Part shown: positions 1 to 64,000 of the stretch, piece by piece
Position numbering within the stretch: the first letter of the stretch is position 1
Layout of the letters: every line of letters starts with the position of its first letter
IMG/VR virus record: IMGVR_UViG_3300046786_000304
Coordinates: 32,001 to 96,000 of that record
Strand: one strand, 5' to 3'
From: a virus
Lineage: Duplodnaviria > Caudoviricetes
DNA: 64,000 nucleotides
Position numbers and translations under genes: made by a program
The notes under the pieces: model-generated
Databases searched by the model: none
Seen by the model: only the letters and a program-made list of their open reading frames with translations
Told to the model about the DNA's origin: nothing

Positions 1-2
1 CG

Positions 3-188
3 TTTAGGTACATGAAAGACAATGACATTAACCCTAAACAATTTGTAATGTTTACAGACGGTTACCCATTTGGTAGCTGGGGTGATGAGAACTACTGTGA
101 TACAATCTTTATCATTCACGGCAATGACCAAATTGAAGCTCCATTTGGTGTTACAGCACACTATGAACAAGATAAAGTTACAGCATAA
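3..188 (+). CDS. 3' end of a VWA-like domain protein (DUF2201/metallopeptidase-VWA type), 5' truncated by window edge
   Basis: Manual translation of the frame starting at nt 3 gives FRYMKDNDINPKQFVMFTDGYPFGSWGDENYCDTIFIIHGNDQIEAPFGVTAHYEQDKVTA*. The FTDGY motif resembles the VWA TDG motif. TAA at 186-188 is followed by a terminator. Confidence 0.6.
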   Translation, partial: FRYMKDNDINPKQFVMFTDGYPFGSWGDENYCDTIFIIHGNDQIEAPFGVTAHYEQDKVTA

Positions 189-202
189 AAACTTAAGTTT
201 TT

Positions 203-228
203 ATAGACCCTTCGGGGTCTATTTTTTT
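203..228 (+). terminator. Rho-independent terminator with C(UUCG)G tetraloop
   Basis: ATAGACCC-TTCG-GGGTCTAT is a perfect 8-bp stem followed by a T7 tract, just after the stop at 188. Confidence 0.9.
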
Positions 229-255
229 GACTTTGTCATTTAGTTAGTGTATAAT
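227..255 (+). promoter_or_regulatory. sigma70-type promoter
   Basis: TTGACT (227-232), 17-bp spacer, TATAAT (250-255), upstream of the ORF at 309. Confidence 0.75.
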
Positions 256-267
256 ACGACTATGTAC

Positions 268-275
268 TATAAATA
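268..275 (+). promoter_or_regulatory. T4-type late promoter box TATAAATA
   Basis: Exact TATAAATA in an intergenic region. SD AGGAG at about 296-300 precedes the ATG at 309. Confidence 0.6.
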
Positions 276-308
276 TTTGTGGTATATTATACATAGGAGT
301 TACCAAAA

Positions 309-524
309 ATGAATATTCAAGATTTATCTATTTTGCTTGCGGCTATTGAACTAGCAGTTAAGCGTGGCACTTTCAGCATTTTTGAAATCGGTGCTGTTGG
401 TCAAACCACAGAAAAGCTAGCCGCATTCCTTAAGGATGCTAATGCACAAGCAGAAGCCGCCAAAGCTGCAGCCGAACAAGCTGCCGCAGAAGCCCCAGCT
501 GAACCAGAAGCACCTGCTGCCTAA
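309..524 (+). CDS. Small hypothetical phage protein with Ala/Glu/Pro-rich tail
   Basis: 71-aa ORF with strong SD (AGGAG) downstream of the promoters. Confidence 0.8.
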   Translation: MNIQDLSILLAAIELAVKRGTFSIFEIGAVGQTTEKLAAFLKDANAQAEAAKAAAEQAAAEAPAEPEAPAA

Positions 525-536
525 TAAGGAATCACT

Positions 537-1142
537 ATGCCTGAATTTATTAAGCATGTTGGGCAAGTGAACAGCACAGGCAAGAAGTGTGTTGTAGTGT
601 TCAGGGAAATCCCTGGCGCGGCCGATTCTTGCCTTGTTGTTGAAACTGAGACATTGCCACAATTATATCATGATGATGTGATCTCTGCTGTTGAAAGTGC
701 CGCGGCACAGGAAGACATGGATTTCTTTAAGTATGCTACACGTAGTACTCTTCATGATGGTAGAAATATGTTGGAAGCTATGCACTTGAGTGGGTGGATG
801 AAAAAACTGCCAACAAGTGAAGTAACAATGTTGCCTACTAGAGAAATTAAGATTAGCTTACACGATCTTAATAAACAATTATCATCTTTAAACAAAGACG
901 GTAGAACAACCAGTGGAGATATTTCTGCTGACGAAGAGCCTAGCACCCCAGCTGGCGTACTCGACGATGCAAAGATTGCTAATCAAATGCGTAGTCAAGC
1001 CGCATACTTCCACAAAGAAGCACAGCGTCTATTAGCTGAAGCGGAAGCACTTGATCCAAAAACAACTGCACCTGTTGTAACTGAAACTGTTACTGCTAAT
1101 CCAGAAGTTAGAGTTAAAAGAAAATATACTAAAAAAAAGTAA
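537..1142 (+). CDS. Hypothetical phage protein
   Basis: 201-aa ORF, SD AAGGA, co-oriented with neighbours. Confidence 0.8.
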   Translation: MPEFIKHVGQVNSTGKKCVVVFREIPGAADSCLVVETETLPQLYHDDVISAVESAAAQEDMDFFKYATRSTLHDGRNMLEAMHLSGWMKKLPTSEVTMLPTREIKISLHDLNKQLSSLNKDGRTTSGDISADEEPSTPAGVLDDAKIANQMRSQAAYFHKEAQRLLAEAEALDPKTTAPVVTETVTANPEVRVKRKYTKKK

Positions 1143-1158
1143 TTAAGGAACCTACAAC

Positions 1159-1464
1159 ATGGCAATTAGGAGAAAGGATCGAAGTTTTGAAGAGATCCTT
1201 AAAGATGTGGTCATGGAAGAAGTTCCAATAGAATACATCACACACATTCAATTAAAATTGAATGACGGGAATACTTTAGAGTTTAGTCAAGAAGAACTAT
1301 CAGGCATGAAAGATGCTCGTGAAGTTTTGAAGGCACAAGGACTTGAACATTTGAGAGAAAGTGTACAGGACATCGAAGTTTTTATCGATAGTGCTAAGAT
1401 TAAAGGCAAAGTTATTCAATATGTGAAAACTTTATTAACCAGCCAGTTTGGCGATGAAAAATGA
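1159..1464 (+). CDS. Hypothetical protein
   Basis: 101-aa ORF, SD AAGGA, ATGA overlap with thyX. Confidence 0.75.
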   Translation: MAIRRKDRSFEEILKDVVMEEVPIEYITHIQLKLNDGNTLEFSQEELSGMKDAREVLKAQGLEHLRESVQDIEVFIDSAKIKGKVIQYVKTLLTSQFGDEK

Positions 1465-2345
1465 CATTAAGAACAGAAATTGATTTTGAAAAAGATAAGA
1501 ACTATGTACCAGTATTGGATCATGGTTTTGTAGGTCTAGTAGACCATATGGGCAGTGACAGCGCAATCGTGCAGGCCGCTCGTGTCAGCTATGGTGCTGG
1601 CACTAAACAAGTTCAAGACGATCGCAATCTTATTCGTTACTTAATGCGACATGAACACACAACTCCTTTTGAAATGTGCGAAGTAAAATTCCACATTAAA
1701 CTTCCTATCTTCGTTATGCGACAACTTGTACGGCATCGTACTGCCAGCATGAACGAATATAGTGCTCGTTATAGTGTGCTTACAGATGAGTTTTACATTC
1801 CTGAACTAGAACAAATCCAGAAGCAAAGCACAACTAACAAGCAGGGCCGTGAAGAAGCTGAATGGGGCTTTGAAGAAAAACGTGGAGTACAGCATGCCTT
1901 CCAACGTAGTTTCCATAATGCTTATAAAGAGTATGCTAGTTTGCTAGGTAAAGACGATGACGGGCTAGCACGTGAGTTGGCTAGAAGTGTGCTTCCAGTA
2001 GGCGGATATACAGAATTGTATTGGAAAGCCAACTTGAAGAACTTCTTACATATGGCTCGCTTACGTATGGATCCACACGCACAATGGGAGATCCGAGAAT
2101 TTGCCTCAGCTATGTATAACTTAGCCAAGCCACTATTCCCAGAAGCATGCCAAGCATTTGAAGACTATGCCGTTAACTCTGTCAAGCTTAGTGCTGGAGA
2201 ATACGAGCTAGTTAAGAACCTAATTAGTCATAGTAAGTGGGTGTCATTAGTCGAGAAGTACGGCAATGACGAAAAAGCCCTGGGCTTGGACGCAGGGCTT
2301 GGTATTCGTGAACTAAGAGAGTTTAAAGAAAAATTAGGTTTGTAA
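1461..2345 (+). CDS. thyX: FAD-dependent thymidylate synthase ThyX
   Basis: ThyX signature RHRTASMNEYSARYS, plus AARVSYG, HTTPFE and HAQWEIR motifs. Confidence 0.97.
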   Translation: MTLRTEIDFEKDKNYVPVLDHGFVGLVDHMGSDSAIVQAARVSYGAGTKQVQDDRNLIRYLMRHEHTTPFEMCEVKFHIKLPIFVMRQLVRHRTASMNEYSARYSVLTDEFYIPELEQIQKQSTTNKQGREEAEWGFEEKRGVQHAFQRSFHNAYKEYASLLGKDDDGLARELARSVLPVGGYTELYWKANLKNFLHMARLRMDPHAQWEIREFASAMYNLAKPLFPEACQAFEDYAVNSVKLSAGEYELVKNLISHSKWVSLVEKYGNDEKALGLDAGLGIRELREFKEKLGL

Positions 2346-2888
2346 TGGATCAATGCTTATCTCGTTGATATGTAGATAAGCAGGTTGTTCCGTTAACCAT
2401 TTAATATAATTGGCAGCATCCAGTATTGTAATTGTTTTACGATCTGGATGTTTTTCTTGCATGTTACTTAAAGTACCAAAGCTAATATAACTTACTCTTG
2501 GTCCTTCATTCCATACACCATTAAGGCACAGACTATTACAGTAGTCGCGTAATGCTTTCTTTTCCGCATTGTATAACCAATCCGTGGCTTTCATTACTCT
2601 ATCAGTTGTGCTACCAATAGCAATGATATGAGTTTTCTTTCCTAGTGCTTTTAATTTTTTGTATGTTGCTTCAAGTAACAATGTTTGATTAAATTTCCAT
2701 AATGCGCTACATAAAATAACAATATCATAGTCGACCGATAGTTCAGCAAAACGTTGTTGTTGTTCTGCTTTGGTTAAGTCATATCCGCAACTTCTACTTA
2801 TAAATGTTACATCATGCTCTGCTAGAGAATGTTTTAACCCTTCGGCTAGTCCGTAGATGCTATTACCTGCTACTAATATCTTTTTCAT
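2334..2888 (-). CDS. Short SDR-like oxidoreductase
   Basis: N-terminal Rossmann-like KKILVAGNSIYGLA, YxxxK (YNAEK), C-terminal INEISIDP typical of SDRs. Confidence 0.65.
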   Translation of the reverse strand: MKKILVAGNSIYGLAEGLKHSLAEHDVTFISRSCGYDLTKAEQQQRFAELSVDYDIVILCSALWKFNQTLLLEATYKKLKALGKKTHIIAIGSTTDRVMKATDWLYNAEKKALRDYCNSLCLNGVWNEGPRVSYISFGTLSNMQEKHPDRKTITILDAANYIKWLTEQPAYLHINEISIDPLQT

Positions 2889-4198
2889 TTAAACAATCTT
2901 TCATATTCTGGTGCAATATCTAATATACTGTGTCCACGTGCTTGGTCTAAGTACTTTGTAAATTTAATAAATTCAGGAAGTCTTTCACTATAATCAGCAC
3001 CTAACATATATTTTGTAATGCTGTTTAAAATGTTTTCAGCGTTTTTAGCAATTTCTTCCGGATACTCTGCTTTGAATTCTTCAATGCACTTAGCGTAGTA
3101 TTCAACTACTTCTTGTTTCATGTCTATAGGCAATACACGCACATTAACACGTTTTGGTCCATGTGCCACGTGATGTGTTATAATAGGACGCTTTTTAGTG
3201 CTATTAATCTTTTTAAATCCGCTACTCTGCAATTTCCATTTCATAAAACGAGGTATGTGCCAAATGTTATATGCTGTTACTGTACAGGCCAGCCAAGCAA
3301 GTATGTTTGGATTCTTTTCTGCGTATTCATCTAACTTTTGTAAGTTCTTATATGCTTGGCTCCACTTCAAAGGCCAACGCTGATACTCAACTGTTTCGCC
3401 CATGCCATCCATACTAGCACCAACTCGAACTTGTTTGAACTGTGTCCACATATCCAACACACGCTGTGGTAAGTTACTCATGTTAGTATTGTATTCAATG
3501 ATCATCTTTTTACTTTGACCCATGTCAATACATTTTTGTAAAAACTCATAATGACGTTCAATCATCATTGGCTCGCCTCCGGCCATATAAACGTGCTTGA
3601 TGTTTGGAATATTTGCTTCTATCTGTGTCCAAAAAGTTTCGCTGTTATGCCAATCATAGTCTGTGGTAGTTAATCGTCCGTTGTCATTGCGAGTTAGTTT
3701 AACTGTGCCGTGTGTATCTTTATATTCATCGCTGCCGTGATAGTCTGTCCACTGTTCATACCAAGTATGGCTATCAGTGGGACCGCACATACGGCAAGCT
3801 AAGTTACATAAGTTACCAAAACGCAGATCATAGTATTCTAGTTTTCTATCTTTAACTGTGCCGTCTGGTTCTGTAATATAACGAGCATCATCTATGCTAA
3901 ACTTCCAATTTTCTAATTCATATTGTCTGCGACTATTAAGACCACTAGCTTCTTCACTTTGACAACGACCGCACTCTTGACTCCACTCTCCTGTCAGCAT
4001 GTTCTTACGAACTTCTTTCATTAGAGTAGCGTTGCGAGCAAGTTCCATATTGTCACGGCCTGCATTGTAAGGTGTTCCATCTTCGTGTCTAACTACACCT
4101 TGATTCTCTGTTACATTAGCTTGACAACATACACGAATGTCGCCATTGTTTCGTACAGCTTGAAAGTTCCAAGGTATCGGGCAAAATGTATTACTCAT
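2885..4198 (-). CDS. Radical SAM protein with N-terminal SPASM/twitch-like domain
   Basis: CNLACRMC and GGEP motifs; N-terminal CPIPW..VCC..CGRC. Start placed at ATG 4198 (TAATG coupling) rather than 4213. Confidence 0.9.
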   Translation of the reverse strand: MSNTFCPIPWNFQAVRNNGDIRVCCQANVTENQGVVRHEDGTPYNAGRDNMELARNATLMKEVRKNMLTGEWSQECGRCQSEEASGLNSRRQYELENWKFSIDDARYITEPDGTVKDRKLEYYDLRFGNLCNLACRMCGPTDSHTWYEQWTDYHGSDEYKDTHGTVKLTRNDNGRLTTTDYDWHNSETFWTQIEANIPNIKHVYMAGGEPMMIERHYEFLQKCIDMGQSKKMIIEYNTNMSNLPQRVLDMWTQFKQVRVGASMDGMGETVEYQRWPLKWSQAYKNLQKLDEYAEKNPNILAWLACTVTAYNIWHIPRFMKWKLQSSGFKKINSTKKRPIITHHVAHGPKRVNVRVLPIDMKQEVVEYYAKCIEEFKAEYPEEIAKNAENILNSITKYMLGADYSERLPEFIKFTKYLDQARGHSILDIAPEYERLFK

Positions 4199-4980
4199 TA
4201 ATAATCCATCCATCCAATATAATTATCAACATTTTTTGCAGGAGCAACAAAATCTTGTATTTTTAATTTTATTTCTTTAATATTGTTTTCGATTGCGTTG
4301 CGTACAATAGTTGTTAGCACCATGTTATTTTCTTCTGTCAAATGACATATCCTATTATCTCTAATAAATCTTTTATTTTCTGTATCTTCATATCCCGCCG
4401 GGGTTCCTTTAAATATATATTGTTCGTGGTACCCGGGCATATTATTTAATTCCCATATCGTTATATCTTGTAATCCTATATAGCCTGGATCAGAACTTTT
4501 TACATCTATCGTAATTAAATTTTTAAAACTTTTAATTTTTTCTACTAATAATAAATTTACAGTATTTACATAATCATCGTCTTTCCAGAATTCAAAATAT
4601 AATCTTACACTATCAAATAATTTTAAATTAAAATCTGTGCCCGTTGGGTTAAATTTATCTTTGTATGTATTTTCATGAAGCAGGACATTTGAATAATGTG
4701 TATACCAATTTTTATTAGATAAAGTTTTTGATATGTCCGAGTTTTCTAAATAAGATGAATAAAATCTATCCGTAGTAGGAATTATCATAATATTAATGTC
4801 ATTCTTTTGATAATTTTCCATGTAATCAGCATAACATTTATAAATGGAATTTCCTGGATGGCCATAGTTGGTTACATCGTAGTACTCTTTTAAATAATTT
4901 ACCCAAAAATTTTGTTCGACATTTGGGTTCATTACACTACAGTAACTATCTCCGTATACTCCTATTGTTTTCTTATTCAT
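4198..4980 (-). CDS. SGNH/GDSL-like protein
   Basis: GVYGDSY, NYGHPGNSI and C-terminal NRICHL motifs; paralog of the next gene. Confidence 0.6.
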   Translation of the reverse strand: MNKKTIGVYGDSYCSVMNPNVEQNFWVNYLKEYYDVTNYGHPGNSIYKCYADYMENYQKNDINIMIIPTTDRFYSSYLENSDISKTLSNKNWYTHYSNVLLHENTYKDKFNPTGTDFNLKLFDSVRLYFEFWKDDDYVNTVNLLLVEKIKSFKNLITIDVKSSDPGYIGLQDITIWELNNMPGYHEQYIFKGTPAGYEDTENKRFIRDNRICHLTEENNMVLTTIVRNAIENNIKEIKLKIQDFVAPAKNVDNYIGWMDY

Positions 4981-5750
4981 ATCTTTTCCCAGCCTACATA
5001 AAAATCTAGGTCTTTGGATGGTTTAACAAAGTCTTCAATAGACAACTTTATCTCACTGATGTGTTCATTGAAGGCGTCTAAAATTTTTTCATATAAAATA
5101 AAACTGTTTTCTTCTGATAAATGATTTTTTCTACGATCAAACAAAGCCATGGATTTGCTTTCATCTATAGATGAAAAAGTCTTAGGATATTTTTCAGTAA
5201 AGCCTAGTTGGTCTAATTCCCAATTTGATATACCTGTTAATCCTTCTTTGCCTTTATGCTGATGAGTCTGAGTATCGATTAATATTACGTTATTAATCTT
5301 TTTAATATCGTTTAGCATTAGATCAGCTATTGTTGTATCAACGTTATGATCTTTCCATTCGGTCCAATATGTGTATACGCTGTCTATTATTTTTAGTAAA
5401 CGGTCTGCATCCTTGTATGATTTTTTATCTTTTTCAATTAATATTTTAAATATTTCCAAAGACGATATATTGTTAAACCAGTTATTAAATGGTATCTGGT
5501 CCGAAAGATGGTACAATTTACTTGAAAAAAATCTCTGCTGTACCGGTATTAAGAAAATATTATAATCATATTTGTTATGACAAGTTTTAATTGTTTCGTA
5601 GCATTGGTATATTGAATTTCCAGGCTCACCAAAATTTGTCACTTCGTAGCCTTGTTCGAGAAGGTTGACCCAACTTTTGCCCATGATATGATTTTCACTT
5701 CGGTAGTTAGCAAAACTGTCGCCATATATACCAATTGTTTTTTTACTCAT
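4977..5750 (-). CDS. SGNH/GDSL-like protein
   Basis: GIYGDSF, NFGEPGNSI and RKNHLS motifs. Start placed at MSKKTI (5750) by alignment with paralog MNKKTI. Confidence 0.6.
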   Translation of the reverse strand: MSKKTIGIYGDSFANYRSENHIMGKSWVNLLEQGYEVTNFGEPGNSIYQCYETIKTCHNKYDYNIFLIPVQQRFFSSKLYHLSDQIPFNNWFNNISSLEIFKILIEKDKKSYKDADRLLKIIDSVYTYWTEWKDHNVDTTIADLMLNDIKKINNVILIDTQTHQHKGKEGLTGISNWELDQLGFTEKYPKTFSSIDESKSMALFDRRKNHLSEENSFILYEKILDAFNEHISEIKLSIEDFVKPSKDLDFYVGWEKI

Positions 5751-6909
5751 AACTCTTGTCACCGGGGAACAACGGCATCTTAGTGCCAGGAGCACGTTTA
5801 GGTATCTTACTGTCAGCACTACTTACACAACTATGTCCGCCACAGGGCATTGGTTTGTCATATAACTTAAAGCCTGTTTCAATGTGTCCCAGTGGTACTT
5901 CACTACAACTATAGCTACGTTTGATAGTGCCGTCAGGTTCGCGAATAATAATACTGCGATAGCCACTGCTACATTCCCAACCATGGAAGTTATTGAAGTT
6001 AAATGCGTTAAAGCGTTCTGCTTGATCCATAAACCAAGGATTACCTTCTTTATCTCTGAACTCTACTTGATAATGTGCGGGTGTGCTTGCTTGTTGTTTA
6101 CGCAAAGGATCTGCTTTGTCAATCATAAATGTAGGCTTAGGCCTTTCGACTAGGCCTGCTTTGGCAGCCTTTACTTCTGTATAAGCACGTTGCGGCATAC
6201 CGTTGTGAAGTTTCTCTAACATGTCATCGGTATAACCATCTACTACACGGCTAGCAGTAGGATCGCTTTGTGGCTTTAATGTAACATTGATACCGCGTTC
6301 ATGAAAGTACAGAGCAAGGTCATAAATTTTATAAAACTGCTCGGGCACCATAACTTGATTAATAGTTACTTGCGTGTCATATTCTTGGCACAATACTAAT
6401 TTGTCTCCAAACTCTTCTACCTTCTTATCAGTGTCTACGTGCTCTAAGTGACAGCTGGCTGTTATACTCGCTCTGTGAAAATGTTTAACTGCTGGTACAT
6501 ACTTTTCTTCAAACCATTTAATAGGGCGACTCATATTACTGGTCATGTGTACGCTGGTATAGTTTGTATTAGATACATCATCGTTTAAGTGATTAAGAAT
6601 ATCAATGTAAGCAGGATGGAATGTAGGTTCACCACCACTTAGACTAAAGTGGAAACTATTAAAACCATTGGCTCTGGCTTGACGTTTAATCTCGTCTACC
6701 GTCTTTAACATTAAAGGAGTAGGACGATGGTCTTTTGTATCACTGCGGGCGTATGGCCAGCAATAACTGCAACGATAGTTACAGTAACGTCCTAGCAACC
6801 ATGATACGGTAAACATATCGCGGTATAACATTGTTCTTTGTCCAACTCTAACTAAATCCTTGTATGGAATTTTAGTAAAGTCATATTCACTTGTTTTTAA
6901 ATCACTCAT
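5743..6909 (-). CDS. Radical SAM protein with C-terminal SPASM-like domain
   Basis: CNYRCSYC and SGGEPT motifs; C-terminal WECSSG..YSC..PC..SC cysteines. Start at 6909 or 6924. Confidence 0.9.
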   Translation of the reverse strand: MSDLKTSEYDFTKIPYKDLVRVGQRTMLYRDMFTVSWLLGRYCNYRCSYCWPYARSDTKDHRPTPLMLKTVDEIKRQARANGFNSFHFSLSGGEPTFHPAYIDILNHLNDDVSNTNYTSVHMTSNMSRPIKWFEEKYVPAVKHFHRASITASCHLEHVDTDKKVEEFGDKLVLCQEYDTQVTINQVMVPEQFYKIYDLALYFHERGINVTLKPQSDPTASRVVDGYTDDMLEKLHNGMPQRAYTEVKAAKAGLVERPKPTFMIDKADPLRKQQASTPAHYQVEFRDKEGNPWFMDQAERFNAFNFNNFHGWECSSGYRSIIIREPDGTIKRSYSCSEVPLGHIETGFKLYDKPMPCGGHSCVSSADSKIPKRAPGTKMPLFPGDKSYE

Positions 6910-7132
6910 CTTGTTCGTAGACAAACTTAATGTCTTTTCCTGGGCCCGCTTCGCTGGGCATTCCGCCGTATTCTTTTACATACCATTCTATTGCCGCAAC
7001 ATACCAACCCTGACTGTTATGTCTGCTGGCTTTGTTAAAAATATAAATGTTATCATTAGTTGCTGGCATTGTACTTATGACTCGTGCCGCTTCTAATTGT
7101 AATTGTCTCAATGGTAAATCTTTAATGTTCAT
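6902..7132 (-). CDS. Small hypothetical protein (76 aa)
   Basis: Fills the gap between two radical SAM genes, overlapping both. Confidence 0.7.
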   Translation of the reverse strand: MNIKDLPLRQLQLEAARVISTMPATNDNIYIFNKASRHNSQGWYVAAIEWYVKEYGGMPSEAGPGKDIKFVYEQDE

Positions 7133-8334
7133 TATACATCCAAATTGTCTAATAAGTCAACTAGTACGTCTGTCTTTTTATAATCTTGTTTTTTCAATAA
7201 AAACTGTCGAGCTGTTTCTTTGTAGTCAGGATCATAAGATGATCCTATACGCTTACGCATTTGATTTAGATAGTCTGTAAAATTCTCTTTGTAAACATAG
7301 TTGACATCTGTGGCTTTTGCTATAGATTGCTCTGCCAAATCTATATACTTTGTATATTCTTTTGGCAAATGTGCTATGTCCATTTCGTCGGGCCAACTAG
7401 TAAAGTTGCCATACCATGTAAATTCTTTGTTAGGTGCATGTGTTCTAAATTGTTCATGTACCCAGTCTATGTATTCATGAAATGTTTTTAAATTAAACAT
7501 ACTTGCTGTTGGACTTAGTACAATTAATTCTGTTTTAGGATGCTTAATGTATTTTACAAAATTTTCACTAAATCTATCCCAAACTAGGTTATGTCTTATT
7601 AGCTCTGCGCTTTTACCAAAACTTTCATTGCTGATACCTATTCCCCAAGATAGTTTACTAGTGTCCATTTTTTCAATGAGCTTATTCATTAAAAAGCTTT
7701 TACTGTTAGCATTGGTACAAATTTCTAATCTAACTTTTTTGCCACTGCCTTCTGCGGCAGTCTCAATATAATCAACTAACTCATAAAATCTAGAACTAGC
7801 AGTAGGTTCTCCACCTAAGAATATAAACACAATTTGATTGTTTAATAAATCATCTCTATGTAAAAAGTTCTTAATCCAAGATTTAAAAACTTCATAATCA
7901 TGTTCTTTGGTAAGATCTTCATAGGTTTCGTTTTGTTCTTGTGCTACTTTACTGCTACTCCATGAGCTACAATAAATGCAACTCATATCACAGATCCTAT
8001 CTGTTTTTATTTCAATGTAGTTTATATAACTATCACTGCTGCCAATTTTTTCACGATTATTTTCAACAAACTCATCGGTCCATCTGTTAGCCCAATCTCG
8101 ATAAGCACTATTGCCTTTACTATAATCATTCCAGCAACTATTACAATCTGCGTGGGCAATATTGTCTAAACTTTGTTGTCTGCGTTCTTTAATGCCAGCA
8201 CTATTGCTTATAAATTCTTCAGTAAGAACTTCTGGAAATTGATATACTGCGGCTTTACAGCAATGTTTGATTGTTCGTGACTCGAAGTCAATGTTTATGT
8301 CTGTCCATGATTTCGAGCAATATGTTTTTGTCAT
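7132..8334 (-). CDS. Radical SAM protein with N-terminal SPASM/twitch-like domain
   Basis: CDMSCIYC and LGGEPT motifs; N-terminal YCSKSW..HCC..CNSC. Confidence 0.88.
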   Translation of the reverse strand: MTKTYCSKSWTDINIDFESRTIKHCCKAAVYQFPEVLTEEFISNSAGIKERRQQSLDNIAHADCNSCWNDYSKGNSAYRDWANRWTDEFVENNREKIGSSDSYINYIEIKTDRICDMSCIYCSSWSSSKVAQEQNETYEDLTKEHDYEVFKSWIKNFLHRDDLLNNQIVFIFLGGEPTASSRFYELVDYIETAAEGSGKKVRLEICTNANSKSFLMNKLIEKMDTSKLSWGIGISNESFGKSAELIRHNLVWDRFSENFVKYIKHPKTELIVLSPTASMFNLKTFHEYIDWVHEQFRTHAPNKEFTWYGNFTSWPDEMDIAHLPKEYTKYIDLAEQSIAKATDVNYVYKENFTDYLNQMRKRIGSSYDPDYKETARQFLLKKQDYKKTDVLVDLLDNLDV

Positions 8335-8352
8335 AAATTAATAATATGCGTA

Positions 8353-8371
8353 GATAAATATTTAGTAAATA
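8353..8371. promoter_or_regulatory. Divergent late-promoter-like region containing palindrome TAAATATTTA
   Basis: 52-bp gap between divergent genes. The palindrome at 8355-8364 gives TAAATA on both strands; a second TAAATA lies at 8366-8371. Confidence 0.45.
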
Positions 8372-8386
8372 TAACCTGGATAACTT

Positions 8387-9124
8387 ATGACCACTCCTAC
8401 AAACCAATATGGTGTCAGTACCGAACCTATTGATAGTTTTTCGAAACGAAACGACTATCCTGCAAATTGCAAATACCCACAAAATCTAGCAACTCCAAGA
8501 GACGTTAATTTTAATCCCGACATTCCTTTTTTACCAATTGACGATTGGAAAGACACAGAAGATTGGGAAAAGATGTATGCCGAAGCCAAAGCCTTAGAAA
8601 AACATTATGTACCACATAGGCATCATGAATCTCATAAAGGCTGGAGTAGTTTATGTATTCATGGTTTAAGTAGTGTACATACCGAAAGCAGTCATACATA
8701 TGGATTTAAAGACGATGAAGCTCCGTGGCGTTGGACTGATGTAGCAGATTGGTGTCCTACTATTAGAAACTTCTTTAAAGAAAAATTTGATTATAAAAAA
8801 TATTTCAGAGTTAGGATTATGAAATTAGCTCCAGGCGGCTATGTTATTCCACACAAAGATACCATCGATGTTGCAGAAAGTCATATTGGTCCTATTAATG
8901 TAGCGTTAAATCATCCTGCTGATTGTAAATTTTACATGGATGATATCGGTACTTTGCCATGGACTGCTGGCAGAGCTATTAAATTAAATTTATATAATGT
9001 TCATGCGGTTGTAAATCACAGCAACCAGGACAGATATCACATCATTGTACACGGACACGCTGGCAACACATGGCCTAACAGAATACTTAATAATTATAAA
9101 ACTTGGAGTAAGACGTATGAGTAA
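8387..9124 (+). CDS. 2OG-Fe(II) oxygenase, aspartyl/asparaginyl beta-hydroxylase-like
   Basis: RVRIMKLAPGGYVIPHKD (HxD), distal HAVVN and RYHIIVHG motifs. Confidence 0.85.
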   Translation: MTTPTNQYGVSTEPIDSFSKRNDYPANCKYPQNLATPRDVNFNPDIPFLPIDDWKDTEDWEKMYAEAKALEKHYVPHRHHESHKGWSSLCIHGLSSVHTESSHTYGFKDDEAPWRWTDVADWCPTIRNFFKEKFDYKKYFRVRIMKLAPGGYVIPHKDTIDVAESHIGPINVALNHPADCKFYMDDIGTLPWTAGRAIKLNLYNVHAVVNHSNQDRYHIIVHGHAGNTWPNRILNNYKTWSKTYE

Positions 9125-10628
9125 AAAATATATCAACGCATTAGTTACAGATAAAAGTAACATTGGCATGGACCCAATAGTGCGTGAAAGTTTGTTGACT
9201 TTCTATAGAAGAAATTTATGGATCGATAGCGTAGTAAATAATCCGATTCGTTCAGTTACATTACCTACAGAAGATGAATGTATTTCTGTGGCAGCAGATG
9301 GGTTAGACATTGAATTTGATTATTTAATTCTAACTTGGGAAGGAAATTTCTTTGATATCTATAGATATCATCATGAATGTATTGCCGCTATAGATGCTAT
9401 AGAAAATGACACAAACGGCAATTGGCTAGTAGCTGGCCATATCATGGATCAGGAACAAAACAGAATATTTAATCATGATCCAAGTTCTGCCGAGTGGAAG
9501 AATAGTTTTTGGTTATTCCCTATTACTGCGTTAATTAATTTAAAGAAATGGAAAGAACTTGGCAGGCCATTATGGGGATCAGAAATGGGCAAAGAATTAA
9601 TCGAACTAGTAACTGCTGTGCCATCCACAGATTGTGTGCATGATAATTACACTCCGTTGTCCGTAACATCAGGAGAAGGAACAAAGCAGACACGTGTTAA
9701 AAAGGGATGGAATTTCGTTAATGAAAGTTTAAAAGCAAATCTTCCTGTATTAAATTTACCTAAAAATGTTAGAGAGTTTCAAAATTACTTGTATCCCGAA
9801 AACAATATCAAACTTTTCAATGATTTCTGGCATTCATTATATAACATGCCTAAGGTAACATCTCAATACAGAAAAGTGTTAGAATCAGTGATTACTAGCA
9901 AATACGAACGACGCATTAAAGATTCTACATGGCAATGTTTCATTAGAAACACCGAAGATTATTATCCTGTCGAACACAAGCATAATTCATCGAATATTGA
10001 TTGGACTAGTATAGAAACTATAATGCTTCCATGTAGCGGATTTAAAGATTTTATACTCGCTATGGGTTTTAAGGGTGCGAAGAAGAAACTTAATATAATA
10101 CATTTTGATATTATTCCACAATGCGTTAAGATTCGACAACTTCTGATAGAACAGTGGGATGGACAAAGAAGTACGTTTAGTAAAACTTTGTTAGAAATTG
10201 GAAAATATTTCACCGTCGGACCGCCCGGAGATGTTTATCATATGAACTCAATGAAGACTCTGGAAGAAGCTTATGATCATATGTTACAGTTTTTTGGTAG
10301 CGAAGACAATTTAGAAAGATGCTGGAAAGAATTCCAAGCCTGTGATCATCGTTATGTAGCGGCAGATATGTTGTCAGACCCATGGATGGCAACAAAATTT
10401 GTCCAAGGTGATAAAAAGATTTATGTATGCCTTAGCGACATTGCCGGTTGGCGTAATAATCTTATAGCATATGGTTATAGATCTTTGCGTGACGACATTA
10501 TAAATTGTGTTAAAAATTTAAAAGCAAAGGGTCATGATGGATTAATAGATTATAAAGATCCTGCCACTGATTTGCAATTTTGGCACACGTTTGACGATGC
10601 TATAGCATACTTAGAAAAGAATTTGTAA
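9117..10628 (+). CDS. Two-domain hypothetical protein (possible transferase)
   Basis: Long ORF. Start placed at MSKKY (9117), overlapping the upstream stop. C-terminal half contains a 'FD..WDG' segment also seen in the next protein. Confidence 0.6.
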   Translation: MSKKYINALVTDKSNIGMDPIVRESLLTFYRRNLWIDSVVNNPIRSVTLPTEDECISVAADGLDIEFDYLILTWEGNFFDIYRYHHECIAAIDAIENDTNGNWLVAGHIMDQEQNRIFNHDPSSAEWKNSFWLFPITALINLKKWKELGRPLWGSEMGKELIELVTAVPSTDCVHDNYTPLSVTSGEGTKQTRVKKGWNFVNESLKANLPVLNLPKNVREFQNYLYPENNIKLFNDFWHSLYNMPKVTSQYRKVLESVITSKYERRIKDSTWQCFIRNTEDYYPVEHKHNSSNIDWTSIETIMLPCSGFKDFILAMGFKGAKKKLNIIHFDIIPQCVKIRQLLIEQWDGQRSTFSKTLLEIGKYFTVGPPGDVYHMNSMKTLEEAYDHMLQFFGSEDNLERCWKEFQACDHRYVAADMLSDPWMATKFVQGDKKIYVCLSDIAGWRNNLIAYGYRSLRDDIINCVKNLKAKGHDGLIDYKDPATDLQFWHTFDDAIAYLEKNL

Positions 10629-12688
10629 TGAGCAAACCTTATAAAATTTTAACAGAAGATATTATTTTAAAAGAAAAAGGAAGTTTAAATAATTCCTTTA
10701 AGCGTTATATAGGGCCAGCTGATAGTGTCTTTTCGTTGTTTGCAAGAAGCATGGGATACCGAGACTTTCCAAAAGAAGGTATGCCTGCTATGAATAATTA
10801 TGAGTTTGTAGTCTATGATAAACATAAAGAAAATATCGATATGTTTAAGCACATGTTAGAATGGGACGGCGATTCTGACGAGTCGGACAATTTTCAAAAC
10901 TTCGACGATCACTATGCTACTGGTAAATTAAAATATAAAATTAAAAACTTTCATTTCCCACGAAAACCTTTATTAGGTAGAATGCAAAAACATGGCTTTA
11001 GAGATTTTAAAGTTATGTGGGATATTTTTAGAAAAAGTAAATTTACATTTATTAATATCGATGTTATCCGTGATAACGGCAACTTCTGTAAATTTTTACA
11101 TGAATTACCTGAAATCGATATTCATTCTAGACAATTTGTTAAATTAGATTTTAACAAGAATGACTATAATTCTAAGATTTACACCAATGCTATTAATCAT
11201 ATACTACATGTGCTATGGATGAAAAGCCTTAAAGGTTATCAGAGTCTAGTAGAATTAATGGACGATGATGGCCAATCATACGAAGACTTTGCGGGCAAAA
11301 TATACGCAAAATTAAATCCAACGTTTTGCGTATTGCCATGGATGCATATTCAATATAAGCCCACAGGACAAAGTAAATTGTGCTGTAGGTATGATACTGT
11401 ACAAGAATTTAAAGAATACGAAAAAGATAAAACTCTAACAAATTTAAGTCAACTTGTGCCTGAACGTCTTAATTTAGTTATACAAAAGACTACCATGGAA
11501 AATAGTTTCCAAAGTAACTATTGGGACAATGCCAGAACATTAACTTTAGAAAATAAACCATTAAGCGGATGTCATAAGTGTTATAAAGAAGAACAAGTAT
11601 CCGGAGAAATATCAACGTCAATGAGACTAGGATCTAGCGTATTGTATAATGGCGGTTACTTACACAAAAAGCCCGGCTTGGACAAACCCATTATTAAATT
11701 CCTGGAAGTTGGTTTTGGTAATTATTGTAACCTGGCTTGTTTGACTTGTAATAGTACATTAAGTACATCATGGCACAACGATGAAATTAAATTAAATGAA
11801 ATCGCCGAAAAGTCTTTACAACGTCCAGTATTCCCTAAACTAGACAATATCAGATTCGAACCCAATGAAGAAACATTAAGTACTTTAGAATTAATTAAAT
11901 TTACAGGCGGCGAGCCTATGATTAATCCTGAGTTTATTAAATTCATTGACCTAGTCTGTGAAAAAGGTCATCCTGAAAGAATGAGCTTAGAGATTTATAC
12001 AAATTGTAGTTATATACCTAGTCCCAAGCTATTAGAGAATTTGAAGAAGTTCAAAAGCATACAACTTAACCTAAGCATAGATGCATATGGAGCAAAAAAC
12101 GATTATATACGCTATGGCAGTGAATGGCATGGCGAAGGTAAACAAACTGTTAGTAATGCCTTAGAGTTCTGGATGAAACAAGGTTTAGAAAATCAAAACA
12201 TTTATGTTATCATGGCAACTACTATGAGTGTATTAAATGTATTTGATATTCCAGAATTAGTATCTTGGTGGATGGACAAATATAAAAATGCTGGATTTAA
12301 AATCGCACAACGTACATCGTCTCTGCCATCGGAAGTTGAAGGCTTTTACAAATTACAGTTGGCATTTGAACCGTCTTATATTAGTACAAACATACTGCCC
12401 AGAGCGTACTATAGCGAAATCGAAGAATGGATAGCAGACTACGAATCAAACTTTACTACCAGGTATCCTGATTTGGGATTTATTCCACAGTCAATTAACG
12501 CAACATTGAATAAGTTAAAAAATGCTGTTGAACGTAGTAAAGGCAATGTCAATGATGCTAAACAATTTTTAAGCTATTTAGATAAGATGGATAAGATTAG
12601 AGGAAACTCTGCAGAACAAAGTATCCCTAAAATTGTTAGTAAGGTTAAAGAATACTTGCTAGCTCAGGATAAACCTCAGCAAAGCTAG
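10628..12688 (+). CDS. Fusion: unknown N-terminal domain + SPASM/twitch-like domain + radical SAM
   Basis: About 230-aa N-terminal extension, then FCVLPW..LCC..CHKC, CNLACLTC and TGGEP. Confidence 0.88.
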   Translation: MSKPYKILTEDIILKEKGSLNNSFKRYIGPADSVFSLFARSMGYRDFPKEGMPAMNNYEFVVYDKHKENIDMFKHMLEWDGDSDESDNFQNFDDHYATGKLKYKIKNFHFPRKPLLGRMQKHGFRDFKVMWDIFRKSKFTFINIDVIRDNGNFCKFLHELPEIDIHSRQFVKLDFNKNDYNSKIYTNAINHILHVLWMKSLKGYQSLVELMDDDGQSYEDFAGKIYAKLNPTFCVLPWMHIQYKPTGQSKLCCRYDTVQEFKEYEKDKTLTNLSQLVPERLNLVIQKTTMENSFQSNYWDNARTLTLENKPLSGCHKCYKEEQVSGEISTSMRLGSSVLYNGGYLHKKPGLDKPIIKFLEVGFGNYCNLACLTCNSTLSTSWHNDEIKLNEIAEKSLQRPVFPKLDNIRFEPNEETLSTLELIKFTGGEPMINPEFIKFIDLVCEKGHPERMSLEIYTNCSYIPSPKLLENLKKFKSIQLNLSIDAYGAKNDYIRYGSEWHGEGKQTVSNALEFWMKQGLENQNIYVIMATTMSVLNVFDIPELVSWWMDKYKNAGFKIAQRTSSLPSEVEGFYKLQLAFEPSYISTNILPRAYYSEIEEWIADYESNFTTRYPDLGFIPQSINATLNKLKNAVERSKGNVNDAKQFLSYLDKMDKIRGNSAEQSIPKIVSKVKEYLLAQDKPQQS

Positions 12689-13901
12689 TATCATTCTGTT
12701 TGTCCATGAAGTTAATATATTCCGCAGTTTCCGCAAGGTCTGCGGAGTAGTCTTCTGCGTTCATGTAATTAATTACATAATCGCCATAACGAACTATTCT
12801 GCGCTTTTGTTGTTCTTTACGTTTAGCATTATCCCATTGACTGTGAGTCCACAAACTTGGATCATCTAATGTCAATTTAAATTCAGTCCAGTCTTGGGTA
12901 ATCTTTGCTTTGATATCAGCAGGTAATACTTTTGGATTAATAGCTCTAGGATATTGTACAAGACTTGTATGAAACAATCCGCCGGCAGCATTAACAAACT
13001 TAACAATGTCAACTAATCTACTGATATTGTAAATGCTAACAGTTGTAGTTAGACTCATTTCAATGTTAGTCAATGCGTGTAGCTTTTGTACATTTTCTAC
13101 AACCTTATTAATGTCGCCATTGGTTCTAAAGTAACTGAATGTCGAATCGTCGCCGTCAATGCTCACACGTAGGATAATCTTTTTAAACTTAGGCCAATGA
13201 TCCAATACATTATAGTAACCTAAGCCCAGTGCTACTAGATTGCTGTTATAACTTAGCGTGATGTTATGTGCGTGTTCAGCCATAGCATCTATCATTTCCC
13301 AATGACGTTTTTGTTGTAAAGGTTCACCGCCAGCAATCAATACTTCGCGTAAATGCGGAATAGCATTTTTAAACTCTTCAAAACTGCGTTCAGGTAAGCT
13401 GATATGTTTACGCTCTAAACGCCCCGCTCCCCATTTAGTAAAGAACTTTTTAACTTCATCATCTTTAAATGCTAGTACTTCCCATTGACTGCTATAAGTA
13501 GGACTACAATGTCTACATCGTAGATTACAAGTATTGTCAAAGCGAATTTCAATGCTTTGAGGCTCATAGGGCATTGAATAGTCTTCTGCGACTTTACTTA
13601 CTACTTCTTCAAAGTCTATTTTGTAAGTATCTTTATATGTTTCATTACAAGTTTGACGAGTACTAGCTACGCCACTATCTTCAAAGTCCCAGCAACTACG
13701 GCAACCATTAGGACGTTCATCATTTAATACAGCACGACGAAGTTCTCGAGTTTCGTTGCTGTTCCAGATCTCACTTAAAGTTTGACTGCGATAGTCTCCG
13801 ATACGATCCGGATAACGCCAGCAAGCACCCACTTTGCCTTCGTGTTTAATGTTCTGATGTATAAAGGGCATTATGCAAAATGTCTTGCTGTTAGTATTCA
13901 T
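12645..13901 (-). CDS. Radical SAM protein with N-terminal SPASM/twitch-like domain
   Basis: FCIMPF..ACW..CRSC, CNLRCRHC and AGGEP motifs. Confidence 0.9.
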   Translation of the reverse strand: MNTNSKTFCIMPFIHQNIKHEGKVGACWRYPDRIGDYRSQTLSEIWNSNETRELRRAVLNDERPNGCRSCWDFEDSGVASTRQTCNETYKDTYKIDFEEVVSKVAEDYSMPYEPQSIEIRFDNTCNLRCRHCSPTYSSQWEVLAFKDDEVKKFFTKWGAGRLERKHISLPERSFEEFKNAIPHLREVLIAGGEPLQQKRHWEMIDAMAEHAHNITLSYNSNLVALGLGYYNVLDHWPKFKKIILRVSIDGDDSTFSYFRTNGDINKVVENVQKLHALTNIEMSLTTTVSIYNISRLVDIVKFVNAAGGLFHTSLVQYPRAINPKVLPADIKAKITQDWTEFKLTLDDPSLWTHSQWDNAKRKEQQKRRIVRYGDYVINYMNAEDYSADLAETAEYINFMDKQNDTSFAEVYPELASIL

Positions 13902-14959
13902 TTTTTTAATATGTTTTCTTTGTTTAACTTATCATTGACATAAAGAGTTGTGTTTTCTTGACTGCCGCATGTATTCAAACAAGTAATAAGATTTCCATTT
14001 TCCACTGTATCATTCCATTTGGAACTTATATTATACTGTTTATTTAAAACGTAGTCAACTGAATGCAAGTTCAAATCAAAATCTTCAAGGTTGTAATTTT
14101 TTCTTAGACTCCATGTACCCGGACTATCATGAGTATGCGTACCCAAATAACAACATGGCATTAATAATCCATTTGCTGCCAAGTATACTTCGCTTCTTTC
14201 TAAACTTTTACATGTTATTTTGTTTTTGTTTAATACCAAATAATTATTAATATTAAAATCGTATAGTGTAATTGGCGAATGTTCTTCTTTGCCAACATTG
14301 GTATGTCTGTATTGTTCTTGTAACGGAGGTTCCAATGTGTCAACATGTTCTCCGTCTACCATTACTTTAAAATCTTTTTTGCCTCTAAACTTTTGAGTAA
14401 CTTTAAGTCTAAATTTAACACCCAGATCTTTTGCCAATTGTCTAGCAGTATCAATTTGATGTTCATTATGCTTAAACGCTATGAAGTTCCATTGTGCGTT
14501 TCCACCTGCTTCCGCAAAAGCTTTTATATTGGCATATACTTTGTCGTACTTTACGCCTATTCTATATTTTTCCAATGTTTCATTGCTAGTACCGTCTAGC
14601 GCAAAATTAATAAGCACATAGGGTCGAGCAAGGCTAGCCCACCAGTCTTCACTGCGATAGCCTCCGTTCGTGTCTATACTAACACCTTGGCACCCGTTGT
14701 CCATTAAATAATTTACATATTCGGGCAGTGATTTATTCAAACAAGGATCGCCATAAACTCCGCTAAAATACACATGGAACAATTGACTTGTAAATTCTGG
14801 TGTAAACAATTTATAAAAAATTTCCGGAGTTAAATCGCCTTCAACTAAATCCGGTTGGATATGACCCATGCCAGTATATCTACTGCACATCGGGCAACGA
14901 CTGTTACAGCGACTACTAGCTTCAACGTGAACTATTTTGATATTTTCTTTTGCTATCAT
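13898..14959 (-). CDS. Radical SAM protein with C-terminal SPASM/twitch domain
   Basis: CNSRCPMC and GVYGDP motifs; C-terminal C..MPCC..CLNTC. Confidence 0.9.
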   Translation of the reverse strand: MIAKENIKIVHVEASSRCNSRCPMCSRYTGMGHIQPDLVEGDLTPEIFYKLFTPEFTSQLFHVYFSGVYGDPCLNKSLPEYVNYLMDNGCQGVSIDTNGGYRSEDWWASLARPYVLINFALDGTSNETLEKYRIGVKYDKVYANIKAFAEAGGNAQWNFIAFKHNEHQIDTARQLAKDLGVKFRLKVTQKFRGKKDFKVMVDGEHVDTLEPPLQEQYRHTNVGKEEHSPITLYDFNINNYLVLNKNKITCKSLERSEVYLAANGLLMPCCYLGTHTHDSPGTWSLRKNYNLEDFDLNLHSVDYVLNKQYNISSKWNDTVENGNLITCLNTCGSQENTTLYVNDKLNKENILKK

Positions 14960-15777
14960 TTTTTAATCGTAGTCATCATTGACAGTCCGCATTTCATTGT
15001 TACTTTATTTTTTGGAAAGTTAATACCAGTATGTGCTTGGCAGCGGTCAAATACAATAATGCCGCCACGCTTCCAATTATACACGCCTTCTAATTCAAAG
15101 CCATCTAACCATTCGCGTTTGAAATGACTAAAGTACTTTTGATATGTTTCATCGTCTATGGTCTTTTTATTCCAATCAACATCCCATACTGTGCCATCAC
15201 GATGATAGCAAGGCATTCCACGATAATCACTGATAGTATAAAACACGTTTGTTTCGTATTGCGGACTATTCTTAGCAAAATTTGTTCCGTACATTAGAAA
15301 TCTATTCTTAAAGATAGCTGTGCCGCACATGGGATTTTCTTCTTCTCTGTTAGTGTGACATACCCATAATGGGATAATAAACTGCTTACCAGGAACACTG
15401 TCGCTGTCCTTTAATGTGTTTGGATTGCCTGTGTCGATATGTAAGTTATAAGGTGTGGCTGTAATTAAGAAGTTACCTTCCCAAATTGTTTCGTTGGTTA
15501 ATTCAGGGATAACGGCTTTTAGTTTATCAAAAAACTTGTCTTGTATACGTTTGTTATCGACATTGAAATGTAATGTTCCGTTACGCTTGACTCTTCTACT
15601 ACGATGTTCACGATGCATTAAATCTTCTAACCAAATTAATTCTTCTTCATCAAATACGTTATCCACGGCATAGCTGGAATCGCTCCATGTGCTCATCCAT
15701 TTAGGATGTTCTGCTGGATCCACTGGAATAAATTGTTTTACTAGATTATCGCCAGGTACATACTCTAAGTTACTCAT
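14956..15777 (-). CDS. Putative 2OG-Fe(II) oxygenase
   Basis: LHID (HxD) and distal FDRCQAHTG His motif, consistent with a DSBH facial triad. Confidence 0.6.
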   Translation of the reverse strand: MSNLEYVPGDNLVKQFIPVDPAEHPKWMSTWSDSSYAVDNVFDEEELIWLEDLMHREHRSRRVKRNGTLHFNVDNKRIQDKFFDKLKAVIPELTNETIWEGNFLITATPYNLHIDTGNPNTLKDSDSVPGKQFIIPLWVCHTNREEENPMCGTAIFKNRFLMYGTNFAKNSPQYETNVFYTISDYRGMPCYHRDGTVWDVDWNKKTIDDETYQKYFSHFKREWLDGFELEGVYNWKRGGIIVFDRCQAHTGINFPKNKVTMKCGLSMMTTIKK

Positions 15778-16514
15778 TGCTTGTCCTTTAGTTGTTTATA
15801 TATATAGTCAGCTAATGCTTGATTAGCGTCATGATCAAAATGACCGCAAGAACCACGTTTAAAACTTTGTAACATCCAATCTATGGCATTCATTTTAGGT
15901 TTTTTATCTTCTAAGAAATTTATCATTGGTATTTTAAAACCAAGCTGTTCTTCTTCGATTGTCCCGGGCGTACAAATCATTTCCAAAAAATAATGTTCTA
16001 TACCTAACCTACTTAATAACGAACTAATCATTAACACTTTTCGATTAATAATTTCAATATCTGCGCTATTGTGGCTATACAAAGAATAATAATATTCTAA
16101 AAATTGCTTACGTCTTTTATCAACCCAATCGGCATTATCCTCAAGCTTCCATACACCTTCTGACATGTAACCCCAATCCGAGTTAACTTGTTCTTGTTTG
16201 TGTATTTCGTCTTGGCTTAAATTTAACATATTAACGGTTTCAAATCTAGATAATTCTGTTATTGTAAAAATAATAATCGAATTTTTTAAATTATCTGGAT
16301 TTTCTTTAAGGTACCTTAATAGAACTCTTTCGGATCTATAATTACTACCTCCAGGTAAGGATAAGTTGACACTATCTTTAAAATTGCCAATACGTTCTAA
16401 TTTTTTAACCCAGCTACGTTCTATACAATCATTATTGCCTAAGAAATATTCGTTATTGTAATCTCCAGCAGTATGACTACAGCCCACGCCTATTAAAATT
16501 TTATCCTCAAACAT
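15774..16514 (-). CDS. SGNH/GDSL-like protein
   Basis: GVGCSHTAG, NLSLPGGSN and C-terminal CGHFD motifs. Confidence 0.6.
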   Translation of the reverse strand: MFEDKILIGVGCSHTAGDYNNEYFLGNNDCIERSWVKKLERIGNFKDSVNLSLPGGSNYRSERVLLRYLKENPDNLKNSIIIFTITELSRFETVNMLNLSQDEIHKQEQVNSDWGYMSEGVWKLEDNADWVDKRRKQFLEYYYSLYSHNSADIEIINRKVLMISSLLSRLGIEHYFLEMICTPGTIEEEQLGFKIPMINFLEDKKPKMNAIDWMLQSFKRGSCGHFDHDANQALADYIYKQLKDKQ

Positions 16515-17712
16515 TTTTAAATAAATCCTTTAATACAGGAAATGTTTTGTAAAAATCAGTTTTTCTTATTTGATCTTTATGCTCTGTTCTTATCTTTAAT
16601 TTACTAAGCAACTCGTTTGATACTGGAACTTTAATAAGATTTTGCAATAATTTGATTTCATCTATCATAGTCTTTGTATCTTTATTGTCTTGAACTTGTA
16701 ATTCTAGCTGCCAATCGGCATAGTATTTTAACGCTTTTTCTTTAAGATCGTCTGGAAGATTCGCTGATCTGTAATAGTCTTTGCCATGTACTTGCATAAA
16801 ATGCATACTACCTTCGTTAATAACTCCTTCTTTGACAAAGAAATTATACAATTCCTTGGTATAAAATAAATTAAGAATAGTAACCGCAACACCTAATATT
16901 ATTTTTACATCGGGAGCATTTTTTCTTATGTACTTTAAATTACTAACAGTTTCTTCCCAATTAGCACCATAGCGTATATATTCAAATTGTTCCCATCCAG
17001 CATCTATGCTGACACTAATTCTAACATTTTTAAATTGCTTCCATAGATCAACTATGTTCTTATTACCCAAAGAGATGGTTGTTCCGTTTGTATTGTATCT
17101 TAGTGTAACATCAAATTTTTTATGTTCTATTAATAATTCTAATATTTTATACTGGTCTTTGATTAATAAAGGTTCGCCGCCAGCAAAGTACATTTCTGTA
17201 ACTGTATCAATGTGCTTTTCAAAGTATTTGATAAAATCATCCACGTCGTCGAATGCATTTTTTAAGCCGCCTTCGTTTTCTTCTTCAGCAATCCTGGAAC
17301 TATCCAATGGTTGGCAAATCAGACATTTTAAATTACAAAGATTACTGAATCTAACGTCCCATAAAAACATTTTTTCGTTGTTAATCAATTGTTCTTCGGA
17401 ATCAAAGTTATCTAATAAGTATCCGTATTTTCTATTACTTTCTAATCTGTAAGAATGATTGCCGCCGTAGTACTCGGTATCTTTACACTTATAGCATGAC
17501 TCATGTAATTCGTCTGTGACAAACGATTTTCTAAAATTAGTTAGTGTATCGTTTTTGCTTGAATAAATTTCTTCTATAGAATTGTTTACCAATTTCCCTA
17601 AAACAAAGTGATTCATGCAACAAGGATTGGCCAAGCCATTTTGCCAAATACATGAATGTACAAAAGGTAATATACAAAACCCTTTTTTATTCAAAAGTTC
17701 CTGAGAATCCAT
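16507..17712 (-). CDS. Radical SAM protein with N-terminal SPASM/twitch-like domain
   Basis: FCILPF..PCC..CYKC, CNLKCLIC and AGGEP motifs. Confidence 0.9.
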   Translation of the reverse strand: MDSQELLNKKGFCILPFVHSCIWQNGLANPCCMNHFVLGKLVNNSIEEIYSSKNDTLTNFRKSFVTDELHESCYKCKDTEYYGGNHSYRLESNRKYGYLLDNFDSEEQLINNEKMFLWDVRFSNLCNLKCLICQPLDSSRIAEEENEGGLKNAFDDVDDFIKYFEKHIDTVTEMYFAGGEPLLIKDQYKILELLIEHKKFDVTLRYNTNGTTISLGNKNIVDLWKQFKNVRISVSIDAGWEQFEYIRYGANWEETVSNLKYIRKNAPDVKIILGVAVTILNLFYTKELYNFFVKEGVINEGSMHFMQVHGKDYYRSANLPDDLKEKALKYYADWQLELQVQDNKDTKTMIDEIKLLQNLIKVPVSNELLSKLKIRTEHKDQIRKTDFYKTFPVLKDLFKNV

Positions 17713-19115
17713 TATATGTCCTTGAAGATATCTTTCATCTCCGGGAAAGTTTCATAGAAACTAGTACCACGTTGCTTGTCTAATAACTCTAAGTATTCTT
17801 TCATTTCTGGTAAGCGAACACTCCAGTCTTCACTTTTAGCAAAGCGGACCATGCCACGAAGCCTATCGATTCCGTAGTCAGCATTTAACCACATCTCTTC
17901 CGTAACTTTACCTTCATGCCACTTTGGCACACCTTTTTGCCAGTTAGCTTTCCACCATGGGATAAACTCTTCGTACTTACGTTCGATTTCGTCTTTGAAC
18001 CATGCTGGCAATATCTTAACATTTAAGTGCGGTGGATGGTAAACAAAGTGATAGTTAATGCCGCCGGCACCAAATGGCCACATGTTAATCTTCTTAAAGC
18101 CATGCTCTAGTTTCCACTTTAAGAACTCTGGAATATAGTAAATATTCAATGCTTGTACAGCACAGGCAATAGTAACTTCTACGTTGTTAGGAGTTTCTTC
18201 GTCTAGCTGTCTAAATGCTTCTAAGTTTCGAGACCACTTGCTAGGATAGCGAATGTAATCGTTTCTATCTTCGATAGCGTCAACACTATAGTGATAACGA
18301 ACTAACTTAAAGTGACTCCACAATTCAAACAAATCTTCACGCCACTCTACTCCATTACTGTTATAACGAATCTCCATGTCCTTGGCATAACCACGCTTAA
18401 TACATTCTTCTAGAATAGCATAGTGTTCTTCAATGATTAAAGGTTCGCCACCGGCAAAGTAAAGCTGTTTCATGTTAGGGATCTGTTCCCATAACTGTTC
18501 CCAGAATTGAGGATTGTTTTTGTGCCAGTTATAGCTAGCACCGTTTTCCTGTCCTTTGTTACCCCATTGCATACTATCTTTTAATACAGGATTCTGTACT
18601 TGTGGATACATCTTTTGCCACTCTGGAATCCATAAGCTACTGTCGTGCGGACTACACATAACACAAGCTAAGTTACATTTAGTACCAAAGCGCATATCAA
18701 TATAAGCGATATGCGGAGGAACACTTCCATCTGGTTGCGTATCAGCAATTAGTTTATCTAAATCAACACGCTGTCGCCAATAAGCAGTTTCCCATTGACG
18801 TTTAGATTTATGTCCTTCGCGTTCTTCTTTGTAGCATTTAACACAGCTAGGGGGTTCTGTACCAGCTAACATGTGCAAACGATTGTTTTTCATATAATCG
18901 TTGTTCCATGAGCTTAAAAAGTCTGTATGATTTAAGTTAGCAGGTTTTCCGTCTGCGTTTTTTAATACACCAACTTCGCCTCCATGGATTTTATCATTTG
19001 TTGGACCTACTGAACTGGCATTAGCAGTACAGCACACACGCATATGGCCATTGGGACGAGTGCTTAAATGTACCCATGGTAGGATACAAAACGTTTTACT
19101 TGGGAGTTCTTTCAT
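17712..19115 (-). CDS. Radical SAM protein with N-terminal SPASM/twitch-like domain
   Basis: FCILPW..VCC..CVKC, CNLACVMC and AGGEP motifs. Confidence 0.92.
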   Translation of the reverse strand: MKELPSKTFCILPWVHLSTRPNGHMRVCCTANASSVGPTNDKIHGGEVGVLKNADGKPANLNHTDFLSSWNNDYMKNNRLHMLAGTEPPSCVKCYKEEREGHKSKRQWETAYWRQRVDLDKLIADTQPDGSVPPHIAYIDMRFGTKCNLACVMCSPHDSSLWIPEWQKMYPQVQNPVLKDSMQWGNKGQENGASYNWHKNNPQFWEQLWEQIPNMKQLYFAGGEPLIIEEHYAILEECIKRGYAKDMEIRYNSNGVEWREDLFELWSHFKLVRYHYSVDAIEDRNDYIRYPSKWSRNLEAFRQLDEETPNNVEVTIACAVQALNIYYIPEFLKWKLEHGFKKINMWPFGAGGINYHFVYHPPHLNVKILPAWFKDEIERKYEEFIPWWKANWQKGVPKWHEGKVTEEMWLNADYGIDRLRGMVRFAKSEDWSVRLPEMKEYLELLDKQRGTSFYETFPEMKDIFKDI

Positions 19116-19123
19116 ATTAATAT

Positions 19124-19876
19124 TTACTCAAATTGTCCTTTAATATGATTTAAAACTTGTTCTGCAACTAGCTGATGTTGTTCTTTAGACAAATGGCTAC
19201 CCAATAATCTATCTTCGCATCTTAGCATAGGCTGTATATCAAGAACGTTGGTAAATTTATCCAATGATAAAAAATTAAAATTATCAGTGGCTTCATTTCT
19301 TGAATTATATATTCCTTTTTTTCTAAATGCCAAATGTTCAGAAATATTTAAAAAGTAAAAAGGAATTCCTTTTGATTTTAGATACCCATCTAACATATAC
19401 ATATCCATGGCATCATGTAGTGTTTGGTTTTCCGTCATTGCTATCTTCAATTTTTCTGTTATGTATGCTTCGGATAGGTCAACTGGATTATGTAATTGAA
19501 TGTCACATTGTCTGCATTCATTAAATATCAACTCTCTATCCGTTGGAGATATTTGAAGATAAATGCAGTCTATTTGTGTATTACCTTCTTCTACTAGTCT
19601 TATAATATCAAAAATATTGTGTCTCATACTTTTTCCGTTCAATGAATAACACGTAGTTTTAATATTAGAGTCTAAGTCCATTATTAATTTTGGGTATGCT
19701 AGTTGTTTATTTTCAAATTGATATAAATCATAATCTATGTTAACTGTTAAACGTTTTTTAAAAAAACTGCGGACGGTGTGCTCTTCTGTGAATTTCCATG
19801 GAAAGTATTTTTCATCAGTTAATTCGTCGCCGGCTGTAAAGCTACAGCCAAAGAAATGTATATGTAAATCTCTCAT
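19124..19876 (-). CDS. SGNH/GDSL-like protein
   Basis: FFGCSFTAGDEL and C-terminal GSHLSKEQH motifs. Confidence 0.6.
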   Translation of the reverse strand: MRDLHIHFFGCSFTAGDELTDEKYFPWKFTEEHTVRSFFKKRLTVNIDYDLYQFENKQLAYPKLIMDLDSNIKTTCYSLNGKSMRHNIFDIIRLVEEGNTQIDCIYLQISPTDRELIFNECRQCDIQLHNPVDLSEAYITEKLKIAMTENQTLHDAMDMYMLDGYLKSKGIPFYFLNISEHLAFRKKGIYNSRNEATDNFNFLSLDKFTNVLDIQPMLRCEDRLLGSHLSKEQHQLVAEQVLNHIKGQFE

Positions 19877-20943
19877 AATACTTTATAATTTCCTATTGGT
19901 AAAACTTCTAATTTTTTAACATTACAAACTTCAGTACATCTATGAATTCTATCAGTTTTACCTATGCCATGAGTTTTTGAATTCCAACTAGTAACTAAAT
20001 CGTTTTTATAAAAATCATGTGCCAAAACTTCTTCTACTGAATGTTTGCTTAAATCATTCCAATCGTCGCCGCCGTAAGCATCGAATACTCTTTTATGTAG
20101 CACGTTTGCTTTGCCTCTGTCTAGGTTCATAAATCCGTTATGTATAAAACAACAAGGCCAAATTCTACTATCATGTCCAATGAAATACATACGTTTATTT
20201 TGATTGTTACAACTTATATCATTTTGTACTTCGTCCTCTAGTGACGAGTTAACATCGTATAGGCTACTGCTCCATGTTTCGGGAGAAGCATTAATTTCTT
20301 TTCTTTTTTGTATAACTTTCAAACCTAGTTTAGTGGCAAGACTTCTGTCATGTCTGCTCATGAATTCAACAAAGCCCATTTCAACACTTAATTTCTTTGC
20401 ATCCATTACTTGATGTTCGTTCCAAGGGAATATTAAATATTGCCATCCAGCAGTGCCTCCGGCGTCAATGAATGCCTGTGCATTTTCCATGATCTTAGAC
20501 CATGTGGTATTTTGTCTATATATATGATTAGTATCTTCCAAGCCGTCGATACTAAATTTTACCATATGTCGTTTATGTTTCTTTAAGATATGTGCCATTT
20601 TAGTCCAATAATCTTTGTTTCTCAAACTGGCATTAGTATGTATATAAATGGTGTATTTTTTATCATGCGCTTCGGCAGCAAAATCTAAAAATTCTAAGAA
20701 CTCAGGATGCATCAACGGATCATCTATAGTTCCGCAAAATTCTAATTCGCCAACAGAAGCAAAGCTTGGACTTGTTACAATTTTTTTAAATACATCAAAA
20801 CTAATATATTCTTTTTCAGGTATAACATATTTCTTTTCATTGAATGAATTTGTGTTTGTACGCACACATCCTAGACATAATGCGTTGCACATTGAACTTA
20901 GTTCAAATTGTATTTTTGCTGGGTTGTTTAAATATGTATTCAT
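19873..20943 (-). CDS. Radical SAM protein with C-terminal SPASM/twitch domain
   Basis: CNALCLGC and CGTIDDP motifs; C-terminal WPCC..RCTEVC. Confidence 0.88.
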   Translation of the reverse strand: MNTYLNNPAKIQFELSSMCNALCLGCVRTNTNSFNEKKYVIPEKEYISFDVFKKIVTSPSFASVGELEFCGTIDDPLMHPEFLEFLDFAAEAHDKKYTIYIHTNASLRNKDYWTKMAHILKKHKRHMVKFSIDGLEDTNHIYRQNTTWSKIMENAQAFIDAGGTAGWQYLIFPWNEHQVMDAKKLSVEMGFVEFMSRHDRSLATKLGLKVIQKRKEINASPETWSSSLYDVNSSLEDEVQNDISCNNQNKRMYFIGHDSRIWPCCFIHNGFMNLDRGKANVLHKRVFDAYGGDDWNDLSKHSVEEVLAHDFYKNDLVTSWNSKTHGIGKTDRIHRCTEVCNVKKLEVLPIGNYKVL

Positions 20944-21881
20944 AATTCTTTAGGTATCATAACATCGGCGGTACACATACACCATTCAGTATGGCAAACA
21001 GTGGGCTGTTGTGTGAGTTGAACAAAATCAAAAATTGTTCCTACTTGTTTTGATTGATTACAAGCAGACTGTAAAATAATGCCGTCGGGTCGTATCAGTA
21101 TATGATCTATGCCCATATTGCATTTCCAATTTAAAAATGTATTCTTTCTATTATTGGTAAACTCGACTTCATCTAATCTGGATACACTTGTGCCGTCATT
21201 GATCCAAGTATTTCCGTAACTGTTGTTGCTAGGGGGTGGAAAATTATTATCTTTAAATATTACATTGCTGTTATTTTTTAACCATTCTAATTGTTCATTG
21301 TCATATTCATAACTAGAAGACTGCGATTCAATGCCTTTGTTACGTTCAAAAACTCTACTAGGCGCAATGGTTACTCTGTCCATTGCTTTAAATTTTTCAT
21401 AAGCATTTACAGCTTTATCCCATAATGGCGGATACATTAGTGTAAAAACGCCTACATTAGTCTGTGTTCGAATATACTCTACTTTTTCAAATAGTTCTTC
21501 GTCAATGACTGTTTCTGGATGATAACTGATTGTTATTTTGAATATCTTATGGGCATACTCATGCCACCAATCCAAACTGCGACTGCCGTTAGTGTTAACA
21601 TAGGCACACCAATTTGATTCGTGACAAAAATCAATAATAGTTTCTAGGCTAGGACTAATAGTAGGCTCGCCGCCATTTAAAAATATATGAACGCTTTTGC
21701 CCTCTAATTGCTTTTTAATATTAACTAAAAATTCTTTAATTAATACAGGGTCTTCTGTTTTACTTTTAAATACATTGGTGCCACGATGTAATGTAGGCGG
21801 GCAATAGCTACAGTGATATGTACATAATGTATTCAATGTCCAGTCGATGGTAAATCTATTTGAATCATTATAAATTTTCAT
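20940..21881 (-). CDS. Radical SAM protein with C-terminal SPASM-like domain
   Basis: CTYHCSYC and NGGEPT motifs; WKCNMG..SAC..VC..CMC. Same architecture as 5743-6909. Confidence 0.9.
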   Translation of the reverse strand: MKIYNDSNRFTIDWTLNTLCTYHCSYCPPTLHRGTNVFKSKTEDPVLIKEFLVNIKKQLEGKSVHIFLNGGEPTISPSLETIIDFCHESNWCAYVNTNGSRSLDWWHEYAHKIFKITISYHPETVIDEELFEKVEYIRTQTNVGVFTLMYPPLWDKAVNAYEKFKAMDRVTIAPSRVFERNKGIESQSSSYEYDNEQLEWLKNNSNVIFKDNNFPPPSNNSYGNTWINDGTSVSRLDEVEFTNNRKNTFLNWKCNMGIDHILIRPDGIILQSACNQSKQVGTIFDFVQLTQQPTVCHTEWCMCTADVMIPKEL

Positions 21882-23113
21882 AAATCAACTAACCATGGGA
21901 ATGTTTCTTTCCAATTGGTTCCTCGCCGTGAATCTAATAGATTTAATTTTGTTTTTAATTTTTCTATAACTATGCTATCGTACTTTGAATTTTCTATCTC
22001 GTTGAATATTCCTTTTATGTATTCTTGTGATACATTATCGCCCTCGAATAATGCCACATTAAGTGCTAAAATTTCTTCAATAAATTTAGTGTATGTACCT
22101 GGAGGCATATGATGCGGATCATAGATAAAAGGATCTATACATTTATTGTAGTTTATATTAAAATTTTTATTACCTTTCCATTCGATTACTTTTCTAATCA
22201 AATCAGGTATATAAGGAATACTCAATGTACTAACTGTTAAATTTATTGTAGGTATGATTTCCGGGCATTCGTCGATTAGGTATTTTATATTTTCTTCAAA
22301 GGTTGCCATATCCATACCATGTCGTATGTATTCTGTAGCAGGACCCCAGCAATCAATACTACATACGAATCGTATTTCTTTTACTGTCTTAGATAGTGCT
22401 CGCAATTTTTCCATGCCACGTTTGAAGAGTAATGGCTTTACTTGCATGTTTGAATATATTTCAATGTCGCACTCTGGATTAGGGTGGGCTATCATCCAAT
22501 CAACACAGTCCCATGTTTCATTTTGAATAAAAGGCTCGCCGCCTAATAAGTCAAATGCTTTTAAACTACTGTAGTTATTTTCCATCCATGTATAAAACTT
22601 TTCTACACGCTGTTTATATTTGTCTTCTAGTTCCCATGAATTTAAATTAAGCGAGCCATTTTCATATTCATTGATTTCTTTAACCCATGCGCTACTTAGG
22701 TTCGGGCCACAATACACACATTTTAAATTACACTTATTATTAAAATGTACGCTTAACTGTGTTGGCTTAACTTTTGTTGCTGTGGGATCTTTGTATAACT
22801 CTATAGGAACATATCTAGCGTTTTCTGGCCTAGATAGGAAGTTCATTCTGTCACTCATGCCGCCTGCTAATTCTTGATCTCTACAATGCTCACAGCCTCG
22901 TCCATCTGAGGGCCATTCACTGCGTAACATTTTTTGTCTATGCTCTACAACCGGAGCAGTATTGTTGAAGTCATAGTCGTCGGGTATGTCTGCATTTTGA
23001 TTTCTGTGGCAACTACTACTTTTATTTTCCCAAAGGTATAAGCTTACTTGACTCCATTTTTGTAAACATACTGTGTTTCCTTGTGGAGGAAACCATTTTT
23101 CTACAGACATCAT
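21878..23113 (-). CDS. Radical SAM protein with N-terminal CxxKW/SCH domain
   Basis: CLQKW..SSCH..CEHC, CNLKCVYC and LGGEP motifs. Confidence 0.88.
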   Translation of the reverse strand: MMSVEKWFPPQGNTVCLQKWSQVSLYLWENKSSSCHRNQNADIPDDYDFNNTAPVVEHRQKMLRSEWPSDGRGCEHCRDQELAGGMSDRMNFLSRPENARYVPIELYKDPTATKVKPTQLSVHFNNKCNLKCVYCGPNLSSAWVKEINEYENGSLNLNSWELEDKYKQRVEKFYTWMENNYSSLKAFDLLGGEPFIQNETWDCVDWMIAHPNPECDIEIYSNMQVKPLLFKRGMEKLRALSKTVKEIRFVCSIDCWGPATEYIRHGMDMATFEENIKYLIDECPEIIPTINLTVSTLSIPYIPDLIRKVIEWKGNKNFNINYNKCIDPFIYDPHHMPPGTYTKFIEEILALNVALFEGDNVSQEYIKGIFNEIENSKYDSIVIEKLKTKLNLLDSRRGTNWKETFPWLVDL

Positions 23114-23119
23114 TAATCC

Positions 23120-24292
23120 TTATTTAAATTGTTCGCTGAACGCATCATATTTAGTGCCACATGTCTTGGCACAAACTGCTAGCTTTCCTTCAGCACAACT
23201 TGGTTTATTCCAACTATTAGGGATTATTTCTTGTATAAACTTTCCATTCACTACATCTTTAATGCCATGTTTTTTTAAGTCTAATGAATCTAAGCCAGCT
23301 TCATTGATAGCAGACCAAATCTGTCCGCCTTGCTCTTTCCAGTACCAAACATACATCTGTCCAGCAGTCCAGCAACAAGGTTGTAAGTATCCTTCGGCAG
23401 TAACATAAATGCTTTTCTCTTCTGATACTTTGCATTTAATAGGCACAGAGTCCCAGTATTTTTCCATGGGCTTTTTTAATTCTGGATCTGTGTTAAATTT
23501 TTGTCCGCCTACTTTATCTTTAAGAGCTTCTACGGTAGTTATTAATTCGTAGGGATCAGACTTTTGCCCTGCTGTTATATTTGCTAAATTTTTAATGGCA
23601 GCATTGTGATACTTGGGATTAGTAGGCATTGCCAATAATGCTGTGGCAGACCCTTTACGATTTCCAGCTTGATGTTCTTGTTTAACTTCGCCTCGAGTAT
23701 TACTAAAGAAGCGATTACTCTTTTTGATATTAAATTTCTCAAAACCCATTTTGGTGGCCAATGCTTCGGCTTCTTCTACTTGATGTTCATTGTGTGCGAA
23801 TACTATATAATCCCATCGTGCTCTCCCGCCGGCATCAATGAATGCCTGTGCGTTTTCCATTATTTTTTTCCACACAGTACCTTGACGATATAAATGATTA
23901 GTATCTTCCAATCCATCTACACCAAATATAACATAACCCTTTTGTCCAATTACACCAGCAAGCTCTGCCCACCACTCTGGCTTTTTCATACTGCCATTGG
24001 TGTGCATACTAAGATTAAGTTTTGGATTGTGTTCTCTAAAATAAGCAAATGCTTCCAGCGTATCTGACGCTACAGCAGGGTCGCCATAGTTTCCGCACAT
24101 ATATAAACGGTTTAATTGTTTGATAAAATCTACGGGGAATATCTGTTCTATATCAGCAATACTAAGTTCAGCACCGTGTAACAATGGACTAACTTCGCCA
24201 CCATTTAAGTTCCTAGCGCACATAGGACAAGAGGCGTTACACGCCTCTGTCATTTCTAAATGCACAGTGGTAATATCACTGTAGTTATACAT
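23120..24292 (-). CDS. Radical SAM protein with C-terminal SPASM/twitch domain
   Basis: CNASCPMC and CGNYGDP motifs; QPCC..CAKTC. Confidence 0.9.
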   Translation of the reverse strand: MYNYSDITTVHLEMTEACNASCPMCARNLNGGEVSPLLHGAELSIADIEQIFPVDFIKQLNRLYMCGNYGDPAVASDTLEAFAYFREHNPKLNLSMHTNGSMKKPEWWAELAGVIGQKGYVIFGVDGLEDTNHLYRQGTVWKKIMENAQAFIDAGGRARWDYIVFAHNEHQVEEAEALATKMGFEKFNIKKSNRFFSNTRGEVKQEHQAGNRKGSATALLAMPTNPKYHNAAIKNLANITAGQKSDPYELITTVEALKDKVGGQKFNTDPELKKPMEKYWDSVPIKCKVSEEKSIYVTAEGYLQPCCWTAGQMYVWYWKEQGGQIWSAINEAGLDSLDLKKHGIKDVVNGKFIQEIIPNSWNKPSCAEGKLAVCAKTCGTKYDAFSEQFK

Positions 24293-25149
24293 TATTTTAC
24301 TCCGTAAAGAGCATACCTTTTGTATTTAGGAAACGTAATTTCTCCGCGATAGTATGTTGTTGTTACTGGATACTTTCTTAAAAAGTCCGGCAATGTCTCA
24401 GAGTAATTAACATGCTCGTCAATTGGATCACTATTATTTTCGATGAATACTGTTGTGCCTGGTTTTAATTTATCAAACCATTCAGTGTTCATGTGCTCAC
24501 TGCTAGTATTGATAACCAAATCTGCTTCAAGTACTTTATCATAAAATGTTAAATTATTATCCATATCAAAGCAGTCATTGATAAGCTTATTTTCTACGTA
24601 AGCTTCAGGATTAATAATAGCGATAAGTTCATTTATATTGGCATCAGGATCTATGCTAAACAATTTATTGTAATTGATATCTTTAAGATATAAACTGTGA
24701 TGTGTTAGCCAGCCGCCAATAAGCAATACATTGTTAAAGTTTAAATTAAATTTAGATAAAATTTCTGCCATCCAAATCTTACTAAGAACTTGACTCTTAG
24801 AAAAAATTACAGGTAGTACATCTTCATATCCTTGATCTACTATTTCAAACAGTTTATGAATAAATTCATCTTCGGGCCAAATAGAATGCAATGTGCCAAC
24901 GATTTCTCGTGTAGTAATTTCATCTCTTGAACAGACATTTGTATAAAAATTTAAACGGTCTTCCCTAAATGCCACTGGATACTTACTATAGTCGTCGCTG
25001 ATTAAATTTTTAAGAGACCAAGGTTTTGATTGTTGATCTGCGTATTTCAAGTTTATAATGTTTCTAATAAACTGCTTTTTTCTTACGTCTTGAATAAAGT
25101 GAAAATACTTTTCTATTCCAAAGAGCCATGTAATTTTATCTGTTTCCAT
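24292..25149 (-). CDS. Class I SAM-dependent methyltransferase-like protein
   Basis: VLLIGGW (motif I-like), SIDPD (acidic end of beta2) and DLVINTSSEHM. Confidence 0.55.
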   Translation of the reverse strand: METDKITWLFGIEKYFHFIQDVRKKQFIRNIINLKYADQQSKPWSLKNLISDDYSKYPVAFREDRLNFYTNVCSRDEITTREIVGTLHSIWPEDEFIHKLFEIVDQGYEDVLPVIFSKSQVLSKIWMAEILSKFNLNFNNVLLIGGWLTHHSLYLKDINYNKLFSIDPDANINELIAIINPEAYVENKLINDCFDMDNNLTFYDKVLEADLVINTSSEHMNTEWFDKLKPGTTVFIENNSDPIDEHVNYSETLPDFLRKYPVTTTYYRGEITFPKYKRYALYGVK

Positions 25150-25852
25150 CTATTCCTACCCATTTATAAAATTGTGTTTGCAACCAATCAAAATCATTTA
25201 CTATAGTAAAATCTACATCCTTTGATCTTGCGTATTTCTCGCCTTGTCGTGCGCCATGTACAGCAAAATAGCCGTATTGAGATTCAAGGCCAGCGTTAAG
25301 CCACATATTAAGTCTATCAAGACTTTCATCATCGTTATTGTTTTTATTAATTCCGGCACTTAGTTTAACTGCTTCTCTAAATGCTGTGCGCCAAGTAGCA
25401 TAGGGTGTATAGTTAAATCTATGTTCGCTGGCTAATATGTTTAGTTTGATATATCCATCTGCCAAGCTAGTTGTCATGTCAGGACGGTCTAGTCGTTCTG
25501 CACTAAAACAATCTTTGGAAAATAATTTAATACCACCATGGCCATATACTAATCCATTAACAGGATTCTTGGCACGAAATACTGCTACATATTTTGGTTT
25601 AAGTTCTATTTTTTTGTCAAAGGTAAATCCATCTACTATCCAGCAATCTGCGTCAACTACATAAAATCTATCTTCTTTACATAAACTAGCAATATGTTTG
25701 TGACTTTCAAATATTGTGCCAATACTGGCTATTGCTTCGGCCCATGGAGCAACTTGCAACAAACGTTGCCAATTCTCATTGAGGTTATCTTCGTCAGTGT
25801 AAAGAAAATATACAGGCGTATTCATATCAGTATTTAGGTAATGTAAATCCAT
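25136..25852 (-). CDS. Glycosyltransferase-like protein (GT-A, DxD), paralog family 1
   Basis: YVVDADC, NPVNGLVYGHGGIKLF and WRTAFREAVKL motifs. Confidence 0.6.
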   Translation of the reverse strand: MDLHYLNTDMNTPVYFLYTDEDNLNENWQRLLQVAPWAEAIASIGTIFESHKHIASLCKEDRFYVVDADCWIVDGFTFDKKIELKPKYVAVFRAKNPVNGLVYGHGGIKLFSKDCFSAERLDRPDMTTSLADGYIKLNILASEHRFNYTPYATWRTAFREAVKLSAGINKNNNDDESLDRLNMWLNAGLESQYGYFAVHGARQGEKYARSKDVDFTIVNDFDWLQTQFYKWVGIDGNR

Positions 25853-26858
25853 ATAACGGCAATGCGCTTTGATTCAATAGCGCAGGCCAACCTAGGCCTT
25901 TGCCAGGACTGATATGAACATGCTTGAACCATATACTTTGTTCTGCGTCTAATTCAGCCAAAGGCAAGCCTAAACTATCTCGCAAATCTGTTAGTAACTT
26001 ATGATTATGACTTTCTAAATATTCGCCATGCGATAATATCTGCGACTGTGTTTCCCAGAATTTATGAAACCAATCATAGTCAGCAATAACAGTATGATCA
26101 AAGTTTTCAACATACAACTTATATGCGGCCAAACGTGCGCCATAGATAACCCATGCGCCGTTTTCAATGTCGCGGCCAACAGTCATCCAAATTAGCCAAC
26201 GAGCATAGTTAGCAGGATACATTTTGTGTTTAAAATCATGTAATGGAACTTTGTTGCCTTGATCCAAGCCCATTTTGATACCTTCTCTGAACCCTGCTCT
26301 AAATGCTTGCTTGGCACTAGAGTTATTATGAACAACACCATATGTATTATTCATTTGTTTATAGTTTTCTGGATCCCAACAAAAGTCTACATTGTTTGTA
26401 CCATCTTCTGGATCAGCCGCTTCATGACTTTTCATGTTCATAACATGTTTCGTATACCATAACTTAACACCGCCATTGCCATAGACTAGGCCATTAACAA
26501 TGTTACGACTACTCCAACTTAGTGTAGCTTCGGCAATGTCAGGTGTAATCTCCACGCTTTTTGTCCATATACTTTTATCTATTTTACAATCTGCATCTAC
26601 TGTAAAAAATCTAGGACTGTTAGCAATTCTTCCTGCTTGTTTATGTGCAGCATCAAAGCCTTTAACTCCGTGTACTCTATATACTTTTTCTGCGTTAGGA
26701 TGATTATCTAATAGATACTGAAAATTTTCATCTGCGTTAGGCTCATCATAACTTAAAAAGACCACAGGGATATCTTTTAATTTCAATAAAGGGTTTTGCT
26801 GTGTTTCTTTTTTAACAGCTTTTTTAATTTTATTGTCCAGTGAATTTAGTAAACTCAT
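25827..26858 (-). CDS. Glycosyltransferase-like protein (GT-A, DxD), paralog family 1
   Basis: FLSYDEPNAD, TVDADC, NGLVYGNGGVKLW and AFRAGFREGIKM motifs. Confidence 0.6.
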   Translation of the reverse strand: MSLLNSLDNKIKKAVKKETQQNPLLKLKDIPVVFLSYDEPNADENFQYLLDNHPNAEKVYRVHGVKGFDAAHKQAGRIANSPRFFTVDADCKIDKSIWTKSVEITPDIAEATLSWSSRNIVNGLVYGNGGVKLWYTKHVMNMKSHEAADPEDGTNNVDFCWDPENYKQMNNTYGVVHNNSSAKQAFRAGFREGIKMGLDQGNKVPLHDFKHKMYPANYARWLIWMTVGRDIENGAWVIYGARLAAYKLYVENFDHTVIADYDWFHKFWETQSQILSHGEYLESHNHKLLTDLRDSLGLPLAELDAEQSIWFKHVHISPGKGLGWPALLNQSALPLYGFTLPKY

Positions 26859-27579
26859 TTTTCATCCATTCTAAATCATTAATAACACGCAACGCTTCTG
26901 GATTGTCTGCGTGTTCTAATCCGTAATCTTGGCCTTGCTTGGCACCTGCTATAGCATACTTACCAAACGGTCTTTTTGCACCTTTTGTTGTCCAAATCTT
27001 AAGACGCTGATTGCTTTCTTCCACAACCTTATCAATTGCTTCGTCATTATAGTTTAATTTATGACGTAGTTCTTCATTGGTTAAATTAGTAGCTAACTTA
27101 ACACATTCCCTGAACGCACTACGCCATGTACTAAACTCATCATAGTTAAACTTAGTAACATTACTGACTTGATCAAATACTTTAATGCTTAAACCAAATC
27201 CTGTGGTAAAGTCAACTGTGTCTGGATTTTTAGCTAATAAAGAGTGCTTAGGTAACAGTTTAACACCGCCGTGTCCATATGTCAAGTCGTTTATTGGGTT
27301 GACGCTGTTCCACAAACACAGACATTCACTTTCAGGTATGCCCCACCATGTGTTGTACTTACTGGGAGTAAAGAAAAATTCAAAGTCTTTTAATATAATT
27401 GCGTCACTGTCAACTACATAAAAGTTATTAGTAAGGCTTCGACGAGCACATTCTTGATGTGCTGCCGTGAAACCTTTAATACCATTGACACGCCGAGCAT
27501 GTGGAACTTTCTCTAATAGAAGTTCATAGTTTTCGTCGGCGTAGGGTTCGTTATAACTGAGAAAGAATACGTCAAGCAT
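26830..27579 (-). CDS. Glycosyltransferase-like protein (GT-A, DxD), paralog family 1
   Basis: FLSYNEPYAD, VVDSDA, YGHGGVKLL and WRSAFRECVKL motifs. Confidence 0.6.
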   Translation of the reverse strand: MLDVFFLSYNEPYADENYELLLEKVPHARRVNGIKGFTAAHQECARRSLTNNFYVVDSDAIILKDFEFFFTPSKYNTWWGIPESECLCLWNSVNPINDLTYGHGGVKLLPKHSLLAKNPDTVDFTTGFGLSIKVFDQVSNVTKFNYDEFSTWRSAFRECVKLATNLTNEELRHKLNYNDEAIDKVVEESNQRLKIWTTKGAKRPFGKYAIAGAKQGQDYGLEHADNPEALRVINDLEWMKNEFTKFTGQ

Positions 27580-27603
27580 TATACGAGTATTTAATATTTC
27601 TAC

Positions 27604-29076
27604 TCATGATAATACAGGCACATTGTATTTCTTGTAAAAGTCTTTGGCATGTTTTAAGTTGTTAACCATTGGTTGACCTTTAATGTTCAAACTGGTATTC
27701 AACAACATCGGGCAGCCAGTTTCGCTATACCAATTTTCTAATAATTTACGGAAACCGGGACTGTCATTTTTACCCACTGTTTGTACACGACTAGTTCCGT
27801 CTTTGTGTATGATAGCAGGAAACTCATCAGGACGAGTACAACGAGCAACGAACTGCATATAAGGACTAGTATCAATATTTTTTGGCATATCGAAATAGTC
27901 ATGTACATGTTCTTCTAAGATTGCTGGCGCAAATGGTCTGAATTGTTGTCTACGTTTAATTGCGTTAACTGTGTCTTTGATTTCTGGTCCACGTGGGTCT
28001 GCTAATAAACTGCGGTGTCCTAGAGCTCTGGGGCCGAACTCGGCTCTACCACTGGCCACGCCTACAATTTTGTTTGTTTTAAGTATGTCAATGGTTTGTT
28101 CAACAGGATATTTCTTTCCCATGTTTGTGCCAAGATATGCACCTGGCCATGTAACTTGCTCACCAAAGTAAGCGGCAACTGCGCCTACACTTGATCCGGC
28201 ATCTCCGGGGTTTGGCATAATCCAAACATTGTCCCAGTCGCCGGTAATCTCACTGTTAGCCACACAATTAAGAGCGCAACCACCCATTAATATAAGATTG
28301 TTACTGGGCAAATGTGCGTTGGCCCACATACTTAATTGTTGTAACAGTTCTGTGTATATTTGTTGTGTAGCGGCTGCAATGTCGTAGGTGTCTTGTAAGC
28401 TAACTAGATCTAAACGCCAATCTGGACAGCCTCTGTGTAAGTTACGTTTGAATTTAATTTCTGGAGCACGAATAGTCTTAAAGAAATCGTTGTATATGTC
28501 TGCTTTGTATTTGTTAGGATCACCATAAGCAGCCATGCCCATTAAAATATATTCTTCTTCGTTGGGTTTTAGTCCACAACGCTGTGTCATAGCACTGAAC
28601 CAGATACCAATACTGTTAGGATAACTTTGACTATAAACTTTCTTTAAGTCGTTGCCTTCGCCCTGCCATATTGTTAGACATTCAAACTCACCGATACTGT
28701 CAATGACAATAACTGTAGCATCTTTGTATCCGCTGGTATAATAACCTGCTGCCGCATGGCTTTCATGATGCTTGCCAAATACAACAGGCTTGTCTAAATT
28801 GTACTTAGATAGATATTGTTTGATATTGTTTTCTTTAACACGAAGTCCTTGTCCAGCATATAATTGACGAACAGTTTTAAGCCATGGCTTTTCATACCAA
28901 ACAATTAAGTCTGGCTCGCCGTACTTCTTTGCGTCTGCTATAATGCCTTCACACAAATCTCCGTCATTCTTAATGCCAGAATAACGTTCACTGTGGCCGG
29001 CAAATTTGATTTCTTTATCATGCCAAACGCTTATGGCAGCATCATGGCTGTTGGCACTAATTCCCCAAATGTTCAT
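27604..29076 (-). CDS. Carbamoyltransferase, NodU/CmcH/TobZ family
   Basis: SHDAA, HHESHAA, GGCALNCVAN, GDAG, EFGPRALGHRSLLADPR, FRPFAP and LLNTSLN motifs. Confidence 0.95.
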   Translation of the reverse strand: MNIWGISANSHDAAISVWHDKEIKFAGHSERYSGIKNDGDLCEGIIADAKKYGEPDLIVWYEKPWLKTVRQLYAGQGLRVKENNIKQYLSKYNLDKPVVFGKHHESHAAAGYYTSGYKDATVIVIDSIGEFECLTIWQGEGNDLKKVYSQSYPNSIGIWFSAMTQRCGLKPNEEEYILMGMAAYGDPNKYKADIYNDFFKTIRAPEIKFKRNLHRGCPDWRLDLVSLQDTYDIAAATQQIYTELLQQLSMWANAHLPSNNLILMGGCALNCVANSEITGDWDNVWIMPNPGDAGSSVGAVAAYFGEQVTWPGAYLGTNMGKKYPVEQTIDILKTNKIVGVASGRAEFGPRALGHRSLLADPRGPEIKDTVNAIKRRQQFRPFAPAILEEHVHDYFDMPKNIDTSPYMQFVARCTRPDEFPAIIHKDGTSRVQTVGKNDSPGFRKLLENWYSETGCPMLLNTSLNIKGQPMVNNLKHAKDFYKKYNVPVLS

Positions 29077-29213
29077 CGGTATATAAAAGGATCTCGTTTG
29101 CGTAGTTCTTCTAAACGCTTTTTAAGTTGTTCTTCATAGTCTAACTCTTCCTGTGTTTTTTGTTTTTCTTCTTGTACAGGTTCTTGTTGTGGTTGTTGAT
29201 TGTTGTTTTCCAT
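29073..29213 (-). CDS. Unannotated 46-aa ORF coupled to the carbamoyltransferase
   Basis: Manual translation: MENNNQQPQQEPVQEEKQKTQEELDYEEQLKKRLEELRKRDPFIYR*. Its TGA overlaps the carbamoyltransferase ATG (ATGA). TATAAATA lies 5 nt upstream. Below the ORF-track length cutoff. Confidence 0.75.
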   Translation of the reverse strand: MENNNQQPQQEPVQEEKQKTQEELDYEEQLKKRLEELRKRDPFIYR

Positions 29214-29218
29214 AACGA

Positions 29219-29226
29219 TATTTATA
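29219..29226 (-). promoter_or_regulatory. T4-type late promoter box TATAAATA
   Basis: + strand TATTTATA at 29219-29226 in the intergenic gap, 5 nt upstream of ATG 29213. Confidence 0.6.
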
Positions 29227-29228
29227 AG

Positions 29229-29771
29229 TTAATTTACAGAATATAGTTCAGGATATTCTACTAGCACGTGAATTCCTTTTTCTTCTGTGGCTATTTTATA
29301 CGATTCAGAGATGTCCTTGGGTGTCTTTAAATTATAAAATTTAACATTTGGGCAAAGGCTTTTAAATTCTTCAAAGTAACTGCCTTTGTGCTGATGTCCA
29401 GGATCTAGTGGCTTGTCGCTGCCTTTGCCTAGTCTAATTATAATATGCGCTTGTTTGCCAGTCATTACTTCGAACTTGTCTAAATGGTTAACTAATTGAT
29501 TGGTTGCGCTAATAATAAAGTCCCATCGCGGATAAAAGCTAACAACTGTTTTACCTGTCATTGCCATGCCCAAACTCATGCCCATTTGTGTTTCTTCCAT
29601 AACAGGAAGTTCAATCATTTTATCTTTGGGAACATTGCCTAATGTAGTACTCATTGGGTTTCCTGCGTAAACAATTTGTTGTCCAATAAAAAGTATATTA
29701 TCCTTGGCTGCCAATGTAGTCATAGCATCAGTTAATGCGTCTTTATATGGAGTTGTTTTCGGTGCTGTCAT
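29229..29771 (-). CDS. TPP-dependent dehydrogenase E1-beta / transketolase pyrimidine-binding domain, stand-alone
   Basis: IELPVMEETQMGMSLGMAMTG, DFIISATNQLVNH and GHQH motifs. Lacks the C-terminal domain. Confidence 0.85.
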   Translation of the reverse strand: MTAPKTTPYKDALTDAMTTLAAKDNILFIGQQIVYAGNPMSTTLGNVPKDKMIELPVMEETQMGMSLGMAMTGKTVVSFYPRWDFIISATNQLVNHLDKFEVMTGKQAHIIIRLGKGSDKPLDPGHQHKGSYFEEFKSLCPNVKFYNLKTPKDISESYKIATEEKGIHVLVEYPELYSVN

Positions 29772-29773
29772 TT

Positions 29774-30628
29774 TTAAATTTCTCTTTCTAAATGTTTTAT
29801 TATGTTATCTGCTATTACGCGATGACATAATTTTGAAGGGTGCATGTCCACGGGTGTTTCTTCAAATTCTGCGGTATCACTGTATATAGTTAGTTCAGGA
29901 TTCTTTAAATTGCCGCCTTGATCTTTTACCATCATATGTTCTATGCTAGGATAAGATTCCCCGTTATAATCAAATTTGATCATTTTATTTCTTAGCCAAT
30001 CATCTTGTTCTATATAATCTACAATGTCAGTAGGCCATGACATTATATAAACTTTAATTCCACGATCTGCAAACGTTTGTAAAAATTCTTTGGCTTCTTG
30101 TATTTCTTTTTTCTTGGCTTGATCAATATATTGATCTACAGTTAAGTTATTATCGACGAGCCAAACTGCCATTTTAGAATCAGCCAGGATATCGGAATGA
30201 GTAGAAGGATAAGGTTTTCCTAATCTATTTGGACTATGTGCTCTGTGCCATTGTGTAAACTGATAAAACACGTGGCTAATATCTTCGTAATTATACGTAG
30301 GCGGTACTGCGGGATGATTTCCTTTGTTTTTCTCAGGATCATTTTTGTCCATAAAGCATCTACGCCACCAATCGTGTATACTATAACTTGCGCCGCCGTT
30401 CCATGGTTGACAAAGTTCAAATGTATTAAAATGATTTGCTACTAATCTAGGAAATCTCAGGGACTCCATATATTTTATATGAGTATCCTGTACTAACTTG
30501 GGATCATAGCAATTAGCTTGAGGTTCTTTAAGGGTTGGCATATTTGAATAATAATACAAACCCTGGCCCCATGTAAAACTACATCCAGCAAATATCATTC
30601 CCCGAGTAACGGGACTTTGACGTTTCAT
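29774..30628 (-). CDS. SGNH/GDSL-like protein
   Basis: FAGCSFTWGQG and C-terminal DMHPSKLCHRVIA motifs. Confidence 0.65.
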   Translation of the reverse strand: MKRQSPVTRGMIFAGCSFTWGQGLYYYSNMPTLKEPQANCYDPKLVQDTHIKYMESLRFPRLVANHFNTFELCQPWNGGASYSIHDWWRRCFMDKNDPEKNKGNHPAVPPTYNYEDISHVFYQFTQWHRAHSPNRLGKPYPSTHSDILADSKMAVWLVDNNLTVDQYIDQAKKKEIQEAKEFLQTFADRGIKVYIMSWPTDIVDYIEQDDWLRNKMIKFDYNGESYPSIEHMMVKDQGGNLKNPELTIYSDTAEFEETPVDMHPSKLCHRVIADNIIKHLEREI

Positions 30629-31044
30629 TTATTCTTATCTGGCCAACTAATTTCCCAGTCTTTAAAGTCAGCTGCCAAGCAGTCTACTTTATAGTCCTTG
30701 CGTCCGCCAACACTTTCTTGAATTACGTTTTTAGCAGTATTACGAATACCATTCAAACCATGTGTTAGTTCAAGGTTGTTACCATCCTTGATACCACGAC
30801 GATAGTTACTTTCGTTGTGCCAAATGTGTAGGTTCATTTGACTTACAACAACAATAGCACGAATAACGTCAGCTGTAATTTCAGCATCTTTTTCTTCAAG
30901 TATCAATTGTATGTCATGGACAATGTCAGAAATTTCCTGACTGTATTCTTGTTTATATTCAGGAATAAAAACTTCTTTAAGTTGAACAATGCTCAAGCGG
31001 TCAACTAGGTCACCTAATGTATGCAAGTATTTTCTCTCAGTCAT
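30625..31044 (-). CDS. Helical hypothetical protein (DUF6165-like pattern)
   Basis: TLGDLVDRLSIVQLK..NLHIWHNE..LNGIRN pattern, recalled from memory and not verified by search. Confidence 0.4.
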   Translation of the reverse strand: MTERKYLHTLGDLVDRLSIVQLKEVFIPEYKQEYSQEISDIVHDIQLILEEKDAEITADVIRAIVVVSQMNLHIWHNESNYRRGIKDGNNLELTHGLNGIRNTAKNVIQESVGGRKDYKVDCLAADFKDWEISWPDKNK

Positions 31045-31976
31045 AAATTTGTAAAATTTCTATTGTTAAATGGGATAGTCATTTGGTAAGCAGATATCAA
31101 TTGCTTAATACCATAGTCCAAATCAAACATAGGTTTCCATCCCAAACTTTCTAACTTAGCGTTAGAAACTATGTAATTGCGTTTGTCAAAGTCTTGTTTG
31201 AATTCGTCTTGTTTAATTACTAATGCTGGAATGTGATCTTTAATCTTTTCAGCCAGTTCTAGCTTACTTAAATTTGCTGAGCTCAATCCAACATTATATA
31301 CTTGTCCCCGACATTTGTCATAATTATCAATCATGAATTCAAATGTACGGGCAATGTCCTGTACGTGAATATAATTACGTTTAAAGTTTGCTTCAAACAA
31401 TACCATATATCCATCCACTACTGCTTTATAAACAAAATCATTGACCAGCAAATCTTGACGCATACGTGGACTTACACCAAATACTGTAGCAAGTCTAAGG
31501 ATAACTCCATTGCCCTTTTTAAGCACATAATCTTCGGCATCGCATTTGGTCTGTGCGTACAAGCTTAGTGGTTTAAATGGGCTTTCTTCGGTGATGATAT
31601 CTTCACTGCTTCCATACTGACTATTGGTATTAGGCAATATCAGCATTTGATCATCACGTAGTACATCCACTACATTTTTAATTTGTTCGTAGTTAACTTG
31701 TACAGTTAATTCTGGATTGGCTTTACAAGCAGGCATGCCAACAATAGCTGCCAAAGGAATAACAACATCAGCCAAGCTGACTTGTTCTGTTAATAAATCT
31801 TTGTCCCTGACATCACCCGCAATGAAATGAAACTTGGGCTGTTTAAAAAGATGTAGTAAACTTGTTTGTTTATACATAAGGTTATCTAATACGGTAACCC
31901 TATGTCCTTTAAACAATAAATGTTCTGCTAGCGTAGAGCCTAGATAGCCAGCTCCGCCTGTAATTAAAATTTTCAT
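31041..31976 (-). CDS. NAD-dependent epimerase/dehydratase (extended SDR)
   Basis: TGGAGYLG, YAQTK (YxxxK), LRLATVFG and RNYIHVQD motifs. Confidence 0.92.
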   Translation of the reverse strand: MKILITGGAGYLGSTLAEHLLFKGHRVTVLDNLMYKQTSLLHLFKQPKFHFIAGDVRDKDLLTEQVSLADVVIPLAAIVGMPACKANPELTVQVNYEQIKNVVDVLRDDQMLILPNTNSQYGSSEDIITEESPFKPLSLYAQTKCDAEDYVLKKGNGVILRLATVFGVSPRMRQDLLVNDFVYKAVVDGYMVLFEANFKRNYIHVQDIARTFEFMIDNYDKCRGQVYNVGLSSANLSKLELAEKIKDHIPALVIKQDEFKQDFDKRNYIVSNAKLESLGWKPMFDLDYGIKQLISAYQMTIPFNNRNFTNL

Positions 31977-32965
31977 GGTTTGCTATTTGGATCGTATTGA
32001 TCTTTGTTCATTTTATACCAGCGAAGCGTGTTCTTCAATGCTTCACGTAGTTCATATTTAGGTTTCCAGCCTAGAGCATTAATCTTTTCAGAACTTAATA
32101 ATCTAACTGAAATCATAAATGCTTTGTTGTTAACGTACTCAATTGGATTGTCATTGTTGTCTAACTCTTTAAGCATGGCCAACACTTCATTGACTGTATA
32201 ACCTTTGCCATAACTTACATTGTATACGTCGTGTTTGTCAACATTTTCTGCTACGAATACAATGCCTTCGGCCATGTCTTCAACGTGTAACAAGTCGCGA
32301 ACGTCATTGCCATCTCCCCATACAGGAATAGGATTTAATCCGTCTGCTACTTTGCGAATACTTGCTGGCGTAACGTGGCATTTTTCATAGTCAAACTTAT
32401 CATTAGGGCCAAACGCATTACTTGGACGAATAATAATACATTGCATTGGATTATGAATTTGATTACTGAAAAAGTCACATAAATTTTCACTGTAACGTTT
32501 CATTCCGCCTACAGCTTTGTATACTGGAATTAAAGGTGTACCATTAGTGTCAATGCCTTCATGGCAAAATTCAGTGCCCATGTCTGGATATACAGTATTT
32601 GAACTAATAAACACAAATTTCTTAACGCCATTGCGCCAGCTGTGTTCCATTAAGTTTGTATTCATTTCAATGTTAGGCGTTACGTGTAGCAATGGATTAA
32701 ACTTAGTGTCTAAAGCATTACTAGTATTAGCCGCACAGTGAATAACAACATCAATGTCTTTGCTTACCTTTTCGCAGAATTCTGCTGTACGCAAATCACC
32801 ATGGTGATTCTCTACTGTTTCCCATCCGTAAAAGTCTTTACGTAATGTTCTGCTATAAGTTGTACTGCGTACATTCTTATAACCTTTTTCAAATAATGTT
32901 CTTAATATGTGGCTACCAATAAATCCCGATGCGCCTGTAACTAAAATTCTGTCTGTTTTTTGCAT
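31973..32965 (-). CDS. GDP-L-fucose synthase-like NDP-sugar epimerase/reductase
   Basis: TGASGFIG, RPSNAFGPND, CHVTPASIRK and WGDGNDVRDLLHVED motifs. Start at MQKT (32965). Confidence 0.85.
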   Translation of the reverse strand: MQKTDRILVTGASGFIGSHILRTLFEKGYKNVRSTTYSRTLRKDFYGWETVENHHGDLRTAEFCEKVSKDIDVVIHCAANTSNALDTKFNPLLHVTPNIEMNTNLMEHSWRNGVKKFVFISSNTVYPDMGTEFCHEGIDTNGTPLIPVYKAVGGMKRYSENLCDFFSNQIHNPMQCIIIRPSNAFGPNDKFDYEKCHVTPASIRKVADGLNPIPVWGDGNDVRDLLHVEDMAEGIVFVAENVDKHDVYNVSYGKGYTVNEVLAMLKELDNNDNPIEYVNNKAFMISVRLLSSEKINALGWKPKYELREALKNTLRWYKMNKDQYDPNSKP

Positions 32966-32966
32966 T

Positions 32967-33944
32967 TTATTTTCCGATATAAGTTTCGATGGTCTTCTTG
33001 ATACCATCTCTTAGTGTAGTTCTTGGTAACATGTCATATTTACGTTGCTTATCCGCACTTAGACAGCGAACCGGGTCACCATTCATTTTTGTTTCATCCC
33101 AAACAATTTTCTTTTCTTCGCCACTGATTTCTTTATACACATCAATGATTGTTTCAATTGTTTCTTTAATACTAACTGCTGTGCCGCAACCAAAGTTAAC
33201 AATATCTTTGACTTCTTTAGTAACTGCGTCAATGCTGGCCTGTGCAACATCATCACCAAACACAAAGTCTCTGCGAGCACTGCCATTGCCCCAACATGTA
33301 ATGCTATCTCCGGGAACGTTCTTTAGTTTCCAAATGTTTGAACTAATAACTGTAGCATCTTCAGCAAAGTTATCATTGATACCATAAATGTTACTTGGAC
33401 GAATAACTGTCCAATTATCCCAGCCGTATTGTACTGTTAGAGATTCTAAAGTTGCTTCGCCCATGCGCTTGGTCCAACCTGGATACCAGTCATTCTTACT
33501 AGGTGTTGTTTTCCAAACATCATCTTCGTTCATTAGTTCAGCTGGCTGATAAACGCCCACGCTACTCAAGTATACAAACCAATCTACCTTGGCGTCAAAT
33601 GCTGCCTTAATCATGTTAGTGTTAAACATTAACATAGGGAACAAATAATCGCAGGGCTGTTTACTGCTACGTGCTGGACTGCCTTTGACTCCGGCAATGT
33701 GTAATACATAATTAATGTTCTTGCTTTTGAACAATTCTTCACAATTATGCAGATAAGTTAAATCACAGTTAACAAATTCTACGACGCTAGGATACTTGTC
33801 ACAGACTTCTTTAAGCTTGGGACTTTGTCTAATATCCACAGCATAAACTTTGCTGGCGCCTTGTTGTACGCTTTTTTCAACTGCTGGTACACCCACTAAT
33901 CCACTTGCACCTGTTATTAATACTACTTTGTTTTCAAATTTCAT
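32967..33944 (-). CDS. GDP-L-fucose synthase-like NDP-sugar epimerase/reductase
   Basis: TGASGLVG, RPSNIYGIND and WGNGSARRDFVFGDD motifs. Start at 33944 (ATGA overlap). Confidence 0.85.
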   Translation of the reverse strand: MKFENKVVLITGASGLVGVPAVEKSVQQGASKVYAVDIRQSPKLKEVCDKYPSVVEFVNCDLTYLHNCEELFKSKNINYVLHIAGVKGSPARSSKQPCDYLFPMLMFNTNMIKAAFDAKVDWFVYLSSVGVYQPAELMNEDDVWKTTPSKNDWYPGWTKRMGEATLESLTVQYGWDNWTVIRPSNIYGINDNFAEDATVISSNIWKLKNVPGDSITCWGNGSARRDFVFGDDVAQASIDAVTKEVKDIVNFGCGTAVSIKETIETIIDVYKEISGEEKKIVWDETKMNGDPVRCLSADKQRKYDMLPRTTLRDGIKKTIETYIGK

Positions 33945-35386
33945 TTTAAATACCACTTTCTTATATCGTTAAATGTTTTATTAAATGGGTTATACTTACC
34001 AAAAGTCTTTGCATGATTTTGATTGTGTATTAACACATCCGTTAGCTGATAATATATATCATGTATTTCACTTAGTGGTAATACTGATAATCTATAAATC
34101 TCTGAGTTGATTAATTCAAATCTATTTCTATAATCTGTACATTCGTCATATGATTCGTCGATTAAAGGGCTAAATGTTTTAAATCCCAAATCCCGTAATG
34201 TTTTTAATGTAAACGGATTCCCTATCACTATAAATGGCTGTAAATTAATTATAGGGTGATGAAACGTTTTTTCGCTGATAAACGGAAAAGCCCCTCCGCC
34301 ATGTTCGAATGAAGTTTCACTTACAATATTAATATACGATTCAGCGAACAATGCTTTATTGTTGTTATTAAGATTAAAGCTGTGTTTCTGGTCCACAGGT
34401 AAATGCGCTGTATCAATTTCCATTGGAATATTTTCGACAATAGAATCAACAATCGATTCTAAATCATCGGGTTCTCCGGTAAAATGCGAGATTGTATTAT
34501 AGATTCTATGCTTATTAGTGTAATCATGTAATGCTACAAAACTAAAAATGCTGTCATTTAATAGTTTATATTTGAACGCCATGTACGCACTTAGCCAACG
34601 ATGTGGTCTGTGCATATTCCTATTCATACAAATAAACCTTTTACTGCGAATGTGATCGATATCTAAATCTTCTGGTTTAACATAATCAGACTTGTATCCC
34701 AATGATCCTACCCTGGGGTATTCGTGGAACTTGTCAGCTAATTGATTTAAAACAATGTATCCATTTGTTATTTTTATTTTACTGTCGGAATACATATCAT
34801 AATGACTGTCGAATGTATTGCCTCCGATTATAATAATATTTTCCCCAGAAATGCCGTGTTTGTTAAAATATTTTTCTATTTCTAGCAAGTTTTCAGAATG
34901 TTCCACTGGATCATGTATTACATTTAATACTAATTTGATATTGCCAGTTTGTAAACCCAATAATACTCTAGGATCTAATGTGTCAATGAATTCATAATTA
35001 TAATCAATTCCGTTCAATTTAATTGAATAATTACCGTAAATTAAATTTAAAGTAAAACAAATCTCAACAGGATAAAGGTATATGTCACCGTTATATACTA
35101 TTTCGTCAACTGTTACTATATTGTCAATGCCATAGTGAAGTTTGTAATAATTATAAAAGTTTTTATGAGAAATATGTGCCCGCCACGTAGACGATTCGTT
35201 CTGCGATTGTAATTCATCGACAATATTGCTTTGAAACGCAAACTCATTATCCTTAAGCTTGTCTAAGATATACTCATTTACCTGTGGCAATGAACCGTTT
35301 AAAAGAAACTCCTTGCCTTGATAATTGACATAGGAGTTACTGTAAACTAATTTTATATTGCGATTATAATTGTTGAATAAACTCAT
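33941..35386 (-). CDS. Putative glycosyltransferase (GT-B-like, 'SET..SEK' family 2)
   Basis: KRFICMNR..RPHR, YINIVSETSF..FISEKT and LQPFIVIG..GFKTF..IDESYD motifs. Start at MSLF (35386). Confidence 0.5.
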   Translation of the reverse strand: MSLFNNYNRNIKLVYSNSYVNYQGKEFLLNGSLPQVNEYILDKLKDNEFAFQSNIVDELQSQNESSTWRAHISHKNFYNYYKLHYGIDNIVTVDEIVYNGDIYLYPVEICFTLNLIYGNYSIKLNGIDYNYEFIDTLDPRVLLGLQTGNIKLVLNVIHDPVEHSENLLEIEKYFNKHGISGENIIIIGGNTFDSHYDMYSDSKIKITNGYIVLNQLADKFHEYPRVGSLGYKSDYVKPEDLDIDHIRSKRFICMNRNMHRPHRWLSAYMAFKYKLLNDSIFSFVALHDYTNKHRIYNTISHFTGEPDDLESIVDSIVENIPMEIDTAHLPVDQKHSFNLNNNNKALFAESYINIVSETSFEHGGGAFPFISEKTFHHPIINLQPFIVIGNPFTLKTLRDLGFKTFSPLIDESYDECTDYRNRFELINSEIYRLSVLPLSEIHDIYYQLTDVLIHNQNHAKTFGKYNPFNKTFNDIRKWYLK

Positions 35387-36773
35387 AAGATATCTTGTAT
35401 GGGTTAGTATCTTTAAAAGACGCAAAATGATTTCTATTATAGATTAAAATATCTTTCATCGAATAGTATAACTCATGCAATTCATTATGACTTAATGCGT
35501 TTAATTTTAATATTTCTTTTTGAATCATTTGCATTCTTGTCAAATAATCGGGTTCTAAATCATAACTCTCATCTATAAATGGACTAAATGTTTTAAAGCC
35601 CAAATTCTTTAATTGCTGTAGAGAACCAAAATCCCCGATCATTATAAATGGCTGTAAGTTAATAATAGGCCTGTATGTTTTTTCAGAGAAAAACGGACTA
35701 TTATCTATAGGGCCAAAGAAACTTGTTTCTGATATAATGTGAAAATATGTATCAGTGTACCATTCTTTTTTATTGTTGTCAGTTACAAAGCCTCTTTTTT
35801 CGTCAACTGTTAAATGATTGGTATCTATTTCATAGGGCATTATAGACATTAAGTCATTGAGCTCTTCATCGGTGATACGCGAACCCAACAATGATGTTAT
35901 GCTATCCCTGATATTATCAGGGCTGTCAGGAATATTAACAAAACTAAAGATGCTATTGTTTAATAGTCCATTCTTCAATGCCATATATGCTATATAATAT
36001 CTATGCGAACGCATGGATCTATTAAAGCAAAGAAACTTTTTTGGCCGCATTTTAGTAATGTCTAAATCACTGTCACGTACAATATCTGAAGTATATCCCA
36101 TTGATGTAGGTCTAGGGAAATCATCCATACAACGAGCTTGCTGTTGTAACGCTAGATTACCATAAGTGAATTTAGTTAGACTATCAGGAAAGTCTTTGGT
36201 ATGATTTAAAAACTTATTGCCAAATATAAACACTAAATTAGATTCACTGACTCCAAGTTTCCGCAATCGCAATTCTAATTCTCGTATACTAGGTGCGTAA
36301 TGGCAAGGATCTTGTATGTTACAAATAACTATTTTAATTCTATCTGCTTTTAAATGTTCAATGATTGGTTCTATTAAATCTTCAATGGAATACTCAACAG
36401 TATTGCCGTCTAAATCAATTGTTGTTTTGTCATTTAATGCGTTGATAGAAGTGGCTATTTCAATTGGAAATATATAAGTTGTATCTTTATCATTGACGTC
36501 TATGTCATATATAGGTATTATATTCTTTTCACCTATATTGTTCATAAAGTAATAATGAAAATTACCTAAGTTAAATGTTAAATTCCATCCAACTGAAGAA
36601 CTATTGCGTACTTCTTCGATACAACTATGCGGGTTTAATTCATTGATGTCAACGATATATTTTTTGTCAATGTGATTCATTACAACCTGCGGAATGCCGT
36701 TGCTAAAATAAATCTTTTCGCCATTACTCTTAGAATAAATGTGCGAGTATACTGCTTTTAAAATACGACCCAT
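35364..36773 (-). CDS. Putative glycosyltransferase (GT-B-like, 'SET..SEK' family 2)
   Basis: KKFLCFNR..RSHR, YFHIISETSF..FFSEKT and LQPFIMIG..GFKTF..IDESYD motifs. Confidence 0.5.
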   Translation of the reverse strand: MGRILKAVYSHIYSKSNGEKIYFSNGIPQVVMNHIDKKYIVDINELNPHSCIEEVRNSSSVGWNLTFNLGNFHYYFMNNIGEKNIIPIYDIDVNDKDTTYIFPIEIATSINALNDKTTIDLDGNTVEYSIEDLIEPIIEHLKADRIKIVICNIQDPCHYAPSIRELELRLRKLGVSESNLVFIFGNKFLNHTKDFPDSLTKFTYGNLALQQQARCMDDFPRPTSMGYTSDIVRDSDLDITKMRPKKFLCFNRSMRSHRYYIAYMALKNGLLNNSIFSFVNIPDSPDNIRDSITSLLGSRITDEELNDLMSIMPYEIDTNHLTVDEKRGFVTDNNKKEWYTDTYFHIISETSFFGPIDNSPFFSEKTYRPIINLQPFIMIGDFGSLQQLKNLGFKTFSPFIDESYDLEPDYLTRMQMIQKEILKLNALSHNELHELYYSMKDILIYNRNHFASFKDTNPYKISYEFIQQL

Positions 36774-37387
36774 TTGCCTGTTCCATAATGTGGGAATTTA
36801 GATTTGTATTCATACCAGATAACATCTTCGGGAATATCACGCTTGTGATTCCATGTTGCTACTGTGGGAGTATTAGTTGATACTGCGTTATCTTCTACAA
36901 TGAAATATAAAGGCAAATTAAAGTTTCTAGCGTACTTGTGTACTTCATAAAAGATGCCGCTTTCAAAACTCATGTCCCCAATAAAACACCAAACTTTTTC
37001 ATCGCTGCCGCTGTCTTTAATTGATTGTGCAACACCTAAAGCAATAGATAAAGTTCCGCCAACAATAGCACTGGCGTAAAATTTATTGTCTAAATTACAT
37101 ATAGTAATGCTCTTACCAGCTAGGATATCTTGTTCAATAATTGCGGGATCAATGCCTTTGAGCAGTGCATGATAATGACTACGCCAAGTAGAAAATACCC
37201 AGTCTGTTGTTTTAATTCTTTTGAAGATTTCAATTAGCTGTTCTTCATTATTGTTTGACAAGTGTACAGGGCCGCGGATTTTAGCATTTTCCCAGTGGTT
37301 TACAATTTTATCTTCGAATGCTATTAAATCTTCTTTGGTCAAGCTAATTGGCCTTACAACTTCATATTTGTCAATATTTTTAATCAT
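36758..37387 (-). CDS. TPP-dependent dehydrogenase E1-alpha-like subunit, short form
   Basis: GPVHLS, STWRSHYHAL, SAIVGG and TPP-binding GDMSFESG..VEDN motifs; only 209 aa. Confidence 0.88.
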   Translation of the reverse strand: MIKNIDKYEVVRPISLTKEDLIAFEDKIVNHWENAKIRGPVHLSNNNEEQLIEIFKRIKTTDWVFSTWRSHYHALLKGIDPAIIEQDILAGKSITICNLDNKFYASAIVGGTLSIALGVAQSIKDSGSDEKVWCFIGDMSFESGIFYEVHKYARNFNLPLYFIVEDNAVSTNTPTVATWNHKRDIPEDVIWYEYKSKFPHYGTGKWVVF

Positions 37388-37395
37388 TTTTTTCC

Positions 37396-37956
37396 TTAGG
37401 GTTTAACAAGATACCAAAGTGTACCTGTAATTTTTGCTTTCTGATTGAACATTTCTTCCAATCTATGTACATTCTGATTTACGTCAGGAAATTCTATAGG
37501 GAGACCAGTGGTGTACGGAGTGTAATCGTGGCCTGCTACAATTCCTCCTGATTTAACAAAAGGAAGGAAATGTTCTATAATAGACCAGTCGCTGGGATTA
37601 TAATGTCCTGCATCAATGAAGAATACGTCTATTGGTCTTGGATCAGTGTAGCCAGCGTGTTCAGGAGTTAGTCCTCTAATTGGTATTATGTTTTTATATT
37701 CTGCTGTGTTCTTTTGAAACTCTTCCCATGTATTACACGGGTTTCCTTCGTGATCTGTTAATTCTTCGTAAAAAATATCAAAACAATATATAGTAACAGA
37801 AGGGTCTGCGCTCATTGCCCATGCTACAGAACTTTTGCCACAAAAACTTCCTACTTCCACTATAACGCCGACTTCAGGCACTGTTTTAGCCAATGATTCG
37901 ATTACTTGAAGTTCGTTTTCAAACATCCATCCTTTAATATCTAGTTTATATGGCAT
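37396..37956 (-). CDS. Class I SAM-dependent methyltransferase (Methyltransf_24-like)
   Basis: IVEVGSFCGKS, DVFFIDAGHY and GGIVAGHDY motifs. Confidence 0.88.
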   Translation of the reverse strand: MPYKLDIKGWMFENELQVIESLAKTVPEVGVIVEVGSFCGKSSVAWAMSADPSVTIYCFDIFYEELTDHEGNPCNTWEEFQKNTAEYKNIIPIRGLTPEHAGYTDPRPIDVFFIDAGHYNPSDWSIIEHFLPFVKSGGIVAGHDYTPYTTGLPIEFPDVNQNVHRLEEMFNQKAKITGTLWYLVKP

Positions 37957-37966
37957 ATTATTTTTC

Positions 37967-38512
37967 TCATCTATCTCTTGCTTGTAACACTGGCTTATCT
38001 GTAGGCCATTCTATGTTGAATTTACTGTCATTCCATTTGATTACGCCCTGTGCTTTTTCATCAACATAGTCGCCTTGATAAAACAGATTATAATGGAATA
38101 CACAATCTGTTAAGGCAAAGTGTCCGTTGGCGAAGCCAGGAGGAACAAGTACTTGGTCTCTAGTCTTTTCACTGATAATATAACTTTCCCACTTACCGTA
38201 TGTAGTACTGTTTTCTCTTACATCCATTACTACAAGATATATATCTCCAACTAAAGCCTGTACTAATTTCCAAGTCTTGTCGTCATAGTGTAATCCACGT
38301 AGCACGCCTTGATATGACTTGCTGAATCTGCCATGGATATTAACATCCTTGGGCAGTAATTTCATAACTGGATGTGTTTCGCTGTGAAACGTTGTGAAAA
38401 TTTCACCGCGATATTCTCTATAGACACTGGGGCTGTATACAGGAACATCTGTACCAAACTTAGCTAAGTATGATACATCAACATTATCCCATTGGGGCAA
38501 TTTATAATTCAT
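37967..38512 (-). CDS. rmlC: dTDP-4-dehydrorhamnose 3,5-epimerase-like (cupin)
   Basis: RGEIF, GVLRGLHY, VPPGFANGH and WNDSKFNIEWP motifs. Start at MNYK (38512). Confidence 0.88.
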   Translation of the reverse strand: MNYKLPQWDNVDVSYLAKFGTDVPVYSPSVYREYRGEIFTTFHSETHPVMKLLPKDVNIHGRFSKSYQGVLRGLHYDDKTWKLVQALVGDIYLVVMDVRENSTTYGKWESYIISEKTRDQVLVPPGFANGHFALTDCVFHYNLFYQGDYVDEKAQGVIKWNDSKFNIEWPTDKPVLQARDR

Positions 38513-39938
38513 TATTTGTACCCCAAATTCTTTCACCCAAATAACTTATAAAATTTTCAGTTGTCTTATCTGTTTTGTATAATGTCAACAAATGTTCTCT
38601 ATTGTGTATAAGAATATCTTCCATGCCCCAATACCAACTATGTAATTGTTTTTTATTCATTTTACATAGTCTTTTAATTTCTGCGTGAACCATTGCTACT
38701 CGTTTTGAAGTGTCTTGTTCTAAGTCGTAGCTTTCGTCAATGAATCCCGTGAATGTTTTAAAGCCCATATCCCGCAATAGTTGTAATGCGCCTGGAAAAG
38801 ATATAAACAAGAAAGGCAAATAATTTCCTATAGGCTTGCATATCTTTTCAGTTACTGACTTGTAAGGACCTTCTGTATATGTTTCTGTACAGATATAAAA
38901 ATAAGCATTATTATATGAATCAACTTGAGTGTCTGTCCAGGAACTAACACTATTGAATGTATCATTGGGTTCGTCTTTTAACGACTTTGGCAACCGATTA
39001 AATAATCTTTTTACTTTTGCTTCAGTTAATTTAAATCCGTATTTTTCATTATACTCGTCTACTAGAGTATCATAATATTTGAAATCTGATAGCCAACTCC
39101 AATCTCCTTGGTCTAACAAGTTATCTTCATTTAATGCCAAGGCTAATGCTACTCTGTGCTCGCGAGAACGTCTTATTTTAAATAAGAAAGAATTTGGTCG
39201 TATCCTTTTAATTGATGATTGAAAGCGATCGAATTCTGTTCTGCCTTCCCGTGTCTGCATATAGAAGTAACTAGTATTGCTGATAACAAATGGCCAGCTT
39301 TTAACTATCAACATTCGTTCTTCTTCGGGGAACCATGACTTGTAAACTTCTTCGGCATTGAATGTATTGAACGCTAGTACAACTTGACTTTTTGGAATGC
39401 CGCTGTATTCTAATGCTGTATGTAAATTTTCATAGCTAGATTTCACAACAAAATTTTCCTGTCCGTAGTCAAGCACTATCAATGCTCGCCCTGAACGTGC
39501 ATCTTCTAATGCTTCCGTGGACATGAATTTCCAAAAGAAGTTACCTGCAATTTTTGTGTTGTTAAAGGCGGCTCCGTTAAAAGCATCAATGTGAGGACTA
39601 ATTTTTATAGGATATATGTATTTGTTATAACGCCTTTTTCCAAGATATAAACTTTCTTCTCTTGCGTCTACCAATTCCATACAAGGGCCTTGATTTAAAT
39701 GTGTACCAGGTGATGTATTAGGCCATGTACCAAAGCTTTTTCCAAACATAAAAGACAATACTGTATCAGTGTCTGATCCCATGGGAGATTGTTGTTCAAA
39801 TATACCCGAGTCTCTAACTGTAGTGGTATGCATGCTATGCATATAATTAATTATTCCTAGTTCAGGTTGTAGCGCATTTGCTAGCACTGAATTAGGAAAT
39901 ACATAATCGTATAATAAGGGTAGTGTTACTTTATCCAT
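38502..39938 (-). CDS. Putative glycosyltransferase (GT-B-like, 'SET..SEK' family 2)
   Basis: FLFKIRRSREHR, YICTET..VTEKICKPI and GFKTF..IDESYD motifs. Confidence 0.5.
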   Translation of the reverse strand: MDKVTLPLLYDYVFPNSVLANALQPELGIINYMHSMHTTTVRDSGIFEQQSPMGSDTDTVLSFMFGKSFGTWPNTSPGTHLNQGPCMELVDAREESLYLGKRRYNKYIYPIKISPHIDAFNGAAFNNTKIAGNFFWKFMSTEALEDARSGRALIVLDYGQENFVVKSSYENLHTALEYSGIPKSQVVLAFNTFNAEEVYKSWFPEEERMLIVKSWPFVISNTSYFYMQTREGRTEFDRFQSSIKRIRPNSFLFKIRRSREHRVALALALNEDNLLDQGDWSWLSDFKYYDTLVDEYNEKYGFKLTEAKVKRLFNRLPKSLKDEPNDTFNSVSSWTDTQVDSYNNAYFYICTETYTEGPYKSVTEKICKPIGNYLPFLFISFPGALQLLRDMGFKTFTGFIDESYDLEQDTSKRVAMVHAEIKRLCKMNKKQLHSWYWGMEDILIHNREHLLTLYKTDKTTENFISYLGERIWGTNNEL

Positions 39939-40713
39939 TTAATAAACTGTTTATAAAAGCTTGATCATGTTTTTTTCTAAATTCATTGTTAAATTTTTGA
40001 CCCATTTGATTTTGGCTAGTGTGATCAAAATTTTTGTTACACTGGTCTACAAATGTTTTTGTTTTTGTAGTATTAAATCTAGGAAAAAACTCTGTAATGT
40101 ATTTAAGATAAACATTCGTACTTGGATGCCCGTCTGTGCGTTTTACATCTTCCCAGTACGGGCTATCAGTATACTGATTCTTTTCTTTCCATTTATCTAG
40201 CGTGATATTAACATCTAGCATTGAATAAATTTCATTAGCTAATGGTTTTATGCTGTCGTTTAATTTTGCGGTGCCGTCTATGTAAGCAGAATTATCTATG
40301 CCCATGACCATAACGTGCGGTATATCTTTTAACACTTTCTTAATCACTTTGGCAGCAATCCACGATTGGTAAACTGCCCAATTATCACTCCACATGTTTT
40401 TTACAAACTCTACTGTAACAGGGTTGTTAGTATTATAATTATAGCTGTGTAAATCGCCATATGTTTGCCAATTATTATCTTCGGGCAAGTAACTAAATCT
40501 ACCAAAGCCAGTTAACATTACTAGTACATAATCAGTTTTTGAATCGAACTTATATACTTCATCGGCTTCAACTATTTTGTTCATTATGAATGTATTTGAA
40601 CAGCCCGATCGACCATAGTTATAATACTCTTTAAAATTTACACCAATTAAATCTGCCCATGTGGCATACGAATAACTTGTATAACTACATCCAAACGCAA
40701 AACATCTTTTCAT
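39931..40713 (-). CDS. SGNH/GDSL-like protein
   Basis: AFGCSYT, NYGRSGCSN and DGHPS motifs. Confidence 0.65.
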   Translation of the reverse strand: MKRCFAFGCSYTSYSYATWADLIGVNFKEYYNYGRSGCSNTFIMNKIVEADEVYKFDSKTDYVLVMLTGFGRFSYLPEDNNWQTYGDLHSYNYNTNNPVTVEFVKNMWSDNWAVYQSWIAAKVIKKVLKDIPHVMVMGIDNSAYIDGTAKLNDSIKPLANEIYSMLDVNITLDKWKEKNQYTDSPYWEDVKRTDGHPSTNVYLKYITEFFPRFNTTKTKTFVDQCNKNFDHTSQNQMGQKFNNEFRKKHDQAFINSLLNG

Positions 40714-41597
40714 ATTATTTTCTTTACCAATGGAATTAACATATTATCACACCATACTCGATGTCCTTGCTGACTAGGGTGAAACCCATCCTGTGCAAAG
40801 TATTCCAGATTGTATTTATTTTGTAGATTTTTTCTTTCATCGTGTGATAACAAAATGGCATCATCTTCCATGACATTAATAAACTTATGCAAGTATTCGA
40901 ACATCCCTTGTTCAATTGTATTGGTTTTATCTAATTGTTTGAAGAGATAATTGACTATTTCATGATCTTTGTGGCGTTCAATGTCAGTATAAACATGTTT
41001 CATAAAAAATTGATTAATCAACTTAATGCTGTGTAACTTACAAAAGTTTTGAAGCATTACTATATTTTCCAAGCTTGAATGTGTTTTACCTACACCATTA
41101 ACTTCTTTGTCTAACATGTAATGTTGCTGTACAAATTCCAATTGGCTGTCGCTGCCATTAACAGTTAAATACCAACCGCCGTCTTTGTTATATTTGAATT
41201 CAGATCCGTTCTTAGTATAAAATACGCCATCGCCATTGATATCGTCGTTGGTAAGATTTAAAAACTGATGTGTCATTCCGCCATGAAAGTTTGGCCAATC
41301 ATTGACCATACGTTCTATTATTGTGGGATTATCAATGAACCAAGATTTGCGACTGGTGCCACTCCACATTACTGCTACTAATATCTCGCTGGCATTTAGT
41401 CCAGAATCTAATGCTGATATTATTGACGCACTAACACGCTTTTGTATAAGTTCTTGGCCACTGCTATTTCTACCAGTATGACTAGTTGTTAGACTAGGAT
41501 TTTGTTTACGTAAGAATTGAGTAAGACAGCCTACCCATCCGTTGTCGTCATCACCGGTACTAAAACTACATCCGCCGGTGATAAGATGTTTGATCAT
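40710..41597 (-). CDS. SGNH/GDSL-like protein
   Basis: TGGCSFS and DGFHPSQQGH motifs. Confidence 0.65.
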   Translation of the reverse strand: MIKHLITGGCSFSTGDDDNGWVGCLTQFLRKQNPSLTTSHTGRNSSGQELIQKRVSASIISALDSGLNASEILVAVMWSGTSRKSWFIDNPTIIERMVNDWPNFHGGMTHQFLNLTNDDINGDGVFYTKNGSEFKYNKDGGWYLTVNGSDSQLEFVQQHYMLDKEVNGVGKTHSSLENIVMLQNFCKLHSIKLINQFFMKHVYTDIERHKDHEIVNYLFKQLDKTNTIEQGMFEYLHKFINVMEDDAILLSHDERKNLQNKYNLEYFAQDGFHPSQQGHRVWCDNMLIPLVKKII

Positions 41598-42256
41598 GGT
41601 ATTTGTATATTCTTAAGAAATGTTTTTACTTTCTTAGCCAAAGCAGAATGTGCTTTTTCATTGGGATGATACCCGTCACTACATTTCATTCCTTTGTTTA
41701 CACAATATACTTCATATACAGAAGTATTGTAGCCTAAGACAAATTTATTTGTTGGCAATAACTTAACCATGTTTTTATATTGCTCTTCGAATGGTTCTTT
41801 GTTTATTTCTTCTAAAAAAGAATTAATAAAAGCGTAGGGTATTTTCTTTGCTTCTAAAAAGGATGCTACGAATATTTGTTGTGTGTAATATTCCATCAAG
41901 CCTTCGTAGTCATTGTATACATGTTCGTACCAATGATCTTTCTTCTTTTTAAGATATGGATCTTCGGGCTCATAACCTAATAACACATTTTCCCATTTTT
42001 TAAATTCTGGGTGATATATTGCTGTACGGGAAAGTCCAGTCCAAGAAAACAGCACCAATACTTGTTCTGGATTTTCTATATCAGCAAAATCGTTGAGTAA
42101 ATTAATTATGCTGAGTTTGTTTGAGCCACCTGGAATACCTTTGTTAACAACTGGCAGTTTCATTGACTTGCCCAATTTAGCAGGCCACGCATCCTCAGAT
42201 GCTACACCGTCGCCAGATGTAAAGCTATCTCCGTATGCGTAAATCTTGTCAATCAT
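41594..42256 (-). CDS. SGNH/GDSL-like protein
   Basis: AYGDSFTSG, NKGIPGGSN and DGYHPNEKAH motifs. Start at 42256 with SD AAGGA. Confidence 0.75.
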   Translation of the reverse strand: MIDKIYAYGDSFTSGDGVASEDAWPAKLGKSMKLPVVNKGIPGGSNKLSIINLLNDFADIENPEQVLVLFSWTGLSRTAIYHPEFKKWENVLLGYEPEDPYLKKKKDHWYEHVYNDYEGLMEYYTQQIFVASFLEAKKIPYAFINSFLEEINKEPFEEQYKNMVKLLPTNKFVLGYNTSVYEVYCVNKGMKCSDGYHPNEKAHSALAKKVKTFLKNIQIP

Positions 42257-43694
42257 TTTCCTTATATACCCCGGTCTCAGCAAAAGTAATTCCAGACTGT
42301 TCTACTAACTTGACAACTTCATATTTTTTATTAAGTTCTATGCTTTCATACCAGTCGGCAATTTCTGGAAATGTATTAACTATGTTTTTGTTTCTTCTAG
42401 CATCATACTGTGAATAGAAACTTTTGAAGTCATGGAATAATGCTGTCTTATCATGTGTTGTAGATACGTGTCCAGTTTGTACAACTTCAAGATAATCAAT
42501 TAATCGTTTAATGCTGGCTTTTTCTCCAGCTTCTAAATACTGACTATGCTCGTGTTTGTTATACCAAGCAGATAGTTTTGCGTGTACTTCGTCTTTGAGA
42601 TCGTTGGGTAGCGTAACTGGACTCATGTATGCGGGCCAGCGTAGAATATTTAAATCCAAATAAGGTCTATTGTTGCCATATTTTTGTTTAAGTTCCAACA
42701 TATCGTCCATGAACTCTGTGATACTAAACAGGCACAGGTTAGATATAGTCATCATGATTGTGACATTTCTAAACTTAGCATTTTCGATAAAGTTAACTAG
42801 ATTACTGCGCCATACTTTATAGTCCATACCGTCACGTAAATACTCTGCGTGTAAGCCAAAGCTTTCGTTGCTAGTAAACAAATCAAACTCTTTAACTGGC
42901 AATGTCTTAGTTACTTCAATTAATCGTTCCAATGCTCGTGGACTTGAGCCTAGGTTACTGTTAACTGCAAAGCGCATATCCAAGTATTCATTCTTTTCTG
43001 TGATGATATCAATAAAGCGCCAAAAGTTTTGACTAACTGTACACTCACCGCCAGTGATGCGTAGTTCTTGCAAGCTCTTAGACAAGTCGGGCCACCATTC
43101 AAAGAAAGCCTCTACATAAGGATTGTCGTCTAAATGACGTCCATATGCTGTACTCCAAGCACCATCAGTTTGATATGCGCCACCTCCGCCGCCTTCGGCA
43201 ACAAAGTTTTGATAAGGACCATTCTTGGCAATATCATAACTCCATGTTGTACTGTAACCTGCGTTACAGTAACTACAAGCAAAGTTACATTGTCTATCAA
43301 AGCTAATTTCTAATGTTTTAAGATTAACATCATCAGCCCAGTTCATTGACTGAATCTTTTTAATATCTTCTGCGCTGTATATAATACTTTTATTAATGCG
43401 ATCGCTGATGTTGTTTCTACCAATGCCTTCTACTTTCCAGCAATAACCGCACTCTGCCGGCTTTTTACCTTCCAGCATCATTTTACGCATACGCTTTTTA
43501 TGATCAGTGTTATGCAAACCGCTGGGGTTGTAACTGATTTCACTAACGTCAATTGGATGAGGCAAAGGTAAGTGACAGCTACCGGTATAACCAGACCCTA
43601 AAAAGATACTGGCATTATACCACTTAGCCGCACAAAAGCTGGGACTAATTGAATTGAGATTTTCATCTCTCCATTTAATTAAGTCATCAGACAT
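42249..43694 (-). CDS. Radical SAM protein with N-terminal CxxKW/SCH domain
   Basis: CAAKW..GSCH..CGYCW, CNFACSYC and TGGE motifs. Confidence 0.9.
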   Translation of the reverse strand: MSDDLIKWRDENLNSISPSFCAAKWYNASIFLGSGYTGSCHLPLPHPIDVSEISYNPSGLHNTDHKKRMRKMMLEGKKPAECGYCWKVEGIGRNNISDRINKSIIYSAEDIKKIQSMNWADDVNLKTLEISFDRQCNFACSYCNAGYSTTWSYDIAKNGPYQNFVAEGGGGGAYQTDGAWSTAYGRHLDDNPYVEAFFEWWPDLSKSLQELRITGGECTVSQNFWRFIDIITEKNEYLDMRFAVNSNLGSSPRALERLIEVTKTLPVKEFDLFTSNESFGLHAEYLRDGMDYKVWRSNLVNFIENAKFRNVTIMMTISNLCLFSITEFMDDMLELKQKYGNNRPYLDLNILRWPAYMSPVTLPNDLKDEVHAKLSAWYNKHEHSQYLEAGEKASIKRLIDYLEVVQTGHVSTTHDKTALFHDFKSFYSQYDARRNKNIVNTFPEIADWYESIELNKKYEVVKLVEQSGITFAETGVYKEND

Positions 43695-45264
43695 CTTTGT
43701 TAACTACCTTTTGTTTCATTGCTTTACAAATGTTATAAAATTCTGTGTACTCTGGATATACTTCTAAAAAGTTTGTACCATAGCGACGATCCAAGTCATT
43801 GACAAAGTCATAGAACTTAGCACGATTTAATGTAAAGTCTTTGTTACCTTCAAAATCATTCTTTGAGTTGTAAGCAATGTTCAAACATACACGTTTGAAT
43901 TTTTCAAGCTCAAACTCTTCAAACGCATGATGCATCTTCCAAGTCTTAGTCTGTGTTGTATGATCCGCCATATAGTTAATACTTGGCAACAAATACTCTT
44001 GGATAAGATCTTTACTGGCCCACTGTGCGTCCAAGAATGTTGGATTACGCAAGTAAGGCAAGTCAATGCCATTGATACTAGGATGACTTGTAGTCTTTTT
44101 ACTTCTATCTGTATATGACTCTCCGGGATAGGCAAAGTTAAAGCCTGTGTCCTTTTCCCACATGTCAGCAACAACTGGGTTAGGATTATATTTCTTTCTA
44201 AGTTCTAGTTGCCATTCAAACAATTTTTGTATACTGGAAATACTTAGAATGTTAAATGTAACCATCGTAGTAATTCTAATATTACCCATGGCCATAATCT
44301 GTTCGTAACGCTTACAGAACTTTTCAAAGTCCAAGCCTGGACGCAGATATTCGGCACGTTCGCCCCAACCATCTACACTGGTAAAGATAGTTAACTTCTT
44401 AATGTAATTGCCGCGGCTTAGGATCTCAGCACGTTCAATGAACTTGTCCCATAACTTGTCAGGTACACCCATGTTCGTATTGATACTAAGTTCAAGTTCA
44501 GGATTTGGATTTTCAATGAACCAATCCATACTTCTATAAGTTTCTTTACTAAGCAAAGGCTCGCCGCCTGTGATACGGAATACATGTAAGTGTTTGTAAG
44601 CTTCTGGCCACCACTTCCAAAATGCGTCAATGTAAGGATTGAATTCGTTGTTCTTATAACTTAGACTGTCTAAGTCCTTTTGCCAACCTTGTGCCCATAG
44701 AGTATGGTCTGTATTTTCTAATAGCTTAACAGGACCGTTTTGTTTTAGTTCCTCAACCCATTTACTGCTATACTCAGGACCGCAGTAAACGCATTTAAAG
44801 TTACATACGTTGCTAAAGTCTACTTCCAAATAACTTGGGTAAAAGTCTTGACTAGGATCACTGGCTTGAATCTCGTCATGCTTTTCCAATGCCCATGGCT
44901 CTAAACTCTTGTAAAATCTATCACTGGGACTTTTGTTATCTTCTACACGCCAGCAGTAGTCGCATTCTTTGGGACGCTGGCCCTCCATCATTTCTCTTCT
45001 TGCTTTTCTTAATATGCCGGTGTTAAACAATGCGCCAGGATTACGTTGAATTTCCTCTAATGGAATCTTATGTGGCACCGGGTGGTGACAACTGTGTGTC
45101 ATACCAGTACCCAAATGCATGGTAACTTGTGTAAATTTAGCAAGGCAAAATCCAGGACCTGTACTATCTAATAATTCTTTTGTTTTATCGATATTCGGTC
45201 CAGTACGGGCTACTTTTTTATCGTAGCCGATATCCCAGTTAATATCGCTGAGTTTCTTTTTCAT
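43687..45264 (-). CDS. Radical SAM protein with N-terminal CxxKF/SCH domain
   Basis: CLAKF..HSCHH..CDYCW, CNFKCVYC and TGGEP motifs. Confidence 0.9.
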   Translation of the reverse strand: MKKKLSDINWDIGYDKKVARTGPNIDKTKELLDSTGPGFCLAKFTQVTMHLGTGMTHSCHHPVPHKIPLEEIQRNPGALFNTGILRKARREMMEGQRPKECDYCWRVEDNKSPSDRFYKSLEPWALEKHDEIQASDPSQDFYPSYLEVDFSNVCNFKCVYCGPEYSSKWVEELKQNGPVKLLENTDHTLWAQGWQKDLDSLSYKNNEFNPYIDAFWKWWPEAYKHLHVFRITGGEPLLSKETYRSMDWFIENPNPELELSINTNMGVPDKLWDKFIERAEILSRGNYIKKLTIFTSVDGWGERAEYLRPGLDFEKFCKRYEQIMAMGNIRITTMVTFNILSISSIQKLFEWQLELRKKYNPNPVVADMWEKDTGFNFAYPGESYTDRSKKTTSHPSINGIDLPYLRNPTFLDAQWASKDLIQEYLLPSINYMADHTTQTKTWKMHHAFEEFELEKFKRVCLNIAYNSKNDFEGNKDFTLNRAKFYDFVNDLDRRYGTNFLEVYPEYTEFYNICKAMKQKVVNKDV

Positions 45265-45273
45265 TTTTTGCCT

Positions 45274-46245
45274 TTAATTTATGCTGTTATCTACTTGGCT
45301 CTCTTTAACTAGAGCGCCTAACCTGGGAGGGTTAATAAAACTTTCTTTAAACATGCGACTGCCATTAAAATCTAATTCTGCAATCTCTAAATTTAAATTT
45401 GTGCGTAGTTCTTGACCAAACTTGTAAATTTCTTTTTTCAATTTCTCTGGATCATAGTTCCATCCAGTGGCATTACATCTTCCGCCTTCTCCCTCGAACT
45501 GCGGTTTAACACTATTTTCCCAGAACTGATCATGCCAGTCAAAATCTCTACAAGCTGTAAAATCAAAACTATCTTTAGCCAAGTTAGTTAGATATGCGCC
45601 TAGTCTAGTTCCAAACATTGCCCAATGTCCGTTCTCTACATCAGCACCTACACTTGACCATACCAAGAAACGTTTATAGTTACGCTCATGAACTTGTTCT
45701 TTAAGACGACGCGGATCCACTGTTACACCGCCACTGAGTAACAGTTTAACGCCTTCGCGGAATCCAGCTCTGTATGCTTGGTAAGCACTGGCATTATTGT
45801 GTACATCACAGTAGATATTATTCATTTGGAAGTAATAGATATCCCAACAGAAATCAACTTTGGCTTTTGGATCATCTGCGTTTTCATGTGTACGCATTTG
45901 TTCGACTACATGCTTGGGCCACATCTTAATACCGCCATTGCCGTAGACTAATCCATTGATAACATTCTTGCCGGCCCAACTAACAATATCATGTTTGCCT
46001 ATCTTGCTCATGTCTAATTCTAAACTAAAGAATTCATCACGAACAATGTTGTCGGCATCGATGGTAATAAAGCGATCTGTTTCTGCTACTCTGGCTGCTT
46101 CTTTGTGTGCGTTATCGAAACCTTTAACGCCATGAACACGTTTAGCCCATGGTGCTTTTTCTAATAGGTTTGCATAATTCTTATCTGCGTTTGGTTCGTC
46201 GTAGCTTAAAAATACGATATCAAAACTTGTAATAGGTACTGACAT
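45274..46245 (-). CDS. Glycosyltransferase-like protein (GT-A, DxD), paralog family 1
   Basis: FLSYDEPNAD, TIDADN, NGLVYGNGGIKMW and AYRAGFREGVKL motifs. ATG at 46245 with SD GAGGA. Confidence 0.6.
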   Translation of the reverse strand: MSVPITSFDIVFLSYDEPNADKNYANLLEKAPWAKRVHGVKGFDNAHKEAARVAETDRFITIDADNIVRDEFFSLELDMSKIGKHDIVSWAGKNVINGLVYGNGGIKMWPKHVVEQMRTHENADDPKAKVDFCWDIYYFQMNNIYCDVHNNASAYQAYRAGFREGVKLLLSGGVTVDPRRLKEQVHERNYKRFLVWSSVGADVENGHWAMFGTRLGAYLTNLAKDSFDFTACRDFDWHDQFWENSVKPQFEGEGGRCNATGWNYDPEKLKKEIYKFGQELRTNLNLEIAELDFNGSRMFKESFINPPRLGALVKESQVDNSIN

Positions 46246-47185
46246 TTGCGTCCTCAATATGTAAATGGTGATAATTCGAAATTATCTTAACTGGTGTAGC
46301 GGCTTTTAATTTTAACTCTACTAAATTAAAATTATCTAATTCATTGGTATTTAAAGTGACTGTGTCTAAAATCTGGCTAGGATCGTTGCTGTTATACATA
46401 TAAAAGGTTATCTTGTTGTCCAGATTAAAATTTTTAGTTTCAGACATTACGCTTTGAATTTGTAGTTTACTTCCAATTTGTTTATATACCAACGTTGGTT
46501 TAAATTTTGTAGATGCCACTGGAATAAAATACGGATCTTTATCCACACTGATTTTAAAATTATGATTATAGTGTAAAAAACGTAAGTTGTCAAATGAATT
46601 TGGATCATTGGGCAACCATTTACAAGAAAAAACTTGGTCCTGGTTGTAAAATAAATCTTTGACGTTTAACCTTAGTGTATCGTAAAGTCTGCTTGGTTCT
46701 TGTTTATCTATACAATAAATTTCCATGCTTTCAGGCATCATTGATAAATGATACTCAGTGGTCTTTTCTTTAGTGTATTCTTGTTTGAAATTTTCATATA
46801 TGAAATTGGCATTGATTTTCTTTGTTACAAAATCGCAATGTAAATGAATAAAATTCTTGTCATCGCTTTCGCCGTAGACATAATCAAATTCCCATCGTTT
46901 ATGATCTCTATGCTTGTACAGAACTCTAGTGTCTGTATCAGCATCGTATCTTATTTTTAACTTATGTAATGGAAGTTTATTATAAAAGATTTCACGAAGT
47001 AAATCATTTTCATCTAATTCTAAATTTGCCCGACGAGGGTTTGTTAGTTCGACTTCGTAGGGTGCAATGCCTAATACTTGATAAGTTAATTTGTCATACT
47101 CAACATAAAATTTTCTATTCTTACTTTCTTTCTTTTTAAGAATAGTTTTTTGTATGTCAAATTCGCTATCATCGATGTTAAGCAT
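46220..47185 (-). CDS. Hypothetical protein
   Basis: 321-aa ORF in operon context; no motif recognised. Confidence 0.7.
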   Translation of the reverse strand: MLNIDDSEFDIQKTILKKKESKNRKFYVEYDKLTYQVLGIAPYEVELTNPRRANLELDENDLLREIFYNKLPLHKLKIRYDADTDTRVLYKHRDHKRWEFDYVYGESDDKNFIHLHCDFVTKKINANFIYENFKQEYTKEKTTEYHLSMMPESMEIYCIDKQEPSRLYDTLRLNVKDLFYNQDQVFSCKWLPNDPNSFDNLRFLHYNHNFKISVDKDPYFIPVASTKFKPTLVYKQIGSKLQIQSVMSETKNFNLDNKITFYMYNSNDPSQILDTVTLNTNELDNFNLVELKLKAATPVKIISNYHHLHIEDANVSTYYKF

Positions 47186-48025
47186 TTAAATGAATTTTTT
47201 TCTTAGATTAGTTAAAGTGTCGTCAGTTAACCAAGCACTTGTGTTATATTTAACTAAGCCTAATTGAATATAATTTTCAATTTTTATATCGCCTTGGTCG
47301 TTTACCCAATAAGATAAAAACTCAGTCCATGGTTTTTTTGACCATTGATCATTAACAAAGCTATTTTCTCTAATACTTAAATCAATTAAATTTACAAAGT
47401 CAAATTTAGTTATTTTAAGTCCTAATATTTTGTACATCAATGACATTAACCACTGTGGCCATAGGTATTTAGGAAATGGCGGCATTGAATTGTTTTCTTT
47501 ATCAGCAAAGAAATCAATAATTTGATTTTGATTGTATGTAGAAGCAATCAGTACTGCCATGCCGAATACATAATCACAGCCCTTGTCTTTGTTGAAATAT
47601 ATTGCGTCTAATATAGATCCTTCGCCAAAACTTTTTTGCTCAACTGAACCTTCAGTGTATAAAGAATAATCTAGCAATTCTCCATTGAAACTGGATCTAG
47701 TTTTGGGTATAACTATACTATTCATACCTCTAAGATTTTCCCAAACATCAACGTTAAAATTAGTTAAAATTTGATCAGGATTAAATGCAATAGTTTTTGT
47801 ATAAGGGCTGGCCAATAAAGAATGGAAATATCTTGCTGATAAAATCTCATCGGGTTCCATATAAATTTCTTGATCAATATACAGCAAATATTTTTTTAAG
47901 TTTTTTTCATGGGCAATAATACTGATTGGTCTTTCCTTGTCAAACAGTCGTATACTCTTAACCAGAAGTTCAACTCTGGTTAAGTTTTTCATATTACAAT
48001 TAACTATTAAGTAACCTTCAGTCAT
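47186..48025 (-). CDS. Degenerate GT-A-like protein, paralog of 48018-48914
   Basis: GYLIV.., SPYTKTIAFNPD (NxD where the paralog has DxD). Confidence 0.45.
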   Translation of the reverse strand: MTEGYLIVNCNMKNLTRVELLVKSIRLFDKERPISIIAHEKNLKKYLLYIDQEIYMEPDEILSARYFHSLLASPYTKTIAFNPDQILTNFNVDVWENLRGMNSIVIPKTRSSFNGELLDYSLYTEGSVEQKSFGEGSILDAIYFNKDKGCDYVFGMAVLIASTYNQNQIIDFFADKENNSMPPFPKYLWPQWLMSLMYKILGLKITKFDFVNLIDLSIRENSFVNDQWSKKPWTEFLSYWVNDQGDIKIENYIQLGLVKYNTSAWLTDDTLTNLRKKFI

Positions 48026-48914
48026 ATATCATTGTTTTAATTTTATCATAATGTCTCAGAATGGCCATTTTATTCATGACGTGGACATTTTCATTTTTAA
48101 CTCTACTAGCAATACTTTTCCACAATTCTTTTGGATCAGGACAAACTAAGACCATGTCATTGATTTCTTTGAACTCAGCAATGTCGTCGATTTGTTCGCT
48201 GAATCGCATAACTTTACCAGGTAGTTCATGTATTAAATTTCCCTGTCTATGACCATTTAAAATGTGTACAGCTATACTTACAGCATAGTCCGTTCTAAAC
48301 AATACTCCAGGAAACTTATACAACCATTTATAGTAGTTATAGTTTTCCTTGACATGTTCCCATACTCCAAAGAATAACTTAGCAAGTTCGCTGTCGCTTC
48401 TCCAGTATACAGCAGTCGACCACCACATGTCAATACCATCTGGATGAAGTTTTTGTTCCCATATACGTGGTTTATAATTTCGAACACTTAATGCCTGTTT
48501 GTACATAGCAACTTCACTGTCTGTATCAAAAATAGCATCTAATGTATCATTGCCAATCAAATAGTCAACGTCGATCATCAATGTTTTGTTGTAAGGGCTT
48601 TTGTTGAAAATACTGTGCTTGTTTTTATTATTAAATTGCGTAGTAAATTCATTCCATGGACTATCTCGATGTGTTCGAGTATTTCGTTCGTGTGTCACAT
48701 TATCAATGATAATATGATCAAAAGTTTCTGCTGCCAGTGCAGGAGTTAGTTCTGCTGTTAACGCATCGAACGTTGGCTGATCTGTTAATAACGTTACATG
48801 ATTGTTAGTCATGTGTAACTTAACACATCTGGCCGCTACCAATGCTAATTTTTCGTAATCGATTTTGCCATTGTTATAAGCAATCAGCAATATACCAGAA
48901 TCAAACTTACTCAT
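48018..48914 (-). CDS. Nucleotide-diphospho-sugar transferase (GT-A, GT8-like)
   Basis: GILLIAYNN, SPYNKTLMIDVDY (DxD), WSTAVYW and FRTDYAVSIA motifs. Confidence 0.65.
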   Translation of the reverse strand: MSKFDSGILLIAYNNGKIDYEKLALVAARCVKLHMTNNHVTLLTDQPTFDALTAELTPALAAETFDHIIIDNVTHERNTRTHRDSPWNEFTTQFNNKNKHSIFNKSPYNKTLMIDVDYLIGNDTLDAIFDTDSEVAMYKQALSVRNYKPRIWEQKLHPDGIDMWWSTAVYWRSDSELAKLFFGVWEHVKENYNYYKWLYKFPGVLFRTDYAVSIAVHILNGHRQGNLIHELPGKVMRFSEQIDDIAEFKEINDMVLVCPDPKELWKSIASRVKNENVHVMNKMAILRHYDKIKTMIYD

Positions 48915-49260
48915 TTAGACCAACCAACCCTTTAGTGTCACGTTGTTTTTTGAGTTTTTCGTTTTCCACATAATATTCATTTAATGCTTCTGTATAAGCA
49001 CTGAAAAGCTTTTCGTGGAATTCTTTAATGTTAGTAACTAGTACCGGGTTTTCGTTGTCGTCTAAAAATATATAACGTTCAACATTCATGTCTATTAATT
49101 GTTTAACAAAATTAATTAATTCTAAGTTTGTTGTAAAAAGAGAACTCATGTAACCAATAGTTAACATGGTATTCATGCGTTGTTTGAGATTTAGCTTTTG
49201 GTTGTTCAGCGTTAACCGATAGTTACTGAACTCCAAAGCAGCCTTGAGTTTATCGTCCAT
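48907..49260 (-). CDS. Hypothetical protein, first gene of the modification operon (possible tail-fibre chaperone)
   Basis: Likely start at MDDKL (49260) with SD GGAG; sits between the tail-fibre-like gene and the GT genes. Confidence 0.6.
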   Translation of the reverse strand: MDDKLKAALEFSNYRLTLNNQKLNLKQRMNTMLTIGYMSSLFTTNLELINFVKQLIDMNVERYIFLDDNENPVLVTNIKEFHEKLFSAYTEALNEYYVENEKLKKQRDTKGLVGLNE

Positions 49261-49289
49261 CCAGAGCTCCATTATGTGCTATTTTAATT

Positions 49290-49297
49290 TATTTATA
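49290..49297 (-). promoter_or_regulatory. T4-type late promoter box TATAAATA
   Basis: + strand TATTTATA at 49290-49297 in the intergenic gap, facing the GT/radical SAM operon. Confidence 0.65.
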
Positions 49298-49311
49298 TCA
49301 CAAAACAGCAA

Positions 49312-50409
49312 TTATGAAGCAGTAGAGTTACTTGAATTTATATATGATGGACCTGTAATGTCGAAAGAAGCATTGCCTATAGTTTTTGGTGTTGCTTTAT
49401 TGCTTTCTACATACAATGTATGTGTACCAGTTACTTGAGAAGTATTACCGCAACTCAAACGAACTGTTAATACTAATTGTACCGGACCGCTTACATAATC
49501 GGCTCCTGTGGATACAATTCTGCCGTAGATTCGAATTTTTTGGCTGCCGCTTCCGCCATTGCCATAACCATATGATCCATAACCATATCCATACGATCCT
49601 GCACCATATCCATAGCCATAACCATAACCATAACCATCATAGCAATTACCATAACCATAACCGTACCCATAGCCATAACCATAACCGTACCCATAACCGT
49701 ATCCATAGCCGCCGCCACTGCCGCTTCGGCAATTAACAGTTAACAATAATTGATCAACTTCGTTTAAATCTTCAAAGCCTTTGCCTTCGCTGATAATGTT
49801 AGCAGTAGTAGACAATGTATTATCTAAACTAAGGCTAACTGTACCTAATCTATTATAAACATGTGCCCAACTAGCCGCTAAATTATTTCCGCCCAATGAG
49901 GACAAATTTAATCTAATAGAACTTCCACTATTGAAGTAGTAACGTGCTTTTTCGTAATTAGTAAAGCTCAATCTAACTGTATAAGTTAATGCACCACCAA
50001 AACCAGTTGTGTGTGCAATATTTCCCAAACTACTAATAGCTGTTTGCCCCATGGCCGCTATATTTTTCTTAGGGTCAATATCGTCTAATACAGTTTGCAA
50101 ATCATGCCAAATGCTGGCTGTAATTTTCTGGCCAGAAATAACTCTATCTAATTCATATTGTCCACCTACATGCTCTGAACCAATGTTAAGTCTATCAACA
50201 ACTTGATTTACTAGCGCGGCGGAAATTTTAGTTCCTACGTTTACACTAGATGCTTCTGCGTTTCCCCAGCCATATGCCTGCAATGCTCTTCTAACTAAGT
50301 TTGCAGTCGGCGAGCTTGTTGGATAATTATCGGCAAATATTTTGTTGGTATGCGAAACCAACACGTTGTAATCATTTGCCGTGATTTTTTTACCGACTGC
50401 TACTGTCAT
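49312..50409 (-). CDS. Putative virion/tail-fibre-like protein with (Tyr-Gly)n tract
   Basis: 365 aa, Gly/Ser/Thr-rich, repeated 'G.KI.A..' segments, ARYYFNSGSSIRL. Coupled to the upstream tail gene. Confidence 0.6.
   Translation of the reverse strand: MTVAVGKKITANDYNVLVSHTNKIFADNYPTSSPTANLVRRALQAYGWGNAEASSVNVGTKISAALVNQVVDRLNIGSEHVGGQYELDRVISGQKITASIWHDLQTVLDDIDPKKNIAAMGQTAISSLGNIAHTTGFGGALTYTVRLSFTNYEKARYYFNSGSSIRLNLSSLGGNNLAASWAHVYNRLGTVSLSLDNTLSTTANIISEGKGFEDLNEVDQLLLTVNCRSGSGGGYGYGYGYGYGYGYGYGYGYGNCYDGYGYGYGYGYGAGSYGYGYGSYGYGNGGSGSQKIRIYGRIVSTGADYVSGPVQLVLTVRLSCGNTSQVTGTHTLYVESNKATPKTIGNASFDITGPSYINSSNSTAS
49561..49716 (-). repeat. Coding hexamer repeat encoding (YG)10-NCYDG-(YG)5-AGS-(YG)3-S-(YG)2
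   Basis: Counted from sequence: 21 Tyr in 48 codons. Mixed codons TAT/TAC and GGT/GGC/GGG/GGA. Confidence 0.95.
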
Positions 50410-51368
50410 TATTTAATTCCTACTGCGGCTTCTACTAGGCCAACCCCATCTGTGTCTTTAGAGCCAATTGCTCGACCAATTATTGCCACCGGATCATAAT
50501 GATCAGCCGCCATGCCAACGCCATTAATTTCACTAGGAACAATACGCTGACCTGCTCGAATAGGACCTTTAATTAAACAAGGTACACGACCTTTAAGTGC
50601 CACAGGATAAGCATGTTCTTGCATTTTCATTTTACTGTTTAACAAGAAGCCTGGCGCAGTACTGATAACGCCAAATACTTCATCATCCCATGCTTTAATT
50701 GTTTTTGTAATTTCTTGTTCGCCACCTAATCGAACTAAGTTGCCAGGAATAAGTGGAGTATCCGCACGATAAATTTCAGCCATATCCGCAAATTCTGCTT
50801 CAACTGTTCTGCCACGTAACTTAAAGTTACCCCATGTTTCTTCGCCAACGTCTGCTACGCCGCTTTGGTTTAAGTTAATACCTTGTCCAATTTCTGGAAA
50901 CGCTGTTGCTAATGCAGCATCAACACCGCCCGGTGTATATGTTCCAGCATCACTGCTCATGATGGCTACAACTACTTTGTTTACAACAAACTGCATAGCT
51001 GGATGTAAGCCTCCAGTAGTATCTGTTATGTTACCAATTTTAATACCAGTTTTCTTACCACCAATTAAATCTCTGCCGCCTAATGGGCTCCAGCCACCTG
51101 CTGTATAAATGTTGATGACTTCATTGACGCTGTCATACCATAATTGTCCAATAATAGGATTTACTAACTTAGTATCTTCTGGTTGATATGTAGTAAGGCT
51201 TCCTGGGCTAGAAAAATTTTCTAACATTTGAACTAGATTTTCAGCCATAATCTCGCCATAGCCAGCGTAATTTTTACCTATAAGTTTTATAGGTGTTGTT
51301 ATATCAACTGTCCTATCTGCTAGAATAGTTAATCTAGTGCCGTCTGTTTTAGTTACATCGTATGCCAT
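50409..51368 (-). CDS. Tail/baseplate-associated protein with C-terminal intramolecular-chaperone-like (Peptidase_G2-like) domain
   Basis: N-terminal MAYDVTKTDG..LIGKNYAGYGEIMAENLVQMLENF. C-terminal ADMAEIY..VFGVISTAPG..PVALKGRVPC pattern. Confidence 0.6.
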   Translation of the reverse strand: MAYDVTKTDGTRLTILADRTVDITTPIKLIGKNYAGYGEIMAENLVQMLENFSSPGSLTTYQPEDTKLVNPIIGQLWYDSVNEVINIYTAGGWSPLGGRDLIGGKKTGIKIGNITDTTGGLHPAMQFVVNKVVVAIMSSDAGTYTPGGVDAALATAFPEIGQGINLNQSGVADVGEETWGNFKLRGRTVEAEFADMAEIYRADTPLIPGNLVRLGGEQEITKTIKAWDDEVFGVISTAPGFLLNSKMKMQEHAYPVALKGRVPCLIKGPIRAGQRIVPSEINGVGMAADHYDPVAIIGRAIGSKDTDGVGLVEAAVGIK

Positions 51369-51391
51369 GTATCGAAATTCCTTTAATATAA

Positions 51392-51399
51392 TATTTATC
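51392..51399 (-). promoter_or_regulatory. Late-promoter-like box GATAAATA
   Basis: One mismatch to TATAAATA in the gap upstream of the 51368 start; SD AAAGGA follows. Confidence 0.4.
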
Positions 51400-51402
51400 T
51401 AA

Positions 51403-51975
51403 TTACATTCTGATGCGTAAAGTATAGATTATTTGAATAACACGATTCGCGGACTTTGTCACTGGGCTAAATGCCACGTGACTTAATAGTAAACCAGTGT
51501 TTAAACCACTTGTGCCTCTACTTTTCAAACCAATTTCATTGAAAAACAATTCTCCAGAGTTAAACGCAGGCTGATTTTCTTCTAACGTACAAGTCACTAC
51601 TAAGTCAGTGTAAGTTAAACCTTCGTTGTGTTCAATTGATATATTGTTTCTTGTTACATCATTGTTATTTGTTTCGTCTAAGTTGTCTATAACTTTGTAA
51701 TACACTGGATTATATAGATCAGCTAATAAGCCTAATTCTAAGTTTTGTTCAACATCTTTAGGTGTTGTATTACCAGTTTCATCGTGGATAACACCGCCGT
51801 TACCCATATGTAACTCATATATGTATTGACTGTTATTTCCCTGTAACATTCTAGCCACAATCAAACTCATTGTTTCAGAATTTATAGCATTGTGAGCATC
51901 TACGAGTAATTCTCCCGTAGTGAGATCTACTATCTTAACAAATCCTTCAATGTTTAATTTTATTTGGCTCAGCAT
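51403..51975 (-). CDS. Putative tail/baseplate structural protein (tail-collar-like)
   Basis: FNEIGL..LLSHVAFSPVTKSANRVIQIIYTLRI pattern; located in the structural module. Confidence 0.5.
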   Translation of the reverse strand: MLSQIKLNIEGFVKIVDLTTGELLVDAHNAINSETMSLIVARMLQGNNSQYIYELHMGNGGVIHDETGNTTPKDVEQNLELGLLADLYNPVYYKVIDNLDETNNNDVTRNNISIEHNEGLTYTDLVVTCTLEENQPAFNSGELFFNEIGLKSRGTSGLNTGLLLSHVAFSPVTKSANRVIQIIYTLRIRM

Positions 51976-52018
51976 GTTTTTTCCTTACATTTATTTACTC
52001 TTATATTTAACTACGCAT

Positions 52019-55000
52019 TTAATATATTTGCACACCGTTATCAATGATAATAAGCTCTTCTCCGATTTCCATTTGTACAGTTTCAGTTACTGTTCTATCA
52101 ACTGTGCCGCCTCGGATTTTATCTCGATATGACTTTACTGTATTATAGAAGTTAGCTAAAACTGTGATTTGATCTCGCTGCAACGAATCATCGACTTCTA
52201 ACGTAGAACTAATTAAATTCACTGGCTCAACTGTGCTAGACTTTGCTAACCAATCTACACCAACTTGTTCGCTCATTACGTATCTAAACATAGTACACAT
52301 AATTTTGCTGTAATACTTAGAGTATTGTCCAATGAATATTTCATATCGCAATGAATCTAATATAGCATTGTAAACGCTGTTTAGGTCATAATCCCATGGC
52401 ACTTTGTCCCACCCAATAGTATCCCAGGAGCTTAGACTCCATGGAGCATATAAGTCGCTGGAGAATTTAATTGCGCCTTTTGTTTTGTATACTGGACTGA
52501 AACTTCCGTCAACATTTTTTTCAAATATAGTGTAATCTCTTATGCCAGTATTGATTTTAATATATGAACCTGTTGTAACGGTGGTTGCATAAATGTCAGC
52601 AACCGATTCTAGTACTAAAGAAATTTCTTTAGTTGAATCATATGTTTCACTTCGATAGTCAGCATAAGTCCAGAATGCTGTAACATCAATGATTTCATCA
52701 CCAACTACATAATACTGATTATTAAGTCGAGTATTACCCCACGCATCAATATTAGAAATATTAACATTGACCATTATGTCGTTTAATTTTTTAATAAACG
52801 TTCTTCTGGCTTCTAAAGCATCGTCGAACCAACTTTGAATGTATGGACGAACTAAATTTCCAAGTCTGCCGTATGGGTGTAAGTTGAATATGTCAGGAAC
52901 ATTTTTTGTTATATTAAAATCTAACGTATTGTGAGTTGGATCAATATCACGTACACTTAAACTGCCAGCTGGCAGTACTTGCCATTTTGTTGTATCCCAT
53001 GCTCCTGATGCTGTGCTCTTGCATACATATATGTTATCATTGAATAATACCACATCAAGTTTATTATATGTCTTGGTAGTAGAATAATATTGTATAGGAA
53101 GTGCTTGCCACGCATCGGATTGGAATGCGCCTCTAGTTGTATATCTACATACATAGAAGTATCCGTTATACTTGACAAGGTCATCTTGTGTATATGTTTT
53201 TGTGCTATCAAATTGTTCGTATACCGCACGTTTTCTATAGAAAATATGTGCGCTTAAACTGTCGCGCAAACGAACATGCAACCATTCTGGAATAGTTTCA
53301 ACTGTATTATCTTCAGATATGAAAATCCATTGCTGATGTTTTTCATTACCTTTTGTCTTTTTCTTAATCTGAACAACTGTGCTGGTATTATTTAGGTAAG
53401 GCTGAACACCTTTAAGCATGATAGCGTTGTTGCTGATAGGTGCCCACCATGGAATGCCTGCGGCACTTGGATTTAATAATACTTTGCTCAACTGTTCTGT
53501 TGTGTATACTCTAGATTGTTTACTTTGTTCGGCAATAACATTTTTGTTTTTAACCCAGAAATAATAAACAGTAAATGTTTCGCCATTGATGTAATCTTCT
53601 TCTTCTACCCAATGGTAGTTATCAGTATTCATTGCTCGGTCAACGTAAACTTCACCGCTGGCCAATTGACCGAATACTGTGCCACCTTTTTCAACTAATT
53701 TATCCCATTGGCTTGGGTGTACTGGGCTCTTAGTCCATTCGTATACATCAGGTAAACTGTTGTTAACTGTTGTTCCCCAATATTTTTCTTTGGTTAATTC
53801 GTCGCCACTTTCGTAGTCACTGAACTTTGTTGTACTAGTGTCCCACCATCTTCTACCAATATATTCTTCATGCCATCCCATGCTAGAATATACAGCCTTG
53901 TATGTATCTGTGGATCTATTATACTTGGCTGGATCTACACGATTTATAACGTCGATGTCATTTTTAAAAACTTCCGGTATGTATAATTTCTTAGGATCAA
54001 ACAGATCTAATTTTATTACAGTTTTGTTATCTGCATAATCATAGATAATCAAATGATCTATATCACTAGGATCAACTGGATTGCTTTCTTCTTTTAAAGG
54101 AACATTCCAGTTTCTGCTATCATAAACCGCATAATTACCATCGTCGAACGTAGCTTCTACGTTGTCAGTATTAAGTCCATCATCTACTATGGCAATAGGC
54201 CATGTAGGATTATAACCACTAGGCGTATCTGTTTTTGTCAGTGTTGTTTGGCTAATGGCGTTTGTAAATGGATTGTATTTTTTCTTCCAAGCATAACCAT
54301 ATGCGTTAGCGTCAGTGCCAGTGGCAAGTCGATAATCTGTGTAATTTTTAAATCTAATAGGTTTAAATGTAAAGATTTTACCAGAATAACTAGTTCCACT
54401 TACTTTTGTATTCACATAAAAGAAATATGTAGTAGTCGTAACACTATTTTTTGTTTCTGTTAGTTGTTCAAGTTTTTCAACTTTCCAAATACCATCTAGA
54501 CTTGAATTAGTTGTTTCGGAATTAACGATAAGAACATAATCGCCAACTTTCAATCCGTAATCAACAGTACCAGTTGAAATTCTTGCTTTACTAAAATCAT
54601 CGGGGCCCGGACAAATTTCTACAACATTTGCATTTCTGTCAACTGTTTGTAATACTTGCCATGTACCTGGTTTAAATTCAGTTAAACCAATATTTGCTAA
54701 ATCAGGGTTAGTTTTGTAATAATTTCTTACATATATATTAGGCAAGTATGGTTCATCAATTTGACTAAATTTATCGTTGTTCGCTGACCATGTCCCTGGA
54801 CTTACTGTAGTTTTTGCGTAATAAAGTTTACCATTGATTCTAACCTGGTCGTATTGCTTGTAACTGGCTGTTTCGTCATAGTGTTTGATACTCCACAACT
54901 CAGCAAAGTTATCATATAAACCAGATAATCCTTCTAGTGTATCTACTACTAAATCAGTGTCTCCTTCAAAAAGCGGACCACCTGTAGCTAAATCATGATA

Positions 55001-58000
55001 CGTTCTGTCAAACGTTTTAAATGTTAAATCTTTGTTAAATGGACGATGTACCCATCTCTTACTGTTATTTTTAAAATATAAAATATTATCATTTGTTGCA
55101 GGTTCTGTTTTGTCAATAAATTTAACAACTTGAGAAGTCTTAGATGGATGACGAATGTCGCTGGATAACATTTCGAATTCATAATATTCTATGTTTTTTG
55201 TATTACCCAGCTCACCAAGTCTAACCATATATTCTTCGTATGGCTTGGCCTGTGATTCGTCTTTGTGTGTTAACGGCGCTAACTTATTAAAAACTTCAAC
55301 TGTGCCTTTATTGTATGTAATTGCATTTTTAAATAAGATTTCATTTTCTTCTTGTAAGAAGAGTTGTCTTAGTTCTTGATTTCTATTCAAGCCAAATTGT
55401 GCTCTACTTGCTTCAAGTACTGTTTGATCTAATACAACACTTTCGACGTCTAATAGATTTCTTCCTCGTTCGGCCATTGAATCATAATTAGGTATAATTC
55501 CGCCGTCAGTAATAACATACCCAGGAGCAAAGTATGCGCCTGTCCAATCCTGGCTCTTTTTACCGCCGATAACAAAACTACGTTTTGTTGTACTTTGTTC
55601 TGGTAAGAAATATACGTCATTGAATACGCTGGTAGAATTTAAATGTATAACTGTTTCAAAAGAACTAAATGTTAATTTAATTCCATATATAGATCTGTTA
55701 GCATCTTTTGTTTTAATTGTTATTCTGTTGTCATTGAATCGGTTTACTAATAAATCTTTACTGAACAACGGTTTGTTAAATCTGTCAACACATTGACCTA
55801 CATTCTCGTTGGTACCTTCTAAATTATCTAGATGCCCAGTGATTGCTTTAATTACTAATTCATCGGCAGCTGGATTTAAGTCAATATAACTGCCTGCAGC
55901 CAACGGTGAATTGCTCCAGAATACAAATTGTTTTGCACTTAATTGCCAGTCGCGAAGATCACCGCCTTCTGGTTCTTCGAATACAAAACCCAGACTTTCT
56001 AAATATTTTCCGTAGCCTATTAACATATCAAATACGTCTTGTCTGTTTTTATATCTTACACCGTAATTTTGATAATATAATTCATTGGAGTAGGTATTTT
56101 TTTGTTTAAATGTACTGTCACCAACTGTCACAGCCGTGACACTACTATTCGAATCTGGTATAAAGTAAGACAAATACCCGTCTTCAGTTGCAAAGCCAGT
56201 TACAATATAATATTCACCGTCCCAAATAATTCTAACACCGCTGTAAAAAATTTCTTTGTCAGGATAGTGGTTAACAGTTCTGACAGCATAACTTTCTTCT
56301 GGTACAAACAAAGTTATTTGTTGAGAATTAATGCTAGTGCTTTGAATTCTAATATTTTCTTTATTAGTAAAGCCGTTTAGTAAAAATTCCTTGTTAACTT
56401 TGATATTGCCGAACTTATCAATAACTTCCGTTACAAAATCTTTGTTGTTTAATATACAAAATTCAGAGAACAAGCTTTCAATTCCACTAGTGTAGACTGT
56501 TTCTCCGTCTACTACTTGTCTATGATAATTGTGCGCTATATTGCCTTGTTGCCAAAAATTAGTTGTGCGGTCAAGTTTATTACCCCATGAGTTTAATATT
56601 GTTTGACCTGGTAGCCAGTTTGTATTAACATATTGAACAGGATTACGAAGATACCACATTTTCGATCTTGCGGCTATACCCCATTGTGTATTATAAAATA
56701 CTTGTTCGTAAGGGCTGCCTTCGCCGGGCAACCATGCTGATTCAGGATTCAAAGTTGTTAGCCATAACCAACTTAACTGATTTGGTGGTAATAAATTCCC
56801 ATCGCTGTCAACAGGGAAATTTTGTAAGGAAATGCCATCTTCGTCTAACATAGACAGTTCATTACATCTTGCAAATTTAGGATTAATTGTTATAGCAGGA
56901 GGCGCATCGATGTTACCTGTACGCAATGCTTTTTCTAATTCCACACGTTTAACAGGATCTGTCCAAGAATAATGTGTGTCCCACCATGTTGGTTTTAGTG
57001 TGTATCCTAGCATCTCCCATGGATGTGTATGGGGACGATCTGTATCAAATAAGAATTGATATATTAGTCTCCATGATCCTGACATACTGTAAATATCTTC
57101 GCCTGTGCCTAATTGGTATATCTGAGTAAATCCATTATTCGCATCATAGTCGCTGTTTGGCATCATGAATAGATTATTTTGATTTAACCATTGCTTGGTT
57201 TCATTCAACATTACTTGGTTAACAGCAGGTAAGCCTTTGTCCAATGGTCTAAAATAGCCAGGTATAGTTTCAACATAAGATCTAAAATTATTAGTCTTAA
57301 TATCACGTGTTATACTACTCCATACTGCTAGTTCATATTCATATAATAATTGTTCTACTAAGTTGTTAGGATAAAAATCAGTAACGCCATCTTCTAAATA
57401 ATATCTAGTACCATCATGACGATACATAAAGAATTTACCAGGAGTTGTAGTGTCTTCAATTATTTCTGGCATGTACACAGGCGCCAGACCTATCTTGGCC
57501 AAACTAGCAGGTATTTGAGATTTGTATCTTCCATACCATTGTTTAATATTGACATTTTTACCTATAAAGTCGCTGGAGAATTGGATTTGCGTATATTCAT
57601 CTGTGCCGTTGACCAACGTATAGTCAACATCTCGTTTTAAGTAACGCTTTGGCATTCCTTGTTCATTTAAGATTAAGTGTAAAACATATTCTTTACCAGC
57701 GCGATGAGAAATATATTCAAAATCTCCAGTCAAGTCAAATAATAAATTGTTGTTTACAACAAAATTTACTTCTCTATAGTTGTCAAGTTTCTCGCCCCAG
57801 CCCATCATATTACTATGTGTCCAGAACGTGTTATCATTTGCTGTTGTTACATAGATCTTAGAAATAGCCATTGTCAACAAATCATGACTAGAGTATGCTG
57901 TTTCATCAACTGAGTTAATTACTGATTCTATTTCTGTTTTAAGTTTGCCAAGAAAACTATCATAGTGCTTGCCCTGACGAATCAATAAATCTCCTAAGTC

Positions 58001-60751
58001 AAATGGCATATTTGTCGACATTATACCAAATTTGCTCAACGGTTCATTGTGCTTTAATAATGTACCGCCACCTAAGATTGTTGTTTGTAATAATGCGTCA
58101 CTGTCAATCGATTCCCTAATGTTTGTAGAATGAGATTTAATATTAGTAGCATGTTGATACAAACTGTAATAATTAATATCAGACAATTTCTTGTTTAAAG
58201 GATTAATTTTCAACGACATAGGCGCTGTTCTGGTCGTTGGCCAAGTAACTATACTGTTAACCGCAAGTTTGTCGCCTGATTTAGCTTTCTTATCTAAGCT
58301 ACTTGTTGAAACAATTTTTTGATTAGAATCTAAAGATCCATCGGCACGTGTGACATCGGATATCGTATAATCGTATCCGTTGAATACTGGATTGGTCTGA
58401 TCTTTGATATAAACGTCTTGTAAGAATCTCCATTTATTAACAGGTTTAACTGTTGCCGGCTTATAAGTCGCTGTTGCAAATTTCCAAAGCAATCTTGTAT
58501 TTTCAACGAACAATTCATTATCTATATAAGATGAATCAACTAGTATACTGTCGGATAAGTCTAATTCTATCGCACCATTTCTTATTCCATTATTAACACA
58601 ATAAGGTGCTGTCAATGCCACTGGTGTTGTAACATTATTAATTACCGGAGCTTTAAATATCGTCAGTATTTCAGGCAAGTCATGGCAGACTATTTTAAAT
58701 TTGCCGCCAGATACTAATGGAATAAAAGATTCATATGCATTAAAACCTTTTTTACTTGAAAATTCAATTAATCCATAACCTGTTACTTCGAAATAAAATC
58801 TAAGAACTTTTTTAGTATCGTAGTATACATGTATAGTATCAAATCCAGTGGCAATTGGACTAACCGATGCAGACCATGGTTCTTCTGTTAAACTTTCATA
58901 TTGAAGATCTTGAATCTGTTTTGTAAAATTTAAGCCTTTTCTATTTTGATAGAAAGGAACAATCCTATTAAGATATTGATATCCGTATGGTCCTGATAAG
59001 ACTACGTTTTCGCCAGTGGTTGCGTCACTATAAGAATAAGATGAATCAACGTCTGTTATAAATTTTAATTGATTTGGGCTTACCGCGCTAGAATTATTTT
59101 CATCAATTAAGTCAAAGTCAATGCTACTTACTTCTATATGCTTATCAAGTACAGCATCATACGTGTTACCATCCTTGAAGCCTAAAATAATGCCGCCAGC
59201 GAACTGTGTCTCATTTAAATTTTCTAAATTAACGCCATCGCTTTTAAAGAATTGAAACAATAAGTTTTGATTCTTGGTTGTTTTGTTTTGTGCTAGTTGC
59301 CATTTATTATTTTTGTATATGACTCTATGATAACGTAGATCTGTTTTAGCAACAATAAGGGCGCCGTCTAATGAAACACTTGTATAAACCTTTTCAAAAG
59401 TAATACCAGTACCTACACCGGATACTTTATAAATTCCGTTAGTACCTTCAAAAACTACAAGATCGTTGTTTTGTACAGAATAACCATAGCTATCTTTTAA
59501 AGTTAGTCGTTGTGGACTTGTATATACCCCAATAGTATATGGGAACAAGCATTTAATTTCTGCTTTAGTTGTTGCAGGCCAATTATATACTTTCATGTCT
59601 TTGATGAAAGTAATAATAGGACGCTTGGCTTTATTTTGTACTGTTGCGAATTCTTCTATGCTTACATTTAAAAATTTTGCAACTGCTCTAATAGTATTGA
59701 TATGATACCAATGGTCTATAATTTGCCAGTGATTAGGATTAGCTGATTTCTCTTGCGTGATATATTCAGGTTCGCTGGTAACAATCATGCTACCGTCCCA
59801 CACTTCGCTGGCCCACTTAATTGCCGGTGGATCATCGAATGGACTAGTTTTATCCCATGGTCGTTTTTTAAGCCAACTATTAGGTATTCTTTTATCTATA
59901 GCACTAGCCGGTAATAATCCAATACCGTCGCCTATACCATGAACATAAAAAAGTTTAACTTCTTCGTCAATTGCCTTACCAGTGCCAGTACCCGGGCCAG
60001 TGGCAATAAACGATGTACCAATGATTGGATCTACTGCTCCAATGGCAGTAAAATCCGTAGTACCAAATTCTGTAATTTCATAACTTTTGCCTACAACAAA
60101 ATTTCCAGCGTTTATTTCATTGAAACTTCTATAGGCTCTATCAACATTACCAGTAAAATACAAAGTCATTCCATTTTGTAATTCTAATGTCTGGCCAGTT
60201 AGATCGTCTTTGATTTGAGCAAATGGGCGGCCGAGAACATCATTGGTAATACTGTATTTGTTACTACCACCAGGACCTGGATCTGCATGGATTTGACATG
60301 CTGGCAAATCATTAGCTATCCAATAATACAAATTGTAATCTGTAATTTTAATAGGATTGATTGGCAACTCTAGTACATTGATATCTTTATCTAACATTAC
60401 ACCGTCTTTTAATGGTGCGCCTTTAATAGTTAAATAATTTTCAATGTCTATGTATGAACTCTTGCCAAGATAATTGTCATCCGAATCGGAAATCACTAGC
60501 ATGTTGTTTGCTTGACTTTCGCGACGAATTTCATTACTTTCAACTTTAAAGAATTCTTCGGGTCTATTACTAGCTGTTCTTAATCCATATGTTTCTTTAA
60601 ATGGTAGCAGTTGTCCTTTGCTAGTCATTACATCTAGCGTAGAATCTAACATTTTTTTGTTAGGTTCCGTAGTAAAGACATTAGGTAGTAACTTATAGTT
60701 ACTAACCTTTTGTGCTATTTGTTGATTTGGTTTTTTAGTTTGTCTGCTCAT
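52019..60751 (-). CDS. Very large (2910 aa) virion structural protein, probably baseplate-associated
   Basis: Uninterrupted 8.7-kb ORF coupled (ATGA) to the baseplate wedge gene; contains aromatic CBM-like repeats. Confidence 0.75.
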   Translation of the reverse strand: MSRQTKKPNQQIAQKVSNYKLLPNVFTTEPNKKMLDSTLDVMTSKGQLLPFKETYGLRTASNRPEEFFKVESNEIRRESQANNMLVISDSDDNYLGKSSYIDIENYLTIKGAPLKDGVMLDKDINVLELPINPIKITDYNLYYWIANDLPACQIHADPGPGGSNKYSITNDVLGRPFAQIKDDLTGQTLELQNGMTLYFTGNVDRAYRSFNEINAGNFVVGKSYEITEFGTTDFTAIGAVDPIIGTSFIATGPGTGTGKAIDEEVKLFYVHGIGDGIGLLPASAIDKRIPNSWLKKRPWDKTSPFDDPPAIKWASEVWDGSMIVTSEPEYITQEKSANPNHWQIIDHWYHINTIRAVAKFLNVSIEEFATVQNKAKRPIITFIKDMKVYNWPATTKAEIKCLFPYTIGVYTSPQRLTLKDSYGYSVQNNDLVVFEGTNGIYKVSGVGTGITFEKVYTSVSLDGALIVAKTDLRYHRVIYKNNKWQLAQNKTTKNQNLLFQFFKSDGVNLENLNETQFAGGIILGFKDGNTYDAVLDKHIEVSSIDFDLIDENNSSAVSPNQLKFITDVDSSYSYSDATTGENVVLSGPYGYQYLNRIVPFYQNRKGLNFTKQIQDLQYESLTEEPWSASVSPIATGFDTIHVYYDTKKVLRFYFEVTGYGLIEFSSKKGFNAYESFIPLVSGGKFKIVCHDLPEILTIFKAPVINNVTTPVALTAPYCVNNGIRNGAIELDLSDSILVDSSYIDNELFVENTRLLWKFATATYKPATVKPVNKWRFLQDVYIKDQTNPVFNGYDYTISDVTRADGSLDSNQKIVSTSSLDKKAKSGDKLAVNSIVTWPTTRTAPMSLKINPLNKKLSDINYYSLYQHATNIKSHSTNIRESIDSDALLQTTILGGGTLLKHNEPLSKFGIMSTNMPFDLGDLLIRQGKHYDSFLGKLKTEIESVINSVDETAYSSHDLLTMAISKIYVTTANDNTFWTHSNMMGWGEKLDNYREVNFVVNNNLLFDLTGDFEYISHRAGKEYVLHLILNEQGMPKRYLKRDVDYTLVNGTDEYTQIQFSSDFIGKNVNIKQWYGRYKSQIPASLAKIGLAPVYMPEIIEDTTTPGKFFMYRHDGTRYYLEDGVTDFYPNNLVEQLLYEYELAVWSSITRDIKTNNFRSYVETIPGYFRPLDKGLPAVNQVMLNETKQWLNQNNLFMMPNSDYDANNGFTQIYQLGTGEDIYSMSGSWRLIYQFLFDTDRPHTHPWEMLGYTLKPTWWDTHYSWTDPVKRVELEKALRTGNIDAPPAITINPKFARCNELSMLDEDGISLQNFPVDSDGNLLPPNQLSWLWLTTLNPESAWLPGEGSPYEQVFYNTQWGIAARSKMWYLRNPVQYVNTNWLPGQTILNSWGNKLDRTTNFWQQGNIAHNYHRQVVDGETVYTSGIESLFSEFCILNNKDFVTEVIDKFGNIKVNKEFLLNGFTNKENIRIQSTSINSQQITLFVPEESYAVRTVNHYPDKEIFYSGVRIIWDGEYYIVTGFATEDGYLSYFIPDSNSSVTAVTVGDSTFKQKNTYSNELYYQNYGVRYKNRQDVFDMLIGYGKYLESLGFVFEEPEGGDLRDWQLSAKQFVFWSNSPLAAGSYIDLNPAADELVIKAITGHLDNLEGTNENVGQCVDRFNKPLFSKDLLVNRFNDNRITIKTKDANRSIYGIKLTFSSFETVIHLNSTSVFNDVYFLPEQSTTKRSFVIGGKKSQDWTGAYFAPGYVITDGGIIPNYDSMAERGRNLLDVESVVLDQTVLEASRAQFGLNRNQELRQLFLQEENEILFKNAITYNKGTVEVFNKLAPLTHKDESQAKPYEEYMVRLGELGNTKNIEYYEFEMLSSDIRHPSKTSQVVKFIDKTEPATNDNILYFKNNSKRWVHRPFNKDLTFKTFDRTYHDLATGGPLFEGDTDLVVDTLEGLSGLYDNFAELWSIKHYDETASYKQYDQVRINGKLYYAKTTVSPGTWSANNDKFSQIDEPYLPNIYVRNYYKTNPDLANIGLTEFKPGTWQVLQTVDRNANVVEICPGPDDFSKARISTGTVDYGLKVGDYVLIVNSETTNSSLDGIWKVEKLEQLTETKNSVTTTTYFFYVNTKVSGTSYSGKIFTFKPIRFKNYTDYRLATGTDANAYGYAWKKKYNPFTNAISQTTLTKTDTPSGYNPTWPIAIVDDGLNTDNVEATFDDGNYAVYDSRNWNVPLKEESNPVDPSDIDHLIIYDYADNKTVIKLDLFDPKKLYIPEVFKNDIDVINRVDPAKYNRSTDTYKAVYSSMGWHEEYIGRRWWDTSTTKFSDYESGDELTKEKYWGTTVNNSLPDVYEWTKSPVHPSQWDKLVEKGGTVFGQLASGEVYVDRAMNTDNYHWVEEEDYINGETFTVYYFWVKNKNVIAEQSKQSRVYTTEQLSKVLLNPSAAGIPWWAPISNNAIMLKGVQPYLNNTSTVVQIKKKTKGNEKHQQWIFISEDNTVETIPEWLHVRLRDSLSAHIFYRKRAVYEQFDSTKTYTQDDLVKYNGYFYVCRYTTRGAFQSDAWQALPIQYYSTTKTYNKLDVVLFNDNIYVCKSTASGAWDTTKWQVLPAGSLSVRDIDPTHNTLDFNITKNVPDIFNLHPYGRLGNLVRPYIQSWFDDALEARRTFIKKLNDIMVNVNISNIDAWGNTRLNNQYYVVGDEIIDVTAFWTYADYRSETYDSTKEISLVLESVADIYATTVTTGSYIKINTGIRDYTIFEKNVDGSFSPVYKTKGAIKFSSDLYAPWSLSSWDTIGWDKVPWDYDLNSVYNAILDSLRYEIFIGQYSKYYSKIMCTMFRYVMSEQVGVDWLAKSSTVEPVNLISSTLEVDDSLQRDQITVLANFYNTVKSYRDKIRGGTVDRTVTETVQMEIGEELIIIDNGVQIY
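52973..53221 (-). repeat. Two tandem ~41-aa CBM5/12-like protein repeats
   Basis: YEQFDSTKTYTQDDLVKYNGYFYVC..AWQAL and IQYYSTTKTYNKLDVVLFNDNIYVC..KWQVL. A third copy lies at 54767-54883. Confidence 0.6.
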
Positions 60752-63700
60752 CGACCGATCCTAATGTTGCTGTCAGTAATTTCTGAAATAACTATGATAT
60801 CATTTACCGTTGCTACGCTGGTAACAACTTCATTTCTGTCTGGTTGAATTTGGAATAAAGTACCAAATTTGCTGTCTTGACTTAATGGAACAATAACCAC
60901 ACTACTTAAATCTGTGCTTAAACTTGTGTGTATGTATGCTGCCAATTCAGTGAAGTAAAAAATTTCGCCGAAGTTAAAATTACCTGGTGTAAAAAATTTA
61001 TCGACAGCGGCAATTACTTTGCTTTTTATTTCGCTGTCTGTTAATTTACTTTTTACATTCTTAACTACTTTGAATTGTGCTTGGAATTCTTTGTCTGCTA
61101 AGTTACCAAACAATGGTTTAAATTTAACAGGATGGAATATTAATTCATCTGTCATCATTTTATAACTTAGTAATCCAGCAAAACTACTTCTTAGTTCTTC
61201 TGTTGTTTGTGGCAAAGGTGCAGTAATGCTGGTATTTCCGCTTTTCTTCCAACTAGTGTAATCATCGTTGTAGCTTTTCGTTAAAACATACGCATCGATA
61301 ATATTAGTCAAGCTTGGATTCAATGATTGATCTATGTCAACTACGTGTTCCCACTTAAAGGATAATGTATTTGTCCCTGGTACTGTTTTAACACCGTCTG
61401 CTACGTCGCCTGAAAGAGGAACCAAGTATGTGAAATCACCTTCGTCGTATTCAACTAAAGTTAAACTATCATTGCCTACAGTAGAAATAAAATGTTCAGG
61501 ATCGTCTGGCAAGAAATCATTGTCCAAGTCTAATGGTGTAACTTTAACTTTACTATTGTCAGTATATCCATCGTCATAGACATAATATCCGCTGATCTTA
61601 TAAGCCTTAGACTCTTGTATTTTATTGTTTGTACCTAAGGTTAATAAACTGATAGTATCTTTGCTCATTGAAGAGAAGCTTGGATTAAATGTAGGACTCC
61701 AATTGATGTTATAGAATCTAATAAGTTCGTCACTGCCAAAGATATAATCAAGTTGACGAATAGTAATCTTCCAGCCAGCGCCATCTCTTATACAGGCTAT
61801 TAACCATTCATTGTTATCGCCGGTTCTGTTCCATGTTGATTCGATATTAACTAAGTTATTAATTATAGTCCATCGTGGTGTTAAGTTATCAAATTTTAAT
61901 GCAAAGCTTTCTTTGGCATTTAACTTGGCAATAATTGCCGCTCTTGTTAAATCATCAAACACGCGAGTAAATGGAGGTAAAATTTCCTTAATTAAATCAG
62001 TCGATGTAATAGACTTACTAAGTTCAACAGTACCCATACCATTAACTAGCAAACCTGTATAAACATAATCAATGTCTTCAATGCCTAATCCATCGCCTTT
62101 AACGTCATACACGTTGGCCCAACGTGAAGTGCCTTCCGGTGTTTGTAATCTTAATATTGATCCAGGACGCAAAGAACGCAGTTCTCCGCCTGTTGTAAAT
62201 CCTAATTTTACTGGAGCTTTGTTGCCATTGGATTCGGAAATATAACCATTGCTACTATTGGCATCATTGTATGCCAGTCTCCAACGATAGTCTAAAACTT
62301 TATAAACTCTAGATCCAGCAGTATGACTTGCGGATGCAGTCCCTTGTGTGGCACGTTGAACTCCAATAAATGTTGTGCTATTCTGCATGCCAGTGTACGT
62401 AAACAATTCATCGCCGATCATTAACATGCCACCGTCGATGTCAAAATTATCATAAGGATCATCTGTGTTTGTATGATCAACTACTAATGAATTAAAAACA
62501 TCATTGACACCAATCGCATTGGTTAACGTAGTGTAATAAATTGTTTTTCCTAGTGTAACTGTTGGAAAATAATTTAACGCATTATTTCCAGTGACTCCTT
62601 GTAGATTTAATTTACCATAGTAAAAGTTTAACAAGCCAACATTACTTAATTTGCTTTCAATGTATTCGTCTAATAAGTCCACAGTTCGGCGAGTGCTGTC
62701 ATCTGGAACAAATGCATTTTTAACAGATTCTTCTTTGTATAGATAGCCGTCATCGGCAAATTCCATCAATGGGCGATTCTTGCCTGTTGGATCTTTCAAG
62801 TCAACATATCTGCTATGTCCACTGAATGTTCTATTTTCCGCTTTAAGCACTAATACGTCGTTGTTTAATGTAGGTAAAAATCCGTTGTAGTCATCGGCAG
62901 TAACCATTCTATTTTTACTATAGAATGCTTCTGGTGCGTTGCGTTTAATTTCATCTATAGATTCTGCAGGCAAGCCTGTAACCATGTTGTCCTGCAACTC
63001 CATTGTCAGTGACAATGTCTGTGTTTGGTTGTCTGCGTTACGATAGCTAATATCAAAAGTAACACCAGCGATTTCTCCTGACTTGACTCTGATGAAATTA
63101 TTTTCTGCTGTTCTATACCATACACGAATATTACCAGTAGGAACATTAGTAAACGTACCGTCACCAAATTTAATACTTGTTACGTCATTGTCTGTGTATA
63201 ATACTTCATATATGTCTTTGTTCGCTGAACCATATTCGTTGACAACAATGTTACTAAAGTCCAAGTTACTAACTCGTGTCCATGTTTTAATTACAGATCC
63301 GTTGTCGTCAATTGTTTGTACATAAAAATCTTCTTCACTGATATTATTAGTCAAAGGAATATCAATAACAGCGTTGGCAACTGGACTTGTTATAGGCTCT
63401 ATGGTATTAGAAATATAGCCTTGTTTGGCTAAAAAGAAGAAACCAGTTTTTGTACTGCCAACACCTTTGCCATCATTACGATACATTACACTAAATGAAT
63501 TGTTATAATCTGGTTCGACTTGAGAAATAATACCCGCTGTGTTAATATCAACTGGCACTAAATCAAAGTTTAAATTATAACCATCAACTGTAGCACGAAT
63601 AGGCAAATTAACAATAGCGTTTGTATTATTAAAATTATATATTTCGTATAATGTATTGTTTGTGCTGTTGGTTGTTCGTTTAACTGGATTACCAAATTTA

Positions 63701-64000
63701 TTGTTGTCATTGAAAGCGGCGTTCATGACTCTAATGAAACGTTCATATTCTAATTCGCTGGGATCACTGCCCCACTGTATAGTTTTATTAGATAAGTTTA
63801 CACCTGTGCTGTCAATGATTTGGTCGCTACTAACTGCACTTACTACTTTTAAAAATCCTTGGGCAGGGCGAACACGCTTAGGTTTATAAGACAGCATACG
63901 TGCGATGCGTAATACGCTTTCACGCTTTTCTGCTGTGTCCAGAATGTTTTCTCTGGCATTCAAATCCATACGGAACGCTAGATTTTGTCCTACATAAGCT
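60748..64000 (-). CDS. Baseplate wedge subunit, T4 gp6-like; 5' end lies beyond the window
   Basis: The frame is open to the window edge (AYVGQNLAFRMDLNARENILDTAEKRESVLRIARMLSYKP, a gp6-type N-terminal motif). ESIDEIKRNAP..RMVTADDY matches the baseplate J/gp6 motif. Confidence 0.88.
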   Translation of the reverse strand, partial: AYVGQNLAFRMDLNARENILDTAEKRESVLRIARMLSYKPKRVRPAQGFLKVVSAVSSDQIIDSTGVNLSNKTIQWGSDPSELEYERFIRVMNAAFNDNNKFGNPVKRTTNSTNNTLYEIYNFNNTNAIVNLPIRATVDGYNLNFDLVPVDINTAGIISQVEPDYNNSFSVMYRNDGKGVGSTKTGFFFLAKQGYISNTIEPITSPVANAVIDIPLTNNISEEDFYVQTIDDNGSVIKTWTRVSNLDFSNIVVNEYGSANKDIYEVLYTDNDVTSIKFGDGTFTNVPTGNIRVWYRTAENNFIRVKSGEIAGVTFDISYRNADNQTQTLSLTMELQDNMVTGLPAESIDEIKRNAPEAFYSKNRMVTADDYNGFLPTLNNDVLVLKAENRTFSGHSRYVDLKDPTGKNRPLMEFADDGYLYKEESVKNAFVPDDSTRRTVDLLDEYIESKLSNVGLLNFYYGKLNLQGVTGNNALNYFPTVTLGKTIYYTTLTNAIGVNDVFNSLVVDHTNTDDPYDNFDIDGGMLMIGDELFTYTGMQNSTTFIGVQRATQGTASASHTAGSRVYKVLDYRWRLAYNDANSSNGYISESNGNKAPVKLGFTTGGELRSLRPGSILRLQTPEGTSRWANVYDVKGDGLGIEDIDYVYTGLLVNGMGTVELSKSITSTDLIKEILPPFTRVFDDLTRAAIIAKLNAKESFALKFDNLTPRWTIINNLVNIESTWNRTGDNNEWLIACIRDGAGWKITIRQLDYIFGSDELIRFYNINWSPTFNPSFSSMSKDTISLLTLGTNNKIQESKAYKISGYYVYDDGYTDNSKVKVTPLDLDNDFLPDDPEHFISTVGNDSLTLVEYDEGDFTYLVPLSGDVADGVKTVPGTNTLSFKWEHVVDIDQSLNPSLTNIIDAYVLTKSYNDDYTSWKKSGNTSITAPLPQTTEELRSSFAGLLSYKMMTDELIFHPVKFKPLFGNLADKEFQAQFKVVKNVKSKLTDSEIKSKVIAAVDKFFTPGNFNFGEIFYFTELAAYIHTSLSTDLSSVVIVPLSQDSKFGTLFQIQPDRNEVVTSVATVNDIIVISEITDSNIRIGR

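Follow-up and report, generated by a model that had tools for sequence, protein, structure and literature searches.

A tail-fibre-linked glycan and radical SAM gene island in an uncultured freshwater jumbo phage as a candidate virion glycosylation system

The window analysed here, 64,000 nucleotides in length, is part of a 233-kb IMG/VR phage record from an uncultured freshwater jumbo phage, kin to Rak2/PA5oct-type jumbo phages. Annotation by ORF map, Pfam/NCBIfam scans and all-vs-all BLAST defined a fibre-linked glycan/radical-SAM island of ~47 kb (window 2334-49297), which has the tail-fibre genes directly next to it on one side and ThyX on the other. The first-pass annotation had described nearly 50 contiguous, mostly tailoring genes directly behind same-strand fibre and baseplate genes; we count 49 tightly packed genes, reproduce nearly every family count (Pfam/NCBIfam, BLAST), recognise the upstream (-) genes as fibre/baseplate genes and find support for the contig being a phage. 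The island is not a single operon and comprises three transcription units, 49272->12645 (-), 8387->12688 (+) and 8334->2334 (-). The upstream flank and the promoter boxes are as follows:

60748..63999 (-), gp6-like baseplate wedge, continuing past the window edge (full genomic length 1151 aa)
52019..60751 (-), giant 2910-aa virion/fibre protein
50409..51368 (-), tail-fibre protein, its C-terminus Peptidase_G2/IMC-like (weak Pfam match; PHROG tail fibre matches)
49312..50409 (-), loop protein 'YGprot', built of a helical domain at the N-terminus and a beta-sandwich; residues 230-287 form a (Tyr-Gly)n insertion
49290-49297 (-), late-type promoter box with exact TATAAATA; the ATG of the first island gene (49272) follows after 17 nt
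29219-29226 (-), second exact TATAAATA; the acidic 46-aa ORF behind it runs into the start of the carbamoyltransferase gene (region 29074..29226) and has no family match

The baseplate wedge protein is 35-41% identical to baseplate wedge proteins of SCTP-2, Atu_ph07, PA5oct and others (tblastn), and the giant protein, which has a weak Pfam match to CBM_5_12, shares 27% identity with RsoM2USA ORF361, an MS-confirmed virion protein (PMC8504454). Homologs of the tail-fibre protein lie upstream of the module in 24 of 80 viral loci. The exact TATAAATA box reported ahead of the cluster is real, and motifs of this type precede structural genes in the same genome, namely the tail sheath and head-decoration-like genes. 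Genome-wide the box is depleted (13 copies versus ~43 expected, as calculated from base composition), and 9 of the 13 precede a gene start by no more than 35 nt, that of the tail sheath among them. A further motif, GATAAATA, is found 23 nt upstream of the tail-fibre gene and again ahead of the opposite-strand unit 8387..12688 (+). Judging from the promoter motif, the island is probably transcribed late.

Behind the fibres lies a constant core, listed here with further transferase-like genes of the island:

48907..49272 (-), s121, a conserved helical protein of 121 aa, first gene of the core
48018..48914 (-), GT8-like (glycogenin-like) GT-A glycosyltransferase of the core, with DxD and profile matches
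47186-48025 (-), degenerate GT8-like paralog in core position, NPD replacing DxD
46220-47185 (-), core-position protein
45274..46257 (-), GT2-fold glycosyltransferase of the core, family B
25136-27579 (-), three GT2-fold family B transferases, paralogs of the core copy
24292-25149 (-), MT285, class-I SAM-fold protein with a weak thermospermine-synthase match
38502-39938 (-), ~480-aa protein of orphan family C, with two paralogs inside the sugar cassette 29229..38536 (-)

The core order (fibre, loop protein, s121, GT8-like, GT2-like family B, methyltransferase-like) recurs in many viral contigs and in the cultured Ralstonia phage RsoM2USA, where it directly follows the MS-confirmed giant virion protein. 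Homologs of s121, which has no match in Pfam, PHROG or PDB, occur in 42 of 80 viral loci and as RsoM2USA ORF354, and both proteins encoded in 46220..48025 have homologs at the same position in locus L074. In the GT8-like protein, DxD (D115, D117) and H278 are invariant, Atlas GT8/Nucleotid_trans clusters score 0.95-0.97, and glycogenin-1/-2 are the sole PDB matches of its profile (E 1.8e-5). The alignment with glycogenin covers only ~105 residues, i.e. the nucleotide-binding half with the DxD, and there is no Pfam PF01501 match at E<=0.01. The degenerate paralog aligns to the GT8-like profile with an hhalign probability of 49% (E 1.8e-4). Family B, present at no fewer than 569 loci in IMG/VR, is assigned to the GT2 fold by its AF2 model (pLDDT 89.6): SunS/ThuS, WrtF and PBCV-1 A64R lead its PDB matches, and the top 30 Swiss-Prot models are all GT2. 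B-B-MT285 fusions were found in two viral loci (L046 and L095). Six of the ~9 glycosyltransferase-like genes counted earlier (the GT8-like gene, its degenerate paralog and four with the GT2 fold) stand, while the three family C paralogs offer only a weak GT10 match. We counted the family B matches in favour of virion glycosylation, as SunS/ThuS glycosylate proteins and A64R is a chlorovirus capsid transferase; most GT8 enzymes, on the other hand, glycosylate LPS sugars and not proteins, which we counted against it.

The most numerous enzymes of the island are distributed over all three transcription units:

42249..45264 (-), two N_Twi_rSAM enzymes (NF033640, 300 and 284 bits; CX3CX2C)
12645..24292 (-), radical-SAM-rich block with 8 radical SAMs
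12645-13901, 16507-17712, 17712-19115 and 21878-23113 (-), N_Twi radical SAMs of the block
13898-14959, 19873-20943 and 23120-24292 (-), class II radical SAMs of the block
20940-21881 (-), class III radical SAM of the block
8387..12688 (+), unit of an Asp/Asn-beta-hydroxylase-type oxygenase (8387-9124, Pfam Asp_Arg_Hydrox), then a 527-aa protein, and a 686-aa protein with a 230-aa N-domain and an N_Twi radical SAM domain
7132-8334 (-), N_Twi radical SAM in the last unit (2334..8334)
5743-6924 (-), class III radical SAM in the last unit
2885-4213 (-), N_Twi radical SAM in the last unit

All 14 radical SAM enzymes counted in the first pass are confirmed, each with an intact CX3CX2C. Nine score 174-425 bits against the curated NF033640 (N_Twi_rSAM) cut-off of 170 bits, and four N-terminal cysteines together with CX3CX2C are common to these; the family is itself defined computationally, and a search for a characterised member or reaction of NF033640 returned none. 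A family B-N_Twi fusion is present in one viral locus (L045), and a cellular MAG contig of 1.27 Mb encodes a radical SAM-GT2 fusion within a chromosomal cluster of ~35 kb that also has genes for NTP_transferase, TagF-like Glyphos_transf, GT4, GT28 and a split carbamoyltransferase-like enzyme; the fusions, like the cellular cluster, connect the radical SAM enzymes with glycan chemistry. Among solved structures, however, the N_Twi core is closest in sequence to TvgB (8VPO), a RiPP cyclopropyl synthase, and next to SkfB, which speaks against a virion glycan and for maturation of a ribosomal substrate by the twitch/SPASM-like radical SAMs and the Asp/Asn-hydroxylase-type oxygenase. The Tyr-Gly loop might be cross-linked or epimerised, or a small peptide modified, with SunS-like transferases adding sugars; the glycocin S-glycosyltransferases that top the family B structural matches, the (YG)n loop encoded next door and the small conserved ORFs of 76 and 46 aa inside the island would fit. 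Yet the similarity is confined to the generic radical SAM core, scans of the island turned up neither an RRE/PqqD-like domain nor a leader peptidase or exporter, Cys and hypervariable cores are missing from the small ORFs, and the large NDP-sugar cassette, the fusions and the sugar enzymes of the cellular cluster point to carbohydrate substrates. We therefore regard peptide maturation as quite unlikely.

The remaining tailoring genes, centred on that cassette, are the following:

29229..38536 (-), sugar cassette (Pfam, NCBIfam), RmlC-like to E1-beta-like
37967-38536 (-), RmlC-like
37396-37956 (-), Methyltransf_24
36758-37387 (-), E1-alpha-like TPP subunit, 209 aa
31041-33956 (-), three sugar SDRs, one 4,6-dehydratase/epimerase-like and two GDP-fucose-synthase-like
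29229-29771 (-), E1-beta/Transket_pyr subunit, 180 aa
27604..29076 (-), NodU/CmcH-type O-carbamoyltransferase (Carbam_trans_N and Carbam_trans_C, E 1e-36 to 1e-53; NodU-like by NCBIfam)
41594-42283, 40710-41597 and 39931-40713 (-), three SGNH/DUF6071-like proteins (Pfam DUF6071/GDSL; hhalign)
15774-16514 and 19124-19876 (-), SGNH-like proteins in the radical-SAM-rich block
14956-15777 (-), oxygenase-like protein
6902-7132 (-), conserved 76-aa protein in the last unit
4198-5819 (-), two SGNH-like paralogs in the last unit
2334-2888 (-), short SDR-like protein (NCBIfam) in the last unit

The cassette reads RmlC-like, Methyltransf_24, E1-alpha-like, two family C, three SDRs, a 139-aa protein, SGNH-like and E1-beta-like, and is syntenic with a freshwater relative (L013); the (+) unit has an identical gene arrangement in another locus (L012). 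The RmlC, carbamoyltransferase and four SDR assignments were borne out. Others held in part: three of the ~8 SGNH-like proteins are recognised by Pfam and five by a G(D/C)S block with weak hhalign matches; the second of two methyltransferases is the weak class-I-fold protein MT285; and of two proposed 2OG oxygenases, Asp_Arg_Hydrox stands, the other showing an HxD...H motif read by eye. Both halves of the PDH-E1-like TPP pair are present, though not adjacent. Two-carbon-branched deoxysugar pathways use E1-alpha/beta-like TPP enzymes, from which the subunits here differ in being truncated and encoded 7 kb apart. Bacterial O-antigen, capsule and deoxysugar loci likewise combine 4,6-dehydratase-, 3,5-epimerase- and reductase-like enzymes with methyl- and carbamoyltransferases, and O-antigen/capsule loci share the cassette-like variability in gene content.

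Such families, GT8 included, are typical of LPS/capsule loci and could indicate that NDP-sugars and peripheral transferases feed the host O-antigen, capsule or teichoic-type machinery during infection, e.g. blocking co-infection. This is the published reading of pelagimyophage host recognition clusters (PMC7029224), and the cellular counterpart cluster, being chromosomal and including TagF-like Glyphos_transf, is in line with it. In contrast to O-antigen/capsule loci, Pfam/NCBIfam scans of the island detected no Wzx/Wzy/ABC, Gtr-type or initiating polyprenol-phosphate transferase, and none of its 49 proteins has a TM-like segment, in agreement with the first-pass remark that no flippase, polymerase or multi-TM protein is evident; a sugar nucleotidyltransferase is also lacking within the island, which counts against the virion reading as well. 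Under a late-type promoter, any change of the cell surface would come only just ahead of lysis, and host remodelling leaves the conserved position behind the fibre genes unexplained. We consider it unlikely.

While the core is constant, the radical-SAM and sugar cassettes behind it are variable and exchanged between relatives: L026, 75-85% identical in shared genes, carries a different sugar cassette, and L074 has the same flanks with other genes after the core and no radical SAM; we count this variability in favour of the virion reading. Fibre linkage is kept across very distant phages, although three loci (L043, L052 and L066) carry a family B/radical SAM block without fibre genes nearby, which argues against a virion target. 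A tblastn search of 50,697 GenBank phage records for s121, GT8-like, family B and N_Twi found none outside RsoM2USA and, for radical SAM, Vibrio K566/K567 and one marine single-virus contig. Glycosylated and hypermodified DNA is known from phages, thymidine hypermodification can involve radical SAM enzymes, and ThyX flanks the island; a sugar-containing adduct on phage DNA bases could thus serve restriction evasion. Against this, the ThyX is canonical (PF02511) and on the opposite strand, Pfam/NCBIfam scans of the island gave no match to any base-hydroxymethylating enzyme, DNA kinase, TET/JBP-type oxygenase or DNA-binding family, the promoter type is common to structural genes, fibre linkage is conserved, and the cellular counterpart set sits among cell-envelope-type sugar genes, making DNA modification improbable.

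Given a phage contig, a soluble inventory, the promoter type and the conserved fibre linkage, the most economical reading is a late, cytoplasmic, virion-directed glycan factory tied to the tail-fibre module. The first pass had proposed as much; its inventory, solubility, promoter and fibre linkage hold, while late timing follows from the motif and the acceptor is our conjecture. Virion-protein glycosylation is the best-supported explanation, and we favour it tentatively. The constant core (s121, GT8-like, family B and the SAM-fold protein) would start and extend the glycan, with the variable cassettes providing sugar supply and tailoring. An NDP-6-deoxyhexose-type pathway with the TPP-dependent two-carbon branching pair and a methyltransferase would feed in sugars, which the carbamoyltransferase and ~8 SGNH-like (de)acylases may modify and which the 14 radical SAMs probably epimerise, oxidise, dehydrate or change by C-C chemistry. 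The acceptor would most likely be a virion protein, the best candidate being the beta-sandwich loop protein encoded immediately upstream, whose family adjoins the 121-aa gene on its upstream side in viral loci and which, having no recognisable fold relative, is presumed from gene position to be part of the virion, a point that weighs against this reading. The loop of relatives has the sequence S-S-P-Y-S-x-N, its Tyr being almost invariant, and two or three of them carry (YG)n insertions; in the AF2 model (pLDDT 79) the (YG)n tract is disordered, and fold searches gave only weak galectin/RBP-head-like matches. The conserved surface-loop Tyr, enlarged here to the (Tyr-Gly)n tract, would take the glycan. 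Glycogenin, a GT8 enzyme, is a protein-Tyr self-glucosylating transferase; the core enzyme shares its DxD and distal His pattern and is encoded next to a Tyr-rich protein, which invites the conjecture that it glycosylates this Tyr.

Known virion-glycosylation systems are made up of 2-12 genes and, to our knowledge, lack radical SAM arrays. Those of the PBCV-1 capsid (A64R and others), mimivirus fibrils, the mycobacteriophage capsid/tail and XacN1 resemble the island in relying on soluble virus-encoded transferases that would decorate structural proteins in the cytoplasm, whereas here sugar chemistry and, above all, acceptor are predicted from genes. At least two virion glycoproteins have been reported for jumbo phage XacN1 (PMC5852040), a finding that we count in favour of virion glycosylation; XacN1 belongs to the same broad group as our phage, yet lacks the core gene families. 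The earlier suggestion that no characterised phage pathway reaches this scale needs correction: comparable fibre-linked islands have been published (PMC7029224), although none is biochemically characterised. A T4-like marine genome has 12 radical SAM genes (PMC5332604), and pelagimyophages and cyanomyophages carry tail-fibre-linked host recognition clusters (Zaragoza-Solas et al. 2020, PMC7029224) that are likewise hypervariable, ~35-45 kb long, inside the structural region and known from genes alone, with many glycosyltransferases (GT8 commonest), LPS-type sugar genes and radical SAM cassettes gained and lost between close relatives. They differ in lying between VrlC and gp14, in lineage (ours being a Rak2/PA5oct-type freshwater jumbo phage) and in having been read as host O-chain modification. 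If virion glycosylation is correct, the island would give the fibre apparatus a strain-variable glycan coat, in the manner of a bacterial O-antigen locus but on a phage.

The island consists of 49 genes running from position 49272 down to 2334 with almost no intergenic space, and a combination of Pfam, NCBIfam, all-against-all BLAST and motif checks closely reproduced the enzyme counts of the first-pass annotation. All 14 radical SAM proteins retain an intact CX3CX2C motif. Nine of these score 173.6–425 bits against NCBIfam NF033640 (N_Twi_rSAM), membership being defined as a whole-protein score above the curated cut-off of 170 bits; the remaining five fall below the cut-off and form two smaller classes. 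When aligned, the nine N_Twi proteins, which combine the CX3CX2C motif with a Cys-rich, twitch-like N-terminal domain, share four invariant N-terminal cysteines before the radical SAM core, and two of them give an N-terminal match to Pfam SPASM. The 686-aa radical SAM protein (10628-12688, plus strand) carries a 230-aa N-terminal extension without a match. For the 527-aa protein (9045-10628, plus strand), the TTG annotated as its start gives an 80-nt overlap with the upstream gene; starting at an ATG near 9117 (MSKKYINAL...) would be more usual. Three SGNH-like proteins are recognised by Pfam (DUF6071/GDSL), and for five more the only signs are a G(D/C)S block and weak hhalign similarity. Both members of the annotated TPP-dependent pair are present, as truncated PDH-E1-alpha-like and E1-beta-like subunits, but their genes lie 7 kb apart. 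The other assignable enzymes are:

Sugar cassette: a 4,6-dehydratase/epimerase-like SDR, two GDP-fucose-synthase-like SDRs, an RmlC-like cupin and a Methyltransf_24 protein
Further enzymes: a NodU-type carbamoyltransferase, an Asp/Asn-beta-hydroxylase-type oxygenase and a short SDR

A 285-aa protein (24292-25149) gives a weak class-I SAM-fold signal. Small or otherwise unmatched ORFs remained without a Pfam match at E ≤ 5, and a PHROGs search with ten island or core proteins returned no family for any island protein.

The source contig, an IMG/VR virus record of 233,464 bp (GC 0.374; the window is 32001-96000), has no terminal repeats and is estimated by CheckV to be 65% complete. The possibility that it is bacterial or chimeric, raised in the first-pass annotation, was checked and set aside on account of its IMG/VR record, a coding density of 95% and structural genes on both sides of the genome, and also because the island is syntenic in other phage contigs. 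Upstream, the island adjoins genes for the tail apparatus:

60748-63999: baseplate wedge protein, 35-41% identical to Rak2/PA5oct/Atu_ph07/SCTP-2-type jumbo myovirus wedge proteins
52019-60751, minus strand: 2910-aa fibre/virion protein, a distant relative of ORF361 of Ralstonia phage RsoM2USA
50409-51368: tail-fibre protein with a Peptidase_G2/IMC-like C-terminus

Mass spectrometry has confirmed ORF361 of RsoM2USA as a virion protein (PMC8504454). A megablast search with the fibre flank found no match among GenBank phages. The 2910-aa protein has a weak CBM_5_12 match near residue 2514, and a freshwater relative (L013) encodes a 6498-aa protein in the equivalent position.

At the other end, the last island gene and a convergent ThyX gene (1461-2345, plus strand; PF02511, E 3e-58) overlap by 12 nt. 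In another relative, L074, the island is bordered by the same ThyX flank, including homologs of 537-1142 and of the preceding gene. The canonical nature of this PF02511 enzyme argues against DNA hypermodification as the function of the island, as does the lack in the island, by Pfam and NCBIfam, of any base-hydroxymethylating enzyme, DNA kinase/pyrophosphorylase or base-exchange enzyme. DNA hypermodification would also leave the fibre linkage unexplained, and we consider it highly improbable.

The exact T4-type late promoter box, TATAAATA, occurs 13 times genome-wide on both strands, compared with about 43 occurrences expected from base composition, and is thus depleted roughly three-fold. Nine of the 13 copies are followed by a start codon within 35 nt, and the box precedes the tail sheath gene, a head-decoration-like gene and the first island gene (49290-49297). 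The relaxed form, NATAAATA, precedes many genes of the structural region at a distance of 16-30 nt and picks out the structural gene block around 117-150 kb of the whole genome. It is also found before the fibre gene 50409-51368 and the plus-strand unit of the island at 8387. Since the motif is depleted, start-proximal and placed before structural genes, we take it to be a real promoter element common to these genes; by analogy with T4, it probably acts late. At a second island TATAAATA (29219-29226, minus strand), a 46-aa Gln/Glu-rich ORF without a family match begins 5 nt on, its stop overlapping the carbamoyltransferase start (ATGA); box and ORF together span 29074-29226. A tenth N_Twi gene, at 222173-223480 of the whole contig and so outside the window, stands alone far from the island and lies directly behind an exact TATAAATA (region G000:C1:222140-223492, minus strand).

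In agreement with the first-pass annotation, no island protein has a membrane-like segment: at a KD threshold of 1.6 the sole hydrophobic segment is one Rossmann strand, and Pfam finds no flippase, polymerase or polyprenol-P transferase family (Gtr, Wzx/Wzy) in the island. This bears on the possibility that the island products remodel the host envelope; the analogous host recognition cluster of pelagimyophages has been interpreted in this way, as modifying host O-chains (PMC7029224). While host machinery could take over the membrane steps, Gtr and Wzx/Wzy O-antigen systems require an integral-membrane step that the island does not encode, and its late-type promoter likewise speaks against envelope remodelling, which we regard as unlikely. 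Glycosylation of virion proteins is the reading we favour; we consider it plausible, if just short of probable.

The fibre linkage of the island recurs in its relatives, as a comparison suggested by the first-pass annotation bears out. Freshwater metagenomes frequently contain close homologs, at 80-93% identity and on contigs reaching 128 kb. Our synteny set comprised 80 IMG/VR loci found with the family B transferases described below, out of at least 569 matches. The recurrent order is tail fibre(s), a ~300-350-aa protein that we call the loop protein, the conserved 121-aa protein s121 (here 48907-49272), a GT8-like protein, a ~280-aa protein (often a GT8-like paralog), a ~200-aa protein and two family B proteins, often with SAM-fold and 76-aa proteins. 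Across the 80 loci, the number of radical SAM and other genes behind this core ranges from 0 to about 10. Among 50,697 GenBank phage records the core was found in RsoM2USA only, as a minimal eight-gene version (ORF354-347) directly after the genes for its baseplate wedge, giant virion protein and fibre; in this version ORF353 is GT8-like, ORF350 and ORF348 belong to family B and ORF349 is a radical SAM. Behind the core, gene content is variable and mosaic, much like that of bacterial surface-glycan loci. Locus L026 has carbamoyltransferase, family B and radical SAM genes in common with our phage at 75-85% identity, but its upstream cassette differs (cupin, NTP-transferase-kinase fusion, shikimate-dehydrogenase-like protein, class II aldolase); in L074 the giant protein, fibre and ThyX flanks are the same, and the core is followed by unrelated genes with no radical SAM among them.

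Several island proteins without a database-family match resemble glycosyltransferases. The 298-aa GT8-like protein (48018-48914) has the DxD motif (D115, D117) and distal histidine (H278) expected of a GT8 enzyme for Mn2+/nucleotide-sugar binding, all three residues being invariant in 28 homologs. In the PDB, its profile matched glycogenin-1 and -2 and nothing else (E 1.8e-5, about 105 residues aligned), and its Atlas features fall in GT8/nucleotide-diphospho-sugar transferase clusters at 0.95-0.97; Pfam PF01501 was not matched at E ≤ 0.01. Family B comprises four paralogs with an AF2 model (pLDDT 89.6) consisting of a GT-A domain, in which the DxD aspartates D57 and D59 are invariant, and a helical C-domain. 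Foldseek places the model near SunS/ThuS, WrtF, GtrB and the chlorovirus capsid glycosyltransferase A64R (E 1e-4 to 1e-3), and its top 30 Swiss-Prot AFDB matches are all GT2. The family B sequence itself has no Pfam, PHROG or PDB match, and PDB profile searches gave nothing usable for it or for s121. Family C, three orphan paralogs of ~480 aa, yields a weak GT10 lead (Atlas feature 0.79-0.80), with no match in PDB profile searches and a Pfam domain in none of the best 120 of its 421 homologs.

Which protein might be glycosylated? The loop-protein family (here 49312-50409) is encoded directly upstream of the core in most loci that have the s121 gene. Its AF2 model (pLDDT 79) shows a helical N-domain and a beta-sandwich C-domain, for which fold searches (Foldseek PDB, BFVD, VIA wide) returned uncharacterised viral proteins and weak jelly-roll/galectin-like matches (Z ≤ 6.1); the weak matches include galectins and phage receptor-binding heads, and no fold is assigned. 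In relatives the loop reads S-S-P-Y-S-x-N with a near-invariant Tyr. An expansion to (Tyr-Gly)n is present in two relatives and in this phage, where it is the only strongly Tyr-rich stretch in the genome. The Tyr loop, taken together with a glycogenin-like first transferase, suggests O-glycosylation of the loop as a working hypothesis. A complex prediction for the loop protein with the GT8-like enzyme scored 0.00, which carries no weight either way.

A natural 643-aa fusion (L045:3478-5409) joins a family B glycosyltransferase to an N_Twi radical SAM, and two proteins of 890-936 aa (L046:9026-11698, L095:9059-11869) combine two family B domains with a SAM-fold domain. Many other family B proteins have unassigned N-terminal domains of 220-540 aa. 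A cellular MAG contig of 1.27 Mb (CAWFCE010000002; L021-L023) contains a ~35-kb cluster at about 817-856 kb with about 15 radical SAM genes, whose products are up to 54% identical to the phage ones. This cluster also encodes a sugar nucleotidyltransferase (NTP_transferase), a TagF-like Glyphos_transf protein, GT4, GT28, a radical SAM-GT2 fusion, split carbamoyltransferase-like genes, Sua5/YrdC and TsaD-like genes, an AsnB-like gene and an aminotransferase, and it is adjoined by enolase and phosphoglycerate mutase (iPGM). The 'Parcubacteria' label of this contig seems odd for its size. The viral fusions, the cellular cluster and the island's own sugar-nucleotide cassette thus link the radical SAM enzymes to glycosyltransferases, and chemistry at the level of sugars is more likely than action on protein. 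We know of no reaction assigned to the N_Twi family, which numbers 2546 database clusters at E ≤ 1e-10 among 8000 candidates scored and frequently occurs in arrays of 5-15. By sequence, the solved structure closest to its core is the peptide-modifying TvgB (8VPO), followed by SkfB, viperin and BlsE. This proximity, along with two small ORFs in the island, could point to RiPP-like maturation; however, the likeness to TvgB/SkfB is limited to the generic radical SAM core, Pfam scans of the island detected no RRE/PqqD-like domain, protease or exporter/transporter, and no precursor is apparent; we consider such maturation quite improbable. The class II and III enzymes, in single-sequence PDB searches, match generic cores alone (NifB, anSME). 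The cultured Vibrio phage K566 (L001) has a small cassette at 18455-29423 with three radical SAM genes; the 225-aa product of its last gene contains a Tyr-rich stretch, with 9 Tyr in 40 residues.

The novelty implied by the first-pass annotation does not extend to the genomic phenomenon as such, since hypervariable islands that adjoin fibre genes and contain both GT8 enzymes and radical SAM cassettes have been described in pelagimyophages and cyanomyophages (PMC7029224), and as many as 12 radical SAM genes had already been noted in one T4-like marine genome (PMC5332604). Those host recognition clusters share with our island its hypervariability, fibre-side position, glycosyltransferases and radical SAM cassettes. 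They lie between VrlC and gp14 of T4-like (Tevenvirinae-type) phages; this island lies between fibre genes and ThyX in a phage whose baseplate wedge is nearest those of Rak2/PA5oct-type jumbo phages. Our analysis adds scale (14 radical SAMs in 47 kb, one fifth of the contig) and a different phage lineage, as well as the glycogenin-like core transferase, the conserved Tyr loop protein, the glycosyltransferase-radical SAM fusions and a minimal version in a cultured phage.

Tentatively, we propose that tailed phages may carry their own fibre-linked, hypervariable counterpart of an O-antigen locus. In this scheme, a glycogenin-like GT8 would prime a receptor-binding-type protein at a Tyr/Ser-rich loop, GT2-fold enzymes would lengthen the glycan and N_Twi radical SAM arrays would rewrite it at the sugar level; the resulting strain-specific virion glycans could determine host range or conceal the fibres from defences and grazers. 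If the product does decorate the fibre apparatus, the particles would bear a glycan layer that is variable, tailored by enzymes and of a complexity that, to our knowledge, is so far known from giant eukaryotic viruses and bacterial surfaces only. Uncultured phages often carry the module, with at least 569 IMG/VR loci for a single core family, but it is nearly absent from cultured ones; since RsoM2USA carries a minimal version, the question is experimentally tractable. Whatever the target, the fusions with glycosyltransferases make the N_Twi family a likely place to find new radical chemistry on carbohydrates, and virion glycosylation, if true, would bear on host range, adsorption, immune and defence recognition, and phage engineering.

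Follow-up and report, generated by a model that had tools for sequence, protein, structure and literature searches.

Why would a jumbo phage carry a long run of alternating tyrosine and glycine in a protein of its tail module, and is this run a substrate for the enzymes encoded directly behind it? The question arose from a 64,000-nucleotide stretch of DNA (the window), part of a 233,464-bp record with a CheckV completeness of about 65%. The baseplate wedge protein encoded in the window was 35 to 41% identical to those of the jumbo myophages Salicola SCTP-2, Agrobacterium Atu_ph07 and Pseudomonas PA5oct, and the source is an uncultured aquatic jumbo myophage. The tract (49561 to 49716) corresponds to residues 232 to 283 of a 365-residue protein, P0001, and the surrounding features are collected in Table 1. 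Residues 232 to 284 comprise 21 Tyr and 25 Gly in 53 positions, with YG alternation dominant, a single NCYD interruption and Gly/Ser-rich flanks. The first-pass annotation had described such a tract, including its break and flanks, and the translation of the gene bore out all three. Tyr accounts for 4.2% of P0001 outside the tract, which gives a binomial tail of about 9e-16 for the tract itself, and a second comparable Y/G segment was not found in any window ORF of at least 100 amino acids. Weak matches of the tract to the Y-clusters of Wzc-type tyrosine kinases (P0036 and P0037) reflected composition only, and a GFP-like XYG chromophore was dropped because the barrel context is absent.

Table 1. 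Features of the tail module and of the genes behind it, listed from high to low coordinates of the window
Feature	Coordinates	Strand	Basis
Baseplate wedge	60748-63969	-	Gene order, PHROG
2,910-aa virion structural protein	52019-60751	-	Gene order, PHROG
190-aa protein	51403-51975	-	Gene order
319-aa tail-fibre-like protein	50409..51368	-	PHROG matches including phrog_19602 tail fiber
P0001, 365 aa, unannotated phage family	49312..50409	-	ORF, translation, AF2, homologs
(Tyr-Gly)n tract in low-confidence loop, residues 230-287	49549..49722	-	pLDDT, composition, synonymous excess
TATAAATA box, resembles T4-type late promoter	49290..49297	-	Consensus match only
p121, 121-aa conserved protein, first gene of the block	48907..49272	-	Alignment A7
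p298, 298-aa glycosyltransferase-like protein (GT-A), GT8/GT24-like fold	48018..48914	-	AF2, Foldseek, DxD
p279, 279-aa distant paralog of p298	47186..48025	-	Profile searches both ways
p321, 321-aa poorly conserved member	46220..47185	-	Alignment A5
p327, 327-aa very conserved enzyme-like protein, DADN motif	45274..46257	-	Alignments A6, A8
Two N-terminal-twitch radical SAM enzymes (NF033640)	42249..45264	-	NCBIfam

The mixed synonymous codons of the tract had been taken as a sign of selection on the protein rather than of recent slippage. All four Gly codons (GGT 12, GGC 6, GGA 5, GGG 2) and both Tyr codons (TAT 18, TAC 3) were indeed counted, and Tandem Repeats Finder detected only a degenerate 6-nt array of 17 copies with a 75% match. 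The P0001 gene was then aligned codon by codon with those of three close relatives (L014, L015 and L016). The tract differed by 24 to 37 synonymous and only 1 to 6 amino-acid changes, whereas the rest of the gene showed 95 to 107 synonymous and 49 to 54 amino-acid changes; the ratio of nonsynonymous to synonymous changes thus ranged from 1/37 to 6/29 in the tract and from 49/107 to 54/95 in the remaining gene. Length changes among the close relatives were whole-codon insertions or deletions, and the NCYDG interruption was kept. Since synonymous changes far outnumber amino-acid changes within the tract, its Tyr/Gly composition is maintained by purifying selection at the protein level, which upholds the earlier argument against slippage.

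The AlphaFold2 model of P0001, computed from a 31-sequence alignment (pLDDT of 83, pTM of 0.80), comprised a helical N-terminal region (approximately residues 1 to 120) and a β-sandwich (residues 121 to 365) that carries the YG loop. The pLDDT fell below 50 at residues 230 to 287, between confidently predicted strands at residues 220 to 226 and 291 to 300, in agreement with the proposal that the tract is an inserted loop. Low pLDDT may mask an ordered polyglycine-II or β arrangement, especially in relatives with (YGG)n repeats. A Foldseek search of the PDB with the model returned nothing at an E value of ≤0.001, and a BFVD search returned three viral proteins of unknown function. VIA-align gave only weak, generic β-sandwich matches (Z of ≤6.4), namely, jelly-roll inserts of Csp proteases, the tail fibre gp42 of Klebsiella phage Kp9 and galectins. 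An Atlas feature search with the N-terminal domain yielded no usable match. The predicted fold can best be described as a sandwich of lectin-like type, outside any assigned family.

Searches of P0001 against Pfam, PHROG (E of ≤0.01) and NCBIfam did not identify a family, a tblastn search of 50,697 phage records with P0001 and one loop-less relative gave zero matches, and so did a megablast search of cultured phages with the P0001 region. Metagenomic data contained 30 close homologs (31 to 83% identity), all of which carried the tract with 5 to 22 Tyr residues. A profile built from the first 228 residues retrieved 1,741 representative clusters (E of ≤1e-3) among 1.84 billion proteins. In many of these distant members, the segment behind the N-terminal domain was rich in Tyr, Gly and Ser, with repeats such as YGGYGGYGG, YSGYSGYSG, YSYSYS, YNGYNG and GGEYG, while other members had a short, plain loop. 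Tyr made up 8.9% of the loop site in 136 usable distant representatives, compared to 4.2% elsewhere, and at least five Tyr residues were present at the site in 62 of the 136. IMG/VR contains 413 relatives, and across 80 IMG/VR loci the loop Tyr count ranged from 0 to 23 (18 YGG units were found in L048). Loop length varied from 0 to approximately 60 residues by insertion or deletion of units. Cys recurred within many of the relatives' loops (NCYDG, GCYGG). In this large phage family, the loop site is thus a hot spot that varies in both length and register. Loops with a period of two and of three residues both occur; therefore, it is composition at a fixed site that is conserved and not a particular secondary structure. 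Loop-less members function without the segment, so that the loop is dispensable for the core role of the family. Longer family members were fused to Peptidase_S8 (subtilase), fn3/Big_13 or E1_FCCH domains, which are typical surface modules.

The first-pass annotation had placed the tract in a tail-fibre-like gene just ahead of a run of enzyme genes, and this position was confirmed: the P0001 gene is located in a baseplate and tail-fibre module, directly before the enzymes. Its start codon overlaps the stop codon of the upstream gene for a 319-residue protein, an arrangement of start/stop coupling. The N terminus of the 319-residue protein matched the N-terminal domain of gp355 from the Ralstonia jumbo phage RsoM2USA. 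This domain of approximately 90 residues also opens PA5oct proteins that are annotated as tail fibres and is found in several other jumbo phages. The tail-fibre-type N-terminal domain and the P0001-family domain are therefore parts of one protein in RsoM2USA and two adjoining proteins here, which suggests that the two domains may act together. P0001 shares the gene context of a tail-fibre or receptor-binding protein in that it lies in the tail module and has a homolog fused to an annotated fibre part; this circumstantial evidence points to a tail-fibre-type protein. Virion proteomics of RsoM2USA, which covered the ten most abundant bands, detected ORF356 and the giant ORF361, and gp355 was not listed (PMC8504454). 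Both detected proteins belong to the same tail module as gp355.

Taking these data together, we tentatively favor, at a probability of roughly 45%, a role of the loop as a disordered, multivalent aromatic element for adhesion or contact. The tract is a loop that is predicted to be disordered, is selected for its Tyr/Gly composition and occupies a fixed position between two strands of the β-sandwich. Composition is conserved and length and period are not, so that selection probably acts on exposed phenol rings arrayed along a flexible chain. Such a multivalent aromatic surface could bind weakly and broadly to the host envelope, to its polysaccharides or to another part of the virion, much like the hypervariable loops of known receptor-binding proteins. 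Exposure of the loop on the virion surface and its role in binding are our inference. An aromatic adhesive or low-complexity segment had been named as a fallback by the first-pass annotation, and we judged it to be the best fit.

The main competing explanation concerns the enzymes encoded behind P0001. Five genes (p121, p298, p279, p321 and p327) form a block that is headed by a TATAAATA box, located in the 39-nt gap that separates p121 from the YG gene. The box resembles a late promoter of the T4 type; only three copies were observed in the window against 12.4 expected. All five genes were present in 46 of 46 non-redundant loci whose downstream sequence extended over at least 5.3 kb, and none of the five proteins matched Pfam, PHROG or NCBIfam. 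Together with the P0001-family protein, they constitute an ancient, invariant module of six genes, at least one of which encodes a glycosyltransferase fold. The model of p298 (pLDDT of 88.7, pTM of 0.90) had its best Foldseek matches in the catalytic domain of UGGT and in glycogenin (E of approximately 5e-7, probability of 1.0, with modest TM scores of 0.3 to 0.55), and it combined a GT8-type fold with a DxD motif (D115 and D117) that was invariant in the alignment. The glycosyltransferase identity of p298 was also a lead from the Atlas. A search of solved-structure sequences with the p298 profile found nothing. Profile searches linked p298 to the orthologs of p279 (1e-9 to 5e-8; 1.5e-8 in the reverse direction). 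The alignments of p327 had a mean column identity of 71 to 78%, and the protein was 44% identical to RsoM2USA gp350. Its neighbor cluster in the Atlas bears the name "GT2-like" and its DADN sequence is a DxD-type motif, leads by which p327 is a probable glycosyltransferase. A comparison of p327 with p298 by hhalign revealed no relationship (probability of 1%), and a search of PDB sequences with the p327 profile produced only ankyrin matches that were judged to be spurious. The alignment of p321 contained only 7 invariant columns, and its orthologs were detectable in all loci. The description of 45274 to 48914 as glycosyltransferase genes therefore stood in part: for p298 by its fold, with p279 as its paralog and p327 as a probable further case, and it did not extend to p321.

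We consider it possible, though unlikely, that the loop Tyr residues are O-glycosylation acceptors for these adjacent GT-A enzymes. The tail protein would then bear a brush of glycans, with donors supplied by the sugar-nucleotide genes further downstream. The glycogenin-like fold and invariant DxD of p298 favor this explanation, as do the late-promoter-like box at the head of the block, the sugar-nucleotide enzymes and the position of the block behind the P0001-family protein in all 46 loci and in RsoM2USA. A precedent exists in bacterial S-layer proteins, for which O-glycosylation of Tyr is established (PMC2943079). On the other hand, the GT8 fold is generic (LPS, xylan and galactinol enzymes score like glycogenin against p298), the TM scores are modest, and loops with few or no Tyr residues have the block beside them all the same. 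L012 has no loop Tyr and L077/78 (YYGS) and L087 have two each, and all of them carry the full block; L013 (0 to 2 loop Tyr) likewise has the p298 ortholog and the block, and RsoM2USA gp355 has a plain loop next to a block in which the p321-like gene is shortened. The presence of p298 thus did not depend on a Tyr acceptor segment, and a loop with 0 to 2 Tyr residues beside the block means that the loop cannot be the required acceptor of the block. The block was never absent, and the loop stays a candidate acceptor, of low probability, for the glycosyltransferases.

A more elaborate form of glycosylation would draw on the genes behind the block. The twitch radical SAM pair, 4 kb downstream of the P0001 gene, scored 303.6 and 283.7 bits against the NF033640 cutoff of 170. 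Ten ORFs of the 233-kb record exceeded this cutoff, and the window contained 13 radical SAM ORFs, several of which had SPASM-type matches. Further downstream are genes for SGNH/DUF6071 proteins, a dTDP-sugar epimerase, a methyltransferase, SDR epimerases/dehydratases, a split TPP E1-like pair and a carbamoyltransferase, along with many more radical SAM genes, which are interspersed with the sugar-nucleotide and SGNH genes. The number of radical SAM copies in the relatives' loci varied from 0 to 4. The radical SAM and sugar-tailoring genes are thus a variable add-on behind the invariant six-gene module. Marine viral genomes of the T4-like kind are reported to carry 12 radical SAM genes (PMC5332604), and four putative glycosyltransferase orthogroups are among the core groups of an aquatic jumbo-phage lineage (PMC12619734). 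A loop that serves as a multi-site acceptor for GT-A-built O-glycans with unusual sugars, provided by this cluster of approximately 35 kb and its 13 radical SAM genes, is somewhat more doubtful than Tyr glycosylation as such. If true, a jumbo phage would cover one of its tail proteins in a self-made brush of Tyr-linked glycans, and the loop-less relatives would glycosylate other sites.

Less likely again is a loop that mediates self-association or oxidative cross-linking through dityrosine, by which subunits or fibres would be glued together during or after assembly. Dityrosine cross-links occur in resilin and in spore coats, and low-complexity segments of the [G/S]Y[G/S] type are known to self-associate. 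The dense Tyr residues with flexible Gly spacers and the recurrent Cys of the relatives' loops are in line with such a role. A peroxidase, laccase or tyrosinase was, however, not found among the window ORFs scanned, and the loop-less members assemble without the loop. The segment could also be a tolerated, expansion-prone spacer of low complexity that has no specific function, as might be read from its unit-wise length changes and its degenerate 6-nt DNA repeat. This is improbable in view of the strong synonymous excess in the tract, the conservation of the NCYDG interruption in close relatives and the recurrence of a Y-rich composition at this site even between deeply diverged members.

The first-pass annotation had also proposed radical Tyr-Tyr cross-linking and had suggested checking whether the tract varies together with the adjacent enzyme cluster; a tract equally present in phages lacking that cluster would have spoken against modification. 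The loop Tyr count did not rise with the number of twitch radical SAM ORFs (Spearman rho of -0.18, P = 0.31, n = 35; the set comprised non-redundant loci with at least 9 kb of downstream sequence, and the figures are descriptive, as the loci are related). Six loci (L054, L055, L056, L062, L010 and L047) had 6 to 11 loop Tyr residues and the full block, and no radical SAM homolog or long CxxxCxxC ORF was found in their approximately 13 to 21 kb; in L010, a DHFR gene directly follows the block. Conversely, L012 (two radical SAM genes), L077/78, L087 and RsoM2USA (one twitch radical SAM gene and a p327 paralog) have radical SAM genes next to a loop that is Tyr poor or plain. The loop is independent of the radical SAM genes in both directions, which refutes the radical SAM part of the earlier proposal by the measure set beforehand. 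Thus, despite the twitch pair 4 kb away and the 13 radical SAM ORFs in the window, it is very improbable that the loop is a RiPP-like substrate of these enzymes, since the expected co-occurrence of substrate segment and radical SAM/SPASM maturase failed to appear and the genes stand among sugar-nucleotide and SGNH genes.

The invariant glycosyltransferase-like block and the variable loop each resemble known systems in part. Glycogenin, a GT8 enzyme, self-glucosylates a Tyr on a flexible arm. Here, a GT8-like protein is encoded two genes away from a flexible segment with many Tyr residues; the difference is that enzyme and putative acceptor are separate proteins and that p298 persists in loci that lack the Tyr loop. 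In the virion glycosylation of mycobacteriophages and giant viruses (Freeman 2023, cited in PMC12619734; PMC9614988), virus glycosyltransferase genes adjoin structural genes as well; here, a large sugar-tailoring cluster accompanies the GT-like genes. Published phage glycans, as far as they are summarised in PMC12619734, are located at the C termini of capsid and tail-tube subunits, in contrast to the putative Tyr/Gly loop acceptor.

For the preferred adhesion or contact loop, the closest known case appears to be the arrangement of motifs and hypervariable segments in gp38 of T-even phages. This adhesin has glycine-rich motifs and hypervariable segments, the variable loops of which are thought to contact the host (PMC12032242 and Dunne 2018, cited there). 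It resembles P0001 as a distal protein of the tail-fibre module with a Gly-rich segment prone to recombination or slippage. The two differ in that gp38 is an ordered polyglycine-II sandwich with four-residue loops, whereas the P0001 family has one loop of up to approximately 60 residues, half of them Tyr, predicted to be disordered and placed in a different β-sandwich. Sequence membership of P0001 in the gp38 family also failed at the level of Pfam and PHROG (no family at an E value of ≤0.01). By composition, the loop can be likened to [G/S]Y[G/S] domains and to synthetic Tyr/Ser/Gly binding loops, in which Tyr provides contacts and Gly and Ser provide flexibility; the former belong to eukaryotic RNA-binding proteins and the latter to engineered antibodies. 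We know of no phage example of either. The literature was searched for tail fibres of phages with Tyr-Gly repeats, and nothing relevant turned up; no published description of the Tyr/Gly loop, the P0001 family or the six-gene module was found. The only cultured carrier of the module that we found is RsoM2USA (gp355 to gp348; MG752970.1), where the order is family protein, p121, p298, p279, p321-like, p327, twitch radical SAM and p327 paralog, all annotated as hypothetical. Its gp355 differs from P0001 by lacking the Y/G loop and by its additional tail-fibre-type N-terminal domain.

The range of hosts to which a phage can attach is set by the variable loops of its tail proteins, and the segment described here is a variable tail-protein loop of extreme composition. 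The comparison of loci separates an invariant six-gene module from a variable radical SAM and sugar-tailoring add-on, and both the P0001 family and this glycosyltransferase-containing module are uncharacterised and widespread. Since a cultured phage, RsoM2USA, carries the module, it is open to experiment. A selected loop of only Tyr and Gly in widespread uncultured jumbo phages would be a natural counterpart of the minimalist binding loops of engineered antibodies and would offer a simple handle on adsorption in jumbo phages.

The whole module was present in the cultured Ralstonia jumbo phage RsoM2USA (L094, MG752970.1, 216629-223553), where gp355-gp348 comprised the family protein, p121, p298, p279, a p321-like protein, p327, a radical SAM enzyme of the twitch type and a paralog of p327; every one of these genes is annotated as hypothetical. 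RsoM2USA was the sole cultured carrier of the module detected among 50,697 phage records. Its gp355 (L094:8139-9308) carries an N-terminal extension that was homologous to the N-terminal domain (approximately 80 aa) of the 319-aa tail-fibre-like protein encoded at 50409-51368(-), directly upstream of the gene for P0001, the tract-bearing protein. The same domain was homologous to the N-termini of PA5oct proteins annotated as tail fibre. Thus, the adaptor and family domains form a single protein in one lineage and neighbouring proteins in another. In longer relatives (P0054, P0091 and P0056/P0059/P0069), the family domain was joined to an N-terminal Peptidase_S8, to fn3 and Big_13, or to E1_FCCH-like domains.

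At the loop position of the (Tyr-Gly)n tract, relatives (L048:10001-11200; L042-L051; L054-L062) displayed period-3 variants, with (YGG)n forms reaching 18 units. GGCYGGYGG forms placed one or two Cys within the loop, and the tract of the window is likewise interrupted by Cys (NCYDG). These residues could serve in disulfide formation or metal binding. The tract also weakly matched the tyrosine clusters found at the C-termini of Wzc-type tyrosine kinases (P0036 and P0037); homology was rejected, as this was a composition match.

Thirteen radical SAM open reading frames (ORFs) were spread over 2885-45264 on both strands, nine of them exceeding the cut-off of the N-terminal-twitch family NF033640 (ten in the whole 233-kb record) and four being of other types. 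Twelve radical SAM genes have been reported in one marine T4-like genome (PMC5332604). A gene for a 2OG oxygenase was located amid the radical SAM genes.

The motif TATAAATA was rarer than expected in the window (3 copies versus 12.4), a pattern consistent with T4-type late promoters. A gene set for sugar tailoring was found at 27604-37956(-), and its content suggests that branched or carbamoylated deoxysugars are made by the phage.

Enzyme genes and TATAAATA copies in the window
Feature	Position	Strand	Remark
Radical SAM, above NF033640 cut-off	2885-4213
Same	7132-8334
Same	10628-12688	+
Same	12645-13901
Same	16507-17712
Same	17712-19115
Same	21878-23113
Same	42249-43694
Same	43687-45264
Radical SAM, other type	5743-6924
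Same	13898-14959
Same	20940-21881
Same	23120-24292
Asp/Asn beta-hydroxylase-like 2OG oxygenase	8387-9124	+	Pfam PF05118, 1.1e-9
Carbamoyltransferase	27604-29076	-
TPP E1-like pair, split	36758-37387 and 29229-29771	-
SDR epimerases/dehydratases (three)	within 27604-37956	-
dTDP-sugar 3,5-epimerase	within 27604-37956	-
Methyltransferase	within 27604-37956	-
TATAAATA	268-275	+
TATAAATA	29219-29226	-	upstream of carbamoyltransferase gene
TATAAATA	49290-49297	-	gap preceding p121
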